This document shows positions 1-64,000 of a stretch of 64,000 bases of DNA, one piece after another. This stretch comes from a virus (taxonomy: Duplodnaviria; Caudoviricetes): positions 1 to 64,000 of the IMG/VR virus record IMGVR_UViG_3300021399_000133; one strand, given 5' to 3'. The notes under the pieces were generated by a model. That model was not told the origin of the DNA. It ran no database searches and worked only from the letters and a program-made list of their open reading frames with translations. A program made the translations under genes and the position numbers. Within the stretch, counting starts at the first letter, position 1; every line of letters starts with the position of its first letter.

Positions 1-303
1 CGAGAGAAGAGGGTGGTGAAATGAAGGATTTTGAGGAATGAAATGACGAAAAATACGGAATGGAAGGTTGGGCTAGGCCCCCTCTTCTCTATGCTTTAAT
101 TTATACTTCACCTAGGCGTAATGGAGGTCGAAGGAACTGAGACCGGAGTGGAGGGTTGGATTGGTAGGTGAAGTAGATGGGATATTTAACTTTAACTTTA
201 TTCTACTTCTACTTTATCTTTAGGTTGAGGCTGAGCTTGGCGAGGCCGGGAGTATCCACCTTAGCCGCGTTTTTTTGGTTCATTTTCTCTCAATTTTGCC
301 TAT

Positions 304-355
304 AATTTTCCACTTTTTTAGCCATTTCGTGAGACATTTTCTTTATACAATGAAA
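304..355 (+). promoter_or_regulatory. 52-bp repeated upstream element, copy 1 (putative phage promoter)
   Basis: aattttccacttttttagccatttcgtgagacattttctttatacaatgaaa matches 12625-12676 at 49/52 positions; both copies lie upstream of gene runs. Confidence 0.65.
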
Positions 356-411
356 AATATCTGGGTTTTCTTAGATATTTTGATATTAACATTTAAACCC
401 TATATGATATT

Positions 412-915
412 ATGATATTTTCATTACGTCGTTTATATTCTACGTCTGATACTCCGTCGGATGTAGCTCAGGGTTCAGGTCAGGGTCAAGGAGGCAAAAG
501 AACTAGGAAGGGAGGAAATAAGAAGGGAAATTCTAATCCCAAGCCTAGATCTAACAACAAGTCTAAACCAAGAACTAAGCCTCAGTCGGGTTATTCTATT
601 TCAGCTCCTAATTGGAATGGAACAACTTCAACAACAGCTGGGGTAGGAGTACAATCAACGCCTAATCCTGGATCTGAATTAGTACCAACCTCTGTTCCTC
701 CCACAACACCTAAGAAACCAGTTAAGCCAAATAAAGTCCTTCGATTTATTAAGAATAACAAGAAGGCAATCGGTTGGACTGCGGCGGGTGTTAGTGCGGC
801 AGCTGGATTAGGTTATGGTATTAAGAAGTTGCATGATAAGAAGAAGGAGGAAGAGCGTTTAGCCAAGAACAGGGAATTGCAGGAGTCGATTGTTAATGGT
901 AAGGTTAAGAAATGA
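412..915 (+). CDS. putative head-cargo protein; basic low-complexity N-terminus, C-terminal Gly/Ala TM segment and Lys tail
   Basis: starts MIFSLRRLYS (shared motif); ends KKAIGWTAAGVSAAAGLGYGIKKLHDKKK. Confidence 0.7.
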   Translation: MIFSLRRLYSTSDTPSDVAQGSGQGQGGKRTRKGGNKKGNSNPKPRSNNKSKPRTKPQSGYSISAPNWNGTTSTTAGVGVQSTPNPGSELVPTSVPPTTPKKPVKPNKVLRFIKNNKKAIGWTAAGVSAAAGLGYGIKKLHDKKKEEERLAKNRELQESIVNGKVKK

Positions 916-1355
916 AGTTATCGTGGAGTTTACCAGGATCGAGGAATTTAGAGAGTGAGTTAGAGTTCAATGGTCTCTATGGTTCATCTATTCCATCATC
1001 GTTTTGGTCTTTCTTATGTTTAGAGGAGGAATTTTACGGGACATGGAAAGGAACAGGTTTACATTACAATTCATTTTTGCCTTATTCTGATATTTCCGAG
1101 TCGATAAAAGATTCCTCTCCATCAGTCTTACAGCTCTTATACAATTCGGGTTCTGGCATTAGGTATGATGTTTCTAGTCAAGTCTTTATTGGTGGTGGGT
1201 CAACTTGGTTAGAATTAAAAGATGCGGTCCTAAGTCTACTCGGGCAGGCGTATCGTGAGAAATTAGACCCACGAACTTACATTAAGAAAGAGGATTGGAA
1301 TAGAAATAAGCGTTATCTTTTGGCATATAAAAATTTCATCCTCAAACAGTTATAG
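912..1355 (+). CDS. hypothetical protein
   Basis: 147-aa ORF, ATGA overlap with previous gene, ends TAG. Confidence 0.65.
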   Translation: MKLSWSLPGSRNLESELEFNGLYGSSIPSSFWSFLCLEEEFYGTWKGTGLHYNSFLPYSDISESIKDSSPSVLQLLYNSGSGIRYDVSSQVFIGGGSTWLELKDAVLSLLGQAYREKLDPRTYIKKEDWNRNKRYLLAYKNFILKQL

Positions 1356-1358
1356 GTT

Positions 1359-1838
1359 ATGCGGTTATCTAGGAAAGTTTTATATTTCATCTCATCAAAG
1401 GGGGAATTAGAGAAGTCAATCCTAGTTCCGTCGATTCCTGATAATTTTTTAACAAGGGGAAAATTTTGTGATTGGCAGACTCAGAGAATTAGGTTATATG
1501 AAAGTCCTAGTGATGGATTGTCGGCAGGTTGGATTGGAGAAAATCTGACAGGCGGAGAATTCTATGTTTATCGGGCCAAGAATATAAGATCTGAGAGCCT
1601 ACTAAAGCCAACTGTGTCTGAAGTTCCTTATGCTTTATTAGTTCCAGAATGGTGGTACTTAGGGAATCTTTATCTTGAAAACCTAGGGAAGATAAAAGTC
1701 ACTGGAGAAGGAGAAAAGAGGTTATATCATTATGGAAAGAGGAGTACTAAGGCATGGATTAGAACGTGGAAGTGGCAAGAAATTTTAAAACCTTGGGAAA
1801 AATCAAAGCTTTTACTATCAACGGAGAAGCTTAAATAA
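1359..1838 (+). CDS. hypothetical protein, possibly ADP-ribosyltransferase-like fold
   Basis: RLYESPSDGLSAGWIGENLTGGEFYVY...EVP...EWW loosely resembles Arr-type ART cores; weak similarity. Confidence 0.55.
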   Translation: MRLSRKVLYFISSKGELEKSILVPSIPDNFLTRGKFCDWQTQRIRLYESPSDGLSAGWIGENLTGGEFYVYRAKNIRSESLLKPTVSEVPYALLVPEWWYLGNLYLENLGKIKVTGEGEKRLYHYGKRSTKAWIRTWKWQEILKPWEKSKLLLSTEKLK

Positions 1839-1850
1839 CTTTACGTTCAT

Positions 1851-2573
1851 ATGAATTTAATAAGACAAAAATCCTTCACTATTCAGGAGGGAGGTCCAAA
1901 GAAGAAAGCCTCATTTCTTAGAGAACTTGGAGCTAAAACAGCGCTGAGTTCATTAATTGGTTTATTTCCTAGTACACTTGTTGGGTCAGTTGTTGGACTT
2001 CGTGCTGGTTCGGATTTGAATAGTGCAAAAGAAGGTTTAAAGTGGGGTGCTCTTAGTTTCTGTAGTATTGAGGCTTTTGCAGCGTTATGGGGAGCTCTTG
2101 ATGCAGTATTTACTAGAGCAGGTTATCACAGAAGAAATGCTGAGAATGTAGTAGACACAAATGAGTTTATTGACTTAGTATATAAGCAGTCAACTAGAGA
2201 TGATAAGGACCTAGATACAGAAAATTCGGCTACCCTTCACAGATATATTAACGAGAATAAGGATCCAAAGCAGTTCATGATTAATGCTGCTTTTGCTTAT
2301 GGTTATTGTTTGATCCTTCTAAATAAGCCAAGTTCGACAGTCTTAGATGGATTTAATGAGCACTTGGAGTCTATGGTACAGTTCAATAGAGAGGCGGATT
2401 ATGCTGCTCAACCTAGTAGAGATGGTTTTGTTGTTCTTGTCCGTGCTCCTAGAATTGAAGATGTGGCTCATATGTTCGTTGATATCATTTCAGAGTGTCA
2501 TGTTCCAGTTAATTTTATTTCATCTAAGAAACTGGAGCAATATAAGGCTAAGTTTGAAGGCCAAATTCGATAA
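1851..2573 (+). CDS. putative head-cargo protein with N-terminal RQKxF motif and hydrophobic hairpin
   Basis: MNLIRQKSFTIQEG; two Gly-rich hydrophobic segments follow. Confidence 0.75.
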   Translation: MNLIRQKSFTIQEGGPKKKASFLRELGAKTALSSLIGLFPSTLVGSVVGLRAGSDLNSAKEGLKWGALSFCSIEAFAALWGALDAVFTRAGYHRRNAENVVDTNEFIDLVYKQSTRDDKDLDTENSATLHRYINENKDPKQFMINAAFAYGYCLILLNKPSSTVLDGFNEHLESMVQFNREADYAAQPSRDGFVVLVRAPRIEDVAHMFVDIISECHVPVNFISSKKLEQYKAKFEGQIR

Positions 2574-2587
2574 TATAGGATACTACA

Positions 2588-3496
2588 ATGGAAGTAAAAA
2601 AATCTAGAAGCACTCGGCAAAAACAAAAAACCGAGGAAAACGGATCCTTAATTCTTCCTACTTCAGCGCTTGGATTTTGGGCGGGTCTTGGTGGTGAAAG
2701 TGCTCGTAGATTGGGTCATATCAGGGCTATAAATCTTAATACATCTAAAGCAGCATTAGATTCAATAAATAACTTATCTCAGAACATAGGAACTTCTAAT
2801 CCAGGATATGCTTATTCTAGCTTAGCTAAAGAATCTGCAAGTTTAGGTAACTTATCTGGTGCTATGAAAAAAGTAAATAAGACTGGAAAGTTCAATTCAG
2901 TTAAGAGAGGTGTAATTGGAGCAGGTATTGGTGCTACTGTAGGTGCCGGTTTAGATTTACTTTTGGATAAGAAGTTGAAGAGTAAGAGTAGGAAGACAAC
3001 AGACAAGAAGAAAAAGCAGAAGACGTTTTCAAATGAATATGATCGACCTTCTTCTTGGATTCGTAAGAGGATAGAAGAGGAGATGGCGAAGTCGAAGCCA
3101 AATCAGAGACGTCTTAAGAACCTACAAGATAACCTAAATTATGTTCTCTATTACGAGGGCAAGGAAACAGGCGCAACTGCTGAACAACAAGCGGCAGGTA
3201 AGGCAGCTGAGGAGGCTATGAAAAACTCCGGCAGATCTAATTCTAGGTATTGGAGTTCAGGCAGTGGTAGTAATTATTCAGCAGAGGAGAGGATTAGACA
3301 AGCAGCCGAAAGAAATGCTACTAGAAATAATTATCAAGCCAAAGTATATGATAGATACGCCAATAAACTCAACAGGGCGGATAAGAAATTAACAAAGGCA
3401 GCTATCTATACTACTATTGGTGCTGGTTTAGCTGTTGGTGGAATTAAAGCCTATCAACACTATAAACATAAGAAATCCAATAACTCTAATGCTTAA
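2588..3496 (+). CDS. Gly-rich membrane protein with internal KTFS site
   Basis: GVIGAGIGATVGAGLDLLL; KKQKTFSNE; C-terminal TTIGAGLAVGGIKAYQHYKHKK. Confidence 0.75.
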   Translation: MEVKKSRSTRQKQKTEENGSLILPTSALGFWAGLGGESARRLGHIRAINLNTSKAALDSINNLSQNIGTSNPGYAYSSLAKESASLGNLSGAMKKVNKTGKFNSVKRGVIGAGIGATVGAGLDLLLDKKLKSKSRKTTDKKKKQKTFSNEYDRPSSWIRKRIEEEMAKSKPNQRRLKNLQDNLNYVLYYEGKETGATAEQQAAGKAAEEAMKNSGRSNSRYWSSGSGSNYSAEERIRQAAERNATRNNYQAKVYDRYANKLNRADKKLTKAAIYTTIGAGLAVGGIKAYQHYKHKKSNNSNA

Positions 3497-3503
3497 AAAG
3501 TTT

Positions 3504-3593
3504 TTGAAGAATTACGGTTGGATATTAATTGTGGCTGTTTGGCTATCTTTGGTTATATTTTCTATCAACAAGGATGGATTTAATATAAAATAG
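3504..3593 (+). CDS. small single-TM peptide (TTG start), absent from ORF track
   Basis: translates (M)KNYGWILIVAVWLSLVIFSINKDGFNIK*. Confidence 0.35.
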   Translation: MKNYGWILIVAVWLSLVIFSINKDGFNIK

Positions 3594-3611
3594 CAATGTG
3601 ACTGAAGTGCA

Positions 3612-3666
3612 TCCTATGGTGAATTTGAGATAAGAATTCTACTGTTCGATCAGGCCATAGGATCTA
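3612..3666 (+). ncRNA. 55-nt tRNA-mimic element, copy A
   Basis: tcctatggt/gccatagga 9 bp; gaattt-GAGATAA-gaattc; ctg-TTCGAT-cag; then t-CTA. Confidence 0.75.
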
Positions 3667-3777
3667 TTCTGTTCATGTTATTGTTTTTGTGGCTCAACTA
3701 ATTAAATTAAACTTTACACTTTCTTAACGAGGGGGGGGGTGTGAAGATTAAAAAATACTCCCCTTTCAATAAGAGAA

Positions 3778-4134
3778 ATGATTATTTTAAGACAAAAGAC
3801 CTTTAATTCTAAGTCAATGAAGGCGCTTAGAAATGCCGTTGATACTAGTATTGGTAAAAATTGGCACAAAGAAGCTTCTAAATATTTTAAGCCTAATATT
3901 ATTGGTGATGGATCTGTTAACAATTTAAAAAGTTGGGGCAGAAGTCTTCAGAAAACTCCCGTTACTGATATAAAAACGCTCAATGGTAGAATCAACAGAA
4001 AAGGAATGTTTGAAAATAGACTGAATTTAAGACGTAAGAATCCTACTATTCCATCAGAGCAGCGAGAGTTGTTAGATTATATTGATAAAGACAATATTAA
4101 ATTAACAAATCTTAGAAAGACGGATTGGCTTTAA
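3778..4134 (+). CDS. basic putative head-cargo protein
   Basis: MIILRQKTFNS motif; Lys/Arg-rich. Confidence 0.7.
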   Translation: MIILRQKTFNSKSMKALRNAVDTSIGKNWHKEASKYFKPNIIGDGSVNNLKSWGRSLQKTPVTDIKTLNGRINRKGMFENRLNLRRKNPTIPSEQRELLDYIDKDNIKLTNLRKTDWL

Positions 4135-4168
4135 GTAGATTATTTTCTGACACTATAATTGTTGGTTA

Positions 4169-4247
4169 GTTTCAGTAGCTCAACTGGTTAGAGCACTTGA
4201 CTGTTATGTTAATCAAGGGGTTGTTGGTTCGAGTCCATCCTGAAGCG
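4169..4247 (+). tRNA. tRNA-Asn(GTT) with 5-nt duplication in anticodon loop (possible pseudo-tRNA)
   Basis: acceptor GTTTCAG/CTGAAGC, D stem GCTC/GAGC, anticodon stem CTTGA/TCAAG around 12-nt loop CTGTTATGTTAA, T loop TTCGAGT, discriminator G. Confidence 0.85.
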
Positions 4248-4276
4248 CTAGAGAAAATTTAAAAATAGAAAATATT

Positions 4277-6160
4277 ATGGGAAAATACGGTAGTTACATT
4301 AATCAGACAGACCCCACGAAGAGTATAGAGGAGGAGTTAAAGGGTGTTGATTTACGTCGTCAATACACTTCTTTAACTGATCGTGAGAAGGAGTTAGTAT
4401 TTGCCAAGATTAAGGGCTACAGTATGATTCCTCCGACGATTGAGCGTTTATATTCTGACACTTATTATTTAGGTGGGGAGAAGTTTTTCAATGGTGGTCG
4501 TAACATATTTGACTTTTGGAAGAACATGTTGAGTAAGGATGTTTTTTCTGGTTCATTTTTTACGAGGAAGCCATATTTAGTTTTATCGGGAGCCATTGGT
4601 ATAGGTAAGTCGACTATTACCAGGTTATGTATGGCTATGACTTTGTGTAAGTTATTATGCATGAAGGATCCGTACAAGACATTAAACATTGTCCCCAAAA
4701 TTTTATCTTTCTTAATTGCCCACCGTAACGAAAACAGTGCTGAAGTTGAGTTTAAGCGTTGGTTATTGGTGGATGTCATGTCGAATTCTCCTTTTTTCCA
4801 CAACGTTAAGCCCAGTGCATTCAAGTACAAGGTAGTCACATCTGGTCCTAGGGGTTCGATGGGTTTAGGTAATGACTTGATTTTTGCGACCCTAGGTGAG
4901 ATTAATTTCTGGCCGGGTGAGACAGGTAAGACAGCATTATCGACGACCCTAATACGTTTCAAGTCTCGTTTTTCCAAGGAGCAGTTAGAGTTAGTTGGTC
5001 ATTTTATCATTGACTCATCGGCTAGGGGTGCGACTGATGCGACTGAGTGGTTTAAAGAGAATACGCCGTCTGAGTTATATTATTCGTGTACTCCAGCTCA
5101 TTATGAAGTTAGGCCTGGGATGTATGAAGAGTCGGCTGGTAGGACATTTAGGGTTTTTACTGGTGATGGTGGTTCTATTCCTCCTCAAATATTGCCGAAG
5201 GATTTTGAGCCAGATCCGACGAAGTTTGATCCTTCTAAGATTATCAAGGTACCAATTCAGCTTCTTCCCGACTATAAAATGAACCTAGTTAAATCTCTTC
5301 AGGACTTATCTGGTATTTCGACAGGTTCTAGTGATTTATTCTTTGGTGGTGATATTTCATGTATTAAGTCTGCCTCCACGATTAAGAATTATGTGCCAGA
5401 GGTTATCACTATTGACTTTTACGATAAGAATGACAGGATAATAAAGAAGTTAGAGCCAATGTTATCAGTTATTCCCATCAACACCAAGATATATTTAGGT
5501 TTAGACTTAAGTGCAGCTCAAGGTGGTGATGCGACAGGTATTAGTGCTTGTATATTTGACAAGTGGGTAGAAGTTGGTGGAATAAAGCAGCCGAAGATAA
5601 GATGTTTGTTCATGTTAGCGGTAAAGAATAAGGAGGGTCAAGAGTTATCATTATATCATATCGAACAATTGATTCAGGATTTGAGTCGAAAATATGATGT
5701 AACGGTAAGTGCAGACCAAGCTTTTTCTAGAGGTATATTTCAGATGTGCATGAGAGAAAACATTAAGACGTACGGTAGAATTTCGACTGATAATGTTCCA
5801 TGTGAGCCAGCCTTATATTTAAAGTATATTCTTCAGCAGGGTTTTATAACTTTGCCAGAGAATTTACGTTTTCAGAGAGAGGCGGCGGATTTATATTATA
5901 CAGCAAAAGGAAAAGTAGATCATCCAAAAATAGCGTCTAGAATTCTTGATAATACGGGAGAGGAGCCAGAGAAAGGTAGTAAAGATGTATGGGATAGTTT
6001 ATGTCAAGCTTCATATTCTCTTAAATTAGCAATCGACAGCGGAGAGTATGATAACGGTGTAGATCTATCAATTAAGACCTTTGATATGGCGACTACAAGT
6101 AATAAAGAAAAAACTAGAGAGACGTTCCAGAATATGTTGGAGTCTATTTATTCTTTCTAA
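4277..6160 (+). CDS. terL: terminase large subunit
   Basis: Walker A SGAIGIGKS, Walker B-like FATLGE, RNase H-like YLGLDLS and KDVWDSL; 627 aa. Confidence 0.92.
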   Translation: MGKYGSYINQTDPTKSIEEELKGVDLRRQYTSLTDREKELVFAKIKGYSMIPPTIERLYSDTYYLGGEKFFNGGRNIFDFWKNMLSKDVFSGSFFTRKPYLVLSGAIGIGKSTITRLCMAMTLCKLLCMKDPYKTLNIVPKILSFLIAHRNENSAEVEFKRWLLVDVMSNSPFFHNVKPSAFKYKVVTSGPRGSMGLGNDLIFATLGEINFWPGETGKTALSTTLIRFKSRFSKEQLELVGHFIIDSSARGATDATEWFKENTPSELYYSCTPAHYEVRPGMYEESAGRTFRVFTGDGGSIPPQILPKDFEPDPTKFDPSKIIKVPIQLLPDYKMNLVKSLQDLSGISTGSSDLFFGGDISCIKSASTIKNYVPEVITIDFYDKNDRIIKKLEPMLSVIPINTKIYLGLDLSAAQGGDATGISACIFDKWVEVGGIKQPKIRCLFMLAVKNKEGQELSLYHIEQLIQDLSRKYDVTVSADQAFSRGIFQMCMRENIKTYGRISTDNVPCEPALYLKYILQQGFITLPENLRFQREAADLYYTAKGKVDHPKIASRILDNTGEEPEKGSKDVWDSLCQASYSLKLAIDSGEYDNGVDLSIKTFDMATTSNKEKTRETFQNMLESIYSF

Positions 6161-6219
6161 TATTGGAGCTGTTAAATAAATATTGGGTTGTAGGATTTAT
6201 TTTCTTCAGCCCATTAATT

Positions 6220-6302
6220 CGGATAGTGGCGGAATGGAAGACGCGTTAAATTTAGATTCTAATATTGGTTACGGTGTGCAGGTTCGAGTCCTGTCTATCC
6301 GA
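6220..6302 (+). tRNA. tRNA-Leu(TAG), class II with long variable arm
   Basis: acceptor CGGATAG/CTATCCG, anticodon loop TT-TAG-AT (one A.C mismatch in stem), T arm GCAGG-TTCGAGT-CCTGT, discriminator A. Confidence 0.85.
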
Positions 6303-6322
6303 CTAAATTAAATAAGAAGATT

Positions 6323-7012
6323 ATGGCAAAAGAAAATTCAATTATTATATTAGGAACGGCTCATTTAAGTTCTACGCCGGGTAAGTGTAGTCCAGATAAG
6401 TCGTTAATAGAGGCTCGGTATAGTCGGGAAATCGTCGAAGACATCAAATCCATCCTTCTCGGTTATGGTTATGAAGTTTTAGTTGATTATCCCGCCCTAG
6501 ATCCGTTGCCAGAGATTAAGTCCTCATCATACAAGACAGAGCAATTAAGGGAGTTATCATGGCGGGTGAAGTTTGTCAATGATATAGTAAAGAAGAACCC
6601 CAAGAAGAATGTAATTTACGTTTCTGTTCACGTTAATGGGGCAGGTAGTGGTGCGTCTTGGATGGGAGCTCGTGGTTGGAGTGCTTATACAACGCCGGGG
6701 AAGACAAAGTCAGATCAGTTAGCGTGTGATTTATACTGGGCGGCTAATAAGTATTTAAATCAGGAGTACAAGTCAACATTTGATTCGAGTGATGGTAAGC
6801 AAAGACCAATTCGAACCGACATGACTGATGGTGATCCTGATATGGAGTCTAATCTTTACGTCTTAGCTAAAACTTTATGTCCAGCGGTTTTAACTGAGAA
6901 TTTATTTCAGGACAACAAGAAGGATGTAGAGTTTCTTTTGAGTGACGTAGGTAGACATCAGATAGCTCGGATTCACGTAGAGGGTATTATTAAGTATATA
7001 CAGAGATGTTAG
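6323..7012 (+). CDS. N-acetylmuramoyl-L-alanine amidase (Amidase_3)
   Basis: Zn-ligand motifs IILGTAH, IEARY, VSVHVNG, VLTENLFQDN. Confidence 0.9.
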   Translation: MAKENSIIILGTAHLSSTPGKCSPDKSLIEARYSREIVEDIKSILLGYGYEVLVDYPALDPLPEIKSSSYKTEQLRELSWRVKFVNDIVKKNPKKNVIYVSVHVNGAGSGASWMGARGWSAYTTPGKTKSDQLACDLYWAANKYLNQEYKSTFDSSDGKQRPIRTDMTDGDPDMESNLYVLAKTLCPAVLTENLFQDNKKDVEFLLSDVGRHQIARIHVEGIIKYIQRC

Positions 7013-7614
7013 GCAGTCATAATTCCTTCACTTATTTACCGCCAAGGATTCCAATATTCTCTTGGTTTGAGTCGTTATGGAAGTGTCAAAGGTTATCCAT
7101 CTCAGAGCAATATGAGAGGGGTGTCAGGTTTTTTGATCTCCGCCTAGTTTGGTCTTGGACTCGGAAACGTTGGGAGATTTGTCATGGTTTAGTTCGTGTT
7201 AGGGGGATTTACTTTAGGACGGCTGAAGACATTAAGCGTTATTTTTCTAAGTTTCCAGGTTCTACTTATCGGATTGTTTTAGAGAGGAAACACTGGAACA
7301 ATAAAGAAAAATTCATTAAAGATTTCAAGACGGCTATAAGTCAAGATCCCGCCATTCGAGCTATTATATTAAAGCGTCCCTGGTACTATGTATATTGTGA
7401 CTCTTTGGTATCTAAGGGGATGAAAGATTATTGTGTCAGGTTGTTTGGTTGGAATGTAAATAAGAGCTTTTGGACCAACATTAAGGAAGGGAATTTTAAA
7501 CCAAACTTAACTATAAAGAAGTGGGCAGAGAGTCATAATCCTTCTTTAACGCAGTCTGACATTGATGATAAAACCATTATATATTTTATGGATTATGTTG
7601 ATATTACGTCATAA
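7006..7614 (+). CDS. phosphatidylinositol-specific phospholipase C X-domain protein
   Basis: GSHNS and CQRLSISEQYERGVRFFDLRL signature, HG motif. Confidence 0.85.
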   Translation: MLGSHNSFTYLPPRIPIFSWFESLWKCQRLSISEQYERGVRFFDLRLVWSWTRKRWEICHGLVRVRGIYFRTAEDIKRYFSKFPGSTYRIVLERKHWNNKEKFIKDFKTAISQDPAIRAIILKRPWYYVYCDSLVSKGMKDYCVRLFGWNVNKSFWTNIKEGNFKPNLTIKKWAESHNPSLTQSDIDDKTIIYFMDYVDITS

Positions 7615-7828
7615 GTTCTTCTCTAAATCTGCTGTTGGTCGAGATATTGTGCCTCCCGATATAGCAGAAAAGGGTCGAAAAGAGGGTGTAGTTCAGAAAG
7701 ATAAGTCAGGTCATTGGAGGATTATATCATACAAAACTAAGCCTCCTACTTTCTGGAATTCAACCTATCAGACCAAGGAGAAAGCGGAAGCAGCATTACG
7801 TGGTTATCAGGCAAATAAACATGGATAA
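7595..7828 (+). CDS. small basic putative head-cargo protein (start revised to ATG 7595)
   Basis: MLILRHKFFSK motif at revised start. Confidence 0.7.
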   Translation: MLILRHKFFSKSAVGRDIVPPDIAEKGRKEGVVQKDKSGHWRIISYKTKPPTFWNSTYQTKEKAEAALRGYQANKHG

Positions 7829-7830
7829 TT

Positions 7831-9405
7831 ATGTTAGTTAGTCGAAATATCCCAGTTAATATTAAAGATTTTGCTCCGAAGGATGTTCATAGTTTCATCA
7901 CTTTTGGTAGTAGAATGATATATAAAGATGAGGTTACTTCTACTGTTGGTCGGGGGAATATATTTGCGGTAAAGCAAGGAAAATATGATGAGGCCTATAT
8001 AAATAAGCTTTTGAATAAAGGTGTAACTATCAACTTCCCCTTTAATAACAGAGACTATATTTCATCAGATTACGTTGAGGTATATAAATCTGGGAAGAAG
8101 TATTATAAGACATTCGATATAAAGGCGACAGTTGGCAAGGACGGTACTATTACTTTCTTTGATAAATTTTACTATTATCCTCTGACTCATATCCTACCAA
8201 AATATCGAAAACCTGATGCTACCTGGAACTTTAAATTTCTTAGGTATGAAAATGAAGACCAGGAAGAGTATATAATTCCTGTCATTACTTTTCCGACTAA
8301 GAAAGAGGAGTGGGAGGATATTTTGAAGGCGTTTCTGGAGTTTATGGTTTTTATTAAGGTTCTTTATGGCTCTTGGTTTAAGATTATTTTAACGAAGGAG
8401 AAAGAAGGAGAAGAGAAAACCTTTAGTGAAATTACTCCAGATACTGATTTTAAGAATACCATACTTTCTTTCGCTCCGACAGTATTTGGAACAGTCTATC
8501 GATTCGTTTTCTATCCAAAAATAATGCAGGATATTGCTCAGAGGTTAAATGATGAAGTTTGTAAGAGTTCAGGGTCAGGTGAAATCTCTCTTAGAAATAG
8601 ACTTTTAGGGTATTGTACAAAAACCTATAAAGACGTCTACTTTGCTAATATTGGATCTGGTTCTTGTTTCTTGGATACTGAAGGAATAAGAAAAATGACG
8701 CCTGAAGCAGTAGATACAATCATGAAAGAGGGTGATTCGAAGAGATTAAGAACGGAAATAGACTGGTGTAAGAAAGCGCTTGAAGATAAGAAATACTTAG
8801 TAATGTATAATGATAATGATTCTTCTGTGGCTATTGCTCATGAAGTAGGTCATTATCTTATAGCGAAAGACCCTAAGTTAAAGAATGTTCAGTTACGTGA
8901 TAAAGCAGGCGTATTTTCTGAAGATTTTATTTCTTTTGCTTCATATGTTCTAGGTGGTATTTCTGGTTTTCTATCACTTAAGGCGGGTGTGATTGGTGAA
9001 ATTATATCTGGTTTAGTGGCGTTTGGTCTTAGATCTCCTCTCCTCTTTACTGAATTTTTAGCTTCTTACAAGGGTTATCAACTTTTGGAAGAGAAGATAG
9101 GATGTAGTGAGACAGAACTTAAAAATGCTAAGAAATTTTATCGATTAGCCTGGTTAAGTTATTTAGGAAAGACAACTAAATTTATGTCAGAGGCTAGTGT
9201 TGGTCGGTTAATTGGTAAAGTAGCTAGTCGTGGAATTAAAGGAATAAAAAATAAAATAAAGAAGTATTCTGATATTCCCCAGTTAACAACACCAACAAAA
9301 CAGAGTAAATTTTCTAACTTTCGGAATAAGTTCAATAATTTTAAAGAAGATCCTACAACCCAATCTGTACTAAAAGGGGCTAAATCTTTTATTTTTGGTA
9401 AGTAA
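7831..9405 (+). CDS. two-domain protein; C-terminal membrane zinc metallopeptidase-like domain after internal KTFS
   Basis: AIAHEVGHYL (HExxH), two TM segments, EFLASYKGYQLL (ExxAS); EEKTFSEI linker. Confidence 0.7.
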   Translation: MLVSRNIPVNIKDFAPKDVHSFITFGSRMIYKDEVTSTVGRGNIFAVKQGKYDEAYINKLLNKGVTINFPFNNRDYISSDYVEVYKSGKKYYKTFDIKATVGKDGTITFFDKFYYYPLTHILPKYRKPDATWNFKFLRYENEDQEEYIIPVITFPTKKEEWEDILKAFLEFMVFIKVLYGSWFKIILTKEKEGEEKTFSEITPDTDFKNTILSFAPTVFGTVYRFVFYPKIMQDIAQRLNDEVCKSSGSGEISLRNRLLGYCTKTYKDVYFANIGSGSCFLDTEGIRKMTPEAVDTIMKEGDSKRLRTEIDWCKKALEDKKYLVMYNDNDSSVAIAHEVGHYLIAKDPKLKNVQLRDKAGVFSEDFISFASYVLGGISGFLSLKAGVIGEIISGLVAFGLRSPLLFTEFLASYKGYQLLEEKIGCSETELKNAKKFYRLAWLSYLGKTTKFMSEASVGRLIGKVASRGIKGIKNKIKKYSDIPQLTTPTKQSKFSNFRNKFNNFKEDPTTQSVLKGAKSFIFGK

Positions 9406-9410
9406 ATAAT

Positions 9411-10157
9411 ATGAGAGTTATACGACAAAAATATTTTTCTGCCAAAGAAGTTTTTAAAGGCGCTCTATTAGGATTTGGAACAGGAATCTTCTTTGGTAAA
9501 TCTGTATCTCTTGCTGTTGCTGCTGTTAATAAAGCTTTTGGTAAGAGTTATGGAAAAGCATTTGCACTAACTACTCTGGGTTTAGGAATAATAGGAGCAA
9601 TTATTGGGGGAGTCACTGCTTATTCCATTAGTAATATAAAGAATAAGTTAGAGGATTTTATAAATTGGAAAAGAAAAAATTATAAAGCCCTTGGTAGATT
9701 AGTTAAAAACAGCATTCCCTCTAAATCAGAACTAAACAAAATTAAAATGTTAGTAGATGCAGAGGAGAAATTTAGAAGCCTATGTCCTATTATTCATCAT
9801 CAGCCAGACCTAGGTTATGTAATTAGATATCCACAAACGGATGCCGAGTGGATAGACTTTGTTGGTGCTTCTCTATGGGCTACTAATGCAAAAAACCTAG
9901 GAATTCCAGATGTCTCAACTATTCCCGTTGTTAGTATAAGTCTAGGAGTTGACACTAGAAAAAATAAACCAATCTACTACGCTTTATTCGACCCAATTAA
10001 ACAGACTTATTGGATTGATAAAAATAAAAAGGGATCATTAGAGGATTTTTTCTATCATGCTGTCAAAGATTCTGGAGATAATCGAGAACTAAGGAGAGTT
10101 ACTGGTTTTAAAGATTATAATAAAGCTCTTCTTAATTTTATTGAGGAGAATTTATAA
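9411..10157 (+). CDS. motif-bearing Gly-zipper protein, paralog of 11046-11798
   Basis: MRVIRQKYFS; hydrophobic hairpin; shared DF..WK..N.KAL..L..NS.P and LCP.I..EWID.V.A blocks. Confidence 0.75.
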   Translation: MRVIRQKYFSAKEVFKGALLGFGTGIFFGKSVSLAVAAVNKAFGKSYGKAFALTTLGLGIIGAIIGGVTAYSISNIKNKLEDFINWKRKNYKALGRLVKNSIPSKSELNKIKMLVDAEEKFRSLCPIIHHQPDLGYVIRYPQTDAEWIDFVGASLWATNAKNLGIPDVSTIPVVSISLGVDTRKNKPIYYALFDPIKQTYWIDKNKKGSLEDFFYHAVKDSGDNRELRRVTGFKDYNKALLNFIEENL

Positions 10158-10168
10158 AATTAGATATT

Positions 10169-10567
10169 ATGAAAGTAATTAGATATAAGACTTTTTCAGA
10201 TAAAGGAAAAGATAGACCAGCATTAAGTACTGTTAATTCTCATCGTGGTCTTGGTAGATCTCTTGTACTTGGTGGTTTATTTGGTGCTGGTGGTGGCTTA
10301 GCGGGGAAGATGAAAGCTGATGACCTAGACGCTAAAGGTATGACAGATGAAGCAATTGTTCGTAGATCTAGTAAACATGCAGCAAAAGTAGGCGGTGTGA
10401 CTGGAGCTGTTAGAGGAGCTGCGTATGGTGCTTTAGCTAGTGGTCCGGTTGCAATAATTCCAGGTGCTGTTGCTGGTGGTATTCTCTCAGGTGCGGGTGC
10501 TTATCTTGGTGCTAAGAAAAATGCGCAAACTCGTATTAAGAAGAGAAAAGAATTAATGAATAAATAA
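10169..10567 (+). CDS. motif-bearing Gly-zipper protein (SHRG/GAKKN family)
   Basis: MKVIRYKTFSD; SHRGLGRSL..G; GAKKN. Confidence 0.78.
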   Translation: MKVIRYKTFSDKGKDRPALSTVNSHRGLGRSLVLGGLFGAGGGLAGKMKADDLDAKGMTDEAIVRRSSKHAAKVGGVTGAVRGAAYGALASGPVAIIPGAVAGGILSGAGAYLGAKKNAQTRIKKRKELMNK

Positions 10568-10581
10568 ATAGGAGGATTTTT

Positions 10582-11049
10582 ATGGTTATTTATAGATATA
10601 AGACTTTCTCAGATGAAGATAAAAAGATTTCTCTTAAGTCAGTGAAATCTCATCGTGGTCTTGGTAGATCTCTTGCTCTTGGTTATCTCCCTGCCTCTTT
10701 AGCCGCACGTAGTACAAAGAAACTTGCTAATAAGCTTGATGAAGAGGGCGCATCTGAAGCAGAAATTATTGAGAAAGTAGGAAAAGCAGGTGGAAAGCGC
10801 GGTGCTATTGCTAATGCTGCTACTTTTGGTACTCTTGGTGCTGCTAACGGAGGTGCTCTTGGTCTATTAGCTGCTGACGCCCTTAAGAAAAGTACGAAAA
10901 AAGGGGCAATAGCTGGTAGTATTCTTGGTGGTGTAGCTGGATTATCTACTGCAGTGCCTGGCTATATTGCTGGTAAAATGGGTGCTAAGAAAAATGCACA
11001 AGATAGATTGAGAAAGCGTAGAGAGCTTGAAAGAGACTTGAGAAAATGA
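10582..11049 (+). CDS. motif-bearing Gly-zipper protein (SHRG/GAKKN family)
   Basis: MVIYRYKTFSD; shares DNA block ctcatcgtggtcttggtagatctcttg with the previous gene. Confidence 0.78.
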   Translation: MVIYRYKTFSDEDKKISLKSVKSHRGLGRSLALGYLPASLAARSTKKLANKLDEEGASEAEIIEKVGKAGGKRGAIANAATFGTLGAANGGALGLLAADALKKSTKKGAIAGSILGGVAGLSTAVPGYIAGKMGAKKNAQDRLRKRRELERDLRK

Positions 11050-11798
11050 TAGTACAAAGGCAATATTCGCTTAATTCTTTCATTAATATAGTAAAAGGAG
11101 CTAAAGCAGGCGCAATAGTGTCAGTGTCTTTAGGTCTTCTTGTTGGTGCTGTTGTTTCTCTCTTTGCAAAAAGTGGAAATAGACTTAGATCATTTCTTCT
11201 TGGTTTAGGAGTTACTACGTTAGGTGGGGCGATTGTTGGTGCATTGTGTTCAGTAAAGTCTAAGTCTGGTTTGGAAGATAAGATAAAAGACTTTGTTAGA
11301 TGGAAGAATGAGAATGCTAAAGCTCTTGAAACTCTAGCTACCAATAGTCAACCACCTTCATCTGATTTAGGAAAGATTAAGCGATTAATTATAGAGGAGA
11401 AGGATATTAGAAAGCTTTGTCCTGAAATTTATAATAATGATGCGGGCTATTATGATATTTATCTCCCATCTTCTCCGGCTGAATGGATTGATGTAGTTGC
11501 TGCTTATGAATATTCTATTTTTCAGAGTGAGGACTATGTAATTCCAGTAAAGGGAAAAATTCCATGTGTTTCGGTTATCAATGAAGCACTTTTTGAAAAC
11601 GTTGAGTTTATTTTGTTCTATGACCCAATTTTGAAAACCTACAATTTTTACGGTAAACCATGCACTCTTAAGGATTTCTTTTTAAGGGTTATTGATTTAT
11701 GTAAGAAAGAAGGTATTGATGTAGAGTTTTCTGATCCTGAGTCATTTGAAAAATACAATCAAGCTTTTAAAGGTTTGATAAATAAATATCTAAAGTGA
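11046..11798 (+). CDS. motif-bearing Gly-zipper protein, paralog of 9411-10157
   Basis: MIVQRQYS; hydrophobic hairpin and shared C-terminal domain. Confidence 0.75.
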   Translation: MIVQRQYSLNSFINIVKGAKAGAIVSVSLGLLVGAVVSLFAKSGNRLRSFLLGLGVTTLGGAIVGALCSVKSKSGLEDKIKDFVRWKNENAKALETLATNSQPPSSDLGKIKRLIIEEKDIRKLCPEIYNNDAGYYDIYLPSSPAEWIDVVAAYEYSIFQSEDYVIPVKGKIPCVSVINEALFENVEFILFYDPILKTYNFYGKPCTLKDFFLRVIDLCKKEGIDVEFSDPESFEKYNQAFKGLINKYLK

Positions 11799-12598
11799 TG
11801 AAAACTTTAAAATTAGGGATGAGTGGTGGTAGTAATTTAGATCTCTTATGTCAGTTATTGGGTGTTAATTATCGTGAGAACTTTGACTCAGATCTCGATT
11901 CTATCATCAAGAAATTTCAAGAGTCACATGATTTAGTGTCTGATGGTATTGTGGGATATAATACTTGGAAGGCCATAATCTTAAGTTATCGGGAGAAATT
12001 TCAGAATAACAGTAACATAACGGACTGGGATTATTCTATGTTTGCTCAGTTACTTGGTTGTGATCCTGCCTGTCTTAAAGCGGTTCAGAGGGTAGAAACG
12101 GGAGGTAAAGGTGGATTTGAAGCCCCTGGTAAACCTCAGATCTTATTTGAAGGTCATGTTTTTTATCGTGAATTAAAGGCACTCGGTAAGGATGTAGAGT
12201 CCTTGTGTAAAACTCATCCAAACATAGTATATAAAAAATGGACTAAAGGAAAGTACTTAGGTGGTATTAAGGAGTGGTCTAGATTAGAAGAAGCCATGGA
12301 GATAGATAGGTCTTGTGCAATTAAATCTGCTTCGTGGGGTATGTTTCAGATCATGGGAAATAATTATAAGAATTGTGGTTGTGGATCTGTTGAGGAGTTT
12401 TATAATCTCATGTGTAAAAATCAGTTCTCTCAGTTTATGTTGGGAATGGAATTTATGAAGCGATCTAATCTAGTAACACATTTGATTTCTAAGAATTGGT
12501 CTGCATTTGCTCGTGGTTATAATGGGCCGGGATATGCAGCAAATAAGTATGATTCTAAGTTAAAAGATGCATATTTGAAGTTCTCAAGGTCAAATTGA
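11795..12598 (+). CDS. endolysin: PG-binding domain plus N-acetylmuramidase (DUF3380-type)
   Basis: KFQESHDLVSDGIVGYNTW (PG_binding_1); VETGG, ILFEGHVF, SASWGMFQIMGNNY, FARGYNGPGY. Confidence 0.92.
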   Translation: MMKTLKLGMSGGSNLDLLCQLLGVNYRENFDSDLDSIIKKFQESHDLVSDGIVGYNTWKAIILSYREKFQNNSNITDWDYSMFAQLLGCDPACLKAVQRVETGGKGGFEAPGKPQILFEGHVFYRELKALGKDVESLCKTHPNIVYKKWTKGKYLGGIKEWSRLEEAMEIDRSCAIKSASWGMFQIMGNNYKNCGCGSVEEFYNLMCKNQFSQFMLGMEFMKRSNLVTHLISKNWSAFARGYNGPGYAANKYDSKLKDAYLKFSRSN

Positions 12599-12624
12599 GT
12601 GTCTTTTTGTGCAATTCTTACTTA

Positions 12625-12676
12625 AATTTTCCACTTTTTTAGCCATTCTGTGTGACATTTTCTTTATACAATGAAA
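12625..12676 (+). promoter_or_regulatory. 52-bp repeated upstream element, copy 2 (upstream of portal)
   Basis: near-identical to 304-355. Confidence 0.65.
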
Positions 12677-12698
12677 TTTATATATTAAAAATTCGATT

Positions 12699-14399
12699 AT
12701 GAAAAAGTCCGATAATTTATTTCAAAAGTTATTCGGATCGTTTGCTATCGGTTCTAGTCGTATTCCTATTCGGAGCAATATTTACAATGGTGGGAATGGA
12801 TACTCTGCAATTGGATCGACGGGGACTTCAAGATTATTTGAAATCGATAGAAGGTCACCTCTCTTAGGAAATTCAAGTGCATCAAATCGATTGTCTGGTT
12901 ACTTAGATAGAATCATTGAGCTTAAGGGTTATCAGCTTCTAGATATTAGTAAACTCGCTACTAACTTCTTTGCTGATTACTTGATAAACTTTCTCTTGGA
13001 CAGTAACAGACAGCAGGTAGTAACGATCTTGAATGCCGAAGGTGAGAATGACGCAACTAAGACAGATAGAATTAATGATATTCTGACTAAAGATATTCGC
13101 CTGTTTGATTTTATTAGGGATCATATTCAGGATTACGTTTTCTTTGGTGAATATTATGCTCTCTTACAGAAGACTAAGGATGAATTAGGTTATGTAAAGT
13201 TTCGGATTGAGGAATTGAATGACCCTGTCTCGGTTATTATCAAGAAATCACGAAACAAAGAGGGCGAGATGGAGGAAAAATTCTTGGCAAAAGGAAATGA
13301 TGGAACTATGTATGAAATTCCTAGAGATGAGGTAATTTACATAGCTTCTAATAATCTTCGCCTGGTTAATGATTTGAATTCAGGTTGGAAAGAACAATAT
13401 GGTCAGCACAAGATTGATCTAGGGAAAGATAAAGAAACTAATCGTGAAAAAGTCATTAAGAAAGAATCCTACACTGCCTCTGAGCCTTTATTCTATCCTT
13501 TGATTTTGAAGATTAAGGAGTTGACAGTCAAAGAGTTACTAGTTTCACTTATATCACTTAGAGACCTTTCATCTGTTCAAATATTTCTTCTTCAATTTGA
13601 TAAGTCTGTTCCTCTTGAGTCTGCCCAGGAGTTATGTGCTAGAGCGACTAAACTTGCCAATAATACGAATGAACTGGCTTCTTTCTTGACCTCTCAGTTT
13701 GATGTTACTTCTTTTATTGAGAATACATTAACTCAGAGTGCGAAGTTTGTGCCTGATTATAATTCGACGATTGGTGGTAAGAATAGTATGTTGCCTCTGG
13801 ATAAGTTGTCTGAGAAGCTCTTGGACATTATGCAGTCTCTTGATAGTAATAAAGCGAATGTTCTTGGTTCCTTGGGTCTTCCGTCAACGCTCCTTGATTC
13901 TACTTCTGGCTCAAAATGGGTAGTACTTCAGCAATCCGAACGAGCAAATTCTAGAGTCGCCGCGTTTATGACAGGTATTAAAGACTCAGTTACTAATCTT
14001 GTTTGCTCTATTTATCGTCAACTATATGGAGAGGAATTAGATCCTGCCTTGATTAGACTTCATATTAGCGAGAAGACAAGTGTAGAATATAATAATCAGA
14101 TCAACCAGTCAGAGTCTATTAATAATCTCTTGCAGGGTGTATCTAATGTATTCCAGAGTGCGATTCAGACACTTGATATTACTTCTCCTTTAATTGAACC
14201 AAAGGCATTCTTAACCTATATTCAAAATTTGGTTAAAGATATAGACCCGAATACAGAGTCTATTATAACGGAGGAGACGGTTGAGAAATTCTTAGCTTTA
14301 CAGAATGCTAAAGTTAATTCTCAGTTTGAACAATTAGGAGTTGATCCTAGTACAATTCAAGCTCCAGAACAACAACAACCAAAAACAAAATTTGATTAA
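12699..14399 (+). CDS. portal protein (T4 gp20-like)
   Basis: 566 aa; YVFFGEYY and KANVLGSLGLPSTLL blocks; lies upstream of protease/scaffold/capsid. Confidence 0.82.
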   Translation: MKKSDNLFQKLFGSFAIGSSRIPIRSNIYNGGNGYSAIGSTGTSRLFEIDRRSPLLGNSSASNRLSGYLDRIIELKGYQLLDISKLATNFFADYLINFLLDSNRQQVVTILNAEGENDATKTDRINDILTKDIRLFDFIRDHIQDYVFFGEYYALLQKTKDELGYVKFRIEELNDPVSVIIKKSRNKEGEMEEKFLAKGNDGTMYEIPRDEVIYIASNNLRLVNDLNSGWKEQYGQHKIDLGKDKETNREKVIKKESYTASEPLFYPLILKIKELTVKELLVSLISLRDLSSVQIFLLQFDKSVPLESAQELCARATKLANNTNELASFLTSQFDVTSFIENTLTQSAKFVPDYNSTIGGKNSMLPLDKLSEKLLDIMQSLDSNKANVLGSLGLPSTLLDSTSGSKWVVLQQSERANSRVAAFMTGIKDSVTNLVCSIYRQLYGEELDPALIRLHISEKTSVEYNNQINQSESINNLLQGVSNVFQSAIQTLDITSPLIEPKAFLTYIQNLVKDIDPNTESIITEETVEKFLALQNAKVNSQFEQLGVDPSTIQAPEQQQPKTKFD

Positions 14400-14755
14400 T
14401 GGCTAAAGAAGAGAAGAAACAGCTAACGCCAGAAGAGAAAGTGGCATTGGCGAAGAAAGGATTGGCAGGTGGAATTGCAACGACTGGCCTTGGTGGTGCA
14501 ATGGTTGGTGGTGGTTATGCTTTGGATTGGATGAAGAAGCACAATATTGATCCAGAAAAGATGGGTAAGTATTATAAAAAGCTTGACAAAAGTGGTAAGA
14601 GCGCTTGGAATAAGAATAGTACTAAGCTTAAAGCCACAGGAGCCTTAGTAACTACCGCTGGTCTTGGTGTAACTGGTTATACTGCCTATCAACACTACAA
14701 AAATAAGAAGAAACTAGAGGAGAAAAAAGATGAGACTAAAGAGGATAAGAAGTAA
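14399..14755 (+). CDS. Gly-rich two-TM small protein with Lys tail
   Basis: GLAGGIATTGLGGAMVGGG; TTAGLGVTGYTAYQHYKNKKK resembles the C-terminus of 2588-3496. Confidence 0.72.
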   Translation: MAKEEKKQLTPEEKVALAKKGLAGGIATTGLGGAMVGGGYALDWMKKHNIDPEKMGKYYKKLDKSGKSAWNKNSTKLKATGALVTTAGLGVTGYTAYQHYKNKKKLEEKKDETKEDKK

Positions 14756-15122
14756 ACTGTTTTCTCAGCCTCAACCAACTCCAATAGATAATAATTCGGG
14801 ACAACAACAGCCACCAACCCCAGGATTTGGTACTTCGGGGAATATTACTTCTAAAGATCTGATGCTTGAGCAGATGAGACAGCAGAGGCAATGGTTACAA
14901 ACTCAAAGGCTTAGACAAAGACTTCAAGCCCAAGAGAAACGCGATCAAATGAAAGCCTCAATGATGAATCAGAAGCGACAAAACGAAGAAGACAAGCAGG
15001 ATCTTAAAAATAGTATTAATATTAAGAAGGTAGAAAACCAATCTTCTGAGGCTGAAGCAAAGAATGTTGGTCTATATAAAACAAGATCTAGAGCTTTACA
15101 ACCTGTCCCGATGAAACATTAA
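14730..15122 (+). CDS. Gln-rich coiled-coil putative head-cargo protein
   Basis: MRLKRIRSKLFSQ motif. Confidence 0.7.
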   Translation: MRLKRIRSKLFSQPQPTPIDNNSGQQQPPTPGFGTSGNITSKDLMLEQMRQQRQWLQTQRLRQRLQAQEKRDQMKASMMNQKRQNEEDKQDLKNSINIKKVENQSSEAEAKNVGLYKTRSRALQPVPMKH

Positions 15123-15132
15123 ATTAAAGATT

Positions 15133-15246
15133 ATGGTTGAGCTCAAAGAAAAAACATTTACCCAAGATGTTGAAGATGCTGAAAAAGAGCGAAAACAACG
15201 AGAGAAGGGCAATGTTTTCAATCCACTAAAATCTGGTTGGAGATGA
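15133..15246 (+). CDS. 37-aa motif-bearing peptide missed by ORF track
   Basis: MVELKEKTFTQDVEDAEKERKQREKGNVFNPLKSGWR*; gattATG context; its TGA overlaps the next ATG. Confidence 0.65.
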   Translation: MVELKEKTFTQDVEDAEKERKQREKGNVFNPLKSGWR

Positions 15247-15491
15247 TAATCAAGAGAAGTCGATTATATTCTGGCTATGGGGAAGTAAACCTAAATGGAA
15301 TTGGGTACCAGTCAGCTCAATTAACTGATAACTACCTATTAAATCCAGCAGAGAAAGTAGTCGACTCTGTATCTGATTCACCAGCTGGAAATATAAAACC
15401 AGTTAAAAAGAAACTTAACTTGGTTAAACGGATTGTCTCTCCTATGAGAACTATTATCAAAAATCATAGGAAAGATAAGAAGATTAAATAA
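15243..15491 (+). CDS. small motif-bearing protein (start revised to ATG 15243)
   Basis: MIIKRSRLYSG; ATGA coupling to upstream peptide. Confidence 0.7.
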   Translation: MIIKRSRLYSGYGEVNLNGIGYQSAQLTDNYLLNPAEKVVDSVSDSPAGNIKPVKKKLNLVKRIVSPMRTIIKNHRKDKKIK

Positions 15492-15515
15492 TTTTTTTAA
15501 ATTAATTGTATTATT

Positions 15516-15974
15516 ATGTACATTCGTCGTAAGGTATTTTCTGTAGTAATGGATGAGGCTACAGGTGAACAGAAGCTCTTCTCTACTAATGAGATTATTT
15601 CTGAAGAGGCATATCTCCAGAAGGTTTATGCTGAGGCAGAAGAGGAAGAGCAAGAAAAAGCTTCTAAGAAGGCTAAGGCAAAGAAGATTGCTAAGGAAGC
15701 TGCTATCGTTGGCGGTACTGGTGCTGGTTTAGCTGCTGGTGGTGTTGGTGCTTATTATGGTACTAAAGCACTTGCTGGTATGAAGGATGGCGGCAAGGTT
15801 AAGAATGCTATTAAGAGCGGTGCAGGTAAGGTTGTTGAATTTGCAAGTAAGCACCCGAAGACTACTGCTGGTATTGCTGTAGCTGCTCCTGTTGTTGCTG
15901 CTGGTACTGTTGCAGGTGTTCGTGCTTATAAGCGTAAGAAGGCAGCTAAGAAGGCCGCTGAGTCTGCTGAATAA
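15516..15974 (+). CDS. motif-bearing Gly/Ala two-TM protein
   Basis: MYIRRKVFS, internal QKLFS and QKVYA; KHPKTTAGIAVAAPVVAAG..AYKRKK. Confidence 0.78.
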   Translation: MYIRRKVFSVVMDEATGEQKLFSTNEIISEEAYLQKVYAEAEEEEQEKASKKAKAKKIAKEAAIVGGTGAGLAAGGVGAYYGTKALAGMKDGGKVKNAIKSGAGKVVEFASKHPKTTAGIAVAAPVVAAGTVAGVRAYKRKKAAKKAAESAE

Positions 15975-15997
15975 TTCAACCCTCAACTAACATAAAG

Positions 15998-16432
15998 ATG
16001 ATTCTTAGACTTAAACGAAAGTACTTTTCAGGAAGGAATGTTTCTGAGTATGACGTTACTGATGATTATAAGACCATGACAGATGCTGAGTTATTGGCTG
16101 AGGAGAAGAAATCCAATGCTGATACCTATAAAAAGGCAGCTAGAATTGGTGGTTATGGTGCTGGAGCAGGAGCTTTAGCAGGATCAATCATTGGTGGTGT
16201 GGCTAAGAAATCTTTGAAAGGTGCTGGAATTGGGGCTGCGGTTGGTGCTTTGGCTGGTGGAGTAACTGGAACTGGTGCTGGTCTTGCTATTACTCATAAA
16301 GATAGAGAGCGTAATAGATTTATTAATGATCGCCTTAGTTATGCACAGAAGCTAGCTGAACGTAGAGAGCGCCGAGATTGGGTAGCGAATCATCGAAGAA
16401 GAGTTGGCTATTCTTTCGGCAACCCTAATTAA
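15998..16432 (+). CDS. motif-bearing Gly-zipper protein
   Basis: MILRLKRKYFSG; GxxxG hairpin. Confidence 0.78.
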   Translation: MILRLKRKYFSGRNVSEYDVTDDYKTMTDAELLAEEKKSNADTYKKAARIGGYGAGAGALAGSIIGGVAKKSLKGAGIGAAVGALAGGVTGTGAGLAITHKDRERNRFINDRLSYAQKLAERRERRDWVANHRRRVGYSFGNPN

Positions 16433-16440
16433 TAATATTT

Positions 16441-16495
16441 TCCCACAGTTAAGTTGAAATATGACTTATTCTGTTCGATCAGGCTGTGGGAACTA
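16441..16495 (+). ncRNA. 55-nt tRNA-mimic element, copy B
   Basis: tcccacagt/gctgtggga; taagtt-GAAATAT-gactta; ctg-TTCGAT-cag; a-CTA. Confidence 0.78.
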
Positions 16496-16607
16496 ATTCA
16501 GATGTTTTGTTATGCACATGATGTTAGAGAGGCCTTGGAGTTAATTCCTTGGTTTCTCTTCCGGCTGTGTGATAATGAAACTATAAACCATTAAAATTCA
16601 AATAATT

Positions 16608-17285
16608 ATGCCGTCTCTAAAATCAGTTAACCCTTTTGATGATCCCAGTTTTAAAAAAGAGATCATGGCGTCTGAAGGAGTGGTTAGTGTGGTTGATGAG
16701 GAGGACGAACTTAAATCTATTATATCATCAGCCCCAAAAATACCTACTTCCGCCAAAAACATGATTCTTGATGCAACAGCTCTAGCCAAAAATAATAAAG
16801 AGCAAAAGGCACAAGAGATGACTAGGGCTTTGTCACAGGTATTTACAGATTATAACAAGGAATATGGATTAGATTTGGAGGTAGACTTTTCAAATCTTTC
16901 CAAGACTTTAGTTAATTGTGCTGATCCTAACACTAGAAGAACATTAGAGCTTTATACATCAGAATTATTTAAATCTATAAAGCCTCTTCTTCTAATACAT
17001 TTGATTAATAAACTTTCCATTGCAGTTGACTATGTACTTCAGCCAGAGATAATGATGTCAGAGCAATTTTCCGCTGCCGATGTTTTCTTAATGGTTGAAA
17101 AGTTAATGCAATTTATTCAGAACCTTGATGATATTCTCAAACAGGCCTCAATACCAGACTCTGATAAATTACTTCAGAAATTGGCCGAGGAACATCATGA
17201 TCAAGGGTTAGATAGTCCAGAATCAAAAGAGGCAATCGACAGCTTTATGAAACTTTTTAAAAATGATAATGGACTAAGCAAATAA
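16608..17285 (+). CDS. acidic helical hypothetical protein (possibly a terminase small subunit)
   Basis: 225-aa helical ORF in the head module lacking the shared N-terminal motif; function not established. Confidence 0.6.
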   Translation: MPSLKSVNPFDDPSFKKEIMASEGVVSVVDEEDELKSIISSAPKIPTSAKNMILDATALAKNNKEQKAQEMTRALSQVFTDYNKEYGLDLEVDFSNLSKTLVNCADPNTRRTLELYTSELFKSIKPLLLIHLINKLSIAVDYVLQPEIMMSEQFSAADVFLMVEKLMQFIQNLDDILKQASIPDSDKLLQKLAEEHHDQGLDSPESKEAIDSFMKLFKNDNGLSK

Positions 17286-17376
17286 TATTTTCTACACTAG
17301 GTCTTAGGGGAGGGAGGTAGAATAATAAATGATAATCAGACCTTTAAACCTAACCCAATATTCAAAGTTTAAAGTT

Positions 17377-17856
17377 ATGATTATTTTAAAACAACACAAC
17401 TTCTCTGATGACGAGAAAAAGGTTTCATTAAAGCATGTAGGCAGTCATAGAGGAATGCGACGTGCTCTTGGTCTTGGTGATCCTTTTGGTGTAGGTGTTT
17501 CCGCAGGAGTAAAAAAAGCCAATAAACTTGACGAAGAAGGTAAAAGTGATGAAGAAATTTTAAGAGGTGCTAAAAAAGCAGCTGCTAAGAAGGGTGCACT
17601 AGTTAATGGTGCTCTTACTGGTGGTACTCTTGGTACTCTTGGTGGTTTAGCTGGTGCTGCTGCTAGTTATTACCTTACAAAAGGCAAAATAAAACCTGCT
17701 CATGTACTGAAAGGTGCTGGAATTGGGGCTGCAGTTGGTGCTGGAGTAGGTGCAGGCGCTGGTGCTACTGGTGGCTATTTTGGTGCTAAGAAGAATACTG
17801 AAGATCGTTTAGCTAAGCGTAAGGCACTTCAGGAGGAAATTAATAAAAAGAAATAA
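17377..17856 (+). CDS. motif-bearing Gly-zipper protein (SHRG/GAKKN family; start revised to 17377)
   Basis: MIILKQHNFSDDE; SHRG..R.LG; GAKKN. Confidence 0.78.
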   Translation: MIILKQHNFSDDEKKVSLKHVGSHRGMRRALGLGDPFGVGVSAGVKKANKLDEEGKSDEEILRGAKKAAAKKGALVNGALTGGTLGTLGGLAGAAASYYLTKGKIKPAHVLKGAGIGAAVGAGVGAGAGATGGYFGAKKNTEDRLAKRKALQEEINKKK

Positions 17857-17898
17857 TTGACTCGAGTTTTCTTTTGTCATACTATAAAATATTCCTTA

Positions 17899-17953
17899 TC
17901 CCGGGACGAGTCTGAAATAAGGTCTCTACTATTCGATTAGATTCCGGGAGCTA
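17899..17953 (+). ncRNA. 55-nt tRNA-mimic element, copy C
   Basis: tcccgggac/attccggga; gagtct-GAAATAA-ggtctc; cta-TTCGAT-tag (compensatory versus ctg/cag); g-CTA. Confidence 0.75.
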
Positions 17954-18043
17954 AATCAAGTCATTTTTCTAGATAACAGTGGAGAGAAATTTGGCTTTTA
18001 CTTTATATTAAACTCTTTAAACTCCATTGATTTCATTTAAACT

Positions 18044-18226
18044 ATGAAGAAAGCAGTTATTTCATTGTTTTGCCTTCTTACTCTTTCTGTTGTTCTTGGC
18101 TCTTGCAAAGGTAGTTGTAAGGGCGAGGTCTCCAATGACAGTGATAGTGTAGTATTGGTAGACAGTGATACAATTATTGAAGTCGATAGTGTTGTAGTAG
18201 ATTCAGTTGTTTCTGACTCTATTTAA
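18044..18226 (+). CDS. small lipoprotein (Bacteroidota-type)
   Basis: signal peptide MKKAVISLFCLLTLSVVLGS-C followed by acidic DS-repeat tail (VDSVVVDSVVSDSI). Confidence 0.75.
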   Translation: MKKAVISLFCLLTLSVVLGSCKGSCKGEVSNDSDSVVLVDSDTIIEVDSVVVDSVVSDSI

Positions 18227-18348
18227 CTCTTTCGGGCTGAACTAGGGATCAAAAGAGGTGTGCTGAATTTATGGCATACTCCTTTCCCTAGACCTTTATA
18301 GTTTAGTTAAGTTTGTCCTCTATTTTTTATTTGAAATCATATTCTTCT

Positions 18349-18396
18349 TCCCTATCCGACTTTAAGTCTACCCTTTGATGTGGAGATAGGGAACAA
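18349..18396 (+). ncRNA. truncated tRNA-mimic element, copy E
   Basis: tccctatcc/agataggga; shortened middle arm gact-tta-agtc; ccc-TTTGAT-gtgg; a-CAA. Confidence 0.5.
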
Positions 18397-18441
18397 AGCA
18401 TAACAAAACATCGTCATTAACCATTTAATTTTTAGATAATT

Positions 18442-18522
18442 ATGACGGAGTTTATTACATTCTTTTCGGCTATCTTAGTGGCTATTAGTGTTATTTATGC
18501 TAATTATTTCACAATAGGTAGT
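18442..18522 (+). CDS. 26-aa hydrophobic peptide missed by ORF track
   Basis: MTEFITFFSAILVAISVIYANYFHNR*; aattATG context typical of this genome. Confidence 0.45.
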
Positions 18523-18605
18523 CGTTAAAAACATCAAGACATTTTAATTTAGCCGAGATTGAGTTATATTAGTCTTGGTCGATAAATATTAATCACGATA
18601 ATAAA

Positions 18606-19835
18606 ATGAAGGTAAAGTGTCGAATTTTATCGTTCGAAACTCCTGCCAGTGATAAGAGTCGTGTTCCATATGAGGTAATTTCTTCTTACATTAACAGTCA
18701 GGCATGTAAGGAGGATATTGCTAATAGAATAATGTTAGGAACTCTTACTCATCGTTCTCGTGCTATTCAGGCTGTTTTCCCAGATAATCCCACATTATCT
18801 AAGACAGTTGGTAAGGATGATAGCATGTTGATTGTAGATGATAAAGCTCCGACACCCACACATTACGTCAGTGATCTTTGGTTGGAGAAGGACGGTTGGT
18901 TGTGGGGAACATTAACGATTCTTGATACTGAAGGCTTAGACGATAGAGCAGTTCAGAACATCAAGCGTCTTCGTGGTTTATTGAAGCAAGGCATTAAGCT
19001 TACAATTTCTTGTGTTCTTCTTGGTTATTGGAAGTCGACGAATGGAGGTGATGAACTTTCCAAGCTTCAGTCGTTGAAATCTTGTGACTTTACTATGAAT
19101 CCAAGTTGGGGTAAGAAGGCTGCTGTTGTAGATATAATTAATGAAGAGGGTGATTATGAGTCAGAGGGTGAAAGGTCTTACTCTGATCTTGAAGACGGAA
19201 AAATGTATGTAAAGACTTTTTCAGCAACTGATAGTGTCTGTGCAGGTTATCCAAAGTCTTCAAAGATTAATAATGAATTTACGACCCTCAAGGCTAAATG
19301 TTTTTCGACTTGTGCTGAAGTAACTGACATTGTAGAAGAGGAGTCTGTTCCGGTTCAAAAGGAATACTCCATTGCCAGTGTTAAGGAGAGATTGCGTGAG
19401 GCTAAGTATTCTCCTCGTGTATTTTTCAGGAAGACCATTTTATCATATAAGCAAGTAGTTAAATCTCTTGGTGATAGGATGGATGAAGAGACTAAGGGAA
19501 TATTGAAGGGAATGTTTACTAATGATATTCTTTTTGTTATTCAGCGTATTTCTCCTCAGGTTATTCAGGGTAAGTCATTAATGGCATTGCTTGGCGCTGG
19601 TGCATTGGGTAAAAATGTTCGTCAAGCAGCACAAAAGTTACAGATCCCATATAGGTTTGCTTTTAATGAGTTGACTAAACAGGGCTTTGTTAGTAAGAAT
19701 CGTTATCAAAAGCTTCAGACTGCATATATGGAGTTTATTAATTCCTTGTGTGATGAAGTTTTTAATAATCCTCATGCTCCTGTTGTTGAAGAAGGGGATG
19801 AGAGTGAGCAGAATAATGAAGAAACAGAAGGATAA
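18606..19835 (+). CDS. prohead maturation protease (T4 gp21-like) with C-terminal extension
   Basis: GTLTH (His), LTISCVLLG (Ser), SCDFTMNPS (Asp); immediately upstream of core and capsid genes. Confidence 0.85.
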   Translation: MKVKCRILSFETPASDKSRVPYEVISSYINSQACKEDIANRIMLGTLTHRSRAIQAVFPDNPTLSKTVGKDDSMLIVDDKAPTPTHYVSDLWLEKDGWLWGTLTILDTEGLDDRAVQNIKRLRGLLKQGIKLTISCVLLGYWKSTNGGDELSKLQSLKSCDFTMNPSWGKKAAVVDIINEEGDYESEGERSYSDLEDGKMYVKTFSATDSVCAGYPKSSKINNEFTTLKAKCFSTCAEVTDIVEEESVPVQKEYSIASVKERLREAKYSPRVFFRKTILSYKQVVKSLGDRMDEETKGILKGMFTNDILFVIQRISPQVIQGKSLMALLGAGALGKNVRQAAQKLQIPYRFAFNELTKQGFVSKNRYQKLQTAYMEFINSLCDEVFNNPHAPVVEEGDESEQNNEETEG

Positions 19836-19837
19836 TT

Positions 19838-20698
19838 ATGGCTAGAGTTAAGTTATTTTCAAGTTCCGCGCCAACAGTTATCCGTCGTAGAAAATTGTTT
19901 TGCGCAGAAGAAGAGAATCCTGGAACGACGGTATTAGAGTGCGCGGATTGTGGATATAAATTTGAAACTACTGCTCATACTACGTCTCAGATTTGTCCTA
20001 GGTGTGGTGGATTGAGATTTAATGTAGTTCGTACGTTTTTCTCCAATAATTCATCTACTCCTGAGCCAGTTGAAGAGGCGGCAGAAGGTAAGCAAAGAGT
20101 AGGTTTATATTCTACGTTGCCTGGGGAAGAGGAAGCATTTCAGAAGACTTTTTCCGAGACAACAGACGAGTTTGAATTGAAGTTAAAGGAATTCTCTGGT
20201 AAAACATTTAAAGAGGAAGATATAGAAAAGACGTTTGGTTGCACCTCTGACGAACTTTTGGATAAGGGTTTTGCTGAGGTTAATGATAATGGTGATATTC
20301 ATGTTTTGGATACTGCTTTTATGCAATCTCGTTTATTTTCAAAGATCTTGGTAAAAGTCACTAAGGTTTTTGAGCTTGATCCAGAGGTAGTTGGGGCATA
20401 TGGAGCTAAGAAAGAAGCTATCCTTGACTCTTTGGAAGATAAGATTTCTCCTCGTGGTGTTATTGTTTTAAAGAAGGCTCATGGTTTTGATACCGTTAAG
20501 GCAGAAGACGATTGGGCCAAAACGAGCGGAATAATTAATGATCTTCCCCTAGAATTTGGTGGTTCTGAGAGGGACTATGAGGGTTTTAAGAAGATTATAG
20601 ATACTAGATACCCAGATGCTCCAGAAGGAATTATGGACTTATTGAAAAATAGGGGTGTAATTTCCATTTCTGGTAATACGGTCAGGGTGTTGAAATAA
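19838..20698 (+). CDS. prohead core protein with zinc ribbon
   Basis: CADC..CPRCGG; motifs VKLFS, RKLFC, TFFS, QKTFS, KEFS, SRLFS. Confidence 0.7.
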   Translation: MARVKLFSSSAPTVIRRRKLFCAEEENPGTTVLECADCGYKFETTAHTTSQICPRCGGLRFNVVRTFFSNNSSTPEPVEEAAEGKQRVGLYSTLPGEEEAFQKTFSETTDEFELKLKEFSGKTFKEEDIEKTFGCTSDELLDKGFAEVNDNGDIHVLDTAFMQSRLFSKILVKVTKVFELDPEVVGAYGAKKEAILDSLEDKISPRGVIVLKKAHGFDTVKAEDDWAKTSGIINDLPLEFGGSERDYEGFKKIIDTRYPDAPEGIMDLLKNRGVISISGNTVRVLK

Positions 20699-20725
20699 AA
20701 TAATTAATCTCTAATTTTGAAAAAG

Positions 20726-22936
20726 ATGGTTACTACTTTTATGAGCCGTATGTTTAGTGCCTCTGCTGATGAGGAGCAGGAAGTTCTCGAGCAGACAGCA
20801 AAGGACATTGAGGCAGCTAAAGAGTCCGGTAAGGTTGTTGATAATGACAATCAGCTGGAATATGTAAACCTTGGTGAGGGTGTTGTTCAGGTAACAGACC
20901 TTGGCCATGGTGGTGAAATTACGCTTGTATCTCAGGCAGAAGATGGCAACTATGATCTCGAACCTGGTAATCCCGCAGTTCAGTCTGAGCAGATTGAGGG
21001 CTACTTGCATCCGGAAGTGGGTGACACTGTAGAAGTCGGTGCTCAAGAAGGTGCTCCAGATGAAAAGGTTGAGGATCATATGAATGGTGCTGGCGTAATT
21101 GCACCAAATAAAGCTAATGGCGGTTTGAATCCTGAGGCCGGCCAGGAAGCTACAGTAGAAGAAAATGCTGAAACAGGAGAAGGGCGCCAGATTGTTGAAG
21201 GTGGCGAAAGCTCATGTCCTGAGGAGGATGACGAAGAAAGAGAATTTAGCGTATCAACAGACAATAGTGTAGTTCTGCGCATTTTCTCTGATCAGGCTTA
21301 TTGTGAGAGAATTTTCTCTGATTGCATCGAGTGTGACGAATCTGCTAAGGTTGGTAACTTGGTTATCGAGAAGGTAGAGGACGAAGATGCTGTTATTGTC
21401 AAGGATGTTGAGACAGGTGATGCCGCTAAGGTTACTCTGGACGACGAAAATCTAGACGTACAGGAACTCGATCAGAAGGAACTCTCTAAGTATTACAGTG
21501 AAGACGAAGACGAGGATGAGGATGAGGAGGACGAGGAATATGCTGGTGCTCCCGCTGCTCCAGGTGCAGAGGAAGAGTTTGATGCTCTCCATGTAGTTGG
21601 TGTTGATCCTATTAATCATATTATTGTAGACGCTCCAGTTTACAGTGAGGAAGATGCACAGGATCTCGTTGGTCGTCTTGAGGAAGATGGTGTTTCGGGT
21701 GTTTCTGTATTTGAATGCCCAAGTGAAGCACGTGATTATGCTATCGATCTTTTGAACAATCTTGGTGCTGAGTCTGAAGATGACGTTGAGGAGCCCGAGC
21801 AGGTAGAGTATAGTGATCATACTATCTTTGTTACTCGTTTCTACAGCGACCACACAGACTACATGATGAAGATCTTCTCTGAGGCAGCTGATGGTGTATC
21901 TGCTTCTCAGGATGTTATCGAGGATGCTATCGAGAATGGTGACGAAATTGAAGTAGACGGTGAAATCATTACTCCTGTTGATGCTACTACTGCAGTGGTT
22001 GAGGATAAGGAGAATGGTGAGTTTACTAAGGTTACTCTCGATGGTGAAGAAATGAATCTTGACCCAATCACAGAATCTGAGGCTGAGGAACTTACTGAAG
22101 ACTTGGCTGTTTCTGAGGATGGTGAAGATGAGGATGAACCCGAAACAGAAGAGGAAGTAGAAGATGATGCAGAGGCTGAGGATGAAGAGGAAGATGCTGA
22201 TGACGCAGATGAGAATAATGAGGACGATGAAGAGGAAAAGAAATTCTCTGAGGAAGATCTGACCGACTATATGATTCGTATGTTCTCTGAAGATTCTGAG
22301 TCTAGCCAAAATGATATTGAAGATGCTATTGAAAGTGGTGAGCAGATTGAGAATAATACAGAGGTAATTACTCCTGTTGATGCTACTACTGCTGTTATCG
22401 AGGACAAGGAGAGTGGTGAGTTTACTAAGGCTACTATTCTTGATGAAGATAACATGGATATCTCTCCAATTTCAGAAGAAGAGGCAGATGAACTTACCGA
22501 AGACCTGGCTGTTGAGGACAGTGAAGGTGAGGATGAGGATGAGGATGAAGAGGAGAAGAAGTACTCCGAGGATCCCGTTCTTGATGATTTCTTCACTAAG
22601 GCTTTCAATGAACTGAATGCAGCAGAACAGGAAGTAATTCAGGCAGTTCGTGATCCTCAGACAGGCGAACTTGTACCTCTCAACCCCGAACCAGAGGGTG
22701 AGGAAGTAGTTCCAAGTCTTGAGGCTATTGAAGATAAAGCTCTCCAGGCAGTTCAGTCTATCCAGGAAGCAGCAGCAGAGGCTAGTGCTCAAATTATTGA
22801 AGCAAAGCAAACTCCAGCTGTTGAGGAGCAGGAAGATCTCCAGGAGGCACAGTTCTCTGAGGGTGAAGAAAGAACCTTCAGTGATAGCGAGGACACACTC
22901 GTATCTTGGTTCAAAGGCAACTCGCTTTTGAAATAA
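20726..22936 (+). CDS. acidic prohead scaffold/core protein with internal repeats
   Basis: extremely Glu/Asp-rich, directly upstream of the capsid gene; repeated ~65-aa domain; about 14 x-x-[FY]S-[EDAV]-like sites. Confidence 0.82.
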   Translation: MVTTFMSRMFSASADEEQEVLEQTAKDIEAAKESGKVVDNDNQLEYVNLGEGVVQVTDLGHGGEITLVSQAEDGNYDLEPGNPAVQSEQIEGYLHPEVGDTVEVGAQEGAPDEKVEDHMNGAGVIAPNKANGGLNPEAGQEATVEENAETGEGRQIVEGGESSCPEEDDEEREFSVSTDNSVVLRIFSDQAYCERIFSDCIECDESAKVGNLVIEKVEDEDAVIVKDVETGDAAKVTLDDENLDVQELDQKELSKYYSEDEDEDEDEEDEEYAGAPAAPGAEEEFDALHVVGVDPINHIIVDAPVYSEEDAQDLVGRLEEDGVSGVSVFECPSEARDYAIDLLNNLGAESEDDVEEPEQVEYSDHTIFVTRFYSDHTDYMMKIFSEAADGVSASQDVIEDAIENGDEIEVDGEIITPVDATTAVVEDKENGEFTKVTLDGEEMNLDPITESEAEELTEDLAVSEDGEDEDEPETEEEVEDDAEAEDEEEDADDADENNEDDEEEKKFSEEDLTDYMIRMFSEDSESSQNDIEDAIESGEQIENNTEVITPVDATTAVIEDKESGEFTKATILDEDNMDISPISEEEADELTEDLAVEDSEGEDEDEDEEEKKYSEDPVLDDFFTKAFNELNAAEQEVIQAVRDPQTGELVPLNPEPEGEEVVPSLEAIEDKALQAVQSIQEAAAEASAQIIEAKQTPAVEEQEDLQEAQFSEGEERTFSDSEDTLVSWFKGNSLLK

Positions 22937-22965
22937 AATAACTTATTAAATTGATAATTCATAAT

Positions 22966-24414
22966 ATGAATAACTCTTATTTGCAGGCCATGCAGACTCC
23001 CGCTATGATGGAGGCTCTGGTAAACAGTTCTGTATCTCAGGATGATGCTAATCTTCGTCTTCGTGAGTATGCTAAGATGTTCTCTCGTAATGAAGAGGAT
23101 ATGGAAATCTTTGGTATTGGCAATCGTCCTAACCTCCTTCAGAAGACTTTCTCTGGCTATGCTGAAACTCCTCTGTTGAGCACACAGTATTTCAATGCAT
23201 CTGTTGCTTCTTACGTAAGCTCATTTGCAGGTTATATGTCTATCGAGCGTGACTTTGATCAGCCTAACGGTCTGTTCTATTGGTTCGACGTTCTTGGCGT
23301 AACTGACAACCGTTCTGTTATTCCTAACCTGGGTCCCGATAACTATCAGGATATCCAGACTATGGGCGGCTTCAACCTTGACCTGACTCCTGCTGCTCGT
23401 GCAGACTGGAATGCTCTGGTTGGTCGTAAGATTATTCCTGGTACAGTTCGTGTTAAGATCCAGACTGCTACTGAGAAGTTTGAGCTGATCGATAATGGTC
23501 AGGGTGCATTCATGGCTGTTGCTGGTAAGATCACTGATGGTACTATCAACTACCTGAACGGTCGTATCGACTTCACTCTTACTACTGCTCTGAGTGGTGA
23601 TCCTGCAACTGAATCTATCACTATCGTAGGTAAGGAAGATGTTACTGGTACTCCTTGCAATACTGTAGGTGCTAGCAATGCTCATGCTAATGACAAGCGT
23701 TTTATCGCTAAGCAGCAGCAACTTGGTCTCTCGACTGTTCCTGATATGCTCGTTGCTGAATTCAACATTGCTGCTCTCGGTGCAATGAAGAAGGCTACTG
23801 GTGCTGACATGGCTACCTTCCTCTTCACTAAGCTTCGTGAGCTCTATACTAAGGCTATCAACTACAAGCTCGTTTCTACTCTTGAAGAGTATTATACTGG
23901 TGACACTTTGGTTGACCTTGATCTGTCTCAGGCTGCCGTTACTGGTCAGTTCTATGATTATCGTTCTAGAGTAGACCTCTTTGACGCTTATCTGGTGAAC
24001 GTAGAAAGCTACCTCGCTCAGAAGGCTGTTAAGGGTGTTACTACTACCGCTTATGTAGCTGGTGCTAATGCAGCTAATCAGTTCCAGAAGGGTGGTATCA
24101 ATGGTAAGTGGAAGAAGAACACTAAGATGACTTACATCAACGACCTCCTTGGTTGGTATGATGGCGTTCCAGTTCTCCGTTCTACTGACATCGCTGAGAA
24201 TGCAGGTGAAGGCACATTCTATGCTATCCATAAGACTGCTGATGGTCAGATGGCTCCTCTGGCACGTGGTATCTACATGCCTCTGACTGATACTCCTACT
24301 GTTGGTAACTACAATAACCCAACTCAGATGGCAGCTGGTATCTACTACCAGGAAGGTACTAAGTATCTTGCTCCTGAGCTGGCCCAGAAGGTTACCTTCA
24401 AGATGGGTATCTAA
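22966..24414 (+). CDS. major capsid protein (T4 gp23-like); start revised to ATG 22966
   Basis: size and position; EFNIAALGAMKKATGADM..LRELYTKAINYKLV blocks; strong codon bias; followed by terminator. Confidence 0.9.
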   Translation: MNNSYLQAMQTPAMMEALVNSSVSQDDANLRLREYAKMFSRNEEDMEIFGIGNRPNLLQKTFSGYAETPLLSTQYFNASVASYVSSFAGYMSIERDFDQPNGLFYWFDVLGVTDNRSVIPNLGPDNYQDIQTMGGFNLDLTPAARADWNALVGRKIIPGTVRVKIQTATEKFELIDNGQGAFMAVAGKITDGTINYLNGRIDFTLTTALSGDPATESITIVGKEDVTGTPCNTVGASNAHANDKRFIAKQQQLGLSTVPDMLVAEFNIAALGAMKKATGADMATFLFTKLRELYTKAINYKLVSTLEEYYTGDTLVDLDLSQAAVTGQFYDYRSRVDLFDAYLVNVESYLAQKAVKGVTTTAYVAGANAANQFQKGGINGKWKKNTKMTYINDLLGWYDGVPVLRSTDIAENAGEGTFYAIHKTADGQMAPLARGIYMPLTDTPTVGNYNNPTQMAAGIYYQEGTKYLAPELAQKVTFKMGI

Positions 24415-24463
24415 TAAAGGATTCTTTGGGACTTAGTTTCCCCTCAAGATAAAGAATTTCTCT

Positions 24464-24512
24464 AAGGGAGGGACTGTCTATTTAACCGTAGATGGTTCCT
24501 CTCTTTGTTTTT
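24464..24512 (+). terminator. intrinsic terminator after capsid gene
   Basis: 17-bp stem aagggagggactgtcta/tagatggttcctctctt (with G.U pairs) plus T tract. Confidence 0.85.
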
Positions 24513-24527
24513 AATACTCTATAGATA

Positions 24528-24752
24528 ATGGCTACTTACAGATTAAAAAGAAAAATGTTTGATGTAAGTGATGGAGTTAAAAAGGGTGCAATGGTCGGAG
24601 GACTGGTTGGAGGCTTAGCCGGAATGGTTGGCGGTCCAGTGGCGTCATTAGCCGGTAGCGCAGCAGGAGCCGTTGCTGGAACAGTTCCAGGCGCTGTTAT
24701 TGGTGGTATCTCTGGTGTAGGTGATTCCATTAAGGAGGACTTTAAAAAATAA
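24528..24752 (+). CDS. 74-aa motif-bearing Gly-zipper peptide
   Basis: MATYRLKRKMFD; GGLVGGLAGMVGGPVASLAGSAAGAVAG. Confidence 0.75.
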   Translation: MATYRLKRKMFDVSDGVKKGAMVGGLVGGLAGMVGGPVASLAGSAAGAVAGTVPGAVIGGISGVGDSIKEDFKK

Positions 24753-24758
24753 ATTTAT

Positions 24759-25283
24759 ATGGCAAGTACTTTTACTTTAAAAAGAAAATTATATAGTGCT
24801 CCCTCTAGAATTAAGCTGTTCTCTGATGAAGATAATCAAAAAAGTGGGCTTAGTACTGGAGCTAAAGTTGGTTTGGGAGCCCTTGCCACTCTTGGTACTG
24901 CTGCAGCTGCGTTCGGTGGAGCTAAATCAGGTCTTTTTGGTGCTAAAGCAATGAGATCAACTAATATGGGCGTACAACGGTTAGGTGCTTCACTGAAGAA
25001 AAATGGCTTAGGTAAAATTGGTGAATCTGTTTATCAAAGTGGCAAACAGGGTGTAGCCGATGCAAACTATGTACTTCGTGCAAAAAATATTGCGAAGGCA
25101 CAACAGCAAAATCTAGCTAACCGAGCTAAAGCAGCAGGTTTTGATAGTTATAAAGCATATCAAAAATCTGGTAAGGCAGGTATTGATTCACAGGCTGCAA
25201 TTGCTCAGGCACAAAAGATAGGAGAACGAAATCAACTTTGGAAAGAAGCTGCTCAACAATGGCAAGCTAATCCTATAATTTAA
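24759..25283 (+). CDS. motif-bearing protein with Gly/Ala TM segment
   Basis: MASTFTLKRKLYS..IKLFSDE (double motif). Confidence 0.75.
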   Translation: MASTFTLKRKLYSAPSRIKLFSDEDNQKSGLSTGAKVGLGALATLGTAAAAFGGAKSGLFGAKAMRSTNMGVQRLGASLKKNGLGKIGESVYQSGKQGVADANYVLRAKNIAKAQQQNLANRAKAAGFDSYKAYQKSGKAGIDSQAAIAQAQKIGERNQLWKEAAQQWQANPII

Positions 25284-25289
25284 TCTAAA

Positions 25290-26369
25290 ATGAGTGAGAT
25301 AGTTTATAGAGGTCTCAAACTTACCTCTCTTAAAGGTTGTAAATATTTTTCAGTTAAGGAGGGATCCATCTGCTCTTTGGTAGAAAATCCGTCTACATCA
25401 ACACTAACCTTGACCTATACGAGTGGTAGTACTTCTCAATCTCTATCAACTGTTTTAGGAATTCCACAGGTCGGTAAAAGTGTAGAGATGTTACCAACCA
25501 ATATAGCAAAACGATTCTCTACAACAACAGTGTCTCTGAATGGTTTGAAGTTAAGGAAAATGACTTCAGATACACATACGATCAATATTATTATTGTTAG
25601 TGATTCAGAGTCTAGAGTAGTTCAAACTTATAATTATACGACAATTGTAGTGTCTGACGAAGATGCTGAAAATGAAGAGTTTATCAATTATATATTCTAT
25701 TCAGGTAACCTCACATATCTTCAGCCGGTGGGTCCTAAGCCTAAATGTTGGAAGTTTAGAAATTTTCCCAAGATCACTATAAAGGATAAAGATTTAGTTC
25801 TTGAATCTACTTCCACAACTGTTTATTCTCTTCGCCGTCGTTATGATGATTATGTTATTCGAGCAGTTGATTATCAAGACCAATTCATACTAGAGATCCG
25901 AAAAATTCTCAATGATTATGGCTTGGAACTTGTGAGAATGAACAAAGAAACTACTCTAACTAAAACTTCCCACGTTATTTATCAATTTTCTCAAACTCCG
26001 ACAAAAATTCATAATCCTTTCTATGCCAATGAGCTAGATGAGGTTATAAGTCAGAGATTACCTGTCGAATTTTATCTTAGAGCGACAGATATGGTATTGT
26101 TCTTTGACTTTAAAAACAAGTATAATAATGTTGATCTCTTAACTAATTTCTGTGAGTTTAAAACGACAGATAAATATGGAAAGAGGTGGACAGCTGCAAT
26201 AAAGTGGGGAGGAATAACAGAAGATTTCAATCACTTGTATCAGTCGGATGATAACTCTAATTTCTCGTTTCAGTGTTCTTTTAGATGTGAACTTTACTTT
26301 TATGAATGTATTGATTCGAGATATGAGTTCCTGCAAGAGATAATTTTAAATCTTGACTCAGATTTATGA
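25290..26369 (+). CDS. putative tail terminator/neck protein (gp15-like)
   Basis: beta-rich C-terminal half (LPVEFYL..FQCSFRCELYFY); position; inference only. Confidence 0.5.
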   Translation: MSEIVYRGLKLTSLKGCKYFSVKEGSICSLVENPSTSTLTLTYTSGSTSQSLSTVLGIPQVGKSVEMLPTNIAKRFSTTTVSLNGLKLRKMTSDTHTINIIIVSDSESRVVQTYNYTTIVVSDEDAENEEFINYIFYSGNLTYLQPVGPKPKCWKFRNFPKITIKDKDLVLESTSTTVYSLRRRYDDYVIRAVDYQDQFILEIRKILNDYGLELVRMNKETTLTKTSHVIYQFSQTPTKIHNPFYANELDEVISQRLPVEFYLRATDMVLFFDFKNKYNNVDLLTNFCEFKTTDKYGKRWTAAIKWGGITEDFNHLYQSDDNSNFSFQCSFRCELYFYECIDSRYEFLQEIILNLDSDL

Positions 26370-26743
26370 TAACTTTTAGACAGAAAAAGACGCTGGTTCA
26401 AGACTTAATGCCGGAAGCTATTCAATACCTGAAAGATAATGGCATTGATGTAAAGATTATAACTCCGAAGGAAGCTGACGCAGTCTCTAGGGTAAACTCT
26501 AAAGCTATGGTTCTAGTCTCCTTTAAGAAAAACGAGTTGGGTTATTATCAAATACAAGTTCAAGATAAGGAGTTATATAATTACACGCAAAAGTTAATCA
26601 GAGATATTCTTAGGATGAGAATTACAAATATCGATAGAGAGCATAGAGTGATTACTGCCGAATGTGATCATAAAGGCATTGCTCTTGATATTATTGAGGT
26701 TCTCGCTAAGAAGTATGATTTATCAGTTGTTTATAAGAAATGA
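26366..26743 (+). CDS. small globular protein with degenerate motif
   Basis: MITFRQKK; ATGA-coupled. Confidence 0.7.
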   Translation: MITFRQKKTLVQDLMPEAIQYLKDNGIDVKIITPKEADAVSRVNSKAMVLVSFKKNELGYYQIQVQDKELYNYTQKLIRDILRMRITNIDREHRVITAECDHKGIALDIIEVLAKKYDLSVVYKK

Positions 26744-27339
26744 TTAAGTTCAGACAAAAAACTTTCTCAGAGTATGATGCAATGAGAAGTTTATATGTTG
26801 AATTGATGAAGGATAAGTTTGCAAAGCAGAAATATGGTGTTATTGATTCTAGTGTTCTTATACCAGTACTGAAGGGAAACAATATAGTCATTGAACGCTT
26901 TGTAATATCTACATCATTCGCTCATAAAGATACTTATCGGATGTACCTTAAGATTGGAGCTAAAGCTAAGTTACCTGATGAAGTTAGATTGCCTGGGAAA
27001 ACTCAATATAAGCCCATTGGCGGTATTAACTTTAATCTTAGTGGATCAACTACTCAGAAACAATTTAGTGATGAAAGTTCTACGCCTCTATTTCGTCAAA
27101 AAGTATTCGGAGGAGGTGGAGGAGATAAGAAGAAAACATTCCCACTAGTTTCAGGTAACTATCAAGGTCCTAATGTCAACTTTGGTGTAGAAGTAACTAA
27201 GTTGTTAGGTGAAGCGATTAAGTATGATAAGAGAGAGCGTAGTCTGGTGTTGGAATTTGACAGTATTGAAGATGCTATTAAAGCTCTGAATATCCTTCCT
27301 TTTGGCATTAATTATAAGATATATTTACTTAACGCATGA
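26740..27339 (+). CDS. motif-bearing globular protein
   Basis: MIKFRQKTFSE, internal QKQFSDE and FRQKVFG. Confidence 0.75.
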   Translation: MIKFRQKTFSEYDAMRSLYVELMKDKFAKQKYGVIDSSVLIPVLKGNNIVIERFVISTSFAHKDTYRMYLKIGAKAKLPDEVRLPGKTQYKPIGGINFNLSGSTTQKQFSDESSTPLFRQKVFGGGGGDKKKTFPLVSGNYQGPNVNFGVEVTKLLGEAIKYDKRERSLVLEFDSIEDAIKALNILPFGINYKIYLLNA

Positions 27340-27557
27340 TGAAGATAAAAAGATTCTCTGCCACTAAAATTCTTAACACAAATATGGGTTTAGGATTTAG
27401 ACGTGGGCGGAAGTATGATACTGACTTAGATCGACTGGGTAGAATGGATACTTCGCAGAGAGAACTTTCTAGAGTCAATCAGTTAGGTAGTGAAATGAGG
27501 AAACTCAGATCAGAATTAAATAATGAGAGGTTAGGAATATGGCAACATACAGACTAA
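27336..27557 (+). CDS. small basic motif-bearing protein
   Basis: MMKIKRFSA. Confidence 0.65.
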   Translation: MMKIKRFSATKILNTNMGLGFRRGRKYDTDLDRLGRMDTSQRELSRVNQLGSEMRKLRSELNNERLGIWQHTD

Positions 27558-27871
27558 GAAGAAAAACATTTGGTATGGCAGATGCTGGTCAAAGAGCTGC
27601 TGGTGGTGCAATGGAGGGTATTGGAAAAACAATGGACTCTAACTTGGGTGGTGTTGCTGGTGGTATAGCCGGTGCTGCAACTGTCGGCTCTGCAATAGGT
27701 GCAGGTCTTGGCTCAGCAATAGGCTCAGTTGTTCCAGTTGTAGGTACAGCAATTGGTGGTACTGTTGGTGGAGCTCTCGGTACTGGTCTCGGTTATATGG
27801 CTGGCTCTAAAGTAACTAGAGGAGTCGGTCAAGCTCTTACTGAGTCTGGTCAGGATTTACAAGCAGTTTAA
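27539..27871 (+). CDS. motif-bearing Gly-zipper protein
   Basis: MATYRLRRKTFG; long GxxxG array. Confidence 0.78.
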   Translation: MATYRLRRKTFGMADAGQRAAGGAMEGIGKTMDSNLGGVAGGIAGAATVGSAIGAGLGSAIGSVVPVVGTAIGGTVGGALGTGLGYMAGSKVTRGVGQALTESGQDLQAV

Positions 27872-27875
27872 TATT

Positions 27876-28940
27876 ATGATAAGGTTTAGACAGAAAAATT
27901 ATAATGCGGCTGCTATTATGACTGGACTGAATGTTCTTGGTTTGGGTGCTACTGGTGCTCAAATGATTCAAGCAGATCAACAAGGAAAAGAGCAAGAGGC
28001 ACAGTCAAAAGCAATGGAAGAGCAGATGAAAAGACAAAACAAAGCACTAGAACGTATTGCCCGAAATTCCGCCAAGAATCCTAGAGCCGCACAACAAGCA
28101 GCCGAAGTTGTTTCTCAAAAAGGTTTTTCTAGTAAAGGACACTATATTCTAAAGAGATTTGGTGTTCCGGCCACTGCAGTAAAGAATCTTTTTAGCTGGA
28201 ATAATATAAAAGGCTTGGGAAAAGATTTAGGCAATGTTGTTTGGAATAATAAGAAAACTATTGCTGGATGGGGAACAATGGGAGCAGGTATTGCTGGTGG
28301 TTCTTATATTGCTAATAAGGCAATTCAAAATGATATGGAGAAACATGGAATTGAATTACCTAACAACAATCAACAAAAAGCTTATTCTGCTGAAGGAACC
28401 TTAATTGGTAACTCTTTTAAAACAGGTTTAGGCAAAATTGGTGGTGTTGCTAGTGGTTTAGGTTTTGGTGCAATATCTCCAACTATGTCTTATTTATCAG
28501 AACGCCAGGCTCTTATTGATCAAGCAAACCAAACACGACAGACAGCAAATAATACTAATACGCCTCCTAAATTTAGACAGAAGCAGTATGGAATGGCTAT
28601 GCCTTTGAGGAGTATTGCTAAAGGTTTTCGTGCTTTTAAAAGAAACCCAATGCAAAGTATATTAGGAACGGCTTCTTCCTTTTCTGGAACTGGTGGAGTG
28701 AAAGGATATAACAGTTTTGCAAATAGCTTAGCAAATTCAACTAACAGTGAATTATCTCAGGCTGCAGGTAATTGGTTGAAAAATCATAAAACTTTAGGAT
28801 TAGCTGGAACAACTGTAATAGGCGGTTCAGCCCTTGGAAGTGTTTATTCAGCCGGAGATAAAGCAGTTAGAGGAACAGCTAATGCACTTGATCCAAATGC
28901 TTTCGCTTATGAAAACTCTAAACAGCAACAAATTCAGTAA
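27876..28940 (+). CDS. motif-punctuated polyprotein of Gly-rich amphipathic modules
   Basis: RQKNYN, QKGFS/LKRFG, QKAYS and KFRQKQYG each precede a Gly-rich segment. Confidence 0.75.
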   Translation: MIRFRQKNYNAAAIMTGLNVLGLGATGAQMIQADQQGKEQEAQSKAMEEQMKRQNKALERIARNSAKNPRAAQQAAEVVSQKGFSSKGHYILKRFGVPATAVKNLFSWNNIKGLGKDLGNVVWNNKKTIAGWGTMGAGIAGGSYIANKAIQNDMEKHGIELPNNNQQKAYSAEGTLIGNSFKTGLGKIGGVASGLGFGAISPTMSYLSERQALIDQANQTRQTANNTNTPPKFRQKQYGMAMPLRSIAKGFRAFKRNPMQSILGTASSFSGTGGVKGYNSFANSLANSTNSELSQAAGNWLKNHKTLGLAGTTVIGGSALGSVYSAGDKAVRGTANALDPNAFAYENSKQQQIQ

Positions 28941-28943
28941 GCT

Positions 28944-30566
28944 ATGATTAAATTTAAGCAAAAAGAATATAATGAGGCTGTCGGAGTAGGAAAGAAGGTT
29001 ATCAATTTAATTAAAAAGAATCCACTTCAAACGGCAAGTCTTGGAGTTGCTACTGCTGGTTTAGGTGTTCAAGTACATAGATCTACTCGAGACAGAAGCT
29101 ACCAAAAAGATCAGTTAAAAGCAATGAATAACCTTACAAATTCTCTTGGTAAAGTTGACAGATCTTTTAAAGACTTAGGAAAAAAGGAAGTTGACCGAGA
29201 GAAAAAAATGGATGATATGATGAAGAAATTTAGGCTCTTTTCTATTCAGGACGGTGGTTACAAAGGAGGCAAGCGTAGTGCCGGTGGTATTCGGCCGGTT
29301 TTAGTTGGTGCTGGTGTAGGTGGAGCCCTCGGCGGAATCATGGGTGGAGTTGGTGAAAAAACTTCAATAGGCGTCGGAGCATTAATTGGTGCTGGTCTTG
29401 GAGCATTTGTTGGCTGGATGTCTAGTTTGGCCGATAAGAGTGTTTTCAATACTGGTGGATCAACCAATGCAAACTCCTATCTCCTAATTAAAGCCATTGA
29501 GGAAGCTTATCAGCCTAATTCTTATGATGAAGATGAAACGACTATCTCTGAAACTACAACTGACGAATATGGTCACAGTAGAACAGTAACAAGAAGAACA
29601 CAGAATAACAAGAAAGAGGTACCAAATCCTAGGGGTATTGTCTTTGATGTTGATGGTGACCCGAGACGTTATGTAGTGTCAGTCCTTTATACTGGTAATG
29701 TTTTGGTTATGTTCATTAATAATCCAAACAATTATGAGTTAAGAACATTGAACACCCTTCTTGACAGTTATTGCTACGCATATAAGAACGCAGACTATTA
29801 TTCGAATAAAGTTTCTAAAAATGTTTATACTGTTGATGTTAATGTTGTGGCTGGTACTGAAACCTATCTTGCTCAAAAGATAATTGAAAGTGGTATCAAG
29901 ATCAATATTGTAACAGGAAACAAATTTAATACAAAATTTAGACAGAAGAATAATAGTGTTTTAACTGATACTATTACTGGGGCTACGATTGGTGCTACTG
30001 CTGGTGGTTTTACTGGTTCTGTATTTAGAGATAAAACTAAACAAGTTTTTGGAATAAATCAGAATAATAAAAACGGTGATCAGTTAGCAGCATTGGCAGC
30101 TATTGGAACTGGTACTATTATTGGAGCTGCTCTCGGTTTCTTAGGTGGATCTATTAAGGAGGTAGCTACTAAATACAATCGTAAAAACAGTGTTGATCAA
30201 AGACTTATGAAGGACGTTGTTGAAAACCTTAAGAAATCTAATCTTAAGGAAGGTACACAATTTACTAGAGATCCGAAACAAGCAACTACTCTTAAGACGA
30301 AGATTAGTATTGTAATTTCTAAGGTTTCTGGTGAGCTTCGTCTTTTGGTTAACACTGTTGCAGATCCTAAACTTGAGAGATTGACTAAGCAAATGGAGAA
30401 GAATATTCCTAACACTAGCGTAGTTAATCATCATGTATCAGATAAATTTAACGATATAACTATTTCAACAATATCAGATTCTTCAGCAGATTCTGGATTA
30501 ATTGCAGGCATTGCAGAATTCTATATTCGCAACGGTTACCCAGTATATCTTGTTGAAGTAGGATAA
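28944..30566 (+). CDS. motif-punctuated multi-module protein (Gly zippers plus globular domains)
   Basis: MIKFKQKEYN, KFRLFS and KFRQKNNS each precede a Gly-rich segment. Confidence 0.75.
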   Translation: MIKFKQKEYNEAVGVGKKVINLIKKNPLQTASLGVATAGLGVQVHRSTRDRSYQKDQLKAMNNLTNSLGKVDRSFKDLGKKEVDREKKMDDMMKKFRLFSIQDGGYKGGKRSAGGIRPVLVGAGVGGALGGIMGGVGEKTSIGVGALIGAGLGAFVGWMSSLADKSVFNTGGSTNANSYLLIKAIEEAYQPNSYDEDETTISETTTDEYGHSRTVTRRTQNNKKEVPNPRGIVFDVDGDPRRYVVSVLYTGNVLVMFINNPNNYELRTLNTLLDSYCYAYKNADYYSNKVSKNVYTVDVNVVAGTETYLAQKIIESGIKINIVTGNKFNTKFRQKNNSVLTDTITGATIGATAGGFTGSVFRDKTKQVFGINQNNKNGDQLAALAAIGTGTIIGAALGFLGGSIKEVATKYNRKNSVDQRLMKDVVENLKKSNLKEGTQFTRDPKQATTLKTKISIVISKVSGELRLLVNTVADPKLERLTKQMEKNIPNTSVVNHHVSDKFNDITISTISDSSADSGLIAGIAEFYIRNGYPVYLVEVG

Positions 30567-30591
30567 TTAATTTCATATAATTAATAATCAC

Positions 30592-32934
30592 ATGGCACAA
30601 TGGATTAGAACTTCTGAGCCCTATATTAAGGTTCAGGAACAAATTCGCCAAGTTGCTCTTAACCCGGTTGCTGGCGAAGATCTTATTATCGGTGTTGTTT
30701 TGATTTCTGACGCAGGTCCAGCAGCTCCTACTCTTATTTCTAATCAGTCGGAGTTCTTGGCAACTTATACTAGTCAGGACGTTACACGCGATTATCTTGC
30801 TTCTCTGAATATGCTTTATAGTGGTGATGATTCCACTTTGGCTTCTCGGATGTGGGCAAATGGTTATCGTCTGGCCGGTTCTAATACGCTTTTGGTAGTT
30901 CGTGCATCAAAGGCAAAAGATACTTTCTTTGCAAAACCGCTTCAGAAGGATGATCAAAATACTTATGTACTCCGTGATGGTGAGCTCCTGAAGTCCCTGC
31001 CAAAAGTAAAACTGGTATTGGATGTAAATGGAATGTCTGCTAGTCACGAAGGTACTGGTTGGGCTATTAATATCAGCGGTGTTGGTATTTTTGGTAATCT
31101 CACAACAGATGAAGGTGCTCAATATGACTACTATGTTAATAACTTGGTAGACTTGGTAGAGAGCTTGAATGAAAGTTCTAAGTTTTATTCTCCCTCTTTT
31201 GAGTTCTTCACTGATGCTGCCGCTCAAGAGAAGATTGACGTAAATAGTGACTCTTCGGATGCTGATAAGGCTAAGGTTGTGTCGGTTGTATTCAATGAGC
31301 TCTATCTTGGTTCTTATGTTCTTGACACTAGTGATCAGAGAGTTCCTGACGGTTTGGCTATGATGAACTTCTGCACGGGTGGCTCTTATACTGCTGATAC
31401 TATTATTGATATTAATGGTGCAGCTTGGTCCGGTTTTGAGCCTGCCGAGTTCTATGCTATTAATGCCAATAACTCAGCTACTACTCTTAGAGTTCGTATT
31501 CGTCGTTTCAATCATGATGCAGTTGTTCAGAAGGAATTGGCAGACTCTGAGGTATCTTCACTGACAGAAAGTGGCAAGTCTCCTTATACTGTTTTGACTG
31601 ATGTTCTTGATACTTTCACACAGAAGGGAACAGTTGAACCAAGCGACTCTATTAAGGCTCGTGACTTCTTTGAGATTGCTGTATGGGATCCAAGTGTAAA
31701 TTCTGAGGTTAGCTTCTTTAACATTGGCAATATTACTGGTCGTGGTGATATGGAAGTTAGTGAGGTTAACAGTCTTATTCAGATGATTCAGGTATCTCTC
31801 CCTGATGACCTCCATGATCTGGGTCTTAACTACTATGATTATGTTGAGGATGATAAGAAAACAGTTTATGTATGGGAAGAGGCAGAGCTCCCAGCAGGTG
31901 CATCAGCTGAACGTAAGACTACACTCCCAACGGCAAGTGAAGCATGGGTTGGTAAGTATGTAACTATTGATAATGGTGAAACTTACTTTACTTGTGTTAG
32001 TAATGAGGATCAACCCAATGGCGCAGGTCAACTTTATGCAAATCTGACTATTGATCCTACTGAGTCTAGCATTCTTGATATTAGTGACTCTGATTTGAAG
32101 AAGGCTTTAGATGAGATTGTACTTGATGAGGTTTATACTGTTGAAGGTCTGTCCGATCTTGGTAATACAGAGCTTTCTTTCCAGAACTATATGGCAAATG
32201 TAGCTATCAACAGCAACTACTTCTATCCAATTTCGACTGCTAATAGTACTAACTATATGACTATTGGTAATCAAGCAACTAAGATTCCACAGGATTCTTA
32301 TAAGCTTTACATGTCGGCTCCTTGGGATATCGACTCTGGTACTCTTGGTTGGAAGTATTATGCATCTCCATCAGTTCTGTATTGGGAGGCTGTTGCTAGA
32401 AACCGTAGAAACAATGAAGAGTTTGCATCTATTCTTGGTTCTAGATACGGTGTAGTTCAGTATTCTCGTCCTGTTACTGAGTTTAATAAGAAACAGCGTG
32501 AACTCCTTCTTAGCAAGCGAGTTAATACTGTGCTTTGGAATGTTCCTACTCAAGCTTGGAATATGAATGATTGCTTTACTAAGACTTCTCAGAATAACAT
32601 CATGAACGAAGATGGTAATTCTCGTCTTGGTATTAGAATTGGCAAAGCTATTCCTATTCTCCTCAGACAGTTCATTGGTCGTAAGATTAACCAGAAGATG
32701 TGTGATGAGATGCTTAGTGTTCTTGAGTACTGGTTCAAGACTACTATTCTTCCAATGGGTATTACTGTAGATGCTTATCAGATCTTCGTACCATATAAGG
32801 AGGAATTGGCTCGTCAGAATAAACAGCAAGTAACGGTTAATGTTAGATTCGCAAGATCGTTGAAGTATGTAAACGTTTATGAGGACTACTATGATGTTGG
32901 CATGGATGTTTCTACAGACTATCACAATCTTTAA
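30592..32934 (+). CDS. tail sheath protein
   Basis: 780 aa; APTLISNQSEF..LLVVRA N-terminus; SPSVLYW..RELLLSKRVNTV..SRLGIRI C-terminal sheath domain. Confidence 0.9.
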   Translation: MAQWIRTSEPYIKVQEQIRQVALNPVAGEDLIIGVVLISDAGPAAPTLISNQSEFLATYTSQDVTRDYLASLNMLYSGDDSTLASRMWANGYRLAGSNTLLVVRASKAKDTFFAKPLQKDDQNTYVLRDGELLKSLPKVKLVLDVNGMSASHEGTGWAINISGVGIFGNLTTDEGAQYDYYVNNLVDLVESLNESSKFYSPSFEFFTDAAAQEKIDVNSDSSDADKAKVVSVVFNELYLGSYVLDTSDQRVPDGLAMMNFCTGGSYTADTIIDINGAAWSGFEPAEFYAINANNSATTLRVRIRRFNHDAVVQKELADSEVSSLTESGKSPYTVLTDVLDTFTQKGTVEPSDSIKARDFFEIAVWDPSVNSEVSFFNIGNITGRGDMEVSEVNSLIQMIQVSLPDDLHDLGLNYYDYVEDDKKTVYVWEEAELPAGASAERKTTLPTASEAWVGKYVTIDNGETYFTCVSNEDQPNGAGQLYANLTIDPTESSILDISDSDLKKALDEIVLDEVYTVEGLSDLGNTELSFQNYMANVAINSNYFYPISTANSTNYMTIGNQATKIPQDSYKLYMSAPWDIDSGTLGWKYYASPSVLYWEAVARNRRNNEEFASILGSRYGVVQYSRPVTEFNKKQRELLLSKRVNTVLWNVPTQAWNMNDCFTKTSQNNIMNEDGNSRLGIRIGKAIPILLRQFIGRKINQKMCDEMLSVLEYWFKTTILPMGITVDAYQIFVPYKEELARQNKQQVTVNVRFARSLKYVNVYEDYYDVGMDVSTDYHNL

Positions 32935-32943
32935 TTAATATAA

Positions 32944-33000
32944 GGAGGGATTTTATGATTTCGGAAGATTCGGGTTGTAAAGTCCCTCCCTATTTTCTCT
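32944..33000 (+). terminator. putative terminator hairpin after sheath gene
   Basis: ggagggattttat/gtaaagtccctcc stem followed by T-rich tract. Confidence 0.65.
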
Positions 33001-33082
33001 TACTCACTAGATAAAGAACTTTAGTAGTGCTATAGTTCTGAGTAAGATTATAGCAAATTGAACACGTAAAACTATTTCTAAC

Positions 33083-33832
33083 ATGGATAAAGTCTTATTA
33101 ACTGATCTTAAGAGGAAAGTATTTATTCGTACCTCTTTGATCGCTATTCCCTCTCTCGATGAAATTCTGGGGTTGAATGATTATCTTTCCGCAGATGAGA
33201 TCCTGTTGGAAATATTTAAGAAAGCATTGAGAGAGTATGAAAACACGGTTCCTTTAATCCTTGAAATGAAAATTAACAAGGAGCAGATGAGCACGTGTTA
33301 TGGTATGGATGGATTCTTTGAAGTAAAATCTAACTTTACCCTATGGCTGGACTGTATGATATCGGAAGACCAGATTATTCTAGTTCCTAATTCTCTTCCA
33401 CAATGGAGAATCTGTAGTAATGGACTTGGAACTTCCTCTTATCCTACTCCTGGCGCATGGACTTATTTTACTGAGTATAGAAAACCTTATCTCTTCATGG
33501 GGGATATGCCATCTGAGTACCAATTTTTTATGAGAGGTATCTGTTCTAGACCTATTGTACCCGACTTTAGACCAGATAAAACATTTAATCCTGATTCTCA
33601 AAAAGCCGCTATCTATTGGCTTGATGTAGAGAATGGAGCAAGAGGTAATTTCTTTATGGACCTGGTAATGTGTCATGTATTAGACTATATCAGACAGTTG
33701 AAAGCCTCTATAACATTACCAACTATGAGTGTAGATGTACTAGGAAACGTTGATGCTGCCTATCAGGATCTTAGACAAAGAACTGAGGCTTACATCTTAC
33801 AATCTAGCTGGTATGGGGAACTTTTATACTAA
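33083..33832 (+). CDS. putative neck protein (T4 gp13-like)
   Basis: 249 aa; helical N- and C-termini (ALREY..; LDYIRQLK..LP..GN..YQ) in the head-tail junction region. Confidence 0.55.
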   Translation: MDKVLLTDLKRKVFIRTSLIAIPSLDEILGLNDYLSADEILLEIFKKALREYENTVPLILEMKINKEQMSTCYGMDGFFEVKSNFTLWLDCMISEDQIILVPNSLPQWRICSNGLGTSSYPTPGAWTYFTEYRKPYLFMGDMPSEYQFFMRGICSRPIVPDFRPDKTFNPDSQKAAIYWLDVENGARGNFFMDLVMCHVLDYIRQLKASITLPTMSVDVLGNVDAAYQDLRQRTEAYILQSSWYGELLY

Positions 33833-33839
33833 GTTTATA

Positions 33840-34364
33840 ATGATAGTACAAAGACAAAGATGTTATACGGGCCTAGTAAAGAAAGTTTCGGCAAAGACTC
33901 AACGAAGTATATTAAATAAAGCTGAACAATTTTTTAAATCTAAGCCCGGCCAAACATATCTCAAACATCAACTAAAAGCAAGAGAATCTGCCCTAGGAAA
34001 AGAACTATTAAAAAGATCTGGTAATGTAGAGTCTGGTATGGCTACATTAAGTGGAATAGTAAAGGGGGCTCCATATAATCCAGGAAAGACTACTAAAGAA
34101 TTGATTGGTTATGGAATTAAACATCCAGAAGTAGCCTTTGGAGAAGCCGCAGACAAAGCGTTAGGTGTAATAGTGCCCGCCTATAATGCTTCACCAGTAC
34201 CCGTTGGAAAAGCTATTGCATTTGCTTATCCCACTAAAAATCGATATTTTAGATTGGCCGGTCAAAGATGGAATACAGGTGGCGCAGGAAGAGTCGTTGA
34301 ACAAGGAATTAACTCAGCCGCTTTGAGTGCTGGGAGACTAGGAAATTCAATACCAATGTTATGA
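33840..34364 (+). CDS. basic motif-bearing protein (start revised to 33840)
   Basis: MIVQRQRCYTG. Confidence 0.7.
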   Translation: MIVQRQRCYTGLVKKVSAKTQRSILNKAEQFFKSKPGQTYLKHQLKARESALGKELLKRSGNVESGMATLSGIVKGAPYNPGKTTKELIGYGIKHPEVAFGEAADKALGVIVPAYNASPVPVGKAIAFAYPTKNRYFRLAGQRWNTGGAGRVVEQGINSAALSAGRLGNSIPML

Positions 34365-35602
34365 TTAAATTTAGACAAAAACAGTATACAATTCAAGAAG
34401 GTCATTATACTGGACCTAAAGATATTGATAAAGTCCCTGGCGCAGTAGAAGTAATAGCAAAGACGGCTGGGGCAGGAGCAGGCCTTGGAGCTGTTGTATC
34501 GACAGTTCTTAAAGATACCTCTATGATTGAAGGTGCATTGACAGGAGGTAAATGGGGAGCCGTTGGTGGTGTTCTTCTTAAGCTCTTTCTCAATTATCTT
34601 CACAACCCAATGACAAGAGTTAAGTATCAAGAGGTAGATAAAAACATTCGTCGATCTTTTGGTGTATTTCAAGTTTCTGGTGTAACAGTCGGTGATTCTA
34701 TTTCAAAGAGAGCTAGTATTGATGAGAAGTTTAGTTTTAATGATAGGAACGTAACTTCCTATAAACTCAACTTTGCAGTGGCTGATGATACTATTACTAT
34801 GTACACTTTTGGAATGACTAATAAAGAGCTGGTGGATACTTCTAACATTCTTGATTACTATACTAAAAAATATTCAGGTATGAGTTATTCATCTAAGTTG
34901 TTAAACCAGAAGATGAATTCTTATGCTGTTGATATAGTATTCACTAACTATCAGGTCATTTCTAATTTTATCCTGGAGTTGTCTGAAAAGTTGCTTACTA
35001 AGATTAATCTCCTCGACAACAAAGTAATAGTAACAAATCGCCTTGCATCAACTCTTCCCGCAGATTTAGAGGATGAAGAGAAGACATTTTCAGAACCACA
35101 AGCCCTTAACAAATATGACTTGATGAAGGTTTTAGGTAAGGGAGGTGCTCAGGCTCTTGGAAACATTAAGCAGGGTTTCAATGCTTCTATGGGATTTGCT
35201 TTACTTGGTATGATTCAGGAGGGTCTTAAGAAGATTGGTATGGATGACCTAGTTAAATCAGGAATGCCAGCACCACGTGAAGCCTTTGGTAATTCATATC
35301 TTAAGGATGCTCTCAATAAACTTTACTATATTGAGGGAGTTCATTATACGATAGGTGACAAGACTGCTCCAGATAACATCTCTATGGTTAACGGTTTGTT
35401 TATTGTCACTATTCAGAAAGACGACAAGAAGAAAGTTGATGCAGTAGATAATAATTTCTATAAAGCTGCCCAAAGGAGTATCAAGAGGACGGATTCAGGA
35501 AAGGTTATTGTCTATACTTATTCAATTAGGTCCAGACAGGAGATGGAATTCTTGTTAAAGAAACTCATGTCAACTAAAATAACCTTTAATATATTTGAGT
35601 GA
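34361..35602 (+). CDS. motif-bearing protein with Gly zipper and globular domains
   Basis: MIKFRQKQYTIQEG (compare 1851); internal EKTFSE. Confidence 0.75.
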   Translation: MIKFRQKQYTIQEGHYTGPKDIDKVPGAVEVIAKTAGAGAGLGAVVSTVLKDTSMIEGALTGGKWGAVGGVLLKLFLNYLHNPMTRVKYQEVDKNIRRSFGVFQVSGVTVGDSISKRASIDEKFSFNDRNVTSYKLNFAVADDTITMYTFGMTNKELVDTSNILDYYTKKYSGMSYSSKLLNQKMNSYAVDIVFTNYQVISNFILELSEKLLTKINLLDNKVIVTNRLASTLPADLEDEEKTFSEPQALNKYDLMKVLGKGGAQALGNIKQGFNASMGFALLGMIQEGLKKIGMDDLVKSGMPAPREAFGNSYLKDALNKLYYIEGVHYTIGDKTAPDNISMVNGLFIVTIQKDDKKKVDAVDNNFYKAAQRSIKRTDSGKVIVYTYSIRSRQEMEFLLKKLMSTKITFNIFE

Positions 35603-35603
35603 T

Positions 35604-35975
35604 ATGGTTATTCTACGGCAAAAAATTTATTCACAGAAAAAGACAGCAATGATCAGTCGAATTACAAACAAATTGGATAGAGAGAGAATTGAGGATTATG
35701 ATGTTTATGATTATGTTCCAAAAGATTCTATCTCAGTTACTGGTGATCTTGATAATTTTGCTATTTATCTACCCAGGGAATTTGAATATAGTCAGTATAG
35801 GATTGATGATAAGATTCGCTCCTTGGCACCACACATTAGAACAACTACTATTTCGGAGCGTGGTTTCTTTATTATGAAACTTTCCTCCAAGCTTACAGAA
35901 GATCAGCTATATAAATTAATTAAGTTTATTATAGCCGAAGAGGAATTCTGTGTTATAGTAGATATGGACGAATAA
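35604..35975 (+). CDS. small motif-bearing globular protein (start revised to 35604)
   Basis: MVILRQKIYSQ. Confidence 0.72.
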   Translation: MVILRQKIYSQKKTAMISRITNKLDRERIEDYDVYDYVPKDSISVTGDLDNFAIYLPREFEYSQYRIDDKIRSLAPHIRTTTISERGFFIMKLSSKLTEDQLYKLIKFIIAEEEFCVIVDMDE

Positions 35976-35988
35976 ATAAGAAAACAGG

Positions 35989-36426
35989 ATGGCTTCAGAA
36001 AATATGATTGGTAGCGCCCTAGACAAAGCCAATAAACTCTATGCTATTGGAATGAAGGCGATCAAACTTCAGCTTAAATTGTTAGGGACGGATTTTGTAG
36101 TGCTAAGACCTAAGGATAATTCAAAATGGAAAAATGTCTTTGGTGGCTCCTATTCATCTGACAGCACTCTTGAAAATGACTATGATCAGTTTACGACAAG
36201 ACTCATAGTAAATCTAAATGATATGAGAGATGTATGGAATAGAAACCGGGATACCATTGATTCTTATACTCCTGATGGTTCTTTAAAGGTTGGTGATGAG
36301 TTACAATACACTAGAAATAAAAGAACTTATCGATTTAAGATCATCATGAAACAAGGCTTTTCAGAGGATGCCGATGTTCTCTATTCCTACACCTTATCTA
36401 GCATAATCGAAACTTTGGATGAATGA
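35989..36426 (+). CDS. putative head-closure/neck protein
   Basis: small beta-rich protein (LKVGDELQY..TYRFKI); inference from fold-like pattern and position. Confidence 0.45.
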   Translation: MASENMIGSALDKANKLYAIGMKAIKLQLKLLGTDFVVLRPKDNSKWKNVFGGSYSSDSTLENDYDQFTTRLIVNLNDMRDVWNRNRDTIDSYTPDGSLKVGDELQYTRNKRTYRFKIIMKQGFSEDADVLYSYTLSSIIETLDE

Positions 36427-39400
36427 TTCGTTTGTAAAAGGTTGTGAAGGATATACACGACCAGAAGAAATTGCTGCCCTATCCAAGTTTTTAGGTGAGG
36501 TTAAGGCAGTACAGGAAGACTATATTGAAAAGTTTGGACTGGATAATGAACCTGATCAAATGCTAGGAGAAAATCCAAATATCAAACTAGACAATTATGG
36601 GTCTATCTATTCAGCAGATGGGATTAAACCAGAAATAGCACTAGGAGATAAGGTAGATAAAAACAGTCAGGGAATAAAACCAGAACCAAGTCTAAGTCAA
36701 AGTCGTCTAGACATTAACCCTAACCCTACAGAACCTACTAGCCTATCTGATTATCTTGAACTTTTGGAAGGAGCAGAGGAAAACAATCAACTCTCTAATA
36801 CTAAAGTTAAAATTCCCGGTACCAGAGAAGATATTGGTTTAGATAATACAAGGATTAATCTCTCTGACATAAAGGAGGTTGATCTGGATAATACTAGGGT
36901 TAACCTCACGGATACAAGAGATGCTAATCTGGATGACACTAGAATTAATCTCACCAATATAAAAGATGTTGATCTAGATAATACAAGGGTTAATCTCTCT
37001 GACATAAAGGACGTTAATCTGGATAATACTAGGGTTGATATTGATGGTTATAAAGATATTTCCCTCTCTGATACTAGATTAGGTCTCGGTGGTGTTAGAA
37101 CGGATGCTGAATTATCGAACGAAGTGTCAAAGCTCCCAGATAATTTTGTAACTCCTTCAAGTCCAAGTGAAGATAAACCAGATATACCAGGGGAGATTAA
37201 TAATGATAATAAATTAGATATACCAGGTGAAATTAATGATGTTCCACTAAGTGATTATCTAGAGGCATTAAATCCAGATAAAGATATAGCACTTCCTGAT
37301 GTAAAGATTGAGTTAAAAGATGATACTAAAACAAATCTTGATAATACTAGGATTGAGCTTAATGTTGCTGATTTTAACGAGCTCTCTGAAACTAGACTTG
37401 ATTTAACAGTACCAGAGACAGAGAAGCTTAGTGATCACATCGAGAGCCTGCGTGTTGAATCTACGGCCGAATTAGGAACGACGTTATTAGGGGTACCGGG
37501 AGAAACAAAAGATCAGGTACTAGGGGATTACGTCGAGAAATTACGGCCGGAAGATAACACTGAACTTTCCGATGTAACTATTCCATTACATATCAACGAA
37601 AATAACGAGCTCTCAGATAAAATTATTAACCTCAATCCACCTAAAACAGAGTTAAACCTAGATGAAACGAGAATTAATATTAAAGATGATAAAGAAAATA
37701 AACTCTCAGAAACTAGGATTGGTCTTGAGGTCGCAGAAGATACCGAACTCTCTCAAACACGTCTAGATTTACATGACACTTCTAACGTAAAAGAGCTTAG
37801 TGATCACATCGAGAGCCTAAGAAACGTAGATGACAAGGATGAATTAAGCCAGACAGTAATAGGATTAGACGTTGAAGAAAACATAAGCCTCTCTGATACT
37901 ATCCTACATAAACCGGGGGAAGAACAAGAAAACAAACTTCCCGAAACTAGGATTGACTTAGATGAAGTTCCAGAGGTTGAATTAGGAGATCACATTGAAG
38001 AGCTGAAGGGTGGAGAATTTCAAGAACCTAAGCTGGAGGAAAAGGTTGAGAAGTTAAATGGAATTCCCGATAATAAACTAGGTGAAGATAAATTAAATAT
38101 ACCAGGCGAGATAAAAGAAGTAGACCTAAATGATATAAAGCTCAACATTACACCAAAGGAAGTAGAACTCTCAAATGTTAGGCTCGATATATCACCGGCC
38201 TCTATTGAATCTCTTCCTGATACTAGATTAGATATTACGCCGGAAGAAGTCACGAGCCTAAATTCCACGAGAGTAGAGTTAGGTGGTGAATTACCTAGCC
38301 CAGAATTATCAGAAGTAGTTTTGGGTATTGATGGAACTCTGCCGGAAAATAAGTTAGAGGATAAGGTATTAAATATTTCGCCAGAGGGTGTAAATTCTCT
38401 TCCCGATACTAGGCTTGATATTACACCTAAAGAAGTAGAACTAGATCAAACAAGACTAGATATTTCGCCAGAGGAGGTTGAATTGCCTGACGTAAGACTC
38501 GACATTACACCAAAGGACGTAGAACTCCAAGATGTAAGACTAGATATTACGCCGAAAGAGGTAGAACTTCCGAATGTTAGGCTTGATATTTCACCAGAGG
38601 ATGTAAATACCTTGCCGAATACTAGACTTGATATTGCTCCGAAGGATGTAGAATTAGACCAAGCTAGACTACAACTGAATCCTTCTCCCAGTGATGTTGA
38701 ATTACCAGAAGCAGTCCTAGGTATCGAAACAGAGGATATTCCATTAAGTGACACTATTCTTGAACTCTCGCCTGATAAGAACGATTCGACAAGAAAGACA
38801 GACACAGAGCTTAATGATAGAAAAATCGAACATGAATTACCAGGAACATTACGAGAGGAGGAGCTAGAGAATTATGTAGATCCCCGGCCGAGTTCATTTC
38901 AAGAAGATGATTCAGAGAAGGTATTTAATGAAAGAAAGGTTAAGTATAATATTCCTGAGGAGATCAAAGAGCCAAGTCTTACTACCTATATTGATGAACT
39001 TGCAAGGGATTCAAATAGTTCTGAGGCAAAAACAGATGAAACATTTGAAGATAGACGCATTCTCTCAGTACCAGGAACATTACGAGAGGAGGAGCTAGAG
39101 AATTATGTAGATCCCCGGCCAATTGATCCTGACCCTAACCACAACATTGAATCCTTAGAAGACTCAATTCTACAACAACCTGAGAATACAAATGAGGAAG
39201 TTGAGGAGCTTAATGATGTAATCTTAGAGAGGCCAAGAGAGGAAGGAGAAAGAAATTTTGAACAAGAATCGGAGAGTAGATTTAATAATAATTCTGCTGT
39301 TCTTCTCCATGCTGATGAAAACGATAATGTTGCTCGGGCGAAGTTGATGGTTCTTGATAGTCTGAATAATACAAGTGATGATGAGTTATTTAATACTGTC

Positions 39401-40990
39401 ATTGGCTTAACTTATCAGACAGACGGAAGTAGAAGCGATTTTGACAAGAAAATAGGAGGATTGATTACATCTTATCTTAGCTCACCAATTTTAAGTGAAG
39501 ATAGAAGTATTGAATTCCAAGATCGATTCGCTAAAGCATTCAATCTCCCCGACTATGTAAACTCTAATGGTCGAAATTGGATTAGAGACACAGCAGAGAA
39601 AGCTAAAAAACTTGGTTCAAGCCCTCAAAGTAGACGTGAACTCCTTGAAACTACTCTATGGCTCTTATTATCAGCTAGAGATGCAGCAACGGAAATAATG
39701 GGTGTATCTAAATCATCATTACCAGGCGGAGCATCTCAGGCTATGGTAAATGCATCACAAGCTTTACTAGGAGAAAAGACCGTTGGAGAAGCTATTGGTA
39801 GTTCTCTTAAGAGTGCTGCTACTAGTGCTTTAAAGACAGGGGTTAGTTCTTTACTTGGTGGAAGTCCTAGTCACCCTAATCCTCAAAACTATCCAGAAGT
39901 TCAAAGAATCGGTGGTGTAATATCGACAGGAATTATTGAAACGAAGGGATGGGAAAACGGTAACATGAGACCTTTTTCACCTGGCGAAGGAATGGGTGGG
40001 GGGTTTATGAATGCTCTTAAGTCGGTAGGTCAACAGCTTCTAAAAAGTGTAGCTGGCGATCTTTTAACTAGTAGACCTTATAAATTCAAAAAACATTACC
40101 TTAGCTCTAGCGGAATCAAGAAAACGCTTAAGGATCTCTGTTTTAACTATAATCCCGGGTCAGTAGAAGAGTTGCAGGAATGTCTTAGACTTAGCCCTTA
40201 TATTACTACTCCTACTAAATTTGGATCTGTCAAAGACAAATATAGTGCAATGACTCTCGACTCTAATGCTTATTGGGAAGTAGTCTTAGAGCCTTTCGTT
40301 AATAATAAAATGAATGGTGGATTTAGTTACCTCCCATCGATTCAAGAGTTTAATAAGAAAAATATAGAGGAGCACGGAGTTAATACTGGCTATGATATTT
40401 GGATTCCTATTAATGGCTTTGACTTACAGAAATCTAAGACTATCTCCAAAACACTTGATCTCTACGACGGTGAAATATCCTATCCTGTATCATCAGAATT
40501 AAATAATGAGCTTAAATTGACGATAGTAGATGACCAATATAAAACCTGGAAAAGATACTTTGAAACCTGTGCACAAGTGGCAGTATATAATTCAACTCCA
40601 CATCAGATTGGTTATTATAGCTCTACAGGACTTATGATAGAAACTACTAACGTCGATAAAACTAATATATGTGTTGCTCTTTATAAAAACGTTACCTTTA
40701 GATGCAGAATTTATATCATGACACCACAGTTTTCAACAGTTAGATACTATGATCTCCTAGTTGTTCTTAAGGATTATGCTGAGGAATATTCAGGAGAGGT
40801 TGATTCGGGTGGGACTGATTTAAATGTTAACTTCTCTATTGTTGGTCAAAATCCAGTTAGTAATGCTGTCAGTGTTTCAAATAAGCAGAACAAAAAAATT
40901 GGATTTGTAGCAAACATGGCAGAATATAAGGTGAAGAAGGTAACAAGTGCAATACAAAAGAAAGCAACTACTCTCATTAGCATCTTATAA
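36419..40990 (+). CDS. 1523-aa protein: acidic 14-16-aa repeat region fused to a tail-tube-like C-terminal domain
   Basis: dozens of L[SDP][DNE]TR[ILV]xL units; C-terminal YWEVVLEP..ELKLTIVDDQYKTW tube-like pattern. Confidence 0.7.
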   Translation: MNDSFVKGCEGYTRPEEIAALSKFLGEVKAVQEDYIEKFGLDNEPDQMLGENPNIKLDNYGSIYSADGIKPEIALGDKVDKNSQGIKPEPSLSQSRLDINPNPTEPTSLSDYLELLEGAEENNQLSNTKVKIPGTREDIGLDNTRINLSDIKEVDLDNTRVNLTDTRDANLDDTRINLTNIKDVDLDNTRVNLSDIKDVNLDNTRVDIDGYKDISLSDTRLGLGGVRTDAELSNEVSKLPDNFVTPSSPSEDKPDIPGEINNDNKLDIPGEINDVPLSDYLEALNPDKDIALPDVKIELKDDTKTNLDNTRIELNVADFNELSETRLDLTVPETEKLSDHIESLRVESTAELGTTLLGVPGETKDQVLGDYVEKLRPEDNTELSDVTIPLHINENNELSDKIINLNPPKTELNLDETRINIKDDKENKLSETRIGLEVAEDTELSQTRLDLHDTSNVKELSDHIESLRNVDDKDELSQTVIGLDVEENISLSDTILHKPGEEQENKLPETRIDLDEVPEVELGDHIEELKGGEFQEPKLEEKVEKLNGIPDNKLGEDKLNIPGEIKEVDLNDIKLNITPKEVELSNVRLDISPASIESLPDTRLDITPEEVTSLNSTRVELGGELPSPELSEVVLGIDGTLPENKLEDKVLNISPEGVNSLPDTRLDITPKEVELDQTRLDISPEEVELPDVRLDITPKDVELQDVRLDITPKEVELPNVRLDISPEDVNTLPNTRLDIAPKDVELDQARLQLNPSPSDVELPEAVLGIETEDIPLSDTILELSPDKNDSTRKTDTELNDRKIEHELPGTLREEELENYVDPRPSSFQEDDSEKVFNERKVKYNIPEEIKEPSLTTYIDELARDSNSSEAKTDETFEDRRILSVPGTLREEELENYVDPRPIDPDPNHNIESLEDSILQQPENTNEEVEELNDVILERPREEGERNFEQESESRFNNNSAVLLHADENDNVARAKLMVLDSLNNTSDDELFNTVIGLTYQTDGSRSDFDKKIGGLITSYLSSPILSEDRSIEFQDRFAKAFNLPDYVNSNGRNWIRDTAEKAKKLGSSPQSRRELLETTLWLLLSARDAATEIMGVSKSSLPGGASQAMVNASQALLGEKTVGEAIGSSLKSAATSALKTGVSSLLGGSPSHPNPQNYPEVQRIGGVISTGIIETKGWENGNMRPFSPGEGMGGGFMNALKSVGQQLLKSVAGDLLTSRPYKFKKHYLSSSGIKKTLKDLCFNYNPGSVEELQECLRLSPYITTPTKFGSVKDKYSAMTLDSNAYWEVVLEPFVNNKMNGGFSYLPSIQEFNKKNIEEHGVNTGYDIWIPINGFDLQKSKTISKTLDLYDGEISYPVSSELNNELKLTIVDDQYKTWKRYFETCAQVAVYNSTPHQIGYYSSTGLMIETTNVDKTNICVALYKNVTFRCRIYIMTPQFSTVRYYDLLVVLKDYAEEYSGEVDSGGTDLNVNFSIVGQNPVSNAVSVSNKQNKKIGFVANMAEYKVKKVTSAIQKKATTLISIL
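38838..39120 (+). repeat. perfect 52-bp direct repeat (38838-38889 and 39069-39120) inside the repeat protein
   Basis: taccaggaacattacgagaggaggagctagagaattatgtagatccccggcc occurs twice (PGTLREEELENYVDPRP). Confidence 0.9.
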
Positions 40991-40992
40991 CA

Positions 40993-43527
40993 ATGTACAT
41001 AAAACTAGGAAACACAGCCATAAACTATTCATCTACTAACATTGATGATTTCATGATACTCTCAGAGGTAGTAGATTCTGGTTTATCTTATGAGAGTCCT
41101 ACTATAGTCAGAGATGTTAATGAATTGGATATTTGGTTTGGACAAGATATAAAGGATCGAGACTTTCTAATTGAACTATTACAAAGAGGAATATCACTTT
41201 ATCTCTACAAGCCAATATCAACAGTAGATAACTCAAAACTAGAAGATCAAATCAACAAAGACGATTATATAGCAATTGATCCTAGAGAGTTTGGTTATGA
41301 AAATGCATCTCTCTTAATGTTAGATAATATCACCAAATTCAAAACCACGTCAAACTTAAAATATCGTGGAAAGGATAATAATGGTCTTTATGTTGCAACT
41401 GATCCGAGAACTGGTGAACTTACAAATTTCTCTTATTACTTGTGGACTGGAATAGACTTTGAGAAACAAGCCTCTGATCCAGGAGAAACGTTTAGTGAAT
41501 TTGATTTAGGTGGACCAATCCCTATATTCAACTTTAACTCAGAAACGCAAAAACAAGCACTGATCTATATTAAAGAACAAGAGAATATAAAAGTTAGCAC
41601 CATAAATGATGATGGAACTGAGTGGTATTATTGGGTGTATGGAGAATTTGTGCCAGAATCTAATCTTACTCAGTCCATGGTAAATACGAGTGACTCATTA
41701 AACCTCCGCTCGACTATTCTTATTTCTCCTCCTCCTCTTCCCAGTGATGATTATGATGATGCTATATCTTATCCGGACTATCTAACGGGAATGGATGAGC
41801 TTGGTATTTACAACAAAGAAGGAAAGAAATGGTTAGAGTTTTCAGTGGATCGGGAGTTTCCATACGATCTTGAGAAGCTGAATAAGGGGTATCAATCTTT
41901 CGTATTTACATTAAACTTAGGGGACTTGAAAGAATGGCCCGAGGATAAATATTTAATTATTCCTTTTCCAGATACTTACAAAGGATTATGTTTCTATAAT
42001 GGAAGTATACCAAAGGAAGCCGCAGGTCATTTTCAAGCTTCCCATAATGTCGCTTCTTCTCCATTAATCTATTATTGGAAAGTTATATCACAAATACCAG
42101 AGGGAAAAGATTGGACAGAATATGAGGAATTTCCAGGCCCTTCTCAAAATAATGTAGGCTCTTATATTAGAGTTGAGGAAGAATTTTATGTCTGTACCAA
42201 AACTAAAGACTATAAAGAAGGCATTAAAGAAGGGCTAAGAGAGAATCATTTTCATTTTAACGAAGATTTAACGGGGATATGTAAGAATAGTGAAACCGAG
42301 ACCAATCTACTAAAGTTATTCCCTATTACTAATTTTACCAATATTGATGAAATAAGTCTTATACCAGATCATGCCGCTAATAATGCTCTCTTGTTTAATA
42401 CTATGAAGGAAAATAAAGGCATAGAGTTTTGGAGTAAGACAATTGGTTCCGTTAATGAGTTTGATTCCTCCGGTATAATAACAGTAACAATAGAACTAAT
42501 CGAAGGGTATAGATATCGAGTTAAATTACAGAGGTATTCTTATTCAGAGGTATTTGAAGGTACTACCACTAACAAATACGGAGAAGAAAGGTTGGATTAT
42601 AAAATTTCAAGAGAATCTAAGCTTTGTCGGTGTACTATCTATAATGAAAATCTTAGACCAGGCACCTATAAGCTATCTAATCCTGTTGTTGAAACTTATG
42701 ATAGGGGAATGTGGCAAAGAGCTTTATCCACTATGTTTGTTGAGGATAGGATAGAAGGAGTTTGTCCAGATTATTTTATGGTTTCGGATATTGATAAGTA
42801 CTATGACACCAATTCACAGAGAGAGAAAGAAGATGAATCAGAATATAGTATCTATGAAACTTTTCTGAAATATGCAAAGGAGTCAACTTGTCAATTCTTA
42901 ATCCAGAATAATGATAGGGTAGCTTTTGAAAATGATTATCTTTACAACAAAGTAGATACAGATAAATATAACTATCTTGTCTATTTTTATAAAGATATGT
43001 CAGTAAAGTATAGCCCAAGACCTGGATATTACGCTTTCCTGATTGGTCTATTCGATAATCGATACGAAGTTTCAACAAATACTATTCTATATGATTGTCC
43101 TACCAAAAATCCATATGAAGTAGAGGACATAGAAGAAACCCTAATCAAGTATCGAAGTAATTATCTTGTTTGTGATAATAAGAACTACTATTATAAACAA
43201 TATCTGAACGGTAAGGATTATTCGATGACTCTTTGGATGAGATTTGTGGCGGGAAAAATCTATAGAGAACTTGAGAAGAATAAATACCAGTATATAGGCA
43301 CTAAGTTTATGGGAGAAATGCAGGAGACTGTTGAAAATCTTATAAATCGGATAACAACGTCTTTTGGAATCGTTAACAGAATAGAAGTAACAGATTTTGA
43401 TAAAGACGAAGCCAATAACACACTAAACATTTCACTTGATGTTGGTGTAAATGATCTGGTAAATAATAATCTCAAATTGGACATAACTATTAATTACACT
43501 GATTACTCATATGGCAGCAGTTCGTGA
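40993..43527 (+). CDS. second tail-sheath-like protein
   Basis: N-terminal SPTIVRDVNELDIWFG..LLQRGISLYLY and C-terminal RFVAGKIYREL..IEVTDF..LNISLDV..ITINY resemble sheath domains; directly upstream of the tube gene. Confidence 0.6.
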   Translation: MYIKLGNTAINYSSTNIDDFMILSEVVDSGLSYESPTIVRDVNELDIWFGQDIKDRDFLIELLQRGISLYLYKPISTVDNSKLEDQINKDDYIAIDPREFGYENASLLMLDNITKFKTTSNLKYRGKDNNGLYVATDPRTGELTNFSYYLWTGIDFEKQASDPGETFSEFDLGGPIPIFNFNSETQKQALIYIKEQENIKVSTINDDGTEWYYWVYGEFVPESNLTQSMVNTSDSLNLRSTILISPPPLPSDDYDDAISYPDYLTGMDELGIYNKEGKKWLEFSVDREFPYDLEKLNKGYQSFVFTLNLGDLKEWPEDKYLIIPFPDTYKGLCFYNGSIPKEAAGHFQASHNVASSPLIYYWKVISQIPEGKDWTEYEEFPGPSQNNVGSYIRVEEEFYVCTKTKDYKEGIKEGLRENHFHFNEDLTGICKNSETETNLLKLFPITNFTNIDEISLIPDHAANNALLFNTMKENKGIEFWSKTIGSVNEFDSSGIITVTIELIEGYRYRVKLQRYSYSEVFEGTTTNKYGEERLDYKISRESKLCRCTIYNENLRPGTYKLSNPVVETYDRGMWQRALSTMFVEDRIEGVCPDYFMVSDIDKYYDTNSQREKEDESEYSIYETFLKYAKESTCQFLIQNNDRVAFENDYLYNKVDTDKYNYLVYFYKDMSVKYSPRPGYYAFLIGLFDNRYEVSTNTILYDCPTKNPYEVEDIEETLIKYRSNYLVCDNKNYYYKQYLNGKDYSMTLWMRFVAGKIYRELEKNKYQYIGTKFMGEMQETVENLINRITTSFGIVNRIEVTDFDKDEANNTLNISLDVGVNDLVNNNLKLDITINYTDYSYGSSS

Positions 43528-44098
43528 TCTTGTTCGCTCGGCAGGTGGTTATATGGACTTTGTTGACTATATCGGCTATGTACGTGATGACAACAAAGAG
43601 TTCCTGAGAGGTGATATGTGGGAGTTTTCATTTATCAACCCTCCCAGAATTGTTTACTATCCCGGCGATATTATCTTTAAGACCCGACTCACTAATGTTA
43701 ATATTTCTGTTAACACTAGTACTAATGGTTTTGAGAAGAGAATGCGTGGCAACTATACTCTCTATCAGAAGACGGGTCAGCTTACAAACGGCCAACTTGC
43801 TCTGACCTTCACTGATAAGGAGGATCAAGCTATTTCTTACTTCACTGATGATTGGAGACAGAAAATTGCCGATCGTGATACTAAGTACTCATTTAGAAAG
43901 GATGACTTGGTAGCTGATTGCGAGATGTACTATACTAACTCTTCTCGTAAAGCAGTTCGCCACCTTACTTTCTTCAACTGTATTATTGATGATGCACCAC
44001 TGGATCTTAATGGTGTAGCTGAAGATGGTACAGACCGCGCAGATGTTCAACTTTCTATGAGCTTTGAACATTACGACGTTGAGTGGCTTAATGTCTAA
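43511..44098 (+). CDS. tail tube protein (T4 gp19-like)
   Basis: 195 aa; FLRGDMWEFSF, GQLALTFTD, VQLSMSFEHY; high-expression codon usage; followed by terminator. Confidence 0.85.
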   Translation: MAAVRDLVRSAGGYMDFVDYIGYVRDDNKEFLRGDMWEFSFINPPRIVYYPGDIIFKTRLTNVNISVNTSTNGFEKRMRGNYTLYQKTGQLTNGQLALTFTDKEDQAISYFTDDWRQKIADRDTKYSFRKDDLVADCEMYYTNSSRKAVRHLTFFNCIIDDAPLDLNGVAEDGTDRADVQLSMSFEHYDVEWLNV

Positions 44099-44105
44099 AT
44101 AAAAT

Positions 44106-44165
44106 AGGGAAGGATAGAAGACTTTGATAATAAATTCAGGGTTAACTGTCCTTCCCTCCTTTTTT
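44106..44165 (+). terminator. terminator hairpin after tube gene
   Basis: gggaaggatag/ctgtccttccc stem plus T tract. Confidence 0.7.
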
Positions 44166-44178
44166 AAAATAAATAAAA

Positions 44179-44946
44179 ATGAAAGTATTAACATCACAAT
44201 TACCTAGTGGTGGGGTTGGTTATGGATTTCCTAGTATCAATATTACTCCATTAACTTTCCTTGAACTCACCAAATACTTAGAGGGAGTGCCAAGTGATCC
44301 ACTAGAAAAATATTTATATGACATTGACATGCTAATTAAGGATGATAAGAATGTCATGGACTGCTATATTGGTGACGTAGACTTCTTGATCTTCTATAAA
44401 AAACTATGTACTGTCAGTGCTGATCAATATTATACAATTAACTTTAAGTGCCCAGATTGTGGACATATGATTAAGCACAAATTTAATTATGAGAAGGACG
44501 TAAAATTTAAAGGCCTGGATGAGAAAGTAATGGCAGGCTGTAAAGTTGAACTGGGAGGTCATATATATGACGTTAAAGTCCCTACGCTTAGAGAGTTTCT
44601 TTCAGTTTTCGACTTATATCTTAGAATGAGAAAAGTTGAAGATCTGAAGTTAATCAAGACAATATCACTGTTTACTGGATTTGATGTAAATGCTAATCAA
44701 ATTGAACGGGATATACTTGGTGCTACACATTCAGATATCACTGTTCTCTTAGCTCTTCAGGATGTATATTTAGATCAGGTTGAACCGCTTCATATACCAT
44801 GTCCTGAATGTGATAAAGACGTACCAATTGAAGAAAGGAGGAGTAAGACAGTAAGGGTAGATTCTCTTATTGTCGACTTCTTTCGAGATCTGTGTATCAA
44901 CTGCCCAATTAGTGGATCTAAAATTCTATTTAAACAAGCTGGTTAA
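44179..44946 (+). CDS. tail/baseplate-hub assembly chaperone (T4 gp26-like) with two CxxC motifs
   Basis: LPSGGVGY N-terminus, CPDC and CPEC; lies between tube and tape measure genes. Confidence 0.75.
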   Translation: MKVLTSQLPSGGVGYGFPSINITPLTFLELTKYLEGVPSDPLEKYLYDIDMLIKDDKNVMDCYIGDVDFLIFYKKLCTVSADQYYTINFKCPDCGHMIKHKFNYEKDVKFKGLDEKVMAGCKVELGGHIYDVKVPTLREFLSVFDLYLRMRKVEDLKLIKTISLFTGFDVNANQIERDILGATHSDITVLLALQDVYLDQVEPLHIPCPECDKDVPIEERRSKTVRVDSLIVDFFRDLCINCPISGSKILFKQAG

Positions 44947-45229
44947 AGTAGATGGAATTGAGAACTATACATTGAAGACCCTCCAGGAAATCATAAAAAG
45001 ATATGAGAAATTCCTTAAGGACTCAGATGGATATGACCCAGACTTCCCAATGACTACCTTTGGAGGAGATAAGAAAGGTGGAGGAAATAAGATAGAAGTT
45101 CAGGGTAGAAATGTATATGAGAACTATAATCCAGATAACCCAGACCCAGACTTTAGAGGAATCAAAGATCGTAGTGAATTAACTAAACAAATGTTCGAAA
45201 ATGGCAACAAGACAGGAAGAACTAGATAG
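44882..45229 (+). CDS. +1-frame extension of the chaperone (gp51-like/GT-like), probably reached by frameshift
   Basis: no ATG near the start; open +1 frame entered at TTC TTT CGA (44878-44886). Confidence 0.6.
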   Translation, partial: FEICVSTAQLVDLKFYLNKLVKVDGIENYTLKTLQEIIKRYEKFLKDSDGYDPDFPMTTFGGDKKGGGNKIEVQGRNVYENYNPDNPDPDFRGIKDRSELTKQMFENGNKTGRTR

Positions 45230-48200
45230 AAATACAAGAAAAGTGGTTAATGCTAAGGTTGAAAAGGGGAAAGAGATGGAAGGCTATCAAAGTGCTGAAA
45301 AACAACTCCTAGCAATCCAAGCAGAGCAACAGCAAAATCTAGCACAAGCAAGAAGTGATGTTCAAAATACAATGGCACAAAACCAACTTCTGGCCGAAGC
45401 AGCTGGAGTGATGATGAGCGGAGCGGCAGTAGCACAACCACAAGTAGTTAGTCAACCTGTCAACCCAGCCACACAAGCAATTCTATCTAAATACGGAGTA
45501 GGACAACCAAAATTTCAAACAAATCAGTCCCATCAAACTTCCGTAACTAAACAAAATGTAGTAATAAACAATAATACTACAAATACTACCACAAATAACG
45601 TAGCAGTTCCAGCCAATATAGGAGGACCAATTCAAGGTAGACCAATCCAATTTCGACCACAACAACAGCAAGATCCTGGACAGTCTAAAATGAAAATGTG
45701 GCTGGATAATGCTTTCAATAGACAAAATGAACAAGCAAAATTAAAAGAAAGACTATTTGAGAGGAGAGATAATGCACTTACTAAGGCAGGACGTAAAATA
45801 CTCCAGAAATTAGGCGACTTGGGAAGAACAATTGGAGAAAGATTCGATCCTAGACGAGCTAATGGGGATTTAGTACATCAACTTAAAGTCCTATTCTTCC
45901 TCTTTGGTTTACACCTCTTGTCTAAAAATTGGAGAAAAATCCTGGAATTCACTAAAGATCTATCACTGAAGACATCTAAATTCTTTACTTGGATGTTTGG
46001 TGAAGACGGAAAACCTAGTGGATTTATCTCTGAACTTAAATATCTCTTTGGTGGTGATAGAAATGATGATCGAAGTCTAGTTGAAATCATTAAAGATATA
46101 TTCTGGAACGAAGATGAAAGTAAACCTGGCGTCTTTAATATCCTCCTAAAATACTTTGATAATATAATCGAGGATAGAAAAAGTGCTCTCGACAAAGTCT
46201 TAAATAACTCCAAAACCGTCACCGAGTCCTTTTCAAATAGCTTAGGTGGAGGACTAGAGAATCTTGGACTTGATAAACTCTTTGGCGGTGTTATAACTTA
46301 CCTTGGAGATATTCTTGGAGCAATTATAGGCGGTACCGGACATCTTAAAACAATCGCCTCTAGAGAAGCTTCAGTATCCTCGGCTAATACTGCTACTACC
46401 GATGAAACCTCTAATAAAGCCGTTGATAGATTTAATGGTTCTTCAACAATTGCAAAAGATACTAGTAGTGGTGACCTAGGTATTCATCAAAGAGGTATAA
46501 TCAAGGGAGACGTTGATAAAGAAGGCAAACTGAATACTAACGCCGGACAAATCTATGGAGCTGCGTGGAGACAAGGTAATGAACTTATATATGCTCTTAA
46601 TGATACAAAAGCTACCAGAACCAAAGATATAATGGCCGGCCTACAAAGATTACAGGGAGCTACAGAAAAAATACAAAATACAGAAAACAAATATATAATC
46701 TTACCAGCTGAAGGAGGATCAGGTCGAGGTGCAGGTGATTTCTTTGCAGCCCTAGAGAAAAGATTTGGAATTGATCCTAAAAACCCAGAGTGGCAAAGAA
46801 TTAAAAAAGAAGCTAGGGAACATGGTAAGTATAAGTGGGTCATTGCTGATAAAACCGCAGAAGATGTCAAGATAGGTAAGGATGTAGAAGACGCTATAAA
46901 AACAGAACAAACTGAAAACCTTGCTCTTGGCGCTGCAGAATTAACTTCTATCCTAAACCCAAATATAATTGCCAAAAATATTTCCTTAGGCGCTGGCGGA
47001 GTCATAACTGGTTGGAAAGGATTAAAGAAATTAGTTGGTGCCGATGCTTACAGTAAACTAGAGAATTCTGGAGCACTGAATAAGAAAGTAATTAAGATCG
47101 TCCCAGCTTCAGATCCTAGACCCGCCATTAATGATACTATTAATACTGGTTATGGTCTTGACTCCTCACTCCTGAACCGAATAAGAACTGTAATCTCTTC
47201 TCAAGTTGGAATGGATAATAGTATGTCCTTTGATGCAGGTGATACTAATTCTGTCCTAGCTGTTGATGAAAAACTCAAACAGACTAAGGCAGAAACTAGA
47301 ATGAGTAAATTCGAATCTTCAGCCAATGTATTAAAGGAAGCTAAACAATTCAATACTTCTCCAAATGTTACTTTAGAAGGATTAAAACGACAGTACGAAA
47401 ATCAGTGGAGAATATATAAGAAAAACAAAAGAGAAGGCAAAGTCACTAGTCCAAATGATATCAAAGATAAATTAACTCGGCGCTATATTCAGGCTAAGGA
47501 AAATGAATATCTAAAGGAACAGCAAACTAATGCACAGAAAAGACTAGATCAAGCTAAGAAGGAAAGAGCAGAACTTGAGAAGAAAAAGAGTAGTATGGAT
47601 GATCACTCTTATACCCTCGAAGCTGAAAATCTAGAGAGAAAAATTCAATCTGCGCAAAATGATCTGGATAATGTAATGTCTAGTGTAGTTGATGAAGCGG
47701 GAGATTCTGACTATATTTCTGATCTCCAAGACATACAAGAACGAGAACTAGAAAAGCAGAAGAGAGATGATGAAATCAATACAATGTGGAATAACTCTGC
47801 TTTAGTTACATCAGGAGAAAGATTTGCTGAACTTGCCGATAGAGGAACAAATGCTTTAGCTAATACGACAGGCTTTGATTTCTTTAGAACAGATCTCCAA
47901 GGTACTTATAATGAACAAGTTAGAGGAAATCTGTTAGCTAGTGATGCCATTAAAGACGTAACATTCAAAGCTGATACAAAGATAGCACCGGCACAGAATA
48001 CACCACAAGGACTAACTCCTACCTTTAATGTAAATAGGGCAGTATCGTGGATTAAATCACATGCTACTCCTAAATATACACGAGGGGTAAATGGTAACTG
48101 TGCACTTGGAGTTAGACGAGCCATTGCCGCTGGTTTTGGTCTTAATCCTACTCCGAGCACTACAAATTCTGGTGGTGATAATGGAACTAGAAATGATATC

Positions 48201-49862
48201 CGAACTTATATGTCTGGAAATGGCCCTAATATGGTCTATGCTAATCAATACACAGAACACTTAGGAGATCTTGGATTCCAGGCACTCAATTGGACCGGAT
48301 ATAAACCACAAATCGGAGATGTCTTAGTTTATCCTAGCTACGGAAGTCATAAAGCTGGTCATATTGCTATGTTTGGAGGTGATACTTGGTACGCTGATTA
48401 TAGACATGGAACAATGTGGACAGGCTTCCCAAAACAGGGTGTAGTATTTAGACATAAGAGTGTGATGAATGGTGCTACCTCTGCCCGTATTGGTGAAGTA
48501 GGTACAAACTCATCTTCTCAACTTAATACACCTTTCCGTAATCCAGAATTTGCGGGGAATGCTAATGCAAAAAAGGCTTATGATTTCTATATTCAGAATG
48601 GCATGAGTCGAATGGGAGCACTTGGTATGACCGCTCACCTTATGCAAGAGTCTCAGTTTAATCCAGATGCCTTTAATGGAACTGCTGGAGGAAATGGTGC
48701 ATATGGTATAGGACAGTGGAGAGGATCTAGACTAAAAGCACTAAAAGCTAAATATGGAGAACACCCTACTTTAGATCAACAGCTTCAATTCTCAATGGAC
48801 GAACTTCATAGTACCCATAAAGAAGGCTGGAGAAAACTGAATGAAGCACAAACACCTGATGAAGCCGTTGGAGCTGCTCTTGGTAACTATGGATTCTCGG
48901 CGGGTTTACAAGGAGCTATCAGAGAAATGAATAAATATGGTCAAGATGGCGAAGGTGTATACCAGAAAAAACTTCAGACAGTTAGAGCAATGGCCGGGGG
49001 AGATTGGAGTGGAGAACAGCCGGGAGGAAATTTCTTTGGTCGAGTTGGTAATATGTTCTTAGATGAAAATGGTAACTTTGATTTTGGAAACTTTATATCT
49101 GGCCTCTATGACGGTATTATGAACTGGACATCTGATAGAGCTAATGATGCAAAAAACTTCTATGCAACACTAACCTCTAATCAGAAAGGAGTCTATGATC
49201 ACTACTCTGGCCCGATTACATCTGAATTCAAAGACTATAACTCATACCTTAAAGATTCTGGTAGAGTTCCGGTAGGCTTGAATAGAGAAGAATGGGAAGA
49301 GTATGTGACAGGTGCAACAGGAGATAAACCACAGTACCTAACAATTGATGCTGACGCTGAAAAGAGAAGACAAGACGGCATCATTAAACTTCATAATGGT
49401 CAAGTAAGCAAGGAAACTAAAGATACTCTAGCTAAATATACAGAGAAATCAGAGGAGAAGGGAGAGGGGGAAGATGAAGATAATAATACTTATGTCACTC
49501 CTAGCTCTAACCTGGCAGAAGTTGTAGTTACCCCAGATACAGTTGAACCAGAATCAGAAGTTAGAAAAGTAAATATAGAAGGGACAGGAGCTTTTAGTGA
49601 TTGGAAAAATCTGGCTGAAACGGGAGAAGTAAAGAGTGCAGCTGAAGAAAAAGATCCAGTAATTAAATACATGAAAGGAACACTCGAACCTTATATGGCA
49701 GCTGTTCTTAAAGCTCTAGGCGCTCAATATGATGTCGCTAAGCTTGGTGTTCAAACTAATGCTAATGTTGGTGATGGTATGGTACAAGGAATTCGAGCAG
49801 CTATGACCAAAAATACTAGTACTGGGAGAGAAAAAAGACCTAACCCTTCTCTACTAACATAA
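45201..49862 (+). CDS. tape measure/baseplate hub protein with CHAP-NlpC/P60-like and phage-tail lysozyme domains
   Basis: 1553 aa, largely helical; GNCALGVRRAI..GHIAMF..WYAD; GMTAHLMQESQFNP..GAYGIGQW..RL..L..QQLQF. Confidence 0.85.
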   Translation: MATRQEELDRNTRKVVNAKVEKGKEMEGYQSAEKQLLAIQAEQQQNLAQARSDVQNTMAQNQLLAEAAGVMMSGAAVAQPQVVSQPVNPATQAILSKYGVGQPKFQTNQSHQTSVTKQNVVINNNTTNTTTNNVAVPANIGGPIQGRPIQFRPQQQQDPGQSKMKMWLDNAFNRQNEQAKLKERLFERRDNALTKAGRKILQKLGDLGRTIGERFDPRRANGDLVHQLKVLFFLFGLHLLSKNWRKILEFTKDLSLKTSKFFTWMFGEDGKPSGFISELKYLFGGDRNDDRSLVEIIKDIFWNEDESKPGVFNILLKYFDNIIEDRKSALDKVLNNSKTVTESFSNSLGGGLENLGLDKLFGGVITYLGDILGAIIGGTGHLKTIASREASVSSANTATTDETSNKAVDRFNGSSTIAKDTSSGDLGIHQRGIIKGDVDKEGKLNTNAGQIYGAAWRQGNELIYALNDTKATRTKDIMAGLQRLQGATEKIQNTENKYIILPAEGGSGRGAGDFFAALEKRFGIDPKNPEWQRIKKEAREHGKYKWVIADKTAEDVKIGKDVEDAIKTEQTENLALGAAELTSILNPNIIAKNISLGAGGVITGWKGLKKLVGADAYSKLENSGALNKKVIKIVPASDPRPAINDTINTGYGLDSSLLNRIRTVISSQVGMDNSMSFDAGDTNSVLAVDEKLKQTKAETRMSKFESSANVLKEAKQFNTSPNVTLEGLKRQYENQWRIYKKNKREGKVTSPNDIKDKLTRRYIQAKENEYLKEQQTNAQKRLDQAKKERAELEKKKSSMDDHSYTLEAENLERKIQSAQNDLDNVMSSVVDEAGDSDYISDLQDIQERELEKQKRDDEINTMWNNSALVTSGERFAELADRGTNALANTTGFDFFRTDLQGTYNEQVRGNLLASDAIKDVTFKADTKIAPAQNTPQGLTPTFNVNRAVSWIKSHATPKYTRGVNGNCALGVRRAIAAGFGLNPTPSTTNSGGDNGTRNDIRTYMSGNGPNMVYANQYTEHLGDLGFQALNWTGYKPQIGDVLVYPSYGSHKAGHIAMFGGDTWYADYRHGTMWTGFPKQGVVFRHKSVMNGATSARIGEVGTNSSSQLNTPFRNPEFAGNANAKKAYDFYIQNGMSRMGALGMTAHLMQESQFNPDAFNGTAGGNGAYGIGQWRGSRLKALKAKYGEHPTLDQQLQFSMDELHSTHKEGWRKLNEAQTPDEAVGAALGNYGFSAGLQGAIREMNKYGQDGEGVYQKKLQTVRAMAGGDWSGEQPGGNFFGRVGNMFLDENGNFDFGNFISGLYDGIMNWTSDRANDAKNFYATLTSNQKGVYDHYSGPITSEFKDYNSYLKDSGRVPVGLNREEWEEYVTGATGDKPQYLTIDADAEKRRQDGIIKLHNGQVSKETKDTLAKYTEKSEEKGEGEDEDNNTYVTPSSNLAEVVVTPDTVEPESEVRKVNIEGTGAFSDWKNLAETGEVKSAAEEKDPVIKYMKGTLEPYMAAVLKALGAQYDVAKLGVQTNANVGDGMVQGIRAAMTKNTSTGREKRPNPSLLT

Positions 49863-49869
49863 TAAAAAT

Positions 49870-50994
49870 ATGGATGGACAAGGAATAAGCGGGTGGTACT
49901 ATGATTATCAAATGGACCCCTCTAAAAGCCCAATGACAACAGTAAGCCTTCATTCTAATATGATTTATGAAGAACCTGCTAATGTTTCTGGAGTGGGAGG
50001 AGGAGATAGTTCTGGCGCTTCTTCAGCAAACAAGGCTACAGATGATGGCTATGTCTGGAAGAAATGTGATGCTGCTGGGGTTGAAGTAGATACACAACAC
50101 TACTCTAAAACCCCACTATGTACATCAATTCTTAAAGATGATTTTGCCGTCGGTGTTAGTAACTCATGGACAGACGTAGGTGGTGATGCCCTAGGCGAAA
50201 TGTGGAATAATGTAAAACAATATGCCCCCTATGCTGGAGCTGTCGCTGATGCTCTGTCTAATATGGCAAATAATCAAGACCCAGAAGCACTAAACGATAA
50301 TGGTATTGCTGGATTTGCTGCAAGATTAGTTGACCATATCGGATCTAGAAAGGATGGAGGAAATTCTGCAGTCGATAAAGCTGTGGACTATATGAACCGA
50401 GTCTTAGTGGTACAGGGAACGAGATTTTCATACTACTCAGGAACAGATATCAACTTCGGAACCCTAGGGATGAAATTTACTATTCTACCAACTTGGAAAA
50501 ATGGAACTTTCGTGTCTGTCAATCAACAAATAGACGCCTTATATCCATACTTTGTTGGTGAATTTGTAAAAGAAACAGCACTAGGAGAATGGGCTAAGGA
50601 GTATATCGGCTGGCAAAAACCCCCTAACGGATATAAACCTAATGTCAAAAATATAGACCAAGAACAAGAAGGTACTTTCAAACTCAAAATAGGAACTTAC
50701 TACAGTCTCTATAACCTGATTGTAACCGACGCCCAATTTAACTGGTCTAGACAAATGGTTAAAGTTCCGAAAAGTATGACTGGAAATGAAATTAGCCCAC
50801 TCTACTGCGATGTCTCACTAAATTTCAGACCCGCTACTAAGTTCTCAGATAAAGCACTACGAGAATTTGTATCCGGCCGAGCAAGACAGTTAGAGATAAG
50901 GGAAGTTCAAAATTACCTTAACGCCAAACTACTCGGGAATAACTACGTAATGAAAGAACTAAGACCCGCCGAAATCTCAGGGAATAATATGTAA
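49870..50994 (+). CDS. baseplate tail-tube cap-like protein (gp48-like)
   Basis: tube-fold pattern GMKFTILP..LIVTDAQFNW..PLYCDVSLNF; position after tape measure. Confidence 0.6.
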   Translation: MDGQGISGWYYDYQMDPSKSPMTTVSLHSNMIYEEPANVSGVGGGDSSGASSANKATDDGYVWKKCDAAGVEVDTQHYSKTPLCTSILKDDFAVGVSNSWTDVGGDALGEMWNNVKQYAPYAGAVADALSNMANNQDPEALNDNGIAGFAARLVDHIGSRKDGGNSAVDKAVDYMNRVLVVQGTRFSYYSGTDINFGTLGMKFTILPTWKNGTFVSVNQQIDALYPYFVGEFVKETALGEWAKEYIGWQKPPNGYKPNVKNIDQEQEGTFKLKIGTYYSLYNLIVTDAQFNWSRQMVKVPKSMTGNEISPLYCDVSLNFRPATKFSDKALREFVSGRARQLEIREVQNYLNAKLLGNNYVMKELRPAEISGNNM

Positions 50995-50998
50995 AACT

Positions 50999-51304
50999 AT
51001 GTATTCAAAAGCTAATAAAATCATTTCCGATAAAGCAGAACTGTCTAACTATATCGAAGGTTTTGATGTCTATAATTCACAACTTATCGAAAAAATGAAA
51101 GACCCAGACCTGCCTAAAGTAATGTATGAAATAACAGTGTATGAATATAGACCTGACTTAATTGCCCAAGATTTCTATGGCTCTGATGCGTATACTGCTC
51201 TAATCCTGCTTCAAAATGGGGTGGGATTGGAGTTTTATACTAAAGGAGCTGTCTTGGAATTAATACCAAAGTCAGCTATAGATAATATACTATCCAAGAT
51301 GTAA
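50999..51304 (+). CDS. LysM-like baseplate wedge protein (gp53-like)
   Basis: YEITVYEYRPDLIAQDFYG..LILLQNG. Confidence 0.8.
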   Translation: MYSKANKIISDKAELSNYIEGFDVYNSQLIEKMKDPDLPKVMYEITVYEYRPDLIAQDFYGSDAYTALILLQNGVGLEFYTKGAVLELIPKSAIDNILSKM

Positions 51305-51305
51305 A

Positions 51306-52427
51306 ATGAGTAAAATAACTAACTCCTACTCTATCTCCCTCGAAATACTACCCTGGACAGATAATGGACACTTCAAAATAAATAAACTACATCTGGTCGA
51401 GGAACTGGGAGGAAGAATACCAGAGGGAGAAATCCAAATGTACTATGACGAAGACCAAGAAGCAAATGATATCCTAACCAAAACTCAAACCGGAACTATC
51501 AAAATAACCGATGAGAAAGAAGGCGGACTATCTTTTGAAATCCCATACTTCATAGTCAAACGGAAAATCTTTAAAAATATAATTTCCTTTAATATCATCT
51601 GTACCCAAAATATCGAATTCTATAATAAACCAGTGGCAATGACGTATAAAGAAGGCATTAAAGCAGCTATCTCTAATGTCTTCCCTGGTAAACTCGATAT
51701 TAGAATAGAACCAGACTCTGCAGTGGATGGTAAAACCGAATACCAAAGATCAGAAACAGGCTATGAATTCTGTAAAAGATTAGCATACGCCTATAAGAAA
51801 AACTCTGTATTTTGCTTTGGATGGGAAGGATTGATGATTAAAGATACAATGGGAGAAACAAATTCTGAAGGTAAAGTTGAACAAGATGATACTATAATCC
51901 AAGTGACAGGTGGTAAAACCTTCTTCAATGTGGAATCTAATGAACTAAACTACCACGAAGAAACTAATCACGAACCTTATAACCCGTGGAAAGGAATAAC
52001 TAATGACCAAGAAACCTACTTCCCAACTACACAAAAATCTTATAAGGACGTGGAATCTAAAAACGCTACAGTCGTGATGAATATGGGACAATACCAAATC
52101 ATCGGGAAAGACAAAGAACAACACCTGGATAATAGTAGATTCAATGAGAGACTAATGAACTCCTCTTACTACTCTAAACTGAAAATTAAAGCACAAGACC
52201 TACCTAACTTTAAAATAGGTGACGTCGTGCAATATAGAAGAGTAGATGAAGACTCTAAACCTGTCTGGAAAAAATTTATCGTTAAAGGTAATGAACTGTT
52301 CTGGACTGGCGACGATGCAGATGGACAAACCGATGAATTAGGCTTCCCATTCTCTTGGACAACACTACTCCTGGGACTCGATAACGGAGACTGGAATAAA
52401 TCACCAGCAACACCACCAGAAGAGTAA
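51306..52427 (+). CDS. baseplate hub protein (gp27/GpD-like)
   Basis: YQRSETGYEFCKRLA pattern; lies between LysM and spike genes. Confidence 0.7.
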   Translation: MSKITNSYSISLEILPWTDNGHFKINKLHLVEELGGRIPEGEIQMYYDEDQEANDILTKTQTGTIKITDEKEGGLSFEIPYFIVKRKIFKNIISFNIICTQNIEFYNKPVAMTYKEGIKAAISNVFPGKLDIRIEPDSAVDGKTEYQRSETGYEFCKRLAYAYKKNSVFCFGWEGLMIKDTMGETNSEGKVEQDDTIIQVTGGKTFFNVESNELNYHEETNHEPYNPWKGITNDQETYFPTTQKSYKDVESKNATVVMNMGQYQIIGKDKEQHLDNSRFNERLMNSSYYSKLKIKAQDLPNFKIGDVVQYRRVDEDSKPVWKKFIVKGNELFWTGDDADGQTDELGFPFSWTTLLLGLDNGDWNKSPATPPEE

Positions 52428-52434
52428 TCCAATA

Positions 52435-52489
52435 TCCTAGGGCGATTTGAAATATGAATCTATCCCTTCAATGCGGACCCTAGGAACTG
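52435..52489 (+). ncRNA. 55-nt tRNA-mimic element, copy D
   Basis: tcctagggc/accctagga; gattt-GAAATAT-gaatc; tccc-TTCAAT-gcgg; a-CTG. Confidence 0.7.
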
Positions 52490-52512
52490 AGAAAACCTAA
52501 AACAAATAAAAA

Positions 52513-53184
52513 ATGATAGCACAATTTTACCTAGGAACTATAGTCGCAACAAAAAGAACTCCAGGCGATTATGGTGACCTCTTAACTAATCCACCAGAAT
52601 TTCATGAAGCTATAGTGGATATCCCTGGAGTTATACAAGGTGTTAAAGCCTTTCCTAAAACTTGTGGAGCTGACGAACCAAGAATAGGTGACCCAGTACT
52701 AGTAGCCGAATTTGATCCTACATACCACTCATACTATATCTATGAAGTACTAAAGGAAACAGACTTTATCGGCTTTAGATCCTCCGGCAAAATGATCGAC
52801 CTAACACCAGATCATATAACAATCGGCGTGTATGACGAAAGCACCGAATATTTCAACGGAGATAGACCAGACTGCTCCGCACTGGCAAATATTACCGTTG
52901 ATTCTTCTGGTGCAATAACTATACACGCAGCATCAGATATCACTATAAACGGAGATGCCAACTGTAATATCACTATCACTGGCAACGCTTCTATTAATGT
53001 GTCGGGTAATACAGATCTAAATGTTTCTGGTAATGCAACAGTGAAAGCAGGAGGAACACTGGAAACTGATGGTGGAACCTGGAAAACAACAAATGGAGTA
53101 GCAAAACCAAGTGGAAATGGACCCTTCTGCGGTATCCCATTCTGTGCATTCTCTGGCGCTCCTCAATGTGGACAACAATGCTAA
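52513..53184 (+). CDS. baseplate central spike (gp5/gpV-like OB fold plus beta-helix, Cys-rich tip)
   Basis: YLGTIV..PRIGDPVLV OB fold; ITI/INV beta-helix repeats; CGIPFCAFSGAPQC. Confidence 0.8.
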   Translation: MIAQFYLGTIVATKRTPGDYGDLLTNPPEFHEAIVDIPGVIQGVKAFPKTCGADEPRIGDPVLVAEFDPTYHSYYIYEVLKETDFIGFRSSGKMIDLTPDHITIGVYDESTEYFNGDRPDCSALANITVDSSGAITIHAASDITINGDANCNITITGNASINVSGNTDLNVSGNATVKAGGTLETDGGTWKTTNGVAKPSGNGPFCGIPFCAFSGAPQCGQQC

Positions 53185-53194
53185 AATAAAATAC

Positions 53195-53737
53195 ATGGCA
53201 AATACAATACTCGGACAAATACTGGAAAATGCTACCTCATACGGAGCAAATACTACAGCCGGAACAGCAGCTACACTACATAAAAAGTTTAATAATGGTG
53301 TCGCTGACTATCTCGAACAATATGTAACTATATCCGGAACTTTCTCTGGCGTTAGTGGAGATTCTAGCCTTACAACTGGACTCACCTGCAAAATAAATGC
53401 TTCAATGGTAAGAGCACAAACATTATCAGGGGCAGCAGGATTCGGAGCTTGGCAACAACAAATCTATAACATACTACGAACTTGCCCCGTTATAATGCCA
53501 GGAACGTTTACACCAATGGGAATGATACCAGCCTTCTCATTAATACAGGTAAGCTGGACACAAAACGACCTTAAAAACGTAGCAGCAGATCATGGAAAAG
53601 ATGGACATAGCAACTGTATGGATATGATAGGAACCGATATCAGGAAAGACCTAAGAAAAGGATTTACACCAAGCATTCCGGGAACAGTAGGATCTTATGT
53701 TGGAGCACTATCAATTTCATCTGTTACTACTCCTTGA
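53195..53737 (+). CDS. hypothetical virion protein (start revised to 53195)
   Basis: MANTILGQIL..; directly follows the spike gene. Confidence 0.65.
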   Translation: MANTILGQILENATSYGANTTAGTAATLHKKFNNGVADYLEQYVTISGTFSGVSGDSSLTTGLTCKINASMVRAQTLSGAAGFGAWQQQIYNILRTCPVIMPGTFTPMGMIPAFSLIQVSWTQNDLKNVAADHGKDGHSNCMDMIGTDIRKDLRKGFTPSIPGTVGSYVGALSISSVTTP

Positions 53738-53814
53738 AATGAACAAAATGCAATTAAAATCATAAAAAAATCTTTATATATGAGAATAACTAAATTAATT
53801 AATAAATAACAACT

Positions 53815-55740
53815 ATGAATAAGATCAATGTAGATATACCAGAAGGAACTGGTTATCTAAGTAATTTAGTAAATTTTAAAGATTATTTGCCACAAGAAAA
53901 GGCAATTATCAACAAAGCTATCTGTGGTTGTGGATGTACTAATTACTTCCTACAACTGCAAGATACACCAGTCTTACTAATTAGCCCAAGAAAGGAATTG
54001 ATTAATAGTAAGATGAAAAGTACTAGATTAAATGGACTATATTACTTTGATAGGACAAACTATAGAAGGGTAACAGTAGCGGAATCAATAGAAAAACTGG
54101 AGGAATATCTTGGGACTACTACATTACCACCTAAAATTCTAATGACATATGATTCTGCAAAGATAGTAATTGATCATTTAATTCGGACAGGGAGGATACA
54201 AAACTTTCTAATAGTAGTAGATGAGTTTACTTGTATTTTTTCTGACGTTAGGTTTAAAGGTTTTGTTGAGATTAATTTCTTAAAGTCTATTTTAGCACTA
54301 AATAATATTATTTACTTTATTAGCGCTACTCCAATCAAAGAAGTATTTTTGGATATGTTGGATGAGTTTAAAAATCTTCCATACGTAACCCTAAATTGGC
54401 CGCAGAGTTCAATTGAGACTGTCTATTTTGATTGGAATACGATGAATAGTACTAGGGCTGCTGTTAAAGAAATAATAAATAACTTTAAGATAGAAGGATT
54501 TTTCCATTCCAAAGTTGTAAATGGAGAAGTAGTCAAATCAATAGAAGCAGTATTCTTTGTTAATTCAGTCATAGACATAGCAGCTATAATAAATGATATG
54601 GATGGCTACTTAAATCCCTCTAATACCATGATTATTTGTGCTGAGGATACAAAAAATAAAAAGAGACTAAGAGAAGTTGGATTTAAGATAGGACAGCCTT
54701 ATAATGAGATAGATTATAAGACTATGAACAAAACCTTTACTTTCGTTACTAGAGCAAGTTTTGAAGGAACTGATTTCTACTCAGATAATTCTTCAACCTA
54801 TGTCTTTGCTGACTCTAATCGGGAAAATATGTGTCTAGATATTTCTATTGACTTACCACAGATTGTTGGTAGGTGTAGAACAATAGAAAATCCCTTCAGA
54901 AATGACATTACTTATTATTTTAAAACAACAACAGATAGGGGTAATGTTGATGATCTTACCGAGTTAGTAAAAAAGAAAAGACTAGAAACTATCGAAAGAA
55001 TTAAAGATTTTAATGAGCTCAAGGCCAACGGTAAAGAAGAGTTTCATAACTTTTTAATGAAGAGATTTATAAATGCTACAGAGAAATACGAGGATTGTTA
55101 TGTTGATGGACTAGTTACTTATGATCCTGATGGCCAAATAACTAACATATCCGCTGAGTTTAATAAATTAGCTTATGTCGCTGACCTAAGATCTATAGAA
55201 ATAAAAAAGAATCAATATAAGAATCGTTACTCTGTTCTAGCAAGTCTCGATGAAAACGGGTTCTTTAATGAAAATCAGAGGCAAGGAAGCTTATGTAGTG
55301 TTTTAGATAAGTTCAAGTCTTTACGAAAGTTTGAACGAAAAATAAAGATATATAGTTTAATAGCCGAAAAAGATAATAAGATCAGAGAAATGTTAGAAGG
55401 ATGTTCTGCTATACCAATAAACTATAAAATCTATAGTAGAAATATGAACTTGCGGGAAATGAAAGCAGTTAGGTTTAGAGAGATTGATATAAAGAGAAGA
55501 GTAGATTATCTCCAAAGTCAAGAGGCTATTAAAGAAGAGCTGTTAAAGGTTTTGGTACCAGGACAGTTTTATTCCTATGGTGAGATTAAATATTTATTAA
55601 TGCAGGTTATTAATAAATTAGGTCTCTCAGGTAAACCAAGTGGAAGTGATATCCTTTTAATGCTTCCTCCTGATAAAATCAAGGAAATTTCGAAGCGGAG
55701 AGGTAAAAATGTTTATAAAGGAATTATTTTGGCAGAATAA
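53815..55740 (+). CDS. superfamily-2 helicase-like protein (putative origin-binding/initiator)
   Basis: KAICGCGCT (motif I), SPRKELI (Ia), LIVVDEF (II), SAT (III), FEGTDF and QIVGRCR (V/VI). Confidence 0.7.
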   Translation: MNKINVDIPEGTGYLSNLVNFKDYLPQEKAIINKAICGCGCTNYFLQLQDTPVLLISPRKELINSKMKSTRLNGLYYFDRTNYRRVTVAESIEKLEEYLGTTTLPPKILMTYDSAKIVIDHLIRTGRIQNFLIVVDEFTCIFSDVRFKGFVEINFLKSILALNNIIYFISATPIKEVFLDMLDEFKNLPYVTLNWPQSSIETVYFDWNTMNSTRAAVKEIINNFKIEGFFHSKVVNGEVVKSIEAVFFVNSVIDIAAIINDMDGYLNPSNTMIICAEDTKNKKRLREVGFKIGQPYNEIDYKTMNKTFTFVTRASFEGTDFYSDNSSTYVFADSNRENMCLDISIDLPQIVGRCRTIENPFRNDITYYFKTTTDRGNVDDLTELVKKKRLETIERIKDFNELKANGKEEFHNFLMKRFINATEKYEDCYVDGLVTYDPDGQITNISAEFNKLAYVADLRSIEIKKNQYKNRYSVLASLDENGFFNENQRQGSLCSVLDKFKSLRKFERKIKIYSLIAEKDNKIREMLEGCSAIPINYKIYSRNMNLREMKAVRFREIDIKRRVDYLQSQEAIKEELLKVLVPGQFYSYGEIKYLLMQVINKLGLSGKPSGSDILLMLPPDKIKEISKRRGKNVYKGIILAE

Positions 55741-56266
55741 GTTAAATGTTTAATTTTTTTGGTTGTGTGGGGTTACACCCCAATTCGCTTCGCTCCCCTC
55801 TTCCAGATGTTTTTTAGATATATATGTTTAAAAAAGGATGACAAAAACATTATTCCTGCTTATAGTAACCCCTTTTTTGGGAAAACTACATAAACATTTG
55901 GGTTAGTGCCTCATGACTAAAAAAATTAAACATTTAACTTATTAAGTGTTGTTAAAAAAGTGTCAAAACATTATTTTTCCCTTATATTATTAATACAAGT
56001 GTTTTATGAAAACAACACTATAAATGTAGTCAAAAAATTGACAAAAACATTATTCCTGCTTATAGTAGACCTATTTTTAGAAAAAATTTTACTACACCTA
56101 AATGTTAAACTATATAATAATTGTGGATTAGTTCCACATGATCTAATAAGTTCTACATTTAAATTTTGAGATAGTTCTATGTCCAGGCCAGGGTTGGATG
56201 TGGCCTTCTGGCTGGCCTGGATATTGCATTCTATATTTATTAACAACTATAAAAGCTTATTAAACA
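55741..56266. repeat. AT-rich non-coding region with iteron-like repeats and hairpins (putative replication origin)
   Basis: 29-bp perfect repeat tgacaaaaacattattcctgcttatagta at 55839 and 56039, degenerate copy at 55961; GC-rich 13-bp inverted repeat 56179-56224. Confidence 0.65.
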
Positions 56267-57346
56267 ATGAAAGAGATTACTATTTTTAAAAACTTGTACA
56301 CTTCAGATTCTGTTAATGTTGCTTTGACTGAAGCTTGTGAAATGATGAAAGTTTCAGATAATCCAGCAATTGATAGGCTAAGAGAATGTACAGATCAGAT
56401 GGAGAGATTAGAGTTAAAAAAGCGTTTACCTGTTATTATGTGGCAGGGAAAATTTAATGGATCTCGGAAAAATGAGAATCTCACTGAGTTTTCAGGTTTA
56501 ATGTGTCTTGACTTTGATAACCTTGATGGAAAAGATTTAGAATCTCTTAAAGACAAGATTTTCGACAAAGGTCATGTACTCTGTGTTTTTCTCAGTCCTA
56601 GTGGAAAGGGATTAAAGGTTATTGAGTATTGTGGGCCTAAGTTAAATTCCAATAATTGGAGACTCTATTATCTATTTTTCAAGAATTATTATGAAGATAA
56701 TTTTGGTCTTCATCTAGATCCTTGTTCAGGAGTTTTAAGTCAAGGGTGTTTCTTGTCAAAAGATCTTAATATCCTATATCGAACCCTAAATAATGTAGAA
56801 GAGGCTTATGTTGATGAGTTAGATTATTATCGATTCATGAGTAGCGCGATCTTTGAAAAAGAATTGGTAGCTTTGCCAGATTTAGTTTACTCAGATAATG
56901 ATTTAAAAGCTAAAGAGATCATAGACAAGTTAGACAATGACTGGTCGAAGAATGACTCTTTTTACATGCCTGGTAATAGGACTAGATCAATTTTTACCCA
57001 AGCTGCCAAACTCAGAGCCGAGGGCATTAGTGAAACCTTAGCGTTAAATTATCTCAAGTCTAAATATTTGTCGAGTGATTATCCTGAGTCTAAGATCATC
57101 GAAGAAGTTCACTCAGGTTATACTAATTCTTCCAAACTATCTATACCAAAGAAAATGTTGGAAGATGTAAATGACATATATGATACAATGTTTTTAGCTA
57201 TGGACCTTTATCCTCATGGTGCTGTTTTTGGATCTATTCGTCAGTTTATAGAATTAGGTTTGTCGGATGAATCGATTAAACACATCATGGAGACAGTAGT
57301 ACTTCCAGATGATATTTGGAAGGAAGTAGGTCCTATAACGTTGTAG
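56267..57346 (+). CDS. BT4734/VirE-N family primase-polymerase-like protein with PriCT-like C-terminus
   Basis: KKRLP..GKF..R..FSGLMCLDFD..SPSGKGLKV; PGNRTRSIF..A..L..G. Confidence 0.8.
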   Translation: MKEITIFKNLYTSDSVNVALTEACEMMKVSDNPAIDRLRECTDQMERLELKKRLPVIMWQGKFNGSRKNENLTEFSGLMCLDFDNLDGKDLESLKDKIFDKGHVLCVFLSPSGKGLKVIEYCGPKLNSNNWRLYYLFFKNYYEDNFGLHLDPCSGVLSQGCFLSKDLNILYRTLNNVEEAYVDELDYYRFMSSAIFEKELVALPDLVYSDNDLKAKEIIDKLDNDWSKNDSFYMPGNRTRSIFTQAAKLRAEGISETLALNYLKSKYLSSDYPESKIIEEVHSGYTNSSKLSIPKKMLEDVNDIYDTMFLAMDLYPHGAVFGSIRQFIELGLSDESIKHIMETVVLPDDIWKEVGPITL

Positions 57347-57373
57347 AACAGATCAAGTTGGTCTGACTATTTG

Positions 57374-57407
57374 AAAGGAAAGTCTTTATTAAGAGGCTCT
57401 CCTTTTT
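57374..57407 (+). terminator. terminator hairpin after primase gene
   Basis: aaaggaaagtcttt/aagaggctctccttt plus T tract. Confidence 0.6.
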
Positions 57408-57428
57408 ACTTTTGAGAGGAGAGAAATA

Positions 57429-57767
57429 ATGAAGTACTTATTATCGACGGGGAAGGCGACTGATAGGTTAGAGTATTATGTGATGGATTTATTCCGCTTA
57501 TACTTATCTATTCAGCCCAGGGATATACCGGGTTCCCCTCAAATTGGTTTTAACTTTACCTTATCTGGGACATTTAAATCGGATCTAGTTTCAGCCGTTG
57601 AGTCGAAGGTAAAGGAATTAGTTTCAGTCATATCGGGTCGTTTTAATTCAAATTCGATAGTGATTGAGATAGAGAGTTTAGAGATAGTTGATGAGACCTT
57701 AGCGAAGTTAGTAGTGTCAGTAAATAAGCTAACGTCGGATGAGATCTTGATTAACTTATATGAATGA
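57429..57767 (+). CDS. baseplate wedge protein (gp25-like)
   Basis: 112 aa; LSIQPRDIPGSPQIG; IEIESLEIV..LVVSV. Confidence 0.75.
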   Translation: MKYLLSTGKATDRLEYYVMDLFRLYLSIQPRDIPGSPQIGFNFTLSGTFKSDLVSAVESKVKELVSVISGRFNSNSIVIEIESLEIVDETLAKLVVSVNKLTSDEILINLYE

Positions 57768-57773
57768 TTTTAT

Positions 57774-59924
57774 ATGAGAACGATACAAAATTACAGAGCT
57801 ATATTTTCAGAGATAGGTTCTAATCTTCGTATCAGTGGTGATTCATTAGAGGTTCTTGTTCAACTTCTCGCTCAGGCCACATATATTTCGGAGGTAGAGC
57901 AGATTTCTTATGTACAGGAGGCGTCATTAGAGAAGGCATCTTTGATTAACTCTAAGATTCAGCACTGTATGGACCTGATGTATAGTGTATGGCGAGGTTC
58001 ATGTCCGAGGTTGATATTGAACATTAAGCCGATGAGGGTATTTAATTTCAAGCCATACGATCCTATCATTTCCTCCAACAATTTCAAAGTATATTATCTT
58101 GGTTACTGGGATCCTAAGTCTATTACATCGGAAACTACGAGGACGGTTCACACTTACGCTTTTGTTGAGATTTCGGAGTTGCCATTGGGAGCTTCTTGGA
58201 TTGATGTTACGCAGAGTGAGTGGGAGAAGATTATACCAAGTTCTACGACTGCCGGAAATTATTATCGAGTTTATTCAGGGAAGGAGTATTGGAAAGGTTG
58301 TGTTCGGTATATTCCAGAGGCCGTTGAGTCTATTCCCTCCGATATCCCTGAATCTAAGATATACAAGACGATTACATGGCCGATAGATTTAGAGGGCTTT
58401 TCTGATTCGGACCGGCCAGAATATATTGTTTACATTAAGTATCGTTATTACATTGCTCAGCAGGATGATAATGGTCAGTTTTATTTTCAGGAGTATTCAC
58501 AGTGGCCGGAGAGTGTAGTAACTAAGAATTTCGTCCAGACATTACCAACATCACAGGAGGAGATTGCAGCGGCTTGGACTTCTAATAATTCGATTGGTTA
58601 TGCTACGACTGATTCTCGGTTATATTATCAGGTAGTAGTGGAGCCTTATTGGGAGGAGATAGAGAAGTCAGAGAGTTATGATTATCAGTACGAAAATTCA
58701 TTACCCGACCCCTCTATTGAATTAAAAGATAGTATAGCTGAGGTAATATTAGTGGTGGGGAAGAAGTGCGTGAAGGATACGACCACTGAGATTCCCGAGT
58801 TGACTGATACTTCTTTATTGGGTGGTTTTGTATTTGGTGAGACCTCGTTACTTCCCTCTGATACTCCTACTCCTATTTTAGGTTTGATTGCTAAGGAGAC
58901 GTATGAGATGGAGAAGACTTTAACATCGTCTAATCCATATTATGTAGAGACTATGGAGGAGGATTTAAGTAATGATGTCTTGGTGGAATATGCTGGTGAA
59001 GTTAAGCCTGTCACAAGAAACTTTTCAGATCACATCTTAGACGGTGATGTATTTGACCTAACATTACCTTCATTTGGTTCCAGGTTATTTGTCAATCCAG
59101 GTGAGAATGAGATATCGACGATTAATGAAACTCTCTCGGCTAAATACTTCAAATATTCGGAGTTAGATTCGTATAATACATCGGAGCTAGCTAAACTCTA
59201 TGTGAAGGGTGCTGAGTTGGTTTCGTTTGATTCTTGTTATACTTCGACTGATCCGACTTGGGATGTATTTAAGGGTCAGGAAGAGTTTGGTCCCGGTATT
59301 ATTGGCATTAAGGAAGGCAGTCGTGATTCATTAGTTAGCATTCATTACAAGGCGAACAGGGATAGATATGATAATTCAATTCTTCGTTCTAATGCTGATG
59401 TTACTTCGATATTAGAGGAGGACTATGCAGATTATATTGTTTCCTCTGGCACATCATATAAATTTACCTACAATGCTTCTTCAGGTACGACAGGATTATT
59501 TATATGGTATGTGCCGAAGAATAGGAATAACTTACTGCCAGAGTCTAAGATCGAGCAATACAGAGACAAGCGTTCCTCTTATTATATAACCACAGACATA
59601 ACGATAGAGCCTGGTGAGATGATGAATGTAATATATAACTTAGAGATCGAGTTATATACAACGAGTGATACTGAGGACTTGACTGTAGCGTTAGAGAAGA
59701 TATTTGATCAGTACGAGAATAAGTTTAATGTTGACTTGATCGCCTCACAGGAAACCATTAAGAGTTCAATTTCCAAGATTTCGAATGTTAGTCAAATTAA
59801 GGGGATAGAGATTTTATGGTTGGATGAAAATGGAGAGCCTGCAGATCAACCGAAGGACCTGACTTATACTTATTTCGAGATATCATTTAATCTCAATACA
59901 ACTGTTAAATCTATTATTATATGA
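57774..59924 (+). CDS. baseplate wedge protein (gp6/J-like)
   Basis: LVQLLAQ..QEASLEKA..SKIQHC..YSVWRG N-terminal gp6-like pattern; follows gp25-like gene. Confidence 0.75.
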   Translation: MRTIQNYRAIFSEIGSNLRISGDSLEVLVQLLAQATYISEVEQISYVQEASLEKASLINSKIQHCMDLMYSVWRGSCPRLILNIKPMRVFNFKPYDPIISSNNFKVYYLGYWDPKSITSETTRTVHTYAFVEISELPLGASWIDVTQSEWEKIIPSSTTAGNYYRVYSGKEYWKGCVRYIPEAVESIPSDIPESKIYKTITWPIDLEGFSDSDRPEYIVYIKYRYYIAQQDDNGQFYFQEYSQWPESVVTKNFVQTLPTSQEEIAAAWTSNNSIGYATTDSRLYYQVVVEPYWEEIEKSESYDYQYENSLPDPSIELKDSIAEVILVVGKKCVKDTTTEIPELTDTSLLGGFVFGETSLLPSDTPTPILGLIAKETYEMEKTLTSSNPYYVETMEEDLSNDVLVEYAGEVKPVTRNFSDHILDGDVFDLTLPSFGSRLFVNPGENEISTINETLSAKYFKYSELDSYNTSELAKLYVKGAELVSFDSCYTSTDPTWDVFKGQEEFGPGIIGIKEGSRDSLVSIHYKANRDRYDNSILRSNADVTSILEEDYADYIVSSGTSYKFTYNASSGTTGLFIWYVPKNRNNLLPESKIEQYRDKRSSYYITTDITIEPGEMMNVIYNLEIELYTTSDTEDLTVALEKIFDQYENKFNVDLIASQETIKSSISKISNVSQIKGIEILWLDENGEPADQPKDLTYTYFEISFNLNTTVKSIII

Positions 59925-60466
59925 AACTATACGTACCAGAGAATCTCAAGAAGCTAGAGTTATACGATCAGCTATGTCGTATGATAAAGGCGTATGGAGA
60001 TGGTGGTTATTATACAGATCCGACGGAGAGTATTGATGATTATTCTGGATTTTATTTAAGGGTAGATCCGGTAAAGCGTTTTGTGGAGATGACTTTAGGG
60101 CGGGAGAACTTGAGTGATAATGTTGATTGGTCGGGTATAGTTTCTTATGTCACCTCTTTATTCTACAGTGTTAAAGGAACTCCACATGTATTCTCGCTTA
60201 TGAAAAAATACTTGGACATAGATATAGGGTCTGTAGAGTATGATGGTATTATATTGAAATTCTTCATTAACTCAGTCACAACATCAGACGAGGGGCATTA
60301 TTTAAATTGCTTACGTTCTTTTCTTGGGTCCTTATTGTTTTTTAATCCAGACCGTTCTAAGATTGAGATAGGGACAGTGAAATTGAAGATTATCGATTCC
60401 ATCAATAGCTCTCTGATGTCCGGTGTTAAAAACTATTTAGAATATATTATTAAAGATGAAAGTTGA
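59921..60466 (+). CDS. baseplate wedge protein (gp7/I-like)
   Basis: LFYSVKGTPHVF..L (KGT motif). Confidence 0.65.
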   Translation: MKLYVPENLKKLELYDQLCRMIKAYGDGGYYTDPTESIDDYSGFYLRVDPVKRFVEMTLGRENLSDNVDWSGIVSYVTSLFYSVKGTPHVFSLMKKYLDIDIGSVEYDGIILKFFINSVTTSDEGHYLNCLRSFLGSLLFFNPDRSKIEIGTVKLKIIDSINSSLMSGVKNYLEYIIKDES

Positions 60467-62339
60467 ATTAAGAAAGTCAGATAAAATTCAGGCCATTCGA
60501 GAGGTTAAAATTTCTGGGTCTGAATTATCTCCCATTGTAAAATATAATTCTACTTCATCTACTTTTGCTGGGATATCTGATTTTTCTGAGTATGACTTCT
60601 TATATCGAATCGCCAAGGACAAATTTAATGATACTCCACTTTTATCTTATATTTCCACCGACATACAGGAAAAATTTGATAAAGGATTGGAGTCATTAAA
60701 GGCCTTGGAGTATTCACTGTTTCCAACTTTCTCTCAATCGGATACTTCAACGTCGGGGGATAATTATTTTGGAATAGTTACAATTTCGGAGGTTTCAGTT
60801 ATTCTATTAGATATTCCAGAGGGTTATGATAAGATAGAATTTTATGATCTTACATCTTCAGTAGTTATTGAGGCTAATTTAGATGGTGATGGTGAGAAGG
60901 AATGTCGTAATGTAGTTTGGTTCCTTATTAAGCCAGAAGAAGTAGCGACCCAAGCAATTAATGTATCCTACTCGGCCTATAACTCTTCTATTAATCCCTG
61001 TCGTAATAAGAAGGACCTGTGTTTGAGGAATGATGAGTTATATTCGAGTCCCTCATTAACCTCTCCCTTCAAAGACTTACAGAATGGTAATATACTAGGT
61101 CAGGTTAAGGTTTCTGATTCTATTATTGCTAGGTCTAAACTGGGGATGATTGATGGGTCCTGGCAGAAGAAGAGATATTATCGGGAGGGTGAAGTAGTGT
61201 CTGACAAGTGGTTATCTTTACAGGACGGCTCAGGGAATGTTCCATCAATATCACCTGCCTGGATTGATAAAGAGGTTTTGTCAGGAAAGGTTTATAAGGC
61301 GATTGAGTTTAGGGTTAATGCAGCTCGATATAATACGAAAGGTGAGTTTGTAGGTTACTCGAATTCCACCATTATCTCTCCAGGTAATTTTCTGTGTGTC
61401 TATAATAATCCAGGTAATAAGATTAAATTTACTGTTGATGTAGAGTCAGGTTATAGTCTTTACTCGCCAACAGGATCAATACCAATAGCCGGAGAGGATT
61501 ATAGTCTTGTATTGTCGGAAGATAAGAACACATTTATTTTTGAGATATATTATAATGAAGACTCCGACAGTACCTGGCAGAAAATTTTGAAAGATCGAGT
61601 GTTTGATGTTAGGGTTGATAAGTCTTTGACATATATTCTAATTCAAACCTCTTCCGTTCCTGGTCCTTTCAATTCTTATTCTTTTACAACAGAACCAAAG
61701 AACACCAGATATTATTTGAATTTAGGAGGAACGATATTTAAGGAAGATGAAATATGGTTAGAGAAGGAAGATAGTGAGGATTCTGGGTTCTCTGTTCCGA
61801 CTTCGTCATTTACTCTCCTAACTGTTCATTATAATCCTGCCAACTCTTTAATTCCAGGTCTTTTAACTCCTCAAAACGAAGAATCACCCGAGATAGATTC
61901 GAACTATGTGCCTAAGAGTAAATTTAATAATACTATGGCCAGTTATTCGTTATCTCTATCTCCTCGTCCAGTAAAAATGTCCTTCCGATCTAATAATTTC
62001 TTAGGGGTTTTATTGAGTTATTCAGAGCAGGAGGTAGCACCAGATTTCGGAGTTTTATCTGATCTCGCTTACAAATCTTATAACATGGATTCTAAGTTTG
62101 TTTTTCTTCAGGGTCATTCTTGGAGTTCAGACGATACAGATTTAGCGTTTAAAATTACTGCTAAGCTAGGACCGGGGGAGGCTATAGTTAGAGAGGTAAC
62201 TGTTGGAAACTTAGCTGCAGAAGTTGAAATTTTTGCTGGGAAGAGTTGGGTTAAATTGGATAAGCTTGAGAATGAAGAGATGTGTTTAACTTTCACCAAT
62301 CTCTTTTACGATGTTGATATAGAATTAAATGTAGCATGA
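60456..62339 (+). CDS. putative baseplate/tail-fibre-associated protein
   Basis: beta-rich 627 aa; WQKKRYYREGEVV carbohydrate-binding-like motif; position. Confidence 0.55.
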   Translation: MKVELRKSDKIQAIREVKISGSELSPIVKYNSTSSTFAGISDFSEYDFLYRIAKDKFNDTPLLSYISTDIQEKFDKGLESLKALEYSLFPTFSQSDTSTSGDNYFGIVTISEVSVILLDIPEGYDKIEFYDLTSSVVIEANLDGDGEKECRNVVWFLIKPEEVATQAINVSYSAYNSSINPCRNKKDLCLRNDELYSSPSLTSPFKDLQNGNILGQVKVSDSIIARSKLGMIDGSWQKKRYYREGEVVSDKWLSLQDGSGNVPSISPAWIDKEVLSGKVYKAIEFRVNAARYNTKGEFVGYSNSTIISPGNFLCVYNNPGNKIKFTVDVESGYSLYSPTGSIPIAGEDYSLVLSEDKNTFIFEIYYNEDSDSTWQKILKDRVFDVRVDKSLTYILIQTSSVPGPFNSYSFTTEPKNTRYYLNLGGTIFKEDEIWLEKEDSEDSGFSVPTSSFTLLTVHYNPANSLIPGLLTPQNEESPEIDSNYVPKSKFNNTMASYSLSLSPRPVKMSFRSNNFLGVLLSYSEQEVAPDFGVLSDLAYKSYNMDSKFVFLQGHSWSSDDTDLAFKITAKLGPGEAIVREVTVGNLAAEVEIFAGKSWVKLDKLENEEMCLTFTNLFYDVDIELNVA

Positions 62340-63466
62340 ATATAAACGGAAAATCCATTCGAGGTATGTTTCTATATCAGGACACCTTAGAATTTGAAAA
62401 AGGAGATTTTGTAGTTGCCGGGGATTTGATTTATATATGTACTCCAAAATCAGGGGAAGGGTACATAAAGGGTGAAGATCCGGCCAACTCCACGAACTAC
62501 ACTCCTTATCCTGGTGAGCTTGGTTCAGTTCAGGATTATCAGGCCTTTCTTGATTTAAAAGATAGTGGTTATAGTGCTCCTGATAAGTATGTGTCTTCGA
62601 CTGCTCTATATAAAATCCTTCAGTCTCAGTTTTTTGGGTTGAATGCTCAGGGGATTATTACTAAGATCTTTACTACAAATGATGAATTAGCGTCGTTAAT
62701 GTTGAGTAAAGAATCTAATAATGGTATGGTTTTAGTAGACAGGTCGGTAGTACAGTCGATGTTGCCAGAAATATATAATGAGTTCTCGGATAATTGTTGG
62801 TGTATTGTTCGGCAGAGTACATATTCTTATAATGTTTCTTCTACTATTACAAGGACCATTAGAGTTCAGGAGTTAATTGATCCGACAACAGGGGCTTATT
62901 TTACTAGGTTCTTAAATTATGGGGTTGATTTTACTCCGTCTGCCTGGGAAAGTGGTATTGAATGTGATGCTTCTTTAATGGACAAGTTTAGAAGAATTAA
63001 GAACTACTATATTGCTTTGGCGGAGGATACTAGGCGTGCAACTGAGAATCTGGTTTCATCTTATTGTATTCAGTCTATCTTCGATTTAGCCATTTCTGAA
63101 CCAGATTATGTTAAGATCACCAACCCTAGAACTATTCAGATAACACTAGTATCAGGGTCAAAATTCAAGGAGTTAATTGCACCGTCAGGAAGATTGCCAA
63201 TAACTTTAACTATGTCTTCTACTCCTACTAATGATGGTTCTGATGTTCTAGCAACTGAGACTATGACTATTGATGTTCTACAGTTTAAGCCAGAGGATGG
63301 TGCGGATAGTCGTACAGTGAGTTATAGAAGCGGATCAAAGGGGTGGTTAGTTAGTGTTTTATTCGAGTTTTCTGGTACTGATAACATAATAACGATAACT
63401 TTAGGTGAACAGAATGCCTCGATAGTTGATGCATATGTAAAGACTAAATATCTTACTGAATCATGA
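62336..63466 (+). CDS. putative tail-fibre-associated protein
   Basis: FEKGDFVV..LIYIC module at N-terminus; ATGA-coupled. Confidence 0.55.
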   Translation: MNINGKSIRGMFLYQDTLEFEKGDFVVAGDLIYICTPKSGEGYIKGEDPANSTNYTPYPGELGSVQDYQAFLDLKDSGYSAPDKYVSSTALYKILQSQFFGLNAQGIITKIFTTNDELASLMLSKESNNGMVLVDRSVVQSMLPEIYNEFSDNCWCIVRQSTYSYNVSSTITRTIRVQELIDPTTGAYFTRFLNYGVDFTPSAWESGIECDASLMDKFRRIKNYYIALAEDTRRATENLVSSYCIQSIFDLAISEPDYVKITNPRTIQITLVSGSKFKELIAPSGRLPITLTMSSTPTNDGSDVLATETMTIDVLQFKPEDGADSRTVSYRSGSKGWLVSVLFEFSGTDNIITITLGEQNASIVDAYVKTKYLTES

Positions 63467-64000
63467 AGACTTTAACATTAATCAAACCAGATGATGCTGT
63501 TGAGGTTGGAGAAATAAGAATAGATGATTTGACTCTAGTTAATACTGCTACAAATACTAAAATTCTACCTGGTCAAGATCTATTAAGATGTTCAAGACTT
63601 TATGATATCTTAGAGAGTAGGTCTTTCAATCTCCCAGGAATAGTCTTTTATAGTGAGCAGTATAAATATCTTCGTCCTAATTACAACTTTTTTATTTCTA
63701 TTATATCTCAATCTGTTTCTTCTGAGGAGTTTGAGGAGATATATTATAAGTATCCTGAGCAAGTTGAAGTAGGGTCAGAAGATGAAATCGACATATATAA
63801 AATAGGTGTAACCACTTTATACTATTCTTATAATCCAAATGAAGATACTTACTTTATTTATGGGTTAACACTTTCTGGTCCTGGTGAAATGAATACAGAC
63901 CCGATGCATGTAGATTATAATGATGGTATCTTATCGACAGAGTCTTCTATTCCCTTTCATCGAGAATTATCAGAGGGAGAGGATGTTACAGGGGTTATAG
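63463..64000 (+). CDS. partial hypothetical protein (runs off the window end)
   Basis: ATG 63463 overlaps upstream TGA; frame open to 64000 (MKTLTLIKPDDAVEVGE...). Confidence 0.7.
   Translation, partial: MKTLTLIKPDDAVEVGEIRIDDLTLVNTATNTKILPGQDLLRCSRLYDILESRSFNLPGIVFYSEQYKYLRPNYNFFISIISQSVSSEEFEEIYYKYPEQVEVGSEDEIDIYKIGVTTLYYSYNPNEDTYFIYGLTLSGPGEMNTDPMHVDYNDGILSTESSIPFHRELSEGEDVTGVI

Follow-up and report, generated by a model that had tools for sequence, protein, structure and literature searches.

A probable cleavable leader with an aromatic cut site on about 27 head-region proteins of an uncultured jumbo phage

About 27 proteins encoded in the head region of an uncultured jumbo phage begin with a common short peptide, which on balance we read as a T4-like cleavable head-entry leader with aromatic instead of Glu specificity. 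The evidence, drawn from a 64,000-nt stretch of phage DNA (the window; Table 1) and from related sequences, points first to a protease site, as the core of the peptide is common to scaffold, capsid, portal and protease. Cleavage of the leader by the phage's own protease appears very likely and a location of the leader proteins inside the prohead likely; that the leader itself does the targeting is an evenly balanced proposition, and ejection of these proteins with the DNA is possible but somewhat doubtful.

A preliminary description had noted a recurrent peptide at the starts of about 25 genes. All 23 of the ORF starts that it quoted carry the peptide, each with an ATG at the position given, and the total is now about 27 when every gene with the core [KR]-x-[FY]-small in roughly its first 12 codons is counted, which brings in the portal (12699), the scaffold (20726) and ORFs 11046 and 27339. 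The pattern as first written misfits its own examples 412, 14730, 15133, 19838 and 24759. Under a strict rule (M, 1–6 residues, [KR]-x-[KRH]-x-[FY]-small), the motif starts 22 of 44 genes before 36 kb; beyond that point on the 89-kb contig none of 29 genes, tail genes among them, has it (Fisher p 9e-7), and shuffled sequences predict 0.18 of 44. In a complete 353-kb relative the same rule finds 22 of 48 genes in the head module and 2 of 389 elsewhere (p 1e-21), although head-module orthologues are common to the window and this control genome and the two sets of counts are thus not independent. The scan beyond the head region that had been proposed as a check therefore found the motif rare there. 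No leader is present at the starts of the large terminase, the amidase (6323), the muramidase (11798), the sheath-like protein (30592) or the tube-like protein (43511); the earlier statement that sheath, tube, baseplate, lysis and replication proteins lack it stands for the sheath-like, tube-like, amidase and muramidase starts. PHROGs and Pfam named no head core protein, and among the scanned leader proteins of the window matched only 28944, in which three modules encoded separately in relatives are fused, by its glycine zipper; ESM Atlas gave no usable match for 26740 or 34361. A description of the leader motif was not found in the literature covered, which was mostly without subscription papers.

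Table 1 Features of the window that carry or bear on the leader motif
Position	Strand	Feature	Basis or remark
412..915	+	167-aa basic protein, core at residues 7–10	sequence
1851..2573	+	240-aa leader protein, two hydrophobic stretches	sequence
3778..4134	+	118-aa leader protein, basic	sequence
4277..6160	+	large terminase, without leader (internal negative control)	E 3e-77 to annotated IME392 terminase
7595..7828	+	77-aa leader protein, kept in relatives	sequence
9411..11798	+	four leader genes: 9411/11046 paralogues; 10169/10582 Gly-rich, paralogous to 17377	
12699..14399	+	probable portal protein, core with Gly after Phe at residues 10–13	weak profile match, IME392 gene after terminase, E 2e-4
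14730..16432	+	five leader genes (14730, 15133, 15243, 15516, 15998)	
17377..17856	+	159-aa Gly-rich leader protein, His at usually basic position	
18606..19835	+	prohead protease	T4 gp21 fold at residues 1–165; H49/S135/D161; helical C-terminal domain
19838..20698	+	286-aa acidic Zn-ribbon core protein, motif at N terminus and 3 strict internal sites	
20726..22936	+	736-aa scaffold-like protein, pI 4.1, 11 motif sites	
22966..24414	+	major capsid protein, conserved sites 37–40 and 60–63	predicted mature start Ser63 (420 aa)
24528..25283	+	Gly-rich leader proteins 24528 and 24759	
26366..26743	+	125-aa protein, leader's upstream half only, without aromatic cut residue	orthologue comparison
26740..30566	+	conserved block, five leader genes (26740, 27339, 27539, 27876, 28944)	
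33840..35975	+	three leader genes (33840, 34361, 35604)	

The motif had been taken as N-terminal, yet its core also occurs internally, with 19 copies against 0.8 expected in the protease, the Zn-ribbon core protein, the scaffold and the capsid protein; these four are precisely the set on which a protease of this type acts. The preliminary description had overlooked the scaffold sites, those at capsid residues 37 and 60, the portal start and the protease tail. By contrast, tail genes hold 13 internal cores against 11.2 expected, and non-head genes of the 353-kb relative 84 against 72. The 6 internal copies against 2.5 expected (p 0.04) in a tail protein of 2645 aa at 65907, and one conserved copy near residue 200 of the sheath-like protein, were not counted as sites. 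Scaffold sites are often paired, regularly, at repeat boundaries and the residues upstream of the internal ones are acidic, whereas the scaffold-like gene of IME392 has no such sites. In the portal the core is retained in most relatives, and in ORF 15516 the leader is followed by another site, at residue 20. A model of the capsid protein, of low confidence (pLDDT 55) and too poor at residues 34–133 for placing sites, has an HK97 fold matching the P1 head (9ukm, E 6e-7) and also the S6 and T4 capsids; profile searches against PDB sequences and T4 gp23 gave no match.

The candidate enzyme is encoded mid-cluster among the leader genes. Its model aligns with the gp21 structure 5jbl (Foldseek E 2e-4; Z 12.1, rmsd 2.6, 130 residues aligned), superposing H49/S135/D161, invariant in 127 sequences, on T4 H85/S140/D168; D72 and W142 are invariant as well. 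Four motif sites, at 190, 203, 231 and 252, all lie past the catalytic domain, the first in a predicted disordered linker directly after it. A complex predicted between the protease domain and residues 1–31 of 26740 scored 0.07 against a mark of 0.32 and was not counted as evidence. Since a gp21-fold protease lies within the cluster and the leader ends in a very probable cut site, the leader proteins are probably inside the prohead. We propose that the cleavable leader, of 8–12 residues, would serve head entry and that its last part, [KR]-x-[FY]-small, would be the recognition site of the gp21-type protease. This enzyme would cut behind Phe/Tyr, shred the scaffold at identical sites, trim the capsid protein to Ser63 and probably also the portal, and cleave off the C-terminal half of its own chain. 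The rest of the leader, upstream of the recognition site (Met, hydrophobic, x, hydrophobic, Arg/Lys, x, Lys), would probably dock proteins on the acidic scaffold core in prohead assembly, and cutting would release about 25 proteins within the head, some of which might be ejected alongside the DNA.

Conservation bears on where the cut would fall and on whether there is one. Phe-Ser directly before the capsid fold persists in homologues to about 16% identity, and F-[SA] occurs within 30 residues before the fold in 67 of 88 homologues, against 19% of background windows. The Lys/Arg of the core is nearly invariant within this clade, favouring a cut after this basic residue that would leave x-Phe-Ser on the mature protein; HK97-type cuts are Lys-Ser. 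However, capsid homologues below 22% identity keep F-[SA] in 35 of 45 cases and the basic residue in only 8 of 45, the scaffold and protease tail of distant homologues likewise retain Phe-Ser without the basic residue, and Ser following the cut is typical of gp21-type enzymes, leaving this register very improbable. Scaffold, protease-tail and capsid sites also shift together by clade (Arg-type in L106 and L110, Lys-type in L117, Asn-Phe-Ser in L112), and in L106, a relative of 30% identity, a cluster of small genes bears a leader of its own. Because Phe-Ser is conserved and co-varies while the basic residue is lost, the cut is likely to lie after Phe/Tyr. The four core residues might instead form an uncleaved beta-strand, with scaffold repeats, capsid N-arm and cargo binding a common groove. 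Regular site pairs at scaffold repeat boundaries would suit such an assembly motif, two protease sites are modelled as strands at low confidence, so that some copies may be structural, and in some relatives the motif lies within the first strand of the protease. We nevertheless consider it improbable, as sites that precede the capsid fold, follow the protease domain and recur along the scaffold make up the T4-type processing pattern, and no other recurrent motif (for example, hydrophobic-x-Glu) is required to explain these positions.

The upstream half of the leader bears on targeting. Orthologues of 26366 keep M, F4, [RK]5 and K7 in 17 of 17 cases, and in the 353-kb relative the upstream half without the cut residue occurs in 4 of 33 against 3 of 389 genes (p 9e-4); its retention where the aromatic residue is absent fits a separable targeting part, like the T4 capsid-targeting sequence. 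Where genes have fused, the junction retains the motif in 25 of 28 cases, also where Met is lost. The motif is likewise retained at the junction in one relative in which 34361 and 35604 are joined. The cut site is not always needed, given that bulky residues often follow the aromatic one in the 27876 family and that Phe is lost at the second junction of 28944. A reading in which the peptide is a cut site only, head-internal proteins losing a short propeptide but relying for entry on their mature portions (basic charge, Gly-rich helices) and the upstream residues making a better substrate, seems unlikely. The leader core is indeed identical to the internal sites, the mostly basic mature parts (pI 9–10.6) could bind an acidic scaffold unaided, and the Dar proteins of P1 have no consensus leader (PMC9024508). 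However, the acidic surroundings of the scaffold sites make a hydrophobic/basic upstream part unnecessary for cutting, this half is conserved where the cut residue is absent, and the folds that bear the leader are unrelated to one another, with GNAT and ferritin-like domains among them in relatives. Signals unconnected with the head (Sec or prepilin-like secretion, membrane topology, translation-initiation bias, a repeated DNA cassette or chance) are largely refuted and have a very small probability indeed. Some proteins do have a basic start followed by a Gly-rich hydrophobic stretch, some starts resemble prepilin sites and five are 73–76% alike as DNA; such signals leave the scaffold and capsid sites unexplained. 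A class III (prepilin) signal peptide, with Gly before Phe, Glu at +5 and a hydrophobic helix next, was rejected, as T/E/L/I/Y/Q precede the aromatic residue, with Gly outside the six commonest, many proteins have no hydrophobic stretch and most no adjacent helix. Synonymous codons that differ at every motif position, together with confinement to the head module, speak against a DNA cassette or initiation bias; chance was likewise rejected.

The favoured reading, a cleavable head-entry leader, finds its closest parallel in T4 IPI, IPII, IPIII and Alt with gp21 (PMC9026906, PMC9958956). Both phages have a gp21-fold protease in the head operon, an N-terminal peptide of about 10 residues common to unrelated small, mostly basic proteins, and a leader-end site that recurs along the scaffold and again ahead of the capsid fold; the upstream and cut residues appear separable here, as are targeting and processing residues in T4 (PMC9026906). 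The predicted cut, by contrast, follows Phe/Tyr with Lys/Arg two before, rather than (Leu/Ile)-x-Glu, and no leader has Glu at this position. The T4 internal protein starts, taken from the T4 record, have no common motif or sequence likeness with the present leader. About 27 proteins are involved instead of 3–4, many of them of Gly-zipper membrane type, the protease has a large extra C-terminal domain and the capsid protein has no detectable sequence kinship to gp23. The T4 analogy drawn earlier was thus right in outline, with a gp21-fold protease and a probable cut site, whereas the peptide as an address label rests on weaker, indirect signs; the 'dozens' of sorted proteins come to about 25–30 leader proteins per genome.

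Similarly, the jumbo myophages phiKZ (gp175) and SPN3US (gp245) combine a gp21-like protease with many inner head proteins and the portal among its substrates (PMC10052503, PMC5694885), and a P3-x-P1 grammar with Ser next is common to the T4, phiKZ and SPN3US proteases and the present sites. C-terminal self-cleavage, known for gp245 (PMC10052503), is predicted here from the first protease site. The phiKZ and SPN3US enzymes, however, cut after Glu, SPN3US removes mostly long propeptides (111–254 aa) from about nine proteins rather than short common leaders from about 27, and a clear scaffold is present here. As about 80% of SPN3US head proteins are uncleaved (PMC10052503), leader and head location need not coincide. 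In phage P1, whose capsid is the best fold match of ours, an N-terminal peptide of DarB is sufficient for packaging cargo, but the capsid is cut after Glu120 (PMC9024508).

The source phage is an uncultured gut-type jumbo phage of a clade related to the Jug phages, which have genomes of 360–402 kb, with main groups more than 90% identical to one another, and contribute about 1.1% of human gut metagenome reads (PMC12880540). Its capsid protein is 84–85% identical to those of 360–400 kb gut phage contigs that carry the same leader and have split portal and protease genes, as reported for Jug (PMC12880540); that paper does not mention the leader motif, and the window phage is a relative of these Jug-like contigs. 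Its proteins also occur on a 330-kb contig, and among cultured phages only the distant relatives IME392 and EP_H11 were found.

The principle of a cleavable head-entry leader is 30 years old; what differs here is the predicted aromatic cut specificity and the number of proteins. Glu is the cut residue of the gp21-type proteases of T4, phiKZ, 201phi2-1 and SPN3US alike, and a preference for an aromatic residue, with a basic one two positions earlier, would broaden the range of this family. As candidates for head-internal proteins, the leader singles out about 27 genes that otherwise have no annotation, and its many natural variants, including half-leaders and fusions, offer a direct test of entry into the prohead core, a route still open even in T4 (PMC9958956). 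More tentatively, and with some doubt, an uncultured family of large phages, including abundant human-gut jumbo phages, may load 25–30 swappable proteins for ejection, among them membrane-inserting Gly-zipper proteins and acetyltransferases, by a portable leader of two parts, a targeting half and an aromatic cut site. If so, sequence data alone could reveal the ejected proteome, and the tag would also function on proteins foreign to the phage.

All 23 ORF starts quoted in the preliminary description are present in the sequence and share a short N-terminal peptide, the leader, with the core [KR]-x-[FY]-S. Under a strict rule, 22 of the 44 genes located before 36 kb carry the leader, where shuffling predicts 0.18, compared with 0 of the 29 located after it (p 9e-7). 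Because most non-virion genes are absent from the window, we used as a control a relative whose complete genome spans 353 kb and whose capsid protein is 74% identical. There, 22 of 48 genes in the 42-kb head module carry the leader compared with 2 of 389 elsewhere (p 1e-21); the head-module count is not independent, because the window served to define the rule and the two genomes have orthologues in common, and the count outside it is independent. The genome-wide scan proposed earlier, which asked whether the peptide is equally common outside head genes, finds it rare elsewhere, and the same clustering is seen in other relatives. A pooled logo of 51 starts reads Met, Ile, x, Leu/Phe/Ile, Arg/Lys, x, Lys, x, Phe/Tyr, Ser/small. 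Synonymous codons vary at every motif position, indicating that selection acts on the peptide, and past the leader the proteins form many unrelated groups with few paralogue pairs only. For gene 27539 the gene caller's start (L098:18970) lies 12 codons later and removes the leader; relatives favour the earlier start.

The window covers the initial 64 kb of a virus record of 89 kb. It has 37% GC, carries almost all genes on the + strand and comprises the modules for head and tail of a large myophage. A 330-kb contig encodes protease and capsid proteins identical to those of the window, and many 360-400 kb gut phage contigs encode a capsid protein 84-85% identical. Portal and protease genes are split in these related gut contigs, as is reported for Jug phages (PMC12880540); we infer that the contigs belong to Jug phages and that a Bacteroidales bacterium serves as host. 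One set of source samples comes from sheep rumen. Two 371-376 kb contigs of the clade (L115, L116) are binned in bacterial genomes labelled Mycoplasmatota and Bacilli, probably through misbinning. Intergenic gaps preceding gene 412 and the portal gene hold copies of a 70-nt direct repeat (86% identical), a candidate late promoter, and the ends of three 55-nt intergenic elements pair, each element containing a heptamer that resembles a tRNA T-loop.

Positions of features in the window (single numbers are gene starts) and, with L-numbers, in contigs of relatives
Feature	Position	Remarks
70-nt direct repeat	291-360, 12612-12681
55-nt element	3612-3666	fold z-score -2.7
55-nt element	16441-16495	fold z-score -4.8
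55-nt element	17899-17953	fold z-score -1.3
Large terminase	4277	E 3e-77 to annotated terminase of phage IME392
PI-PLC X domain, zinc metallopeptidase	7006-7614, 7831-9405	weak matches; leaderless
Probable portal	12699
Prohead protease	18606	4 internal core sites, past residue 185
Protease C-terminal domain	19376-19770	residues 256-387
Zn-ribbon core protein	19838	4 core sites
Scaffold-like acidic protein, 736 aa	20726	11 internal core sites
Capsid protein	22966	internal core sites at residues 37 and 60
Conserved block	26366-28940
Triple fusion	28944-30566
Sheath-like gene	30592	weak match
Tube-like gene	43511	weak match
GNAT acetyltransferases, DUF5856 protein	L092:15263-15745, L094:14957-15343, L122:8840-9325, L094:12318-12734	leader or half-leader
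Unnamed 200-aa protein	L120:5135-5737 (-)	full leader
642-aa protein	L117:317-2245	18 aromatic-Ser sites, 5.9 expected

The last four residues of the leader also occur inside four neighbouring genes, those for the protease, core protein, scaffold and capsid, a feature that had escaped the preliminary description. These genes hold 19 internal copies compared with 0.8 expected, and counts are at background in tail genes (13 versus 11.2) and in the remaining genes of the relative (84 versus 72). Across 18 scaffold homologues Phe is followed by Ser in 232 of 492 cases, with Ser making up 5.8% of the protein. Gene 18606 encodes a prohead protease, in which residues 1-165 adopt the T4 gp21 fold (E 2e-4; Z 12.1), and H49, S135 and D161 align with T4 H85, S140 and D168 and are invariant among 127 homologues. 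Its first motif copy lies in a disordered linker directly after this domain. The conserved, helical C-terminal domain has no informative fold match; in L106, a contig with 30% capsid identity, a 308-aa protein encoded on its own before the scaffold gene resembles this domain alone. Near the head genes of another distant relative, the 642-aa protein is a possible second scaffold or polyprotein.

A profile search extended to capsid homologues with as little as about 16% identity, and 67 of 88 have Phe-Ser/Ala no more than 30 residues before the conserved capsid fold, compared with 19% of background windows. The 45 most distant keep Phe-Ser/Ala in 35 cases and Lys/Arg two residues before it in only 8; aromatic-Ser is the constant part, and we therefore place the predicted cut between these two residues. 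Scaffold, protease-tail and capsid sites co-vary by contig in distant homologues (Arg-x-Phe-Ser in L106 and L110, Lys in L117, Asn-Phe-Ser in L112), as protease specificity predicts. The leader core is thus very probably a cleavage site, judging from these sequence patterns. In cultured IME392 the scaffold-like gene is without such sites, so the rule stops somewhere inside this capsid family. The site distribution, though not the motif, is that of T4 gp21, which uses one short motif both to fragment the scaffold and to trim capsid and internal proteins (PMC9026906), and of SPN3US gp245, whose cleavage follows A-x-E, favours Ser at the next position and includes removal of its own C terminus (PMC10052503).

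Three indirect signs suggest that the leader is more than a cut site. Upstream residues are acidic at internal scaffold sites versus hydrophobic and basic at N-terminal sites, so the upstream part appears dispensable for cutting. Half-leaders retain this part alone: Met, Phe4, Arg/Lys5 and Lys7 are conserved in 17 of 17 members of the 26366 family, which lacks the aromatic cut residue, and half-leaders are enriched among head-module genes of the 353-kb relative (4/33 versus 3/389, p 9e-4), evidence that is suggestive because one family could be structural. In L106 a run of small genes carries a leader version particular to that contig. At 25 of 28 junctions in natural fusions the motif is retained, with Met lost in some. 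In the triple fusion, whose modules are separate genes in relatives, junction 1 keeps the motif and junction 2 has lost Phe. The scaffold is 29% Asp+Glu, and a basic leader could plausibly dock onto it.

Leader proteins in the window are mostly small, basic and without assigned names; about ten contain Gly-rich hydrophobic repeats, one scoring as a glycine zipper. Relatives also have the leader or half-leader on GNAT acetyltransferases and one DUF5856 domain protein, and one Jug-like genome encodes a full leader roughly 150 kb away from its head module. The leader gene set varies and shifts position among relatives, as do T4-type internal proteins; the conserved block starting at 26366 more likely forms part of the core architecture of the head than of an exchangeable cargo set. 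Two genes with weak database matches lie leaderless amid the leader genes. On sequence grounds the leader proteins are probably head-internal, and the chances that the leader is an address label appear evenly balanced.

The T4-like address label proposed earlier is supported in part: the leader would function much as the T4 capsid-targeting sequence does together with gp21, and its core is also a probable internal cut site. In T4, targeting depends on residues 4 and 7 and processing on residues 8 and 10; a leader that cannot be cleaved still targets (PMC9026906). Two defining sequence features, the Glu cut and leader sequence kinship, are absent here, making this a variant, not a member, of the T4-type system. 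Literature searches found no paper on this leader motif. The principle of a T4-type leader is already established; our analysis adds a whole-genome control, a register argument from distant clades, half-leader families and fusion junctions.

Follow-up and report, generated by a model that had tools for sequence, protein, structure and literature searches.

The 64,000-nucleotide window, by which we mean the whole stretch analysed, comes from a jumbo phage of the gut or rumen that has not been cultured, and contains a head module like that of T4, in which genes for a gp20-like portal and a gp21-like protease are accompanied by those for an acidic scaffold and a gp23-like capsid protein. Throughout this module a short motif recurs, [KR]-x-[FY]-[S, less often G/N/T/A], which is probably the recognition site of the gp21-like protease, with a basic residue at P3, an aromatic residue at P1 and Ser at P1'. 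The protease fold, its conserved triad, the motif statistics, the conservation, the covariation between clades and the structural placement of the sites were computed directly.

We propose the following course of events. The C-terminal helical domain of the protease would bring the enzyme into the prohead core, where cuts at up to four positions in its linker would set it free. The scaffold and the product of ORF 19838 would then be cut into pieces of 8 to ~160 residues, the capsid protein would lose 62 (or 63) residues, and a leader of ~9 residues would be clipped from the portal and from ~25 internal head proteins. From support that is entirely computational, we infer the cutting itself, the bond that is cut and the role of the leader in targeting.

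Organization of the Head Module

The genes lie on the + strand in the order portal (12699), protease (18606), ORF 19838, scaffold (20717) and capsid (22966). The order from portal to capsid was kept in three sister phages (L003, L004, and L005), and the corresponding order in T4 is 20-67-68-21-22-23. Contigs with homologues reach 330-408 kb. The portal-like protein (12699..14399, 566 aa) was associated with Portal_T4 clusters of the protein atlas, leads with a feature score of 0.97 and a structure TM of 0.60, and had no Pfam match. It contains no strict [KR]-x-[FY]-S site, and a leader-type site, K10-L-F-G13 (nt 12726-12737), is found near its N-terminus. This is the QKLFG (residues 9-13) with which the first-pass annotation had the portal begin, and K-[LM]-F-G is kept at residues 10-14 in the three sister phages.

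The Motif Is Enriched in the Head Proteins

The enrichment of the motif is real and far beyond chance. Against shuffles that kept the amino-acid composition, strict [KR]-x-[FY]-S sites numbered 11 in the scaffold (0.11 expected) and four in ORF 19838 (0.22 expected), counts as high as these being found in 0 of 20000 shuffles for either protein. The protease has four (0.33 expected, P = 0.0002) and the capsid two (0.18 expected, P = 0.01). R.FS is the most over-represented three-letter word of the scaffold (P 6e-14), in which 14 of the 34 Phe/Tyr residues are followed by Ser, whereas Glu-type words are not enriched in this protein ([LI].E, 11 vs. 14.7 expected; [SAG].E, 29 vs. 30.8). As a control, the same enrichment analysis recovered L.ES from T4 gp22, with 16 [LI].E against 5.7 expected. 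Both the Ser codons (AGT, AGC, TCT, and TCC) and the Arg codons (CGT, CGC, and AGA) are mixed at the motif sites, and thus it is the peptide, rather than a repeated DNA sequence, that is under selection. Among the internal [FY]S sites of four phages, 88 of 112 have K or R at position −2.

All the sites previously listed in the scaffold, protease, capsid, and portal were found in the translations and the context list at the places given. However, that list understated the extent of the motif, which also ends a short N-terminal leader on ~25 further ORFs (412 to 35975).

The acidic scaffold-like protein (20717..22936, 32% Asp+Glu) occupies the position of T4 gp22. Translation may start at TTG 20717, but ATG 20726 is the likelier start; residues are numbered here from the TTG. 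In addition to the 11 strict sites, it contains four variant [FY]-[SN] sites, PVYSE (309), VEYSD (365), KAFNE (630), and AQFSE (713), the first of which was missing from the earlier list. The protein carries two tandem domain repeats of ~105 aa, and a few of its sites are therefore duplicates. Its homologues in the three sister phages have 11-18 sites each, several of them at conserved positions. For the earlier proposal that the protease destroys the scaffold, "destroys" is too strong a word, since computed cutting at every site still leaves pieces of 93-164 aa. The adjacent ORF (19838..20698, 286 aa) encodes a motif-rich core protein with a zinc ribbon, to which weak zinc-ribbon Pfam matches were obtained. 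Its sites are, in order, the leader VKLFS, RKLFC, QKTFS, LKEFS, GKTFK, EKTFG, and SRLFS, four of the series being strict, and its counterparts by synteny in the sister phages have 5-7 sites each.

Leaders on Unrelated Head-Module Proteins

About 25 ORFs, all of them within the head module (412..35975, + strand), begin with a leader of ~9-12 residues of the form M-[IV]-x-x-R-x-K-x-[FY]-[S/T/N/G]. They start at 412, 1851, 3778, 9411, 10169, 10582, 11046, 14730, 15237, 15516, 15998, 17329 (internal Met), 24528, 24759, 26740, 27336, 27539, 27876, 28944, 34361, and 35595, to which the portal, ORF 19838, and the scaffold are added. Before 36 kb, 27 of 43 ORFs have the loose motif in their first 22 residues, against ~4 expected, and beyond 36 kb it is present in 4 of 27. 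When the leader was removed, the 25 proteins fell into 21 families unrelated by BLAST. Equivalent leaders were found in the three sister phages. The leaders have an additional conserved M-I-x-x-R, which is absent from the internal sites.

In its length of ~10 residues, its occurrence on unrelated proteins, and its end at the motif, the leader resembles the capsid-targeting sequence of T4, and by analogy it may also deliver proteins into the prohead. In T4, delivery into the prohead by this sequence was studied by the packaging of IPIII fusion proteins (PMC9026906).

A Prohead Protease of the gp21 Fold

The ORF at 18606-19835, earlier annotated as the prohead protease, was supported in this role by its T4 gp21 fold and by an invariant His/Ser/Asp set. 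The AlphaFold2 (AF2) model matched T4 gp21 (5jbl) with a Foldseek E of 5e-4 and a probability of 1.0, and its catalytic domain (18606..19103, aa 1-166) superposed on gp21 with a VIA Z of 10.5 and an rmsd of 2.6 Å over 131 residues. Matches in BFVD included "Peptidase U9, T4 prohead protease" (E 1e-7). The catalytic domain also resembled the herpesvirus protease pUL26N (Z 7.0).

The candidate triad, H49 (nt 18750-18752), S135 (19008-19010), and D161 (19086-19088), is invariant across 52 homologues and aligns with the His/Ser/Asp of L007, a phage of a distant clade (hhalign 95%), and of Escherichia phage vB_EcoM_IME392 (78%). It also aligns with H85, S140, and the Asp of GVDAV in T4 gp21 in an alignment of low probability, and the comparison with T4 gp21 alone gave an hhalign probability of only 2.8%. 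Successive triad residues are separated by 86 and 26 residues, as compared to 76 and 25 in SPN3US gp245 (PMC5694885). The protein had no Pfam or PHROG match at E 0.1 or 0.01, and a PDB profile search was empty, so its assignment to the gp21 type is based on the fold and the motif spacing. The protease is thus a structural and functional relative of the gp21 type (MEROPS S77/Peptidase_S77) and not a member of its sequence profile.

A linker (19104..19370, aa 167-255) follows the catalytic domain and carries four candidate self-cleavage sites: RSYS 190-193 (nt 19173-19184), KTFS 203-206 (nt 19212-19223), KCFS 231-234 (nt 19296-19307), and KEYS 252-255 (nt 19359-19370). The cluster of motifs noticed earlier right behind the catalytic domain is thus present, and more than 50 homologues of 43-55% identity retain its four sites, with the x position varying. 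The homologue alignment shows no variation at S193, K203, S206, K231, and S234 and conservation of at least 90% at F205, F233, and K252, against a background of variable neighbouring residues. Most of the linker has a low pLDDT in the AF2 model. Beyond it lie a C-terminal helical-bundle domain (aa 256-387; pLDDT of the helices, 85-94) and an acidic tail (19371..19835). This domain matched only generic four-helix bundles (Z 7 or less). Since phiKZ gp175 and SPN3US gp245 cleave off their own C-terminal parts (PMC5694885), it is by analogy probably an anchor to the scaffold or core that would be released when the linker is cut.

The Predicted Capsid Propeptide and Its Junction

The capsid protein has a T4 gp23-type HK97 fold and an N-terminal propeptide, which would be removed. 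Its model matched T4 gp23 (7vrt) with a VIA Z of 18.9 and an rmsd of 2.8 Å over 249 residues, and T4 gp24 (1yue) with a VIA Z of 17.0; distant homologues of the protein gave weak matches to PF07068 (Gp23). The common fold covers model residues 59-482, and residues 1-58 lie outside it and are more variable. The predicted propeptide (22966..23154, aa 1-62 or 1-63, numbered from ATG 22966) contains KMFS 37-40 (nt 23074-23085) and ends at the junction KTFS 60-63 (nt 23143-23154), after which the predicted mature major capsid protein extends over 23155..24414.

In the AF2 model, helices at residues 4-49 are followed by a disordered segment (50-67) that includes the junction site. KMFS 37-40 is placed inside a confident helix and may be inaccessible to cutting. 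Averaged over alignment columns, conservation is 0.79 in residues 1-33, 0.62 in residues 43-57, 0.97 at both motifs, and 0.96 in residues 64-110. The junction site was kept in all of 120 close homologues, and [FY][SAT] was found at most 12 residues from the conserved start in 65 of 80 distant capsid representatives. The trimming of about 63 residues put forward in the first-pass annotation agrees with the position of KTFS in a disordered hinge, directly ahead of the conserved gp23-like body, but its predicted start at G64 is less likely than S63. Judging from sequence comparison, the scissile bond is more likely the one between F/Y and S, and a cut there would make the mature capsid protein begin with S63.

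The Motif Covaries Between Clades

The scaffold word with the highest enrichment is R.FS or K.FS in the present family, NFS in the clade of L007 and L014 (the N-clade), and V.ES in IME392, and the word of each clade recurs at the capsid propeptide junction in both other clades and in four of the five phages of the N-clade, which is represented by five short contigs. In this clade, the capsid junction is x-N-F-S, with the exception of A-S-F-S in L014, and N-[FY]-[SA] tops the enrichment in the scaffolds and in the protease linker. K or R occupies position −2 in 107 of 145 sites in the present family vs. 11 of 63 in the N-clade, and N occupies position −1 in 4 of 145 vs. 30 of 63 (Fisher P about 1e-14; such values overstate independence because the sequences compared are related). 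In IME392, V-x-E-S was found seven times in a protease-scaffold fusion, and VNES twice in the capsid N-terminus.

Clade-to-clade covariation is the strongest support for reading the motif as a protease site. The recognition of the scaffold motif by the protease, as originally suggested, gains computational support from its retention in the three sister phages and its covariation with the capsid junction in distant clades. The basic-x-aromatic-Ser form suggested with it holds for the motif of the present family, but the basic residue is clade-specific, and the conserved core is [FY]-[S/A].

Alternative Explanations

The motif may instead be a docking or targeting peptide only, bound without being cut, that recruits and crosslinks core proteins by fitting into a groove of the scaffold, of the inner capsid surface, or of the protease's C-terminal helical bundle. 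A co-evolving binding motif would give equal statistics, conservation, and covariation, the M-I-x-x-R found in leaders and not at internal sites is as expected of a targeting signal, and the C-terminal domain of the protease resembles peptide-binding four-helix bundles, a resemblance that is generic only. However, the motif is placed where gp21-type proteases cut, i.e., at the capsid junction, in the enzyme's own linker, at many positions along the scaffold, and at the leader ends, and its equivalent in IME392, V-x-E-S, is the known cleavage rule of T4 (PMC9026906). Moreover, the capsid propeptide must be cut off at some point in the sequence, and there is no second recurrent site. We thus consider binding without cutting unlikely.

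It is slightly less probable still that the same protease recognises the same motif and cuts after the small residue, i.e., between [FY]-S and x, the mature capsid protein then starting at G64. A small P1 residue is found in herpesvirus assemblin (Ala-Ser), which shares the fold (pUL26N, see above), and an ungapped count from the conserved N-arm motif gives the Glu of IME392 a distance shorter by one residue than that of the Phe in L007, so that Glu could align with Ser. Indels between clades nevertheless make this count uncertain by plus or minus one residue, and V-N-E-S (IME392) vs. [IVL]-N-F-S (L007) reads as a replacement of E by F with the register unchanged. In addition, [KR]-x-[FY] has the P3-x-P1 spacing of the L/I-x-E rule of T4 (PMC9026906), in favour of the bond before Ser.

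Cutting of the motif by a host enzyme is very unlikely. Prp, the L27 protease, and the L27 extension belong to Firmicutes and to a small number of other phyla. Host cutting is known from Staphylococcus phage 80alpha, in which Prp cuts an F-A bond, and the ~9-residue leader with Phe before a small residue resembles the case of 80alpha and L27 (PMC5744158). Nevertheless, the motif described here depends on the clade (K.FS, NFS, or V.ES) and, within any one phage, is shared by every substrate, the protease linker included. This fits a phage-encoded specificity and not a fixed host site; in addition, the scaffolds have 11-18 internal sites, as opposed to one N-terminal site per protein in 80alpha. 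A leader of the Prp/L27 type fixed by the host was rejected on these grounds and for its covariation with the phage protease.

Finally, although basic-x-x-Ser is like a kinase consensus and the scaffold carries internal repeats, it is highly improbable that the Ser is a modification site (e.g., of a basophilic kinase) or the pattern a by-product of composition or internal duplication, since leaders, the portal, and distant clades also have G, N, T, A, or D after the aromatic and a strict phospho-acceptor is therefore ruled out, composition-keeping shuffles never reach the observed counts, and sites are found in 21 unrelated protein families.

Comparison with Known Systems

The background given in the first-pass annotation, that the proteases of T4, phiKZ, and SPN3US cut after Glu and that gp23 loses 65 residues, is correct (PMC9026906, PMC9958956, PMC5694885). 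In T4, the core proteins are degraded by gp21, which also takes short peptides off the N-termini of internal proteins and removes these 65 residues (PMC9958956, PMC9026906). The present module resembles that of T4 in the order portal, protease, scaffold, and capsid, in the protease fold and the His/Ser/Asp spacing, in a capsid protein of the gp23 type whose N-terminus carries a propeptide of ~60-65 residues, in a scaffold motif of three to four residues that is repeated, and in internal-protein leaders of ~10 residues ending at the motif. It differs in the motif itself ([KR]-x-[FY]-S vs. L/I-x-E), in a protease with a 240-residue extension (linker and helical bundle) and no sequence-profile similarity to Pfam S77, in leaders on ~25 proteins compared to a handful in T4, and in predicted scaffold pieces that are larger than the small peptides made in T4.

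The enzymes phiKZ gp175, 201phi2-1, and SPN3US gp245 are likewise diverged gp21 homologues of jumbo phages, with many head proteins processed and propeptides cut at several redundant sites (PMC5694885, PMC10052503), and the phiKZ and SPN3US proteases remove their own C-terminus (PMC5694885). In contrast to the specificity proposed here, they cut after Glu (S/A/G-x-E), and most of their propeptides have 111-254 residues, when compared to mostly ~9 in the present phage. In 80alpha, the capsid and scaffold proteins lose 13-14 N-terminal residues at an F-A bond by the action of host Prp, so that a short leader common to non-homologous proteins is lost after Phe before a small residue (PMC5744158); the protease is, however, a host cysteine protease, ribosomal protein L27 dictates the motif, and each protein has one site, with no internal scaffold sites.

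The nearest cultured capsid relative, with 27% identity, is IME392 (MH719082), whose protease domain aligns with the present family at the hhalign value given above. Its V-x-E-S differs from the present motif and is of the classical Glu type by sequence; no mapped cleavage of this phage was found in the literature. Herpesvirus assemblin has a Ser-His-His triad and the motif (V/L)-x-Ala followed by Ser. Its fold is related to that of the present protease, as found for pseudorabies pUL26N, and, as predicted here, Ser occupies P1' and the enzyme frees itself by cleavage from a scaffold-like C-terminal part, but it belongs to a eukaryotic virus, and its triad and motif are different. If true, recognition of [KR]-x-[FY]-S would set this protease apart from all the characterised relatives that we found, which cut after Glu.

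Recurrence of the Motif in the Head Proteins

The first-pass annotation had proposed that [KR]-x-[FY]-S, a motif recurring in the scaffold, protease, and capsid, is the site recognized by the prohead protease. This predicted specificity is supported by independent computational evidence, and the sequences point to head maturation of the T4 type, in which the predicted site has an aromatic residue at P1, Ser at P1′ and, in this clade, a basic residue at P3. Translation of the five ORFs confirmed that all the peptides initially listed are present. The scaffold (20717-22936, + strand) is an acidic protein of 739 aa (32% Asp+Glu, 5% Lys+Arg) in which 11 motif sites were observed vs. 0.11 expected from composition, a number reached in 0 of 20,000 shuffles, and Ser comes directly after 14 of its 34 aromatic residues. 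Glu-type words, used as a negative control, were not enriched in the scaffold of the window phage. Four sites were found in the protease ORF (0.33 expected, P = 0.0002), four in the small ORF located at 19838-20698 (0.22 expected), and two in the capsid (0.18 expected, P = 0.01), both inside the first 63 residues; the portal (12699-14399, + strand) contains only the variant K-L-F-G. Codons vary among the sites, with Ser drawn from both codon families, and the constraint therefore acts on the peptide.

The scaffolds of three sister phages (L003, L004, and L005) contain 11, 14, and 18 sites, respectively, several of them at conserved positions, and their equivalents of the small ORF contain 5-7 sites each. 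When the four phages were pooled, Lys or Arg stood at −2 in 88 of the 112 internal [FY]-S dipeptides, and Asp or Glu came next in 59% of the same 112.

The scaffold also contains two tandem domains of ~105 aa (window 21800-22600, aa about 365-470 and 500-605; …DxIEDAIExG…ITPVDATTAVxEDKExGEFTK…EELTEDLAV). A few motif sites are thus copies, which leaves the conclusion on motif enrichment unchanged. A pair of motif sites precedes each domain copy, and the L005 scaffold has three or four copies, so that copy number differs among phages. Even if every motif site were cut, scaffold pieces of 93-164 residues would remain, and the scaffold may be dismantled into domains instead of small peptides.

Source Phage and Gene Neighbourhood

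The window covers the opening 64 kb of a contig of 88,987 bp, with a GC content of ~37% and nearly all genes on the + strand. The exact proteins of the window are also carried by a 330,285-bp contig, and homologues were found in gut and rumen metagenomes on contigs as long as 408 kb, indicating that the window is part of an uncultured jumbo phage. The final ~7 kb of the 88,987-bp contig (81500-88987) contain, unlike the remainder, no long ORF on either strand, and could reflect another genetic code, a non-coding stretch, or an assembly-end problem.

Pfam and PHROGs recognized none of the five proteins (portal, protease, small ORF product, scaffold, and capsid) and gave nothing useful for nine other large ORFs, and a PDB sequence-profile search matched neither the portal nor the protease. 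All three sister phages, whose proteases are 43-46% identical, keep the gene order portal, protease, small ORF, scaffold, capsid. A 546-aa ORF of L005 (L005:7419-9059), matching a Cas12f1-like TNB domain (TnpB/IS-type element), lies among the head genes upstream of the protease.

A gp21-Like Protease with a Motif-Bearing Linker

The protease ORF (18606-19835, + strand) has >200 homologues at 42-55% identity; tblastn against 50,697 cultured-phage records gave no match. An AlphaFold model built from 52 homologues (pLDDT 75) comprises an N-terminal domain (aa 1-166), a poorly ordered linker (aa 167-255), and a confident helical bundle (aa 256-387). The N-terminal domain matched the crystal structure of T4 gp21 (Foldseek E 5e-4, probability 1.0; VIA Z 10.5, rmsd 2.6 Å over 131 residues) and also resembled predicted structures whose annotation is T4-type prohead protease or protease-scaffold fusion; herpesvirus protease was a weaker structural match (Z 7.0). 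H49, S135, and D161 are invariant among the homologues and fall, in profile alignments, on His, Ser, and Asp of the proteases of L007, a phage of a clade with Asn in its motif (hhalign 95%), and of Escherichia phage vB_EcoM_IME392 (IME392, MH719082; 78%). They correspond to H85, S140, and the Asp of GVDAV in T4 gp21, an alignment of low probability on its own. H86, which would give a T4-like spacing, was rejected as the catalytic His: L007 does not conserve it, and the His of L007, IME392, and T4 is matched by H49 instead.

The four linker motif sites are conserved across the family, with variable x positions and flanks: S193, K203, S206, K231, and S234 show no substitution, and conservation at F205, F233, and K252 is 90% or higher. 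In the model, the motif-bearing segments at aa 201-205 (VKTFS) and 218-235 (TLKAKCFSTCA) are predicted β-strands with pLDDT up to 76, and the herpesvirus protease alignment reaches residue 242; judging from the model, a linker motif site may dock in cis onto the catalytic domain.

The protease begins with M-x-x-K-C-[KR]-[IV]-L-S (aa 1-9, 18606-18632), a near-motif with Leu instead of Phe, and the L005 protease (L005:10001-11233) has a complete K-L-F-S at residues 6-9. Activation of T4 gp21 involves the loss of nine N-terminal residues (PMC9958956), and by analogy the near-motif could be an N-terminal activation site; counter to this, residues 2-9 form a β-strand of the modelled fold.

The Capsid N-Terminus Resembles a Propeptide

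The capsid (22966-24414, + strand; 482 aa from ATG 22966) was modelled with a pLDDT of 81.5 and matched T4 gp23 (Z 18.9) and gp24 (Z 17.0) over a common fold that starts at about residue 59-69. Residues 4-49 are helical in the model, and residues 50-67, which include L-L-Q-K-T-F-S-G, are disordered. Across 120 close homologues, variability is highest at residues 1-33 and 43-57 (mean column conservation 0.79 and 0.62), and both motifs (0.97) and the residues from 58 onward (0.96) are nearly invariant. Such a pattern would be expected if a propeptide were linked to the mature protein through a processing site. In T4, 65 residues are taken off gp23 (PMC9958956).

The Motif Covaries Between Clades

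A full-library search with the capsid retrieved 132 representatives, down to about 21% identity. In 65 of the 80 full-length representatives, [FY]-[S/A/T] was found at most 12 residues before the start of the conserved body (~20% estimated by chance); 33 of these 65 had Lys or Arg at −2 and 22 had Asn at −1. Gene neighbourhoods were fetched for several representatives; several lay on contigs of 1.4-2.2 kb from which the neighbouring genes are absent.

In the Asn clade, known from short contigs, four of the five phages (L007, L011, L013, L014, and L015) have x-N-F-S at the capsid junction. The L007 protease homologue has four N-F-S sites past its catalytic domain, the scaffolds repeat [ILV]-x-N-[FY]-[SA], and leaders ending in N-F-S are found on some small ORFs. 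IME392 is the only cultured relative; its capsid N-terminus contains RVNES and YVNES, and its protease-scaffold fusion contains AEVNES, KVEES, KVDES, QVDES, and KIDES. An unbiased count, scaffold by scaffold, of every three-letter word with or without a single gap gave R.FS or K.FS as the top word in four family members (P 1e-11 to 1e-14), NFS in L007 and L014 (about 1e-8), and V.ES in IME392 (2e-8). The positive control, T4 gp22, gave L.ES, with 16 [LI].E vs. 5.7 expected, L/I-x-E being the known gp21 rule (PMC9026906). Lys or Arg occurred at −2 in 107 of 145 sites of the K/R clade vs. 11 of 63 in the Asn clade, and Asn at −1 in 4 of 145 vs. 30 of 63, sequences being related in both comparisons so that P values overstate independence.

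A phage-encoded protease specificity predicts just such a motif, one that varies by clade and yet is common to a phage's capsid junction, its scaffold, and its protease linker, and this covariation is the strongest evidence for the motif as a predicted protease specificity. Further loci were sought in viral contigs, with nothing found for the Asn-clade alignment or P0247. The L007 protease retrieved only itself and one fragment, the L008 scaffold did not align to the protease profile and the L008 protease was not located, and tblastn of two distant capsid representatives against the 50,697 cultured-phage records gave no match.

Probable Cleavage Position and Nature of the Site

V-N-E-S of IME392 and [IVL]-N-F-S of L007 differ solely at the Glu/Phe position, [KR]-x-[FY] shares the P3-x-P1 spacing of L/I-x-E, and the residue past the aromatic is small (S, G, N, T, or A), like P1′ of the T4 and SPN3US sites. 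For these reasons, a cut between F/Y and S, with the mature capsid predicted to start at S63, is favoured. Processing at the K60-T-F-S63 junction is supported as first proposed, but with this start rather than the G64 originally put forward. A cut after Ser, leaving G64, is less likely but possible, because indels between clades make any count from the conserved N-arm motif uncertain by one residue.

The residue two positions after the catalytic Ser is Arg in T4 (S-S-R) and Lys in IME392 (S-T-K-A-K) vs. Val in the window family (S-A-V-I-V) and Ser in L007 (S-M-S-I-Y). A basic residue there may pair with P1 Glu, as judged from four lineages only.

A binding motif that co-evolves with its partner, without cutting, would give the same statistics, and the location of KMFS (residues 37-40 of the capsid) within one helix is a weak point for cleavage; however, the positions of the sites and their Glu-type equivalent in IME392 argue for cleavage over mere binding. 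Cutting by a host enzyme is hard to reconcile with a clade-specific motif that is always common to the capsid junction, scaffold, and protease linker of the same phage.

Leaders on Head-Module Proteins

Many small ORFs also begin with a short peptide that ends in the motif, with the consensus M-[IV]-x-x-R-x-K-x-[FY]-[S/T/N/G]. A loose version was present within the first 22 residues in 27 of the 43 ORFs of the first 36 kb (about 4 expected), and in only 4 of 27 ORFs beyond 36 kb, which include tail and other genes. Once stripped of the leader, 25 leader-bearing proteins fell into 21 families that BLAST did not relate to one another, so that the leader is a common module and does not reflect paralogy. 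The same leaders are carried by the sister phages.

Many leader-bearing proteins continue with Gly/Ala-rich, glycine-zipper-like hydrophobic stretches (window 9411-11798, 14399-14755, 24528-25283, and 27539-30566). These stretches suggest that the packaged cargo includes membrane-active proteins.

Possible History of the Specificity and Comparison with Known Systems

One account, possible but tentative when taken as a whole, would join these observations within a single gp23/gp21-type lineage. The P1 preference of the protease would have changed from Glu, as in the IME392-like V-x-E|S, to Phe/Tyr, as in [ILV]-N-[FY]|S, a basic P3 would have been gained next ([KR]-x-[FY]|S), and each switch would have rewritten the capsid junction, the scaffold, the sites of self-cleavage, and the leaders of more than 25 cargo proteins. 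The 9-residue leader M-I-x-x-R-x-K-x-[FY]|S would be a portable tag with a dual role, loading cargo into the capsid and releasing it, and would serve an unusually large packaged set, many of its members membrane-active, in widespread gut jumbo phages.

If true, relatives with Phe/Tyr at P1, with or without a basic P3, would show a protease and dozens of substrates changing specificity together, and would supply candidate S1-pocket residues, one being that at Ser+2. With the motif, one could predict the mature termini and the set of packaged proteins in a large and abundant jumbo phage family of gut and rumen that is so far uncultured; it would also guide the reading of virion proteomics and cryo-EM maps. 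The leader is also a candidate short tag to load proteins into capsids.

No publication describing the motif or its specificity was found, and the predicted aromatic-P1 specificity would be previously undescribed. The Jug gut jumbo phages differ from the window phage in GC content (27-30% vs. 37%), and the paper describing them does not mention cleavage motifs (PMC12880540). T4 internal proteins likewise have a short leader, a capsid-targeting sequence of roughly 10 residues that is removed by gp21 (PMC9958956, PMC9026906), but the leader set found here is much larger. The domain order of the protease, with the catalytic domain first, then a linker predicted to be cut and a probable anchoring domain, would likewise match phiKZ gp175 and SPN3US gp245, each of which removes its own C-terminal part (PMC5694885). 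The gp21-type cleavage sites for which a description was found, those of T4, phiKZ, 201phi2-1, and SPN3US, all lie after glutamate (PMC9026906, PMC9958956, PMC5694885, PMC10052503).
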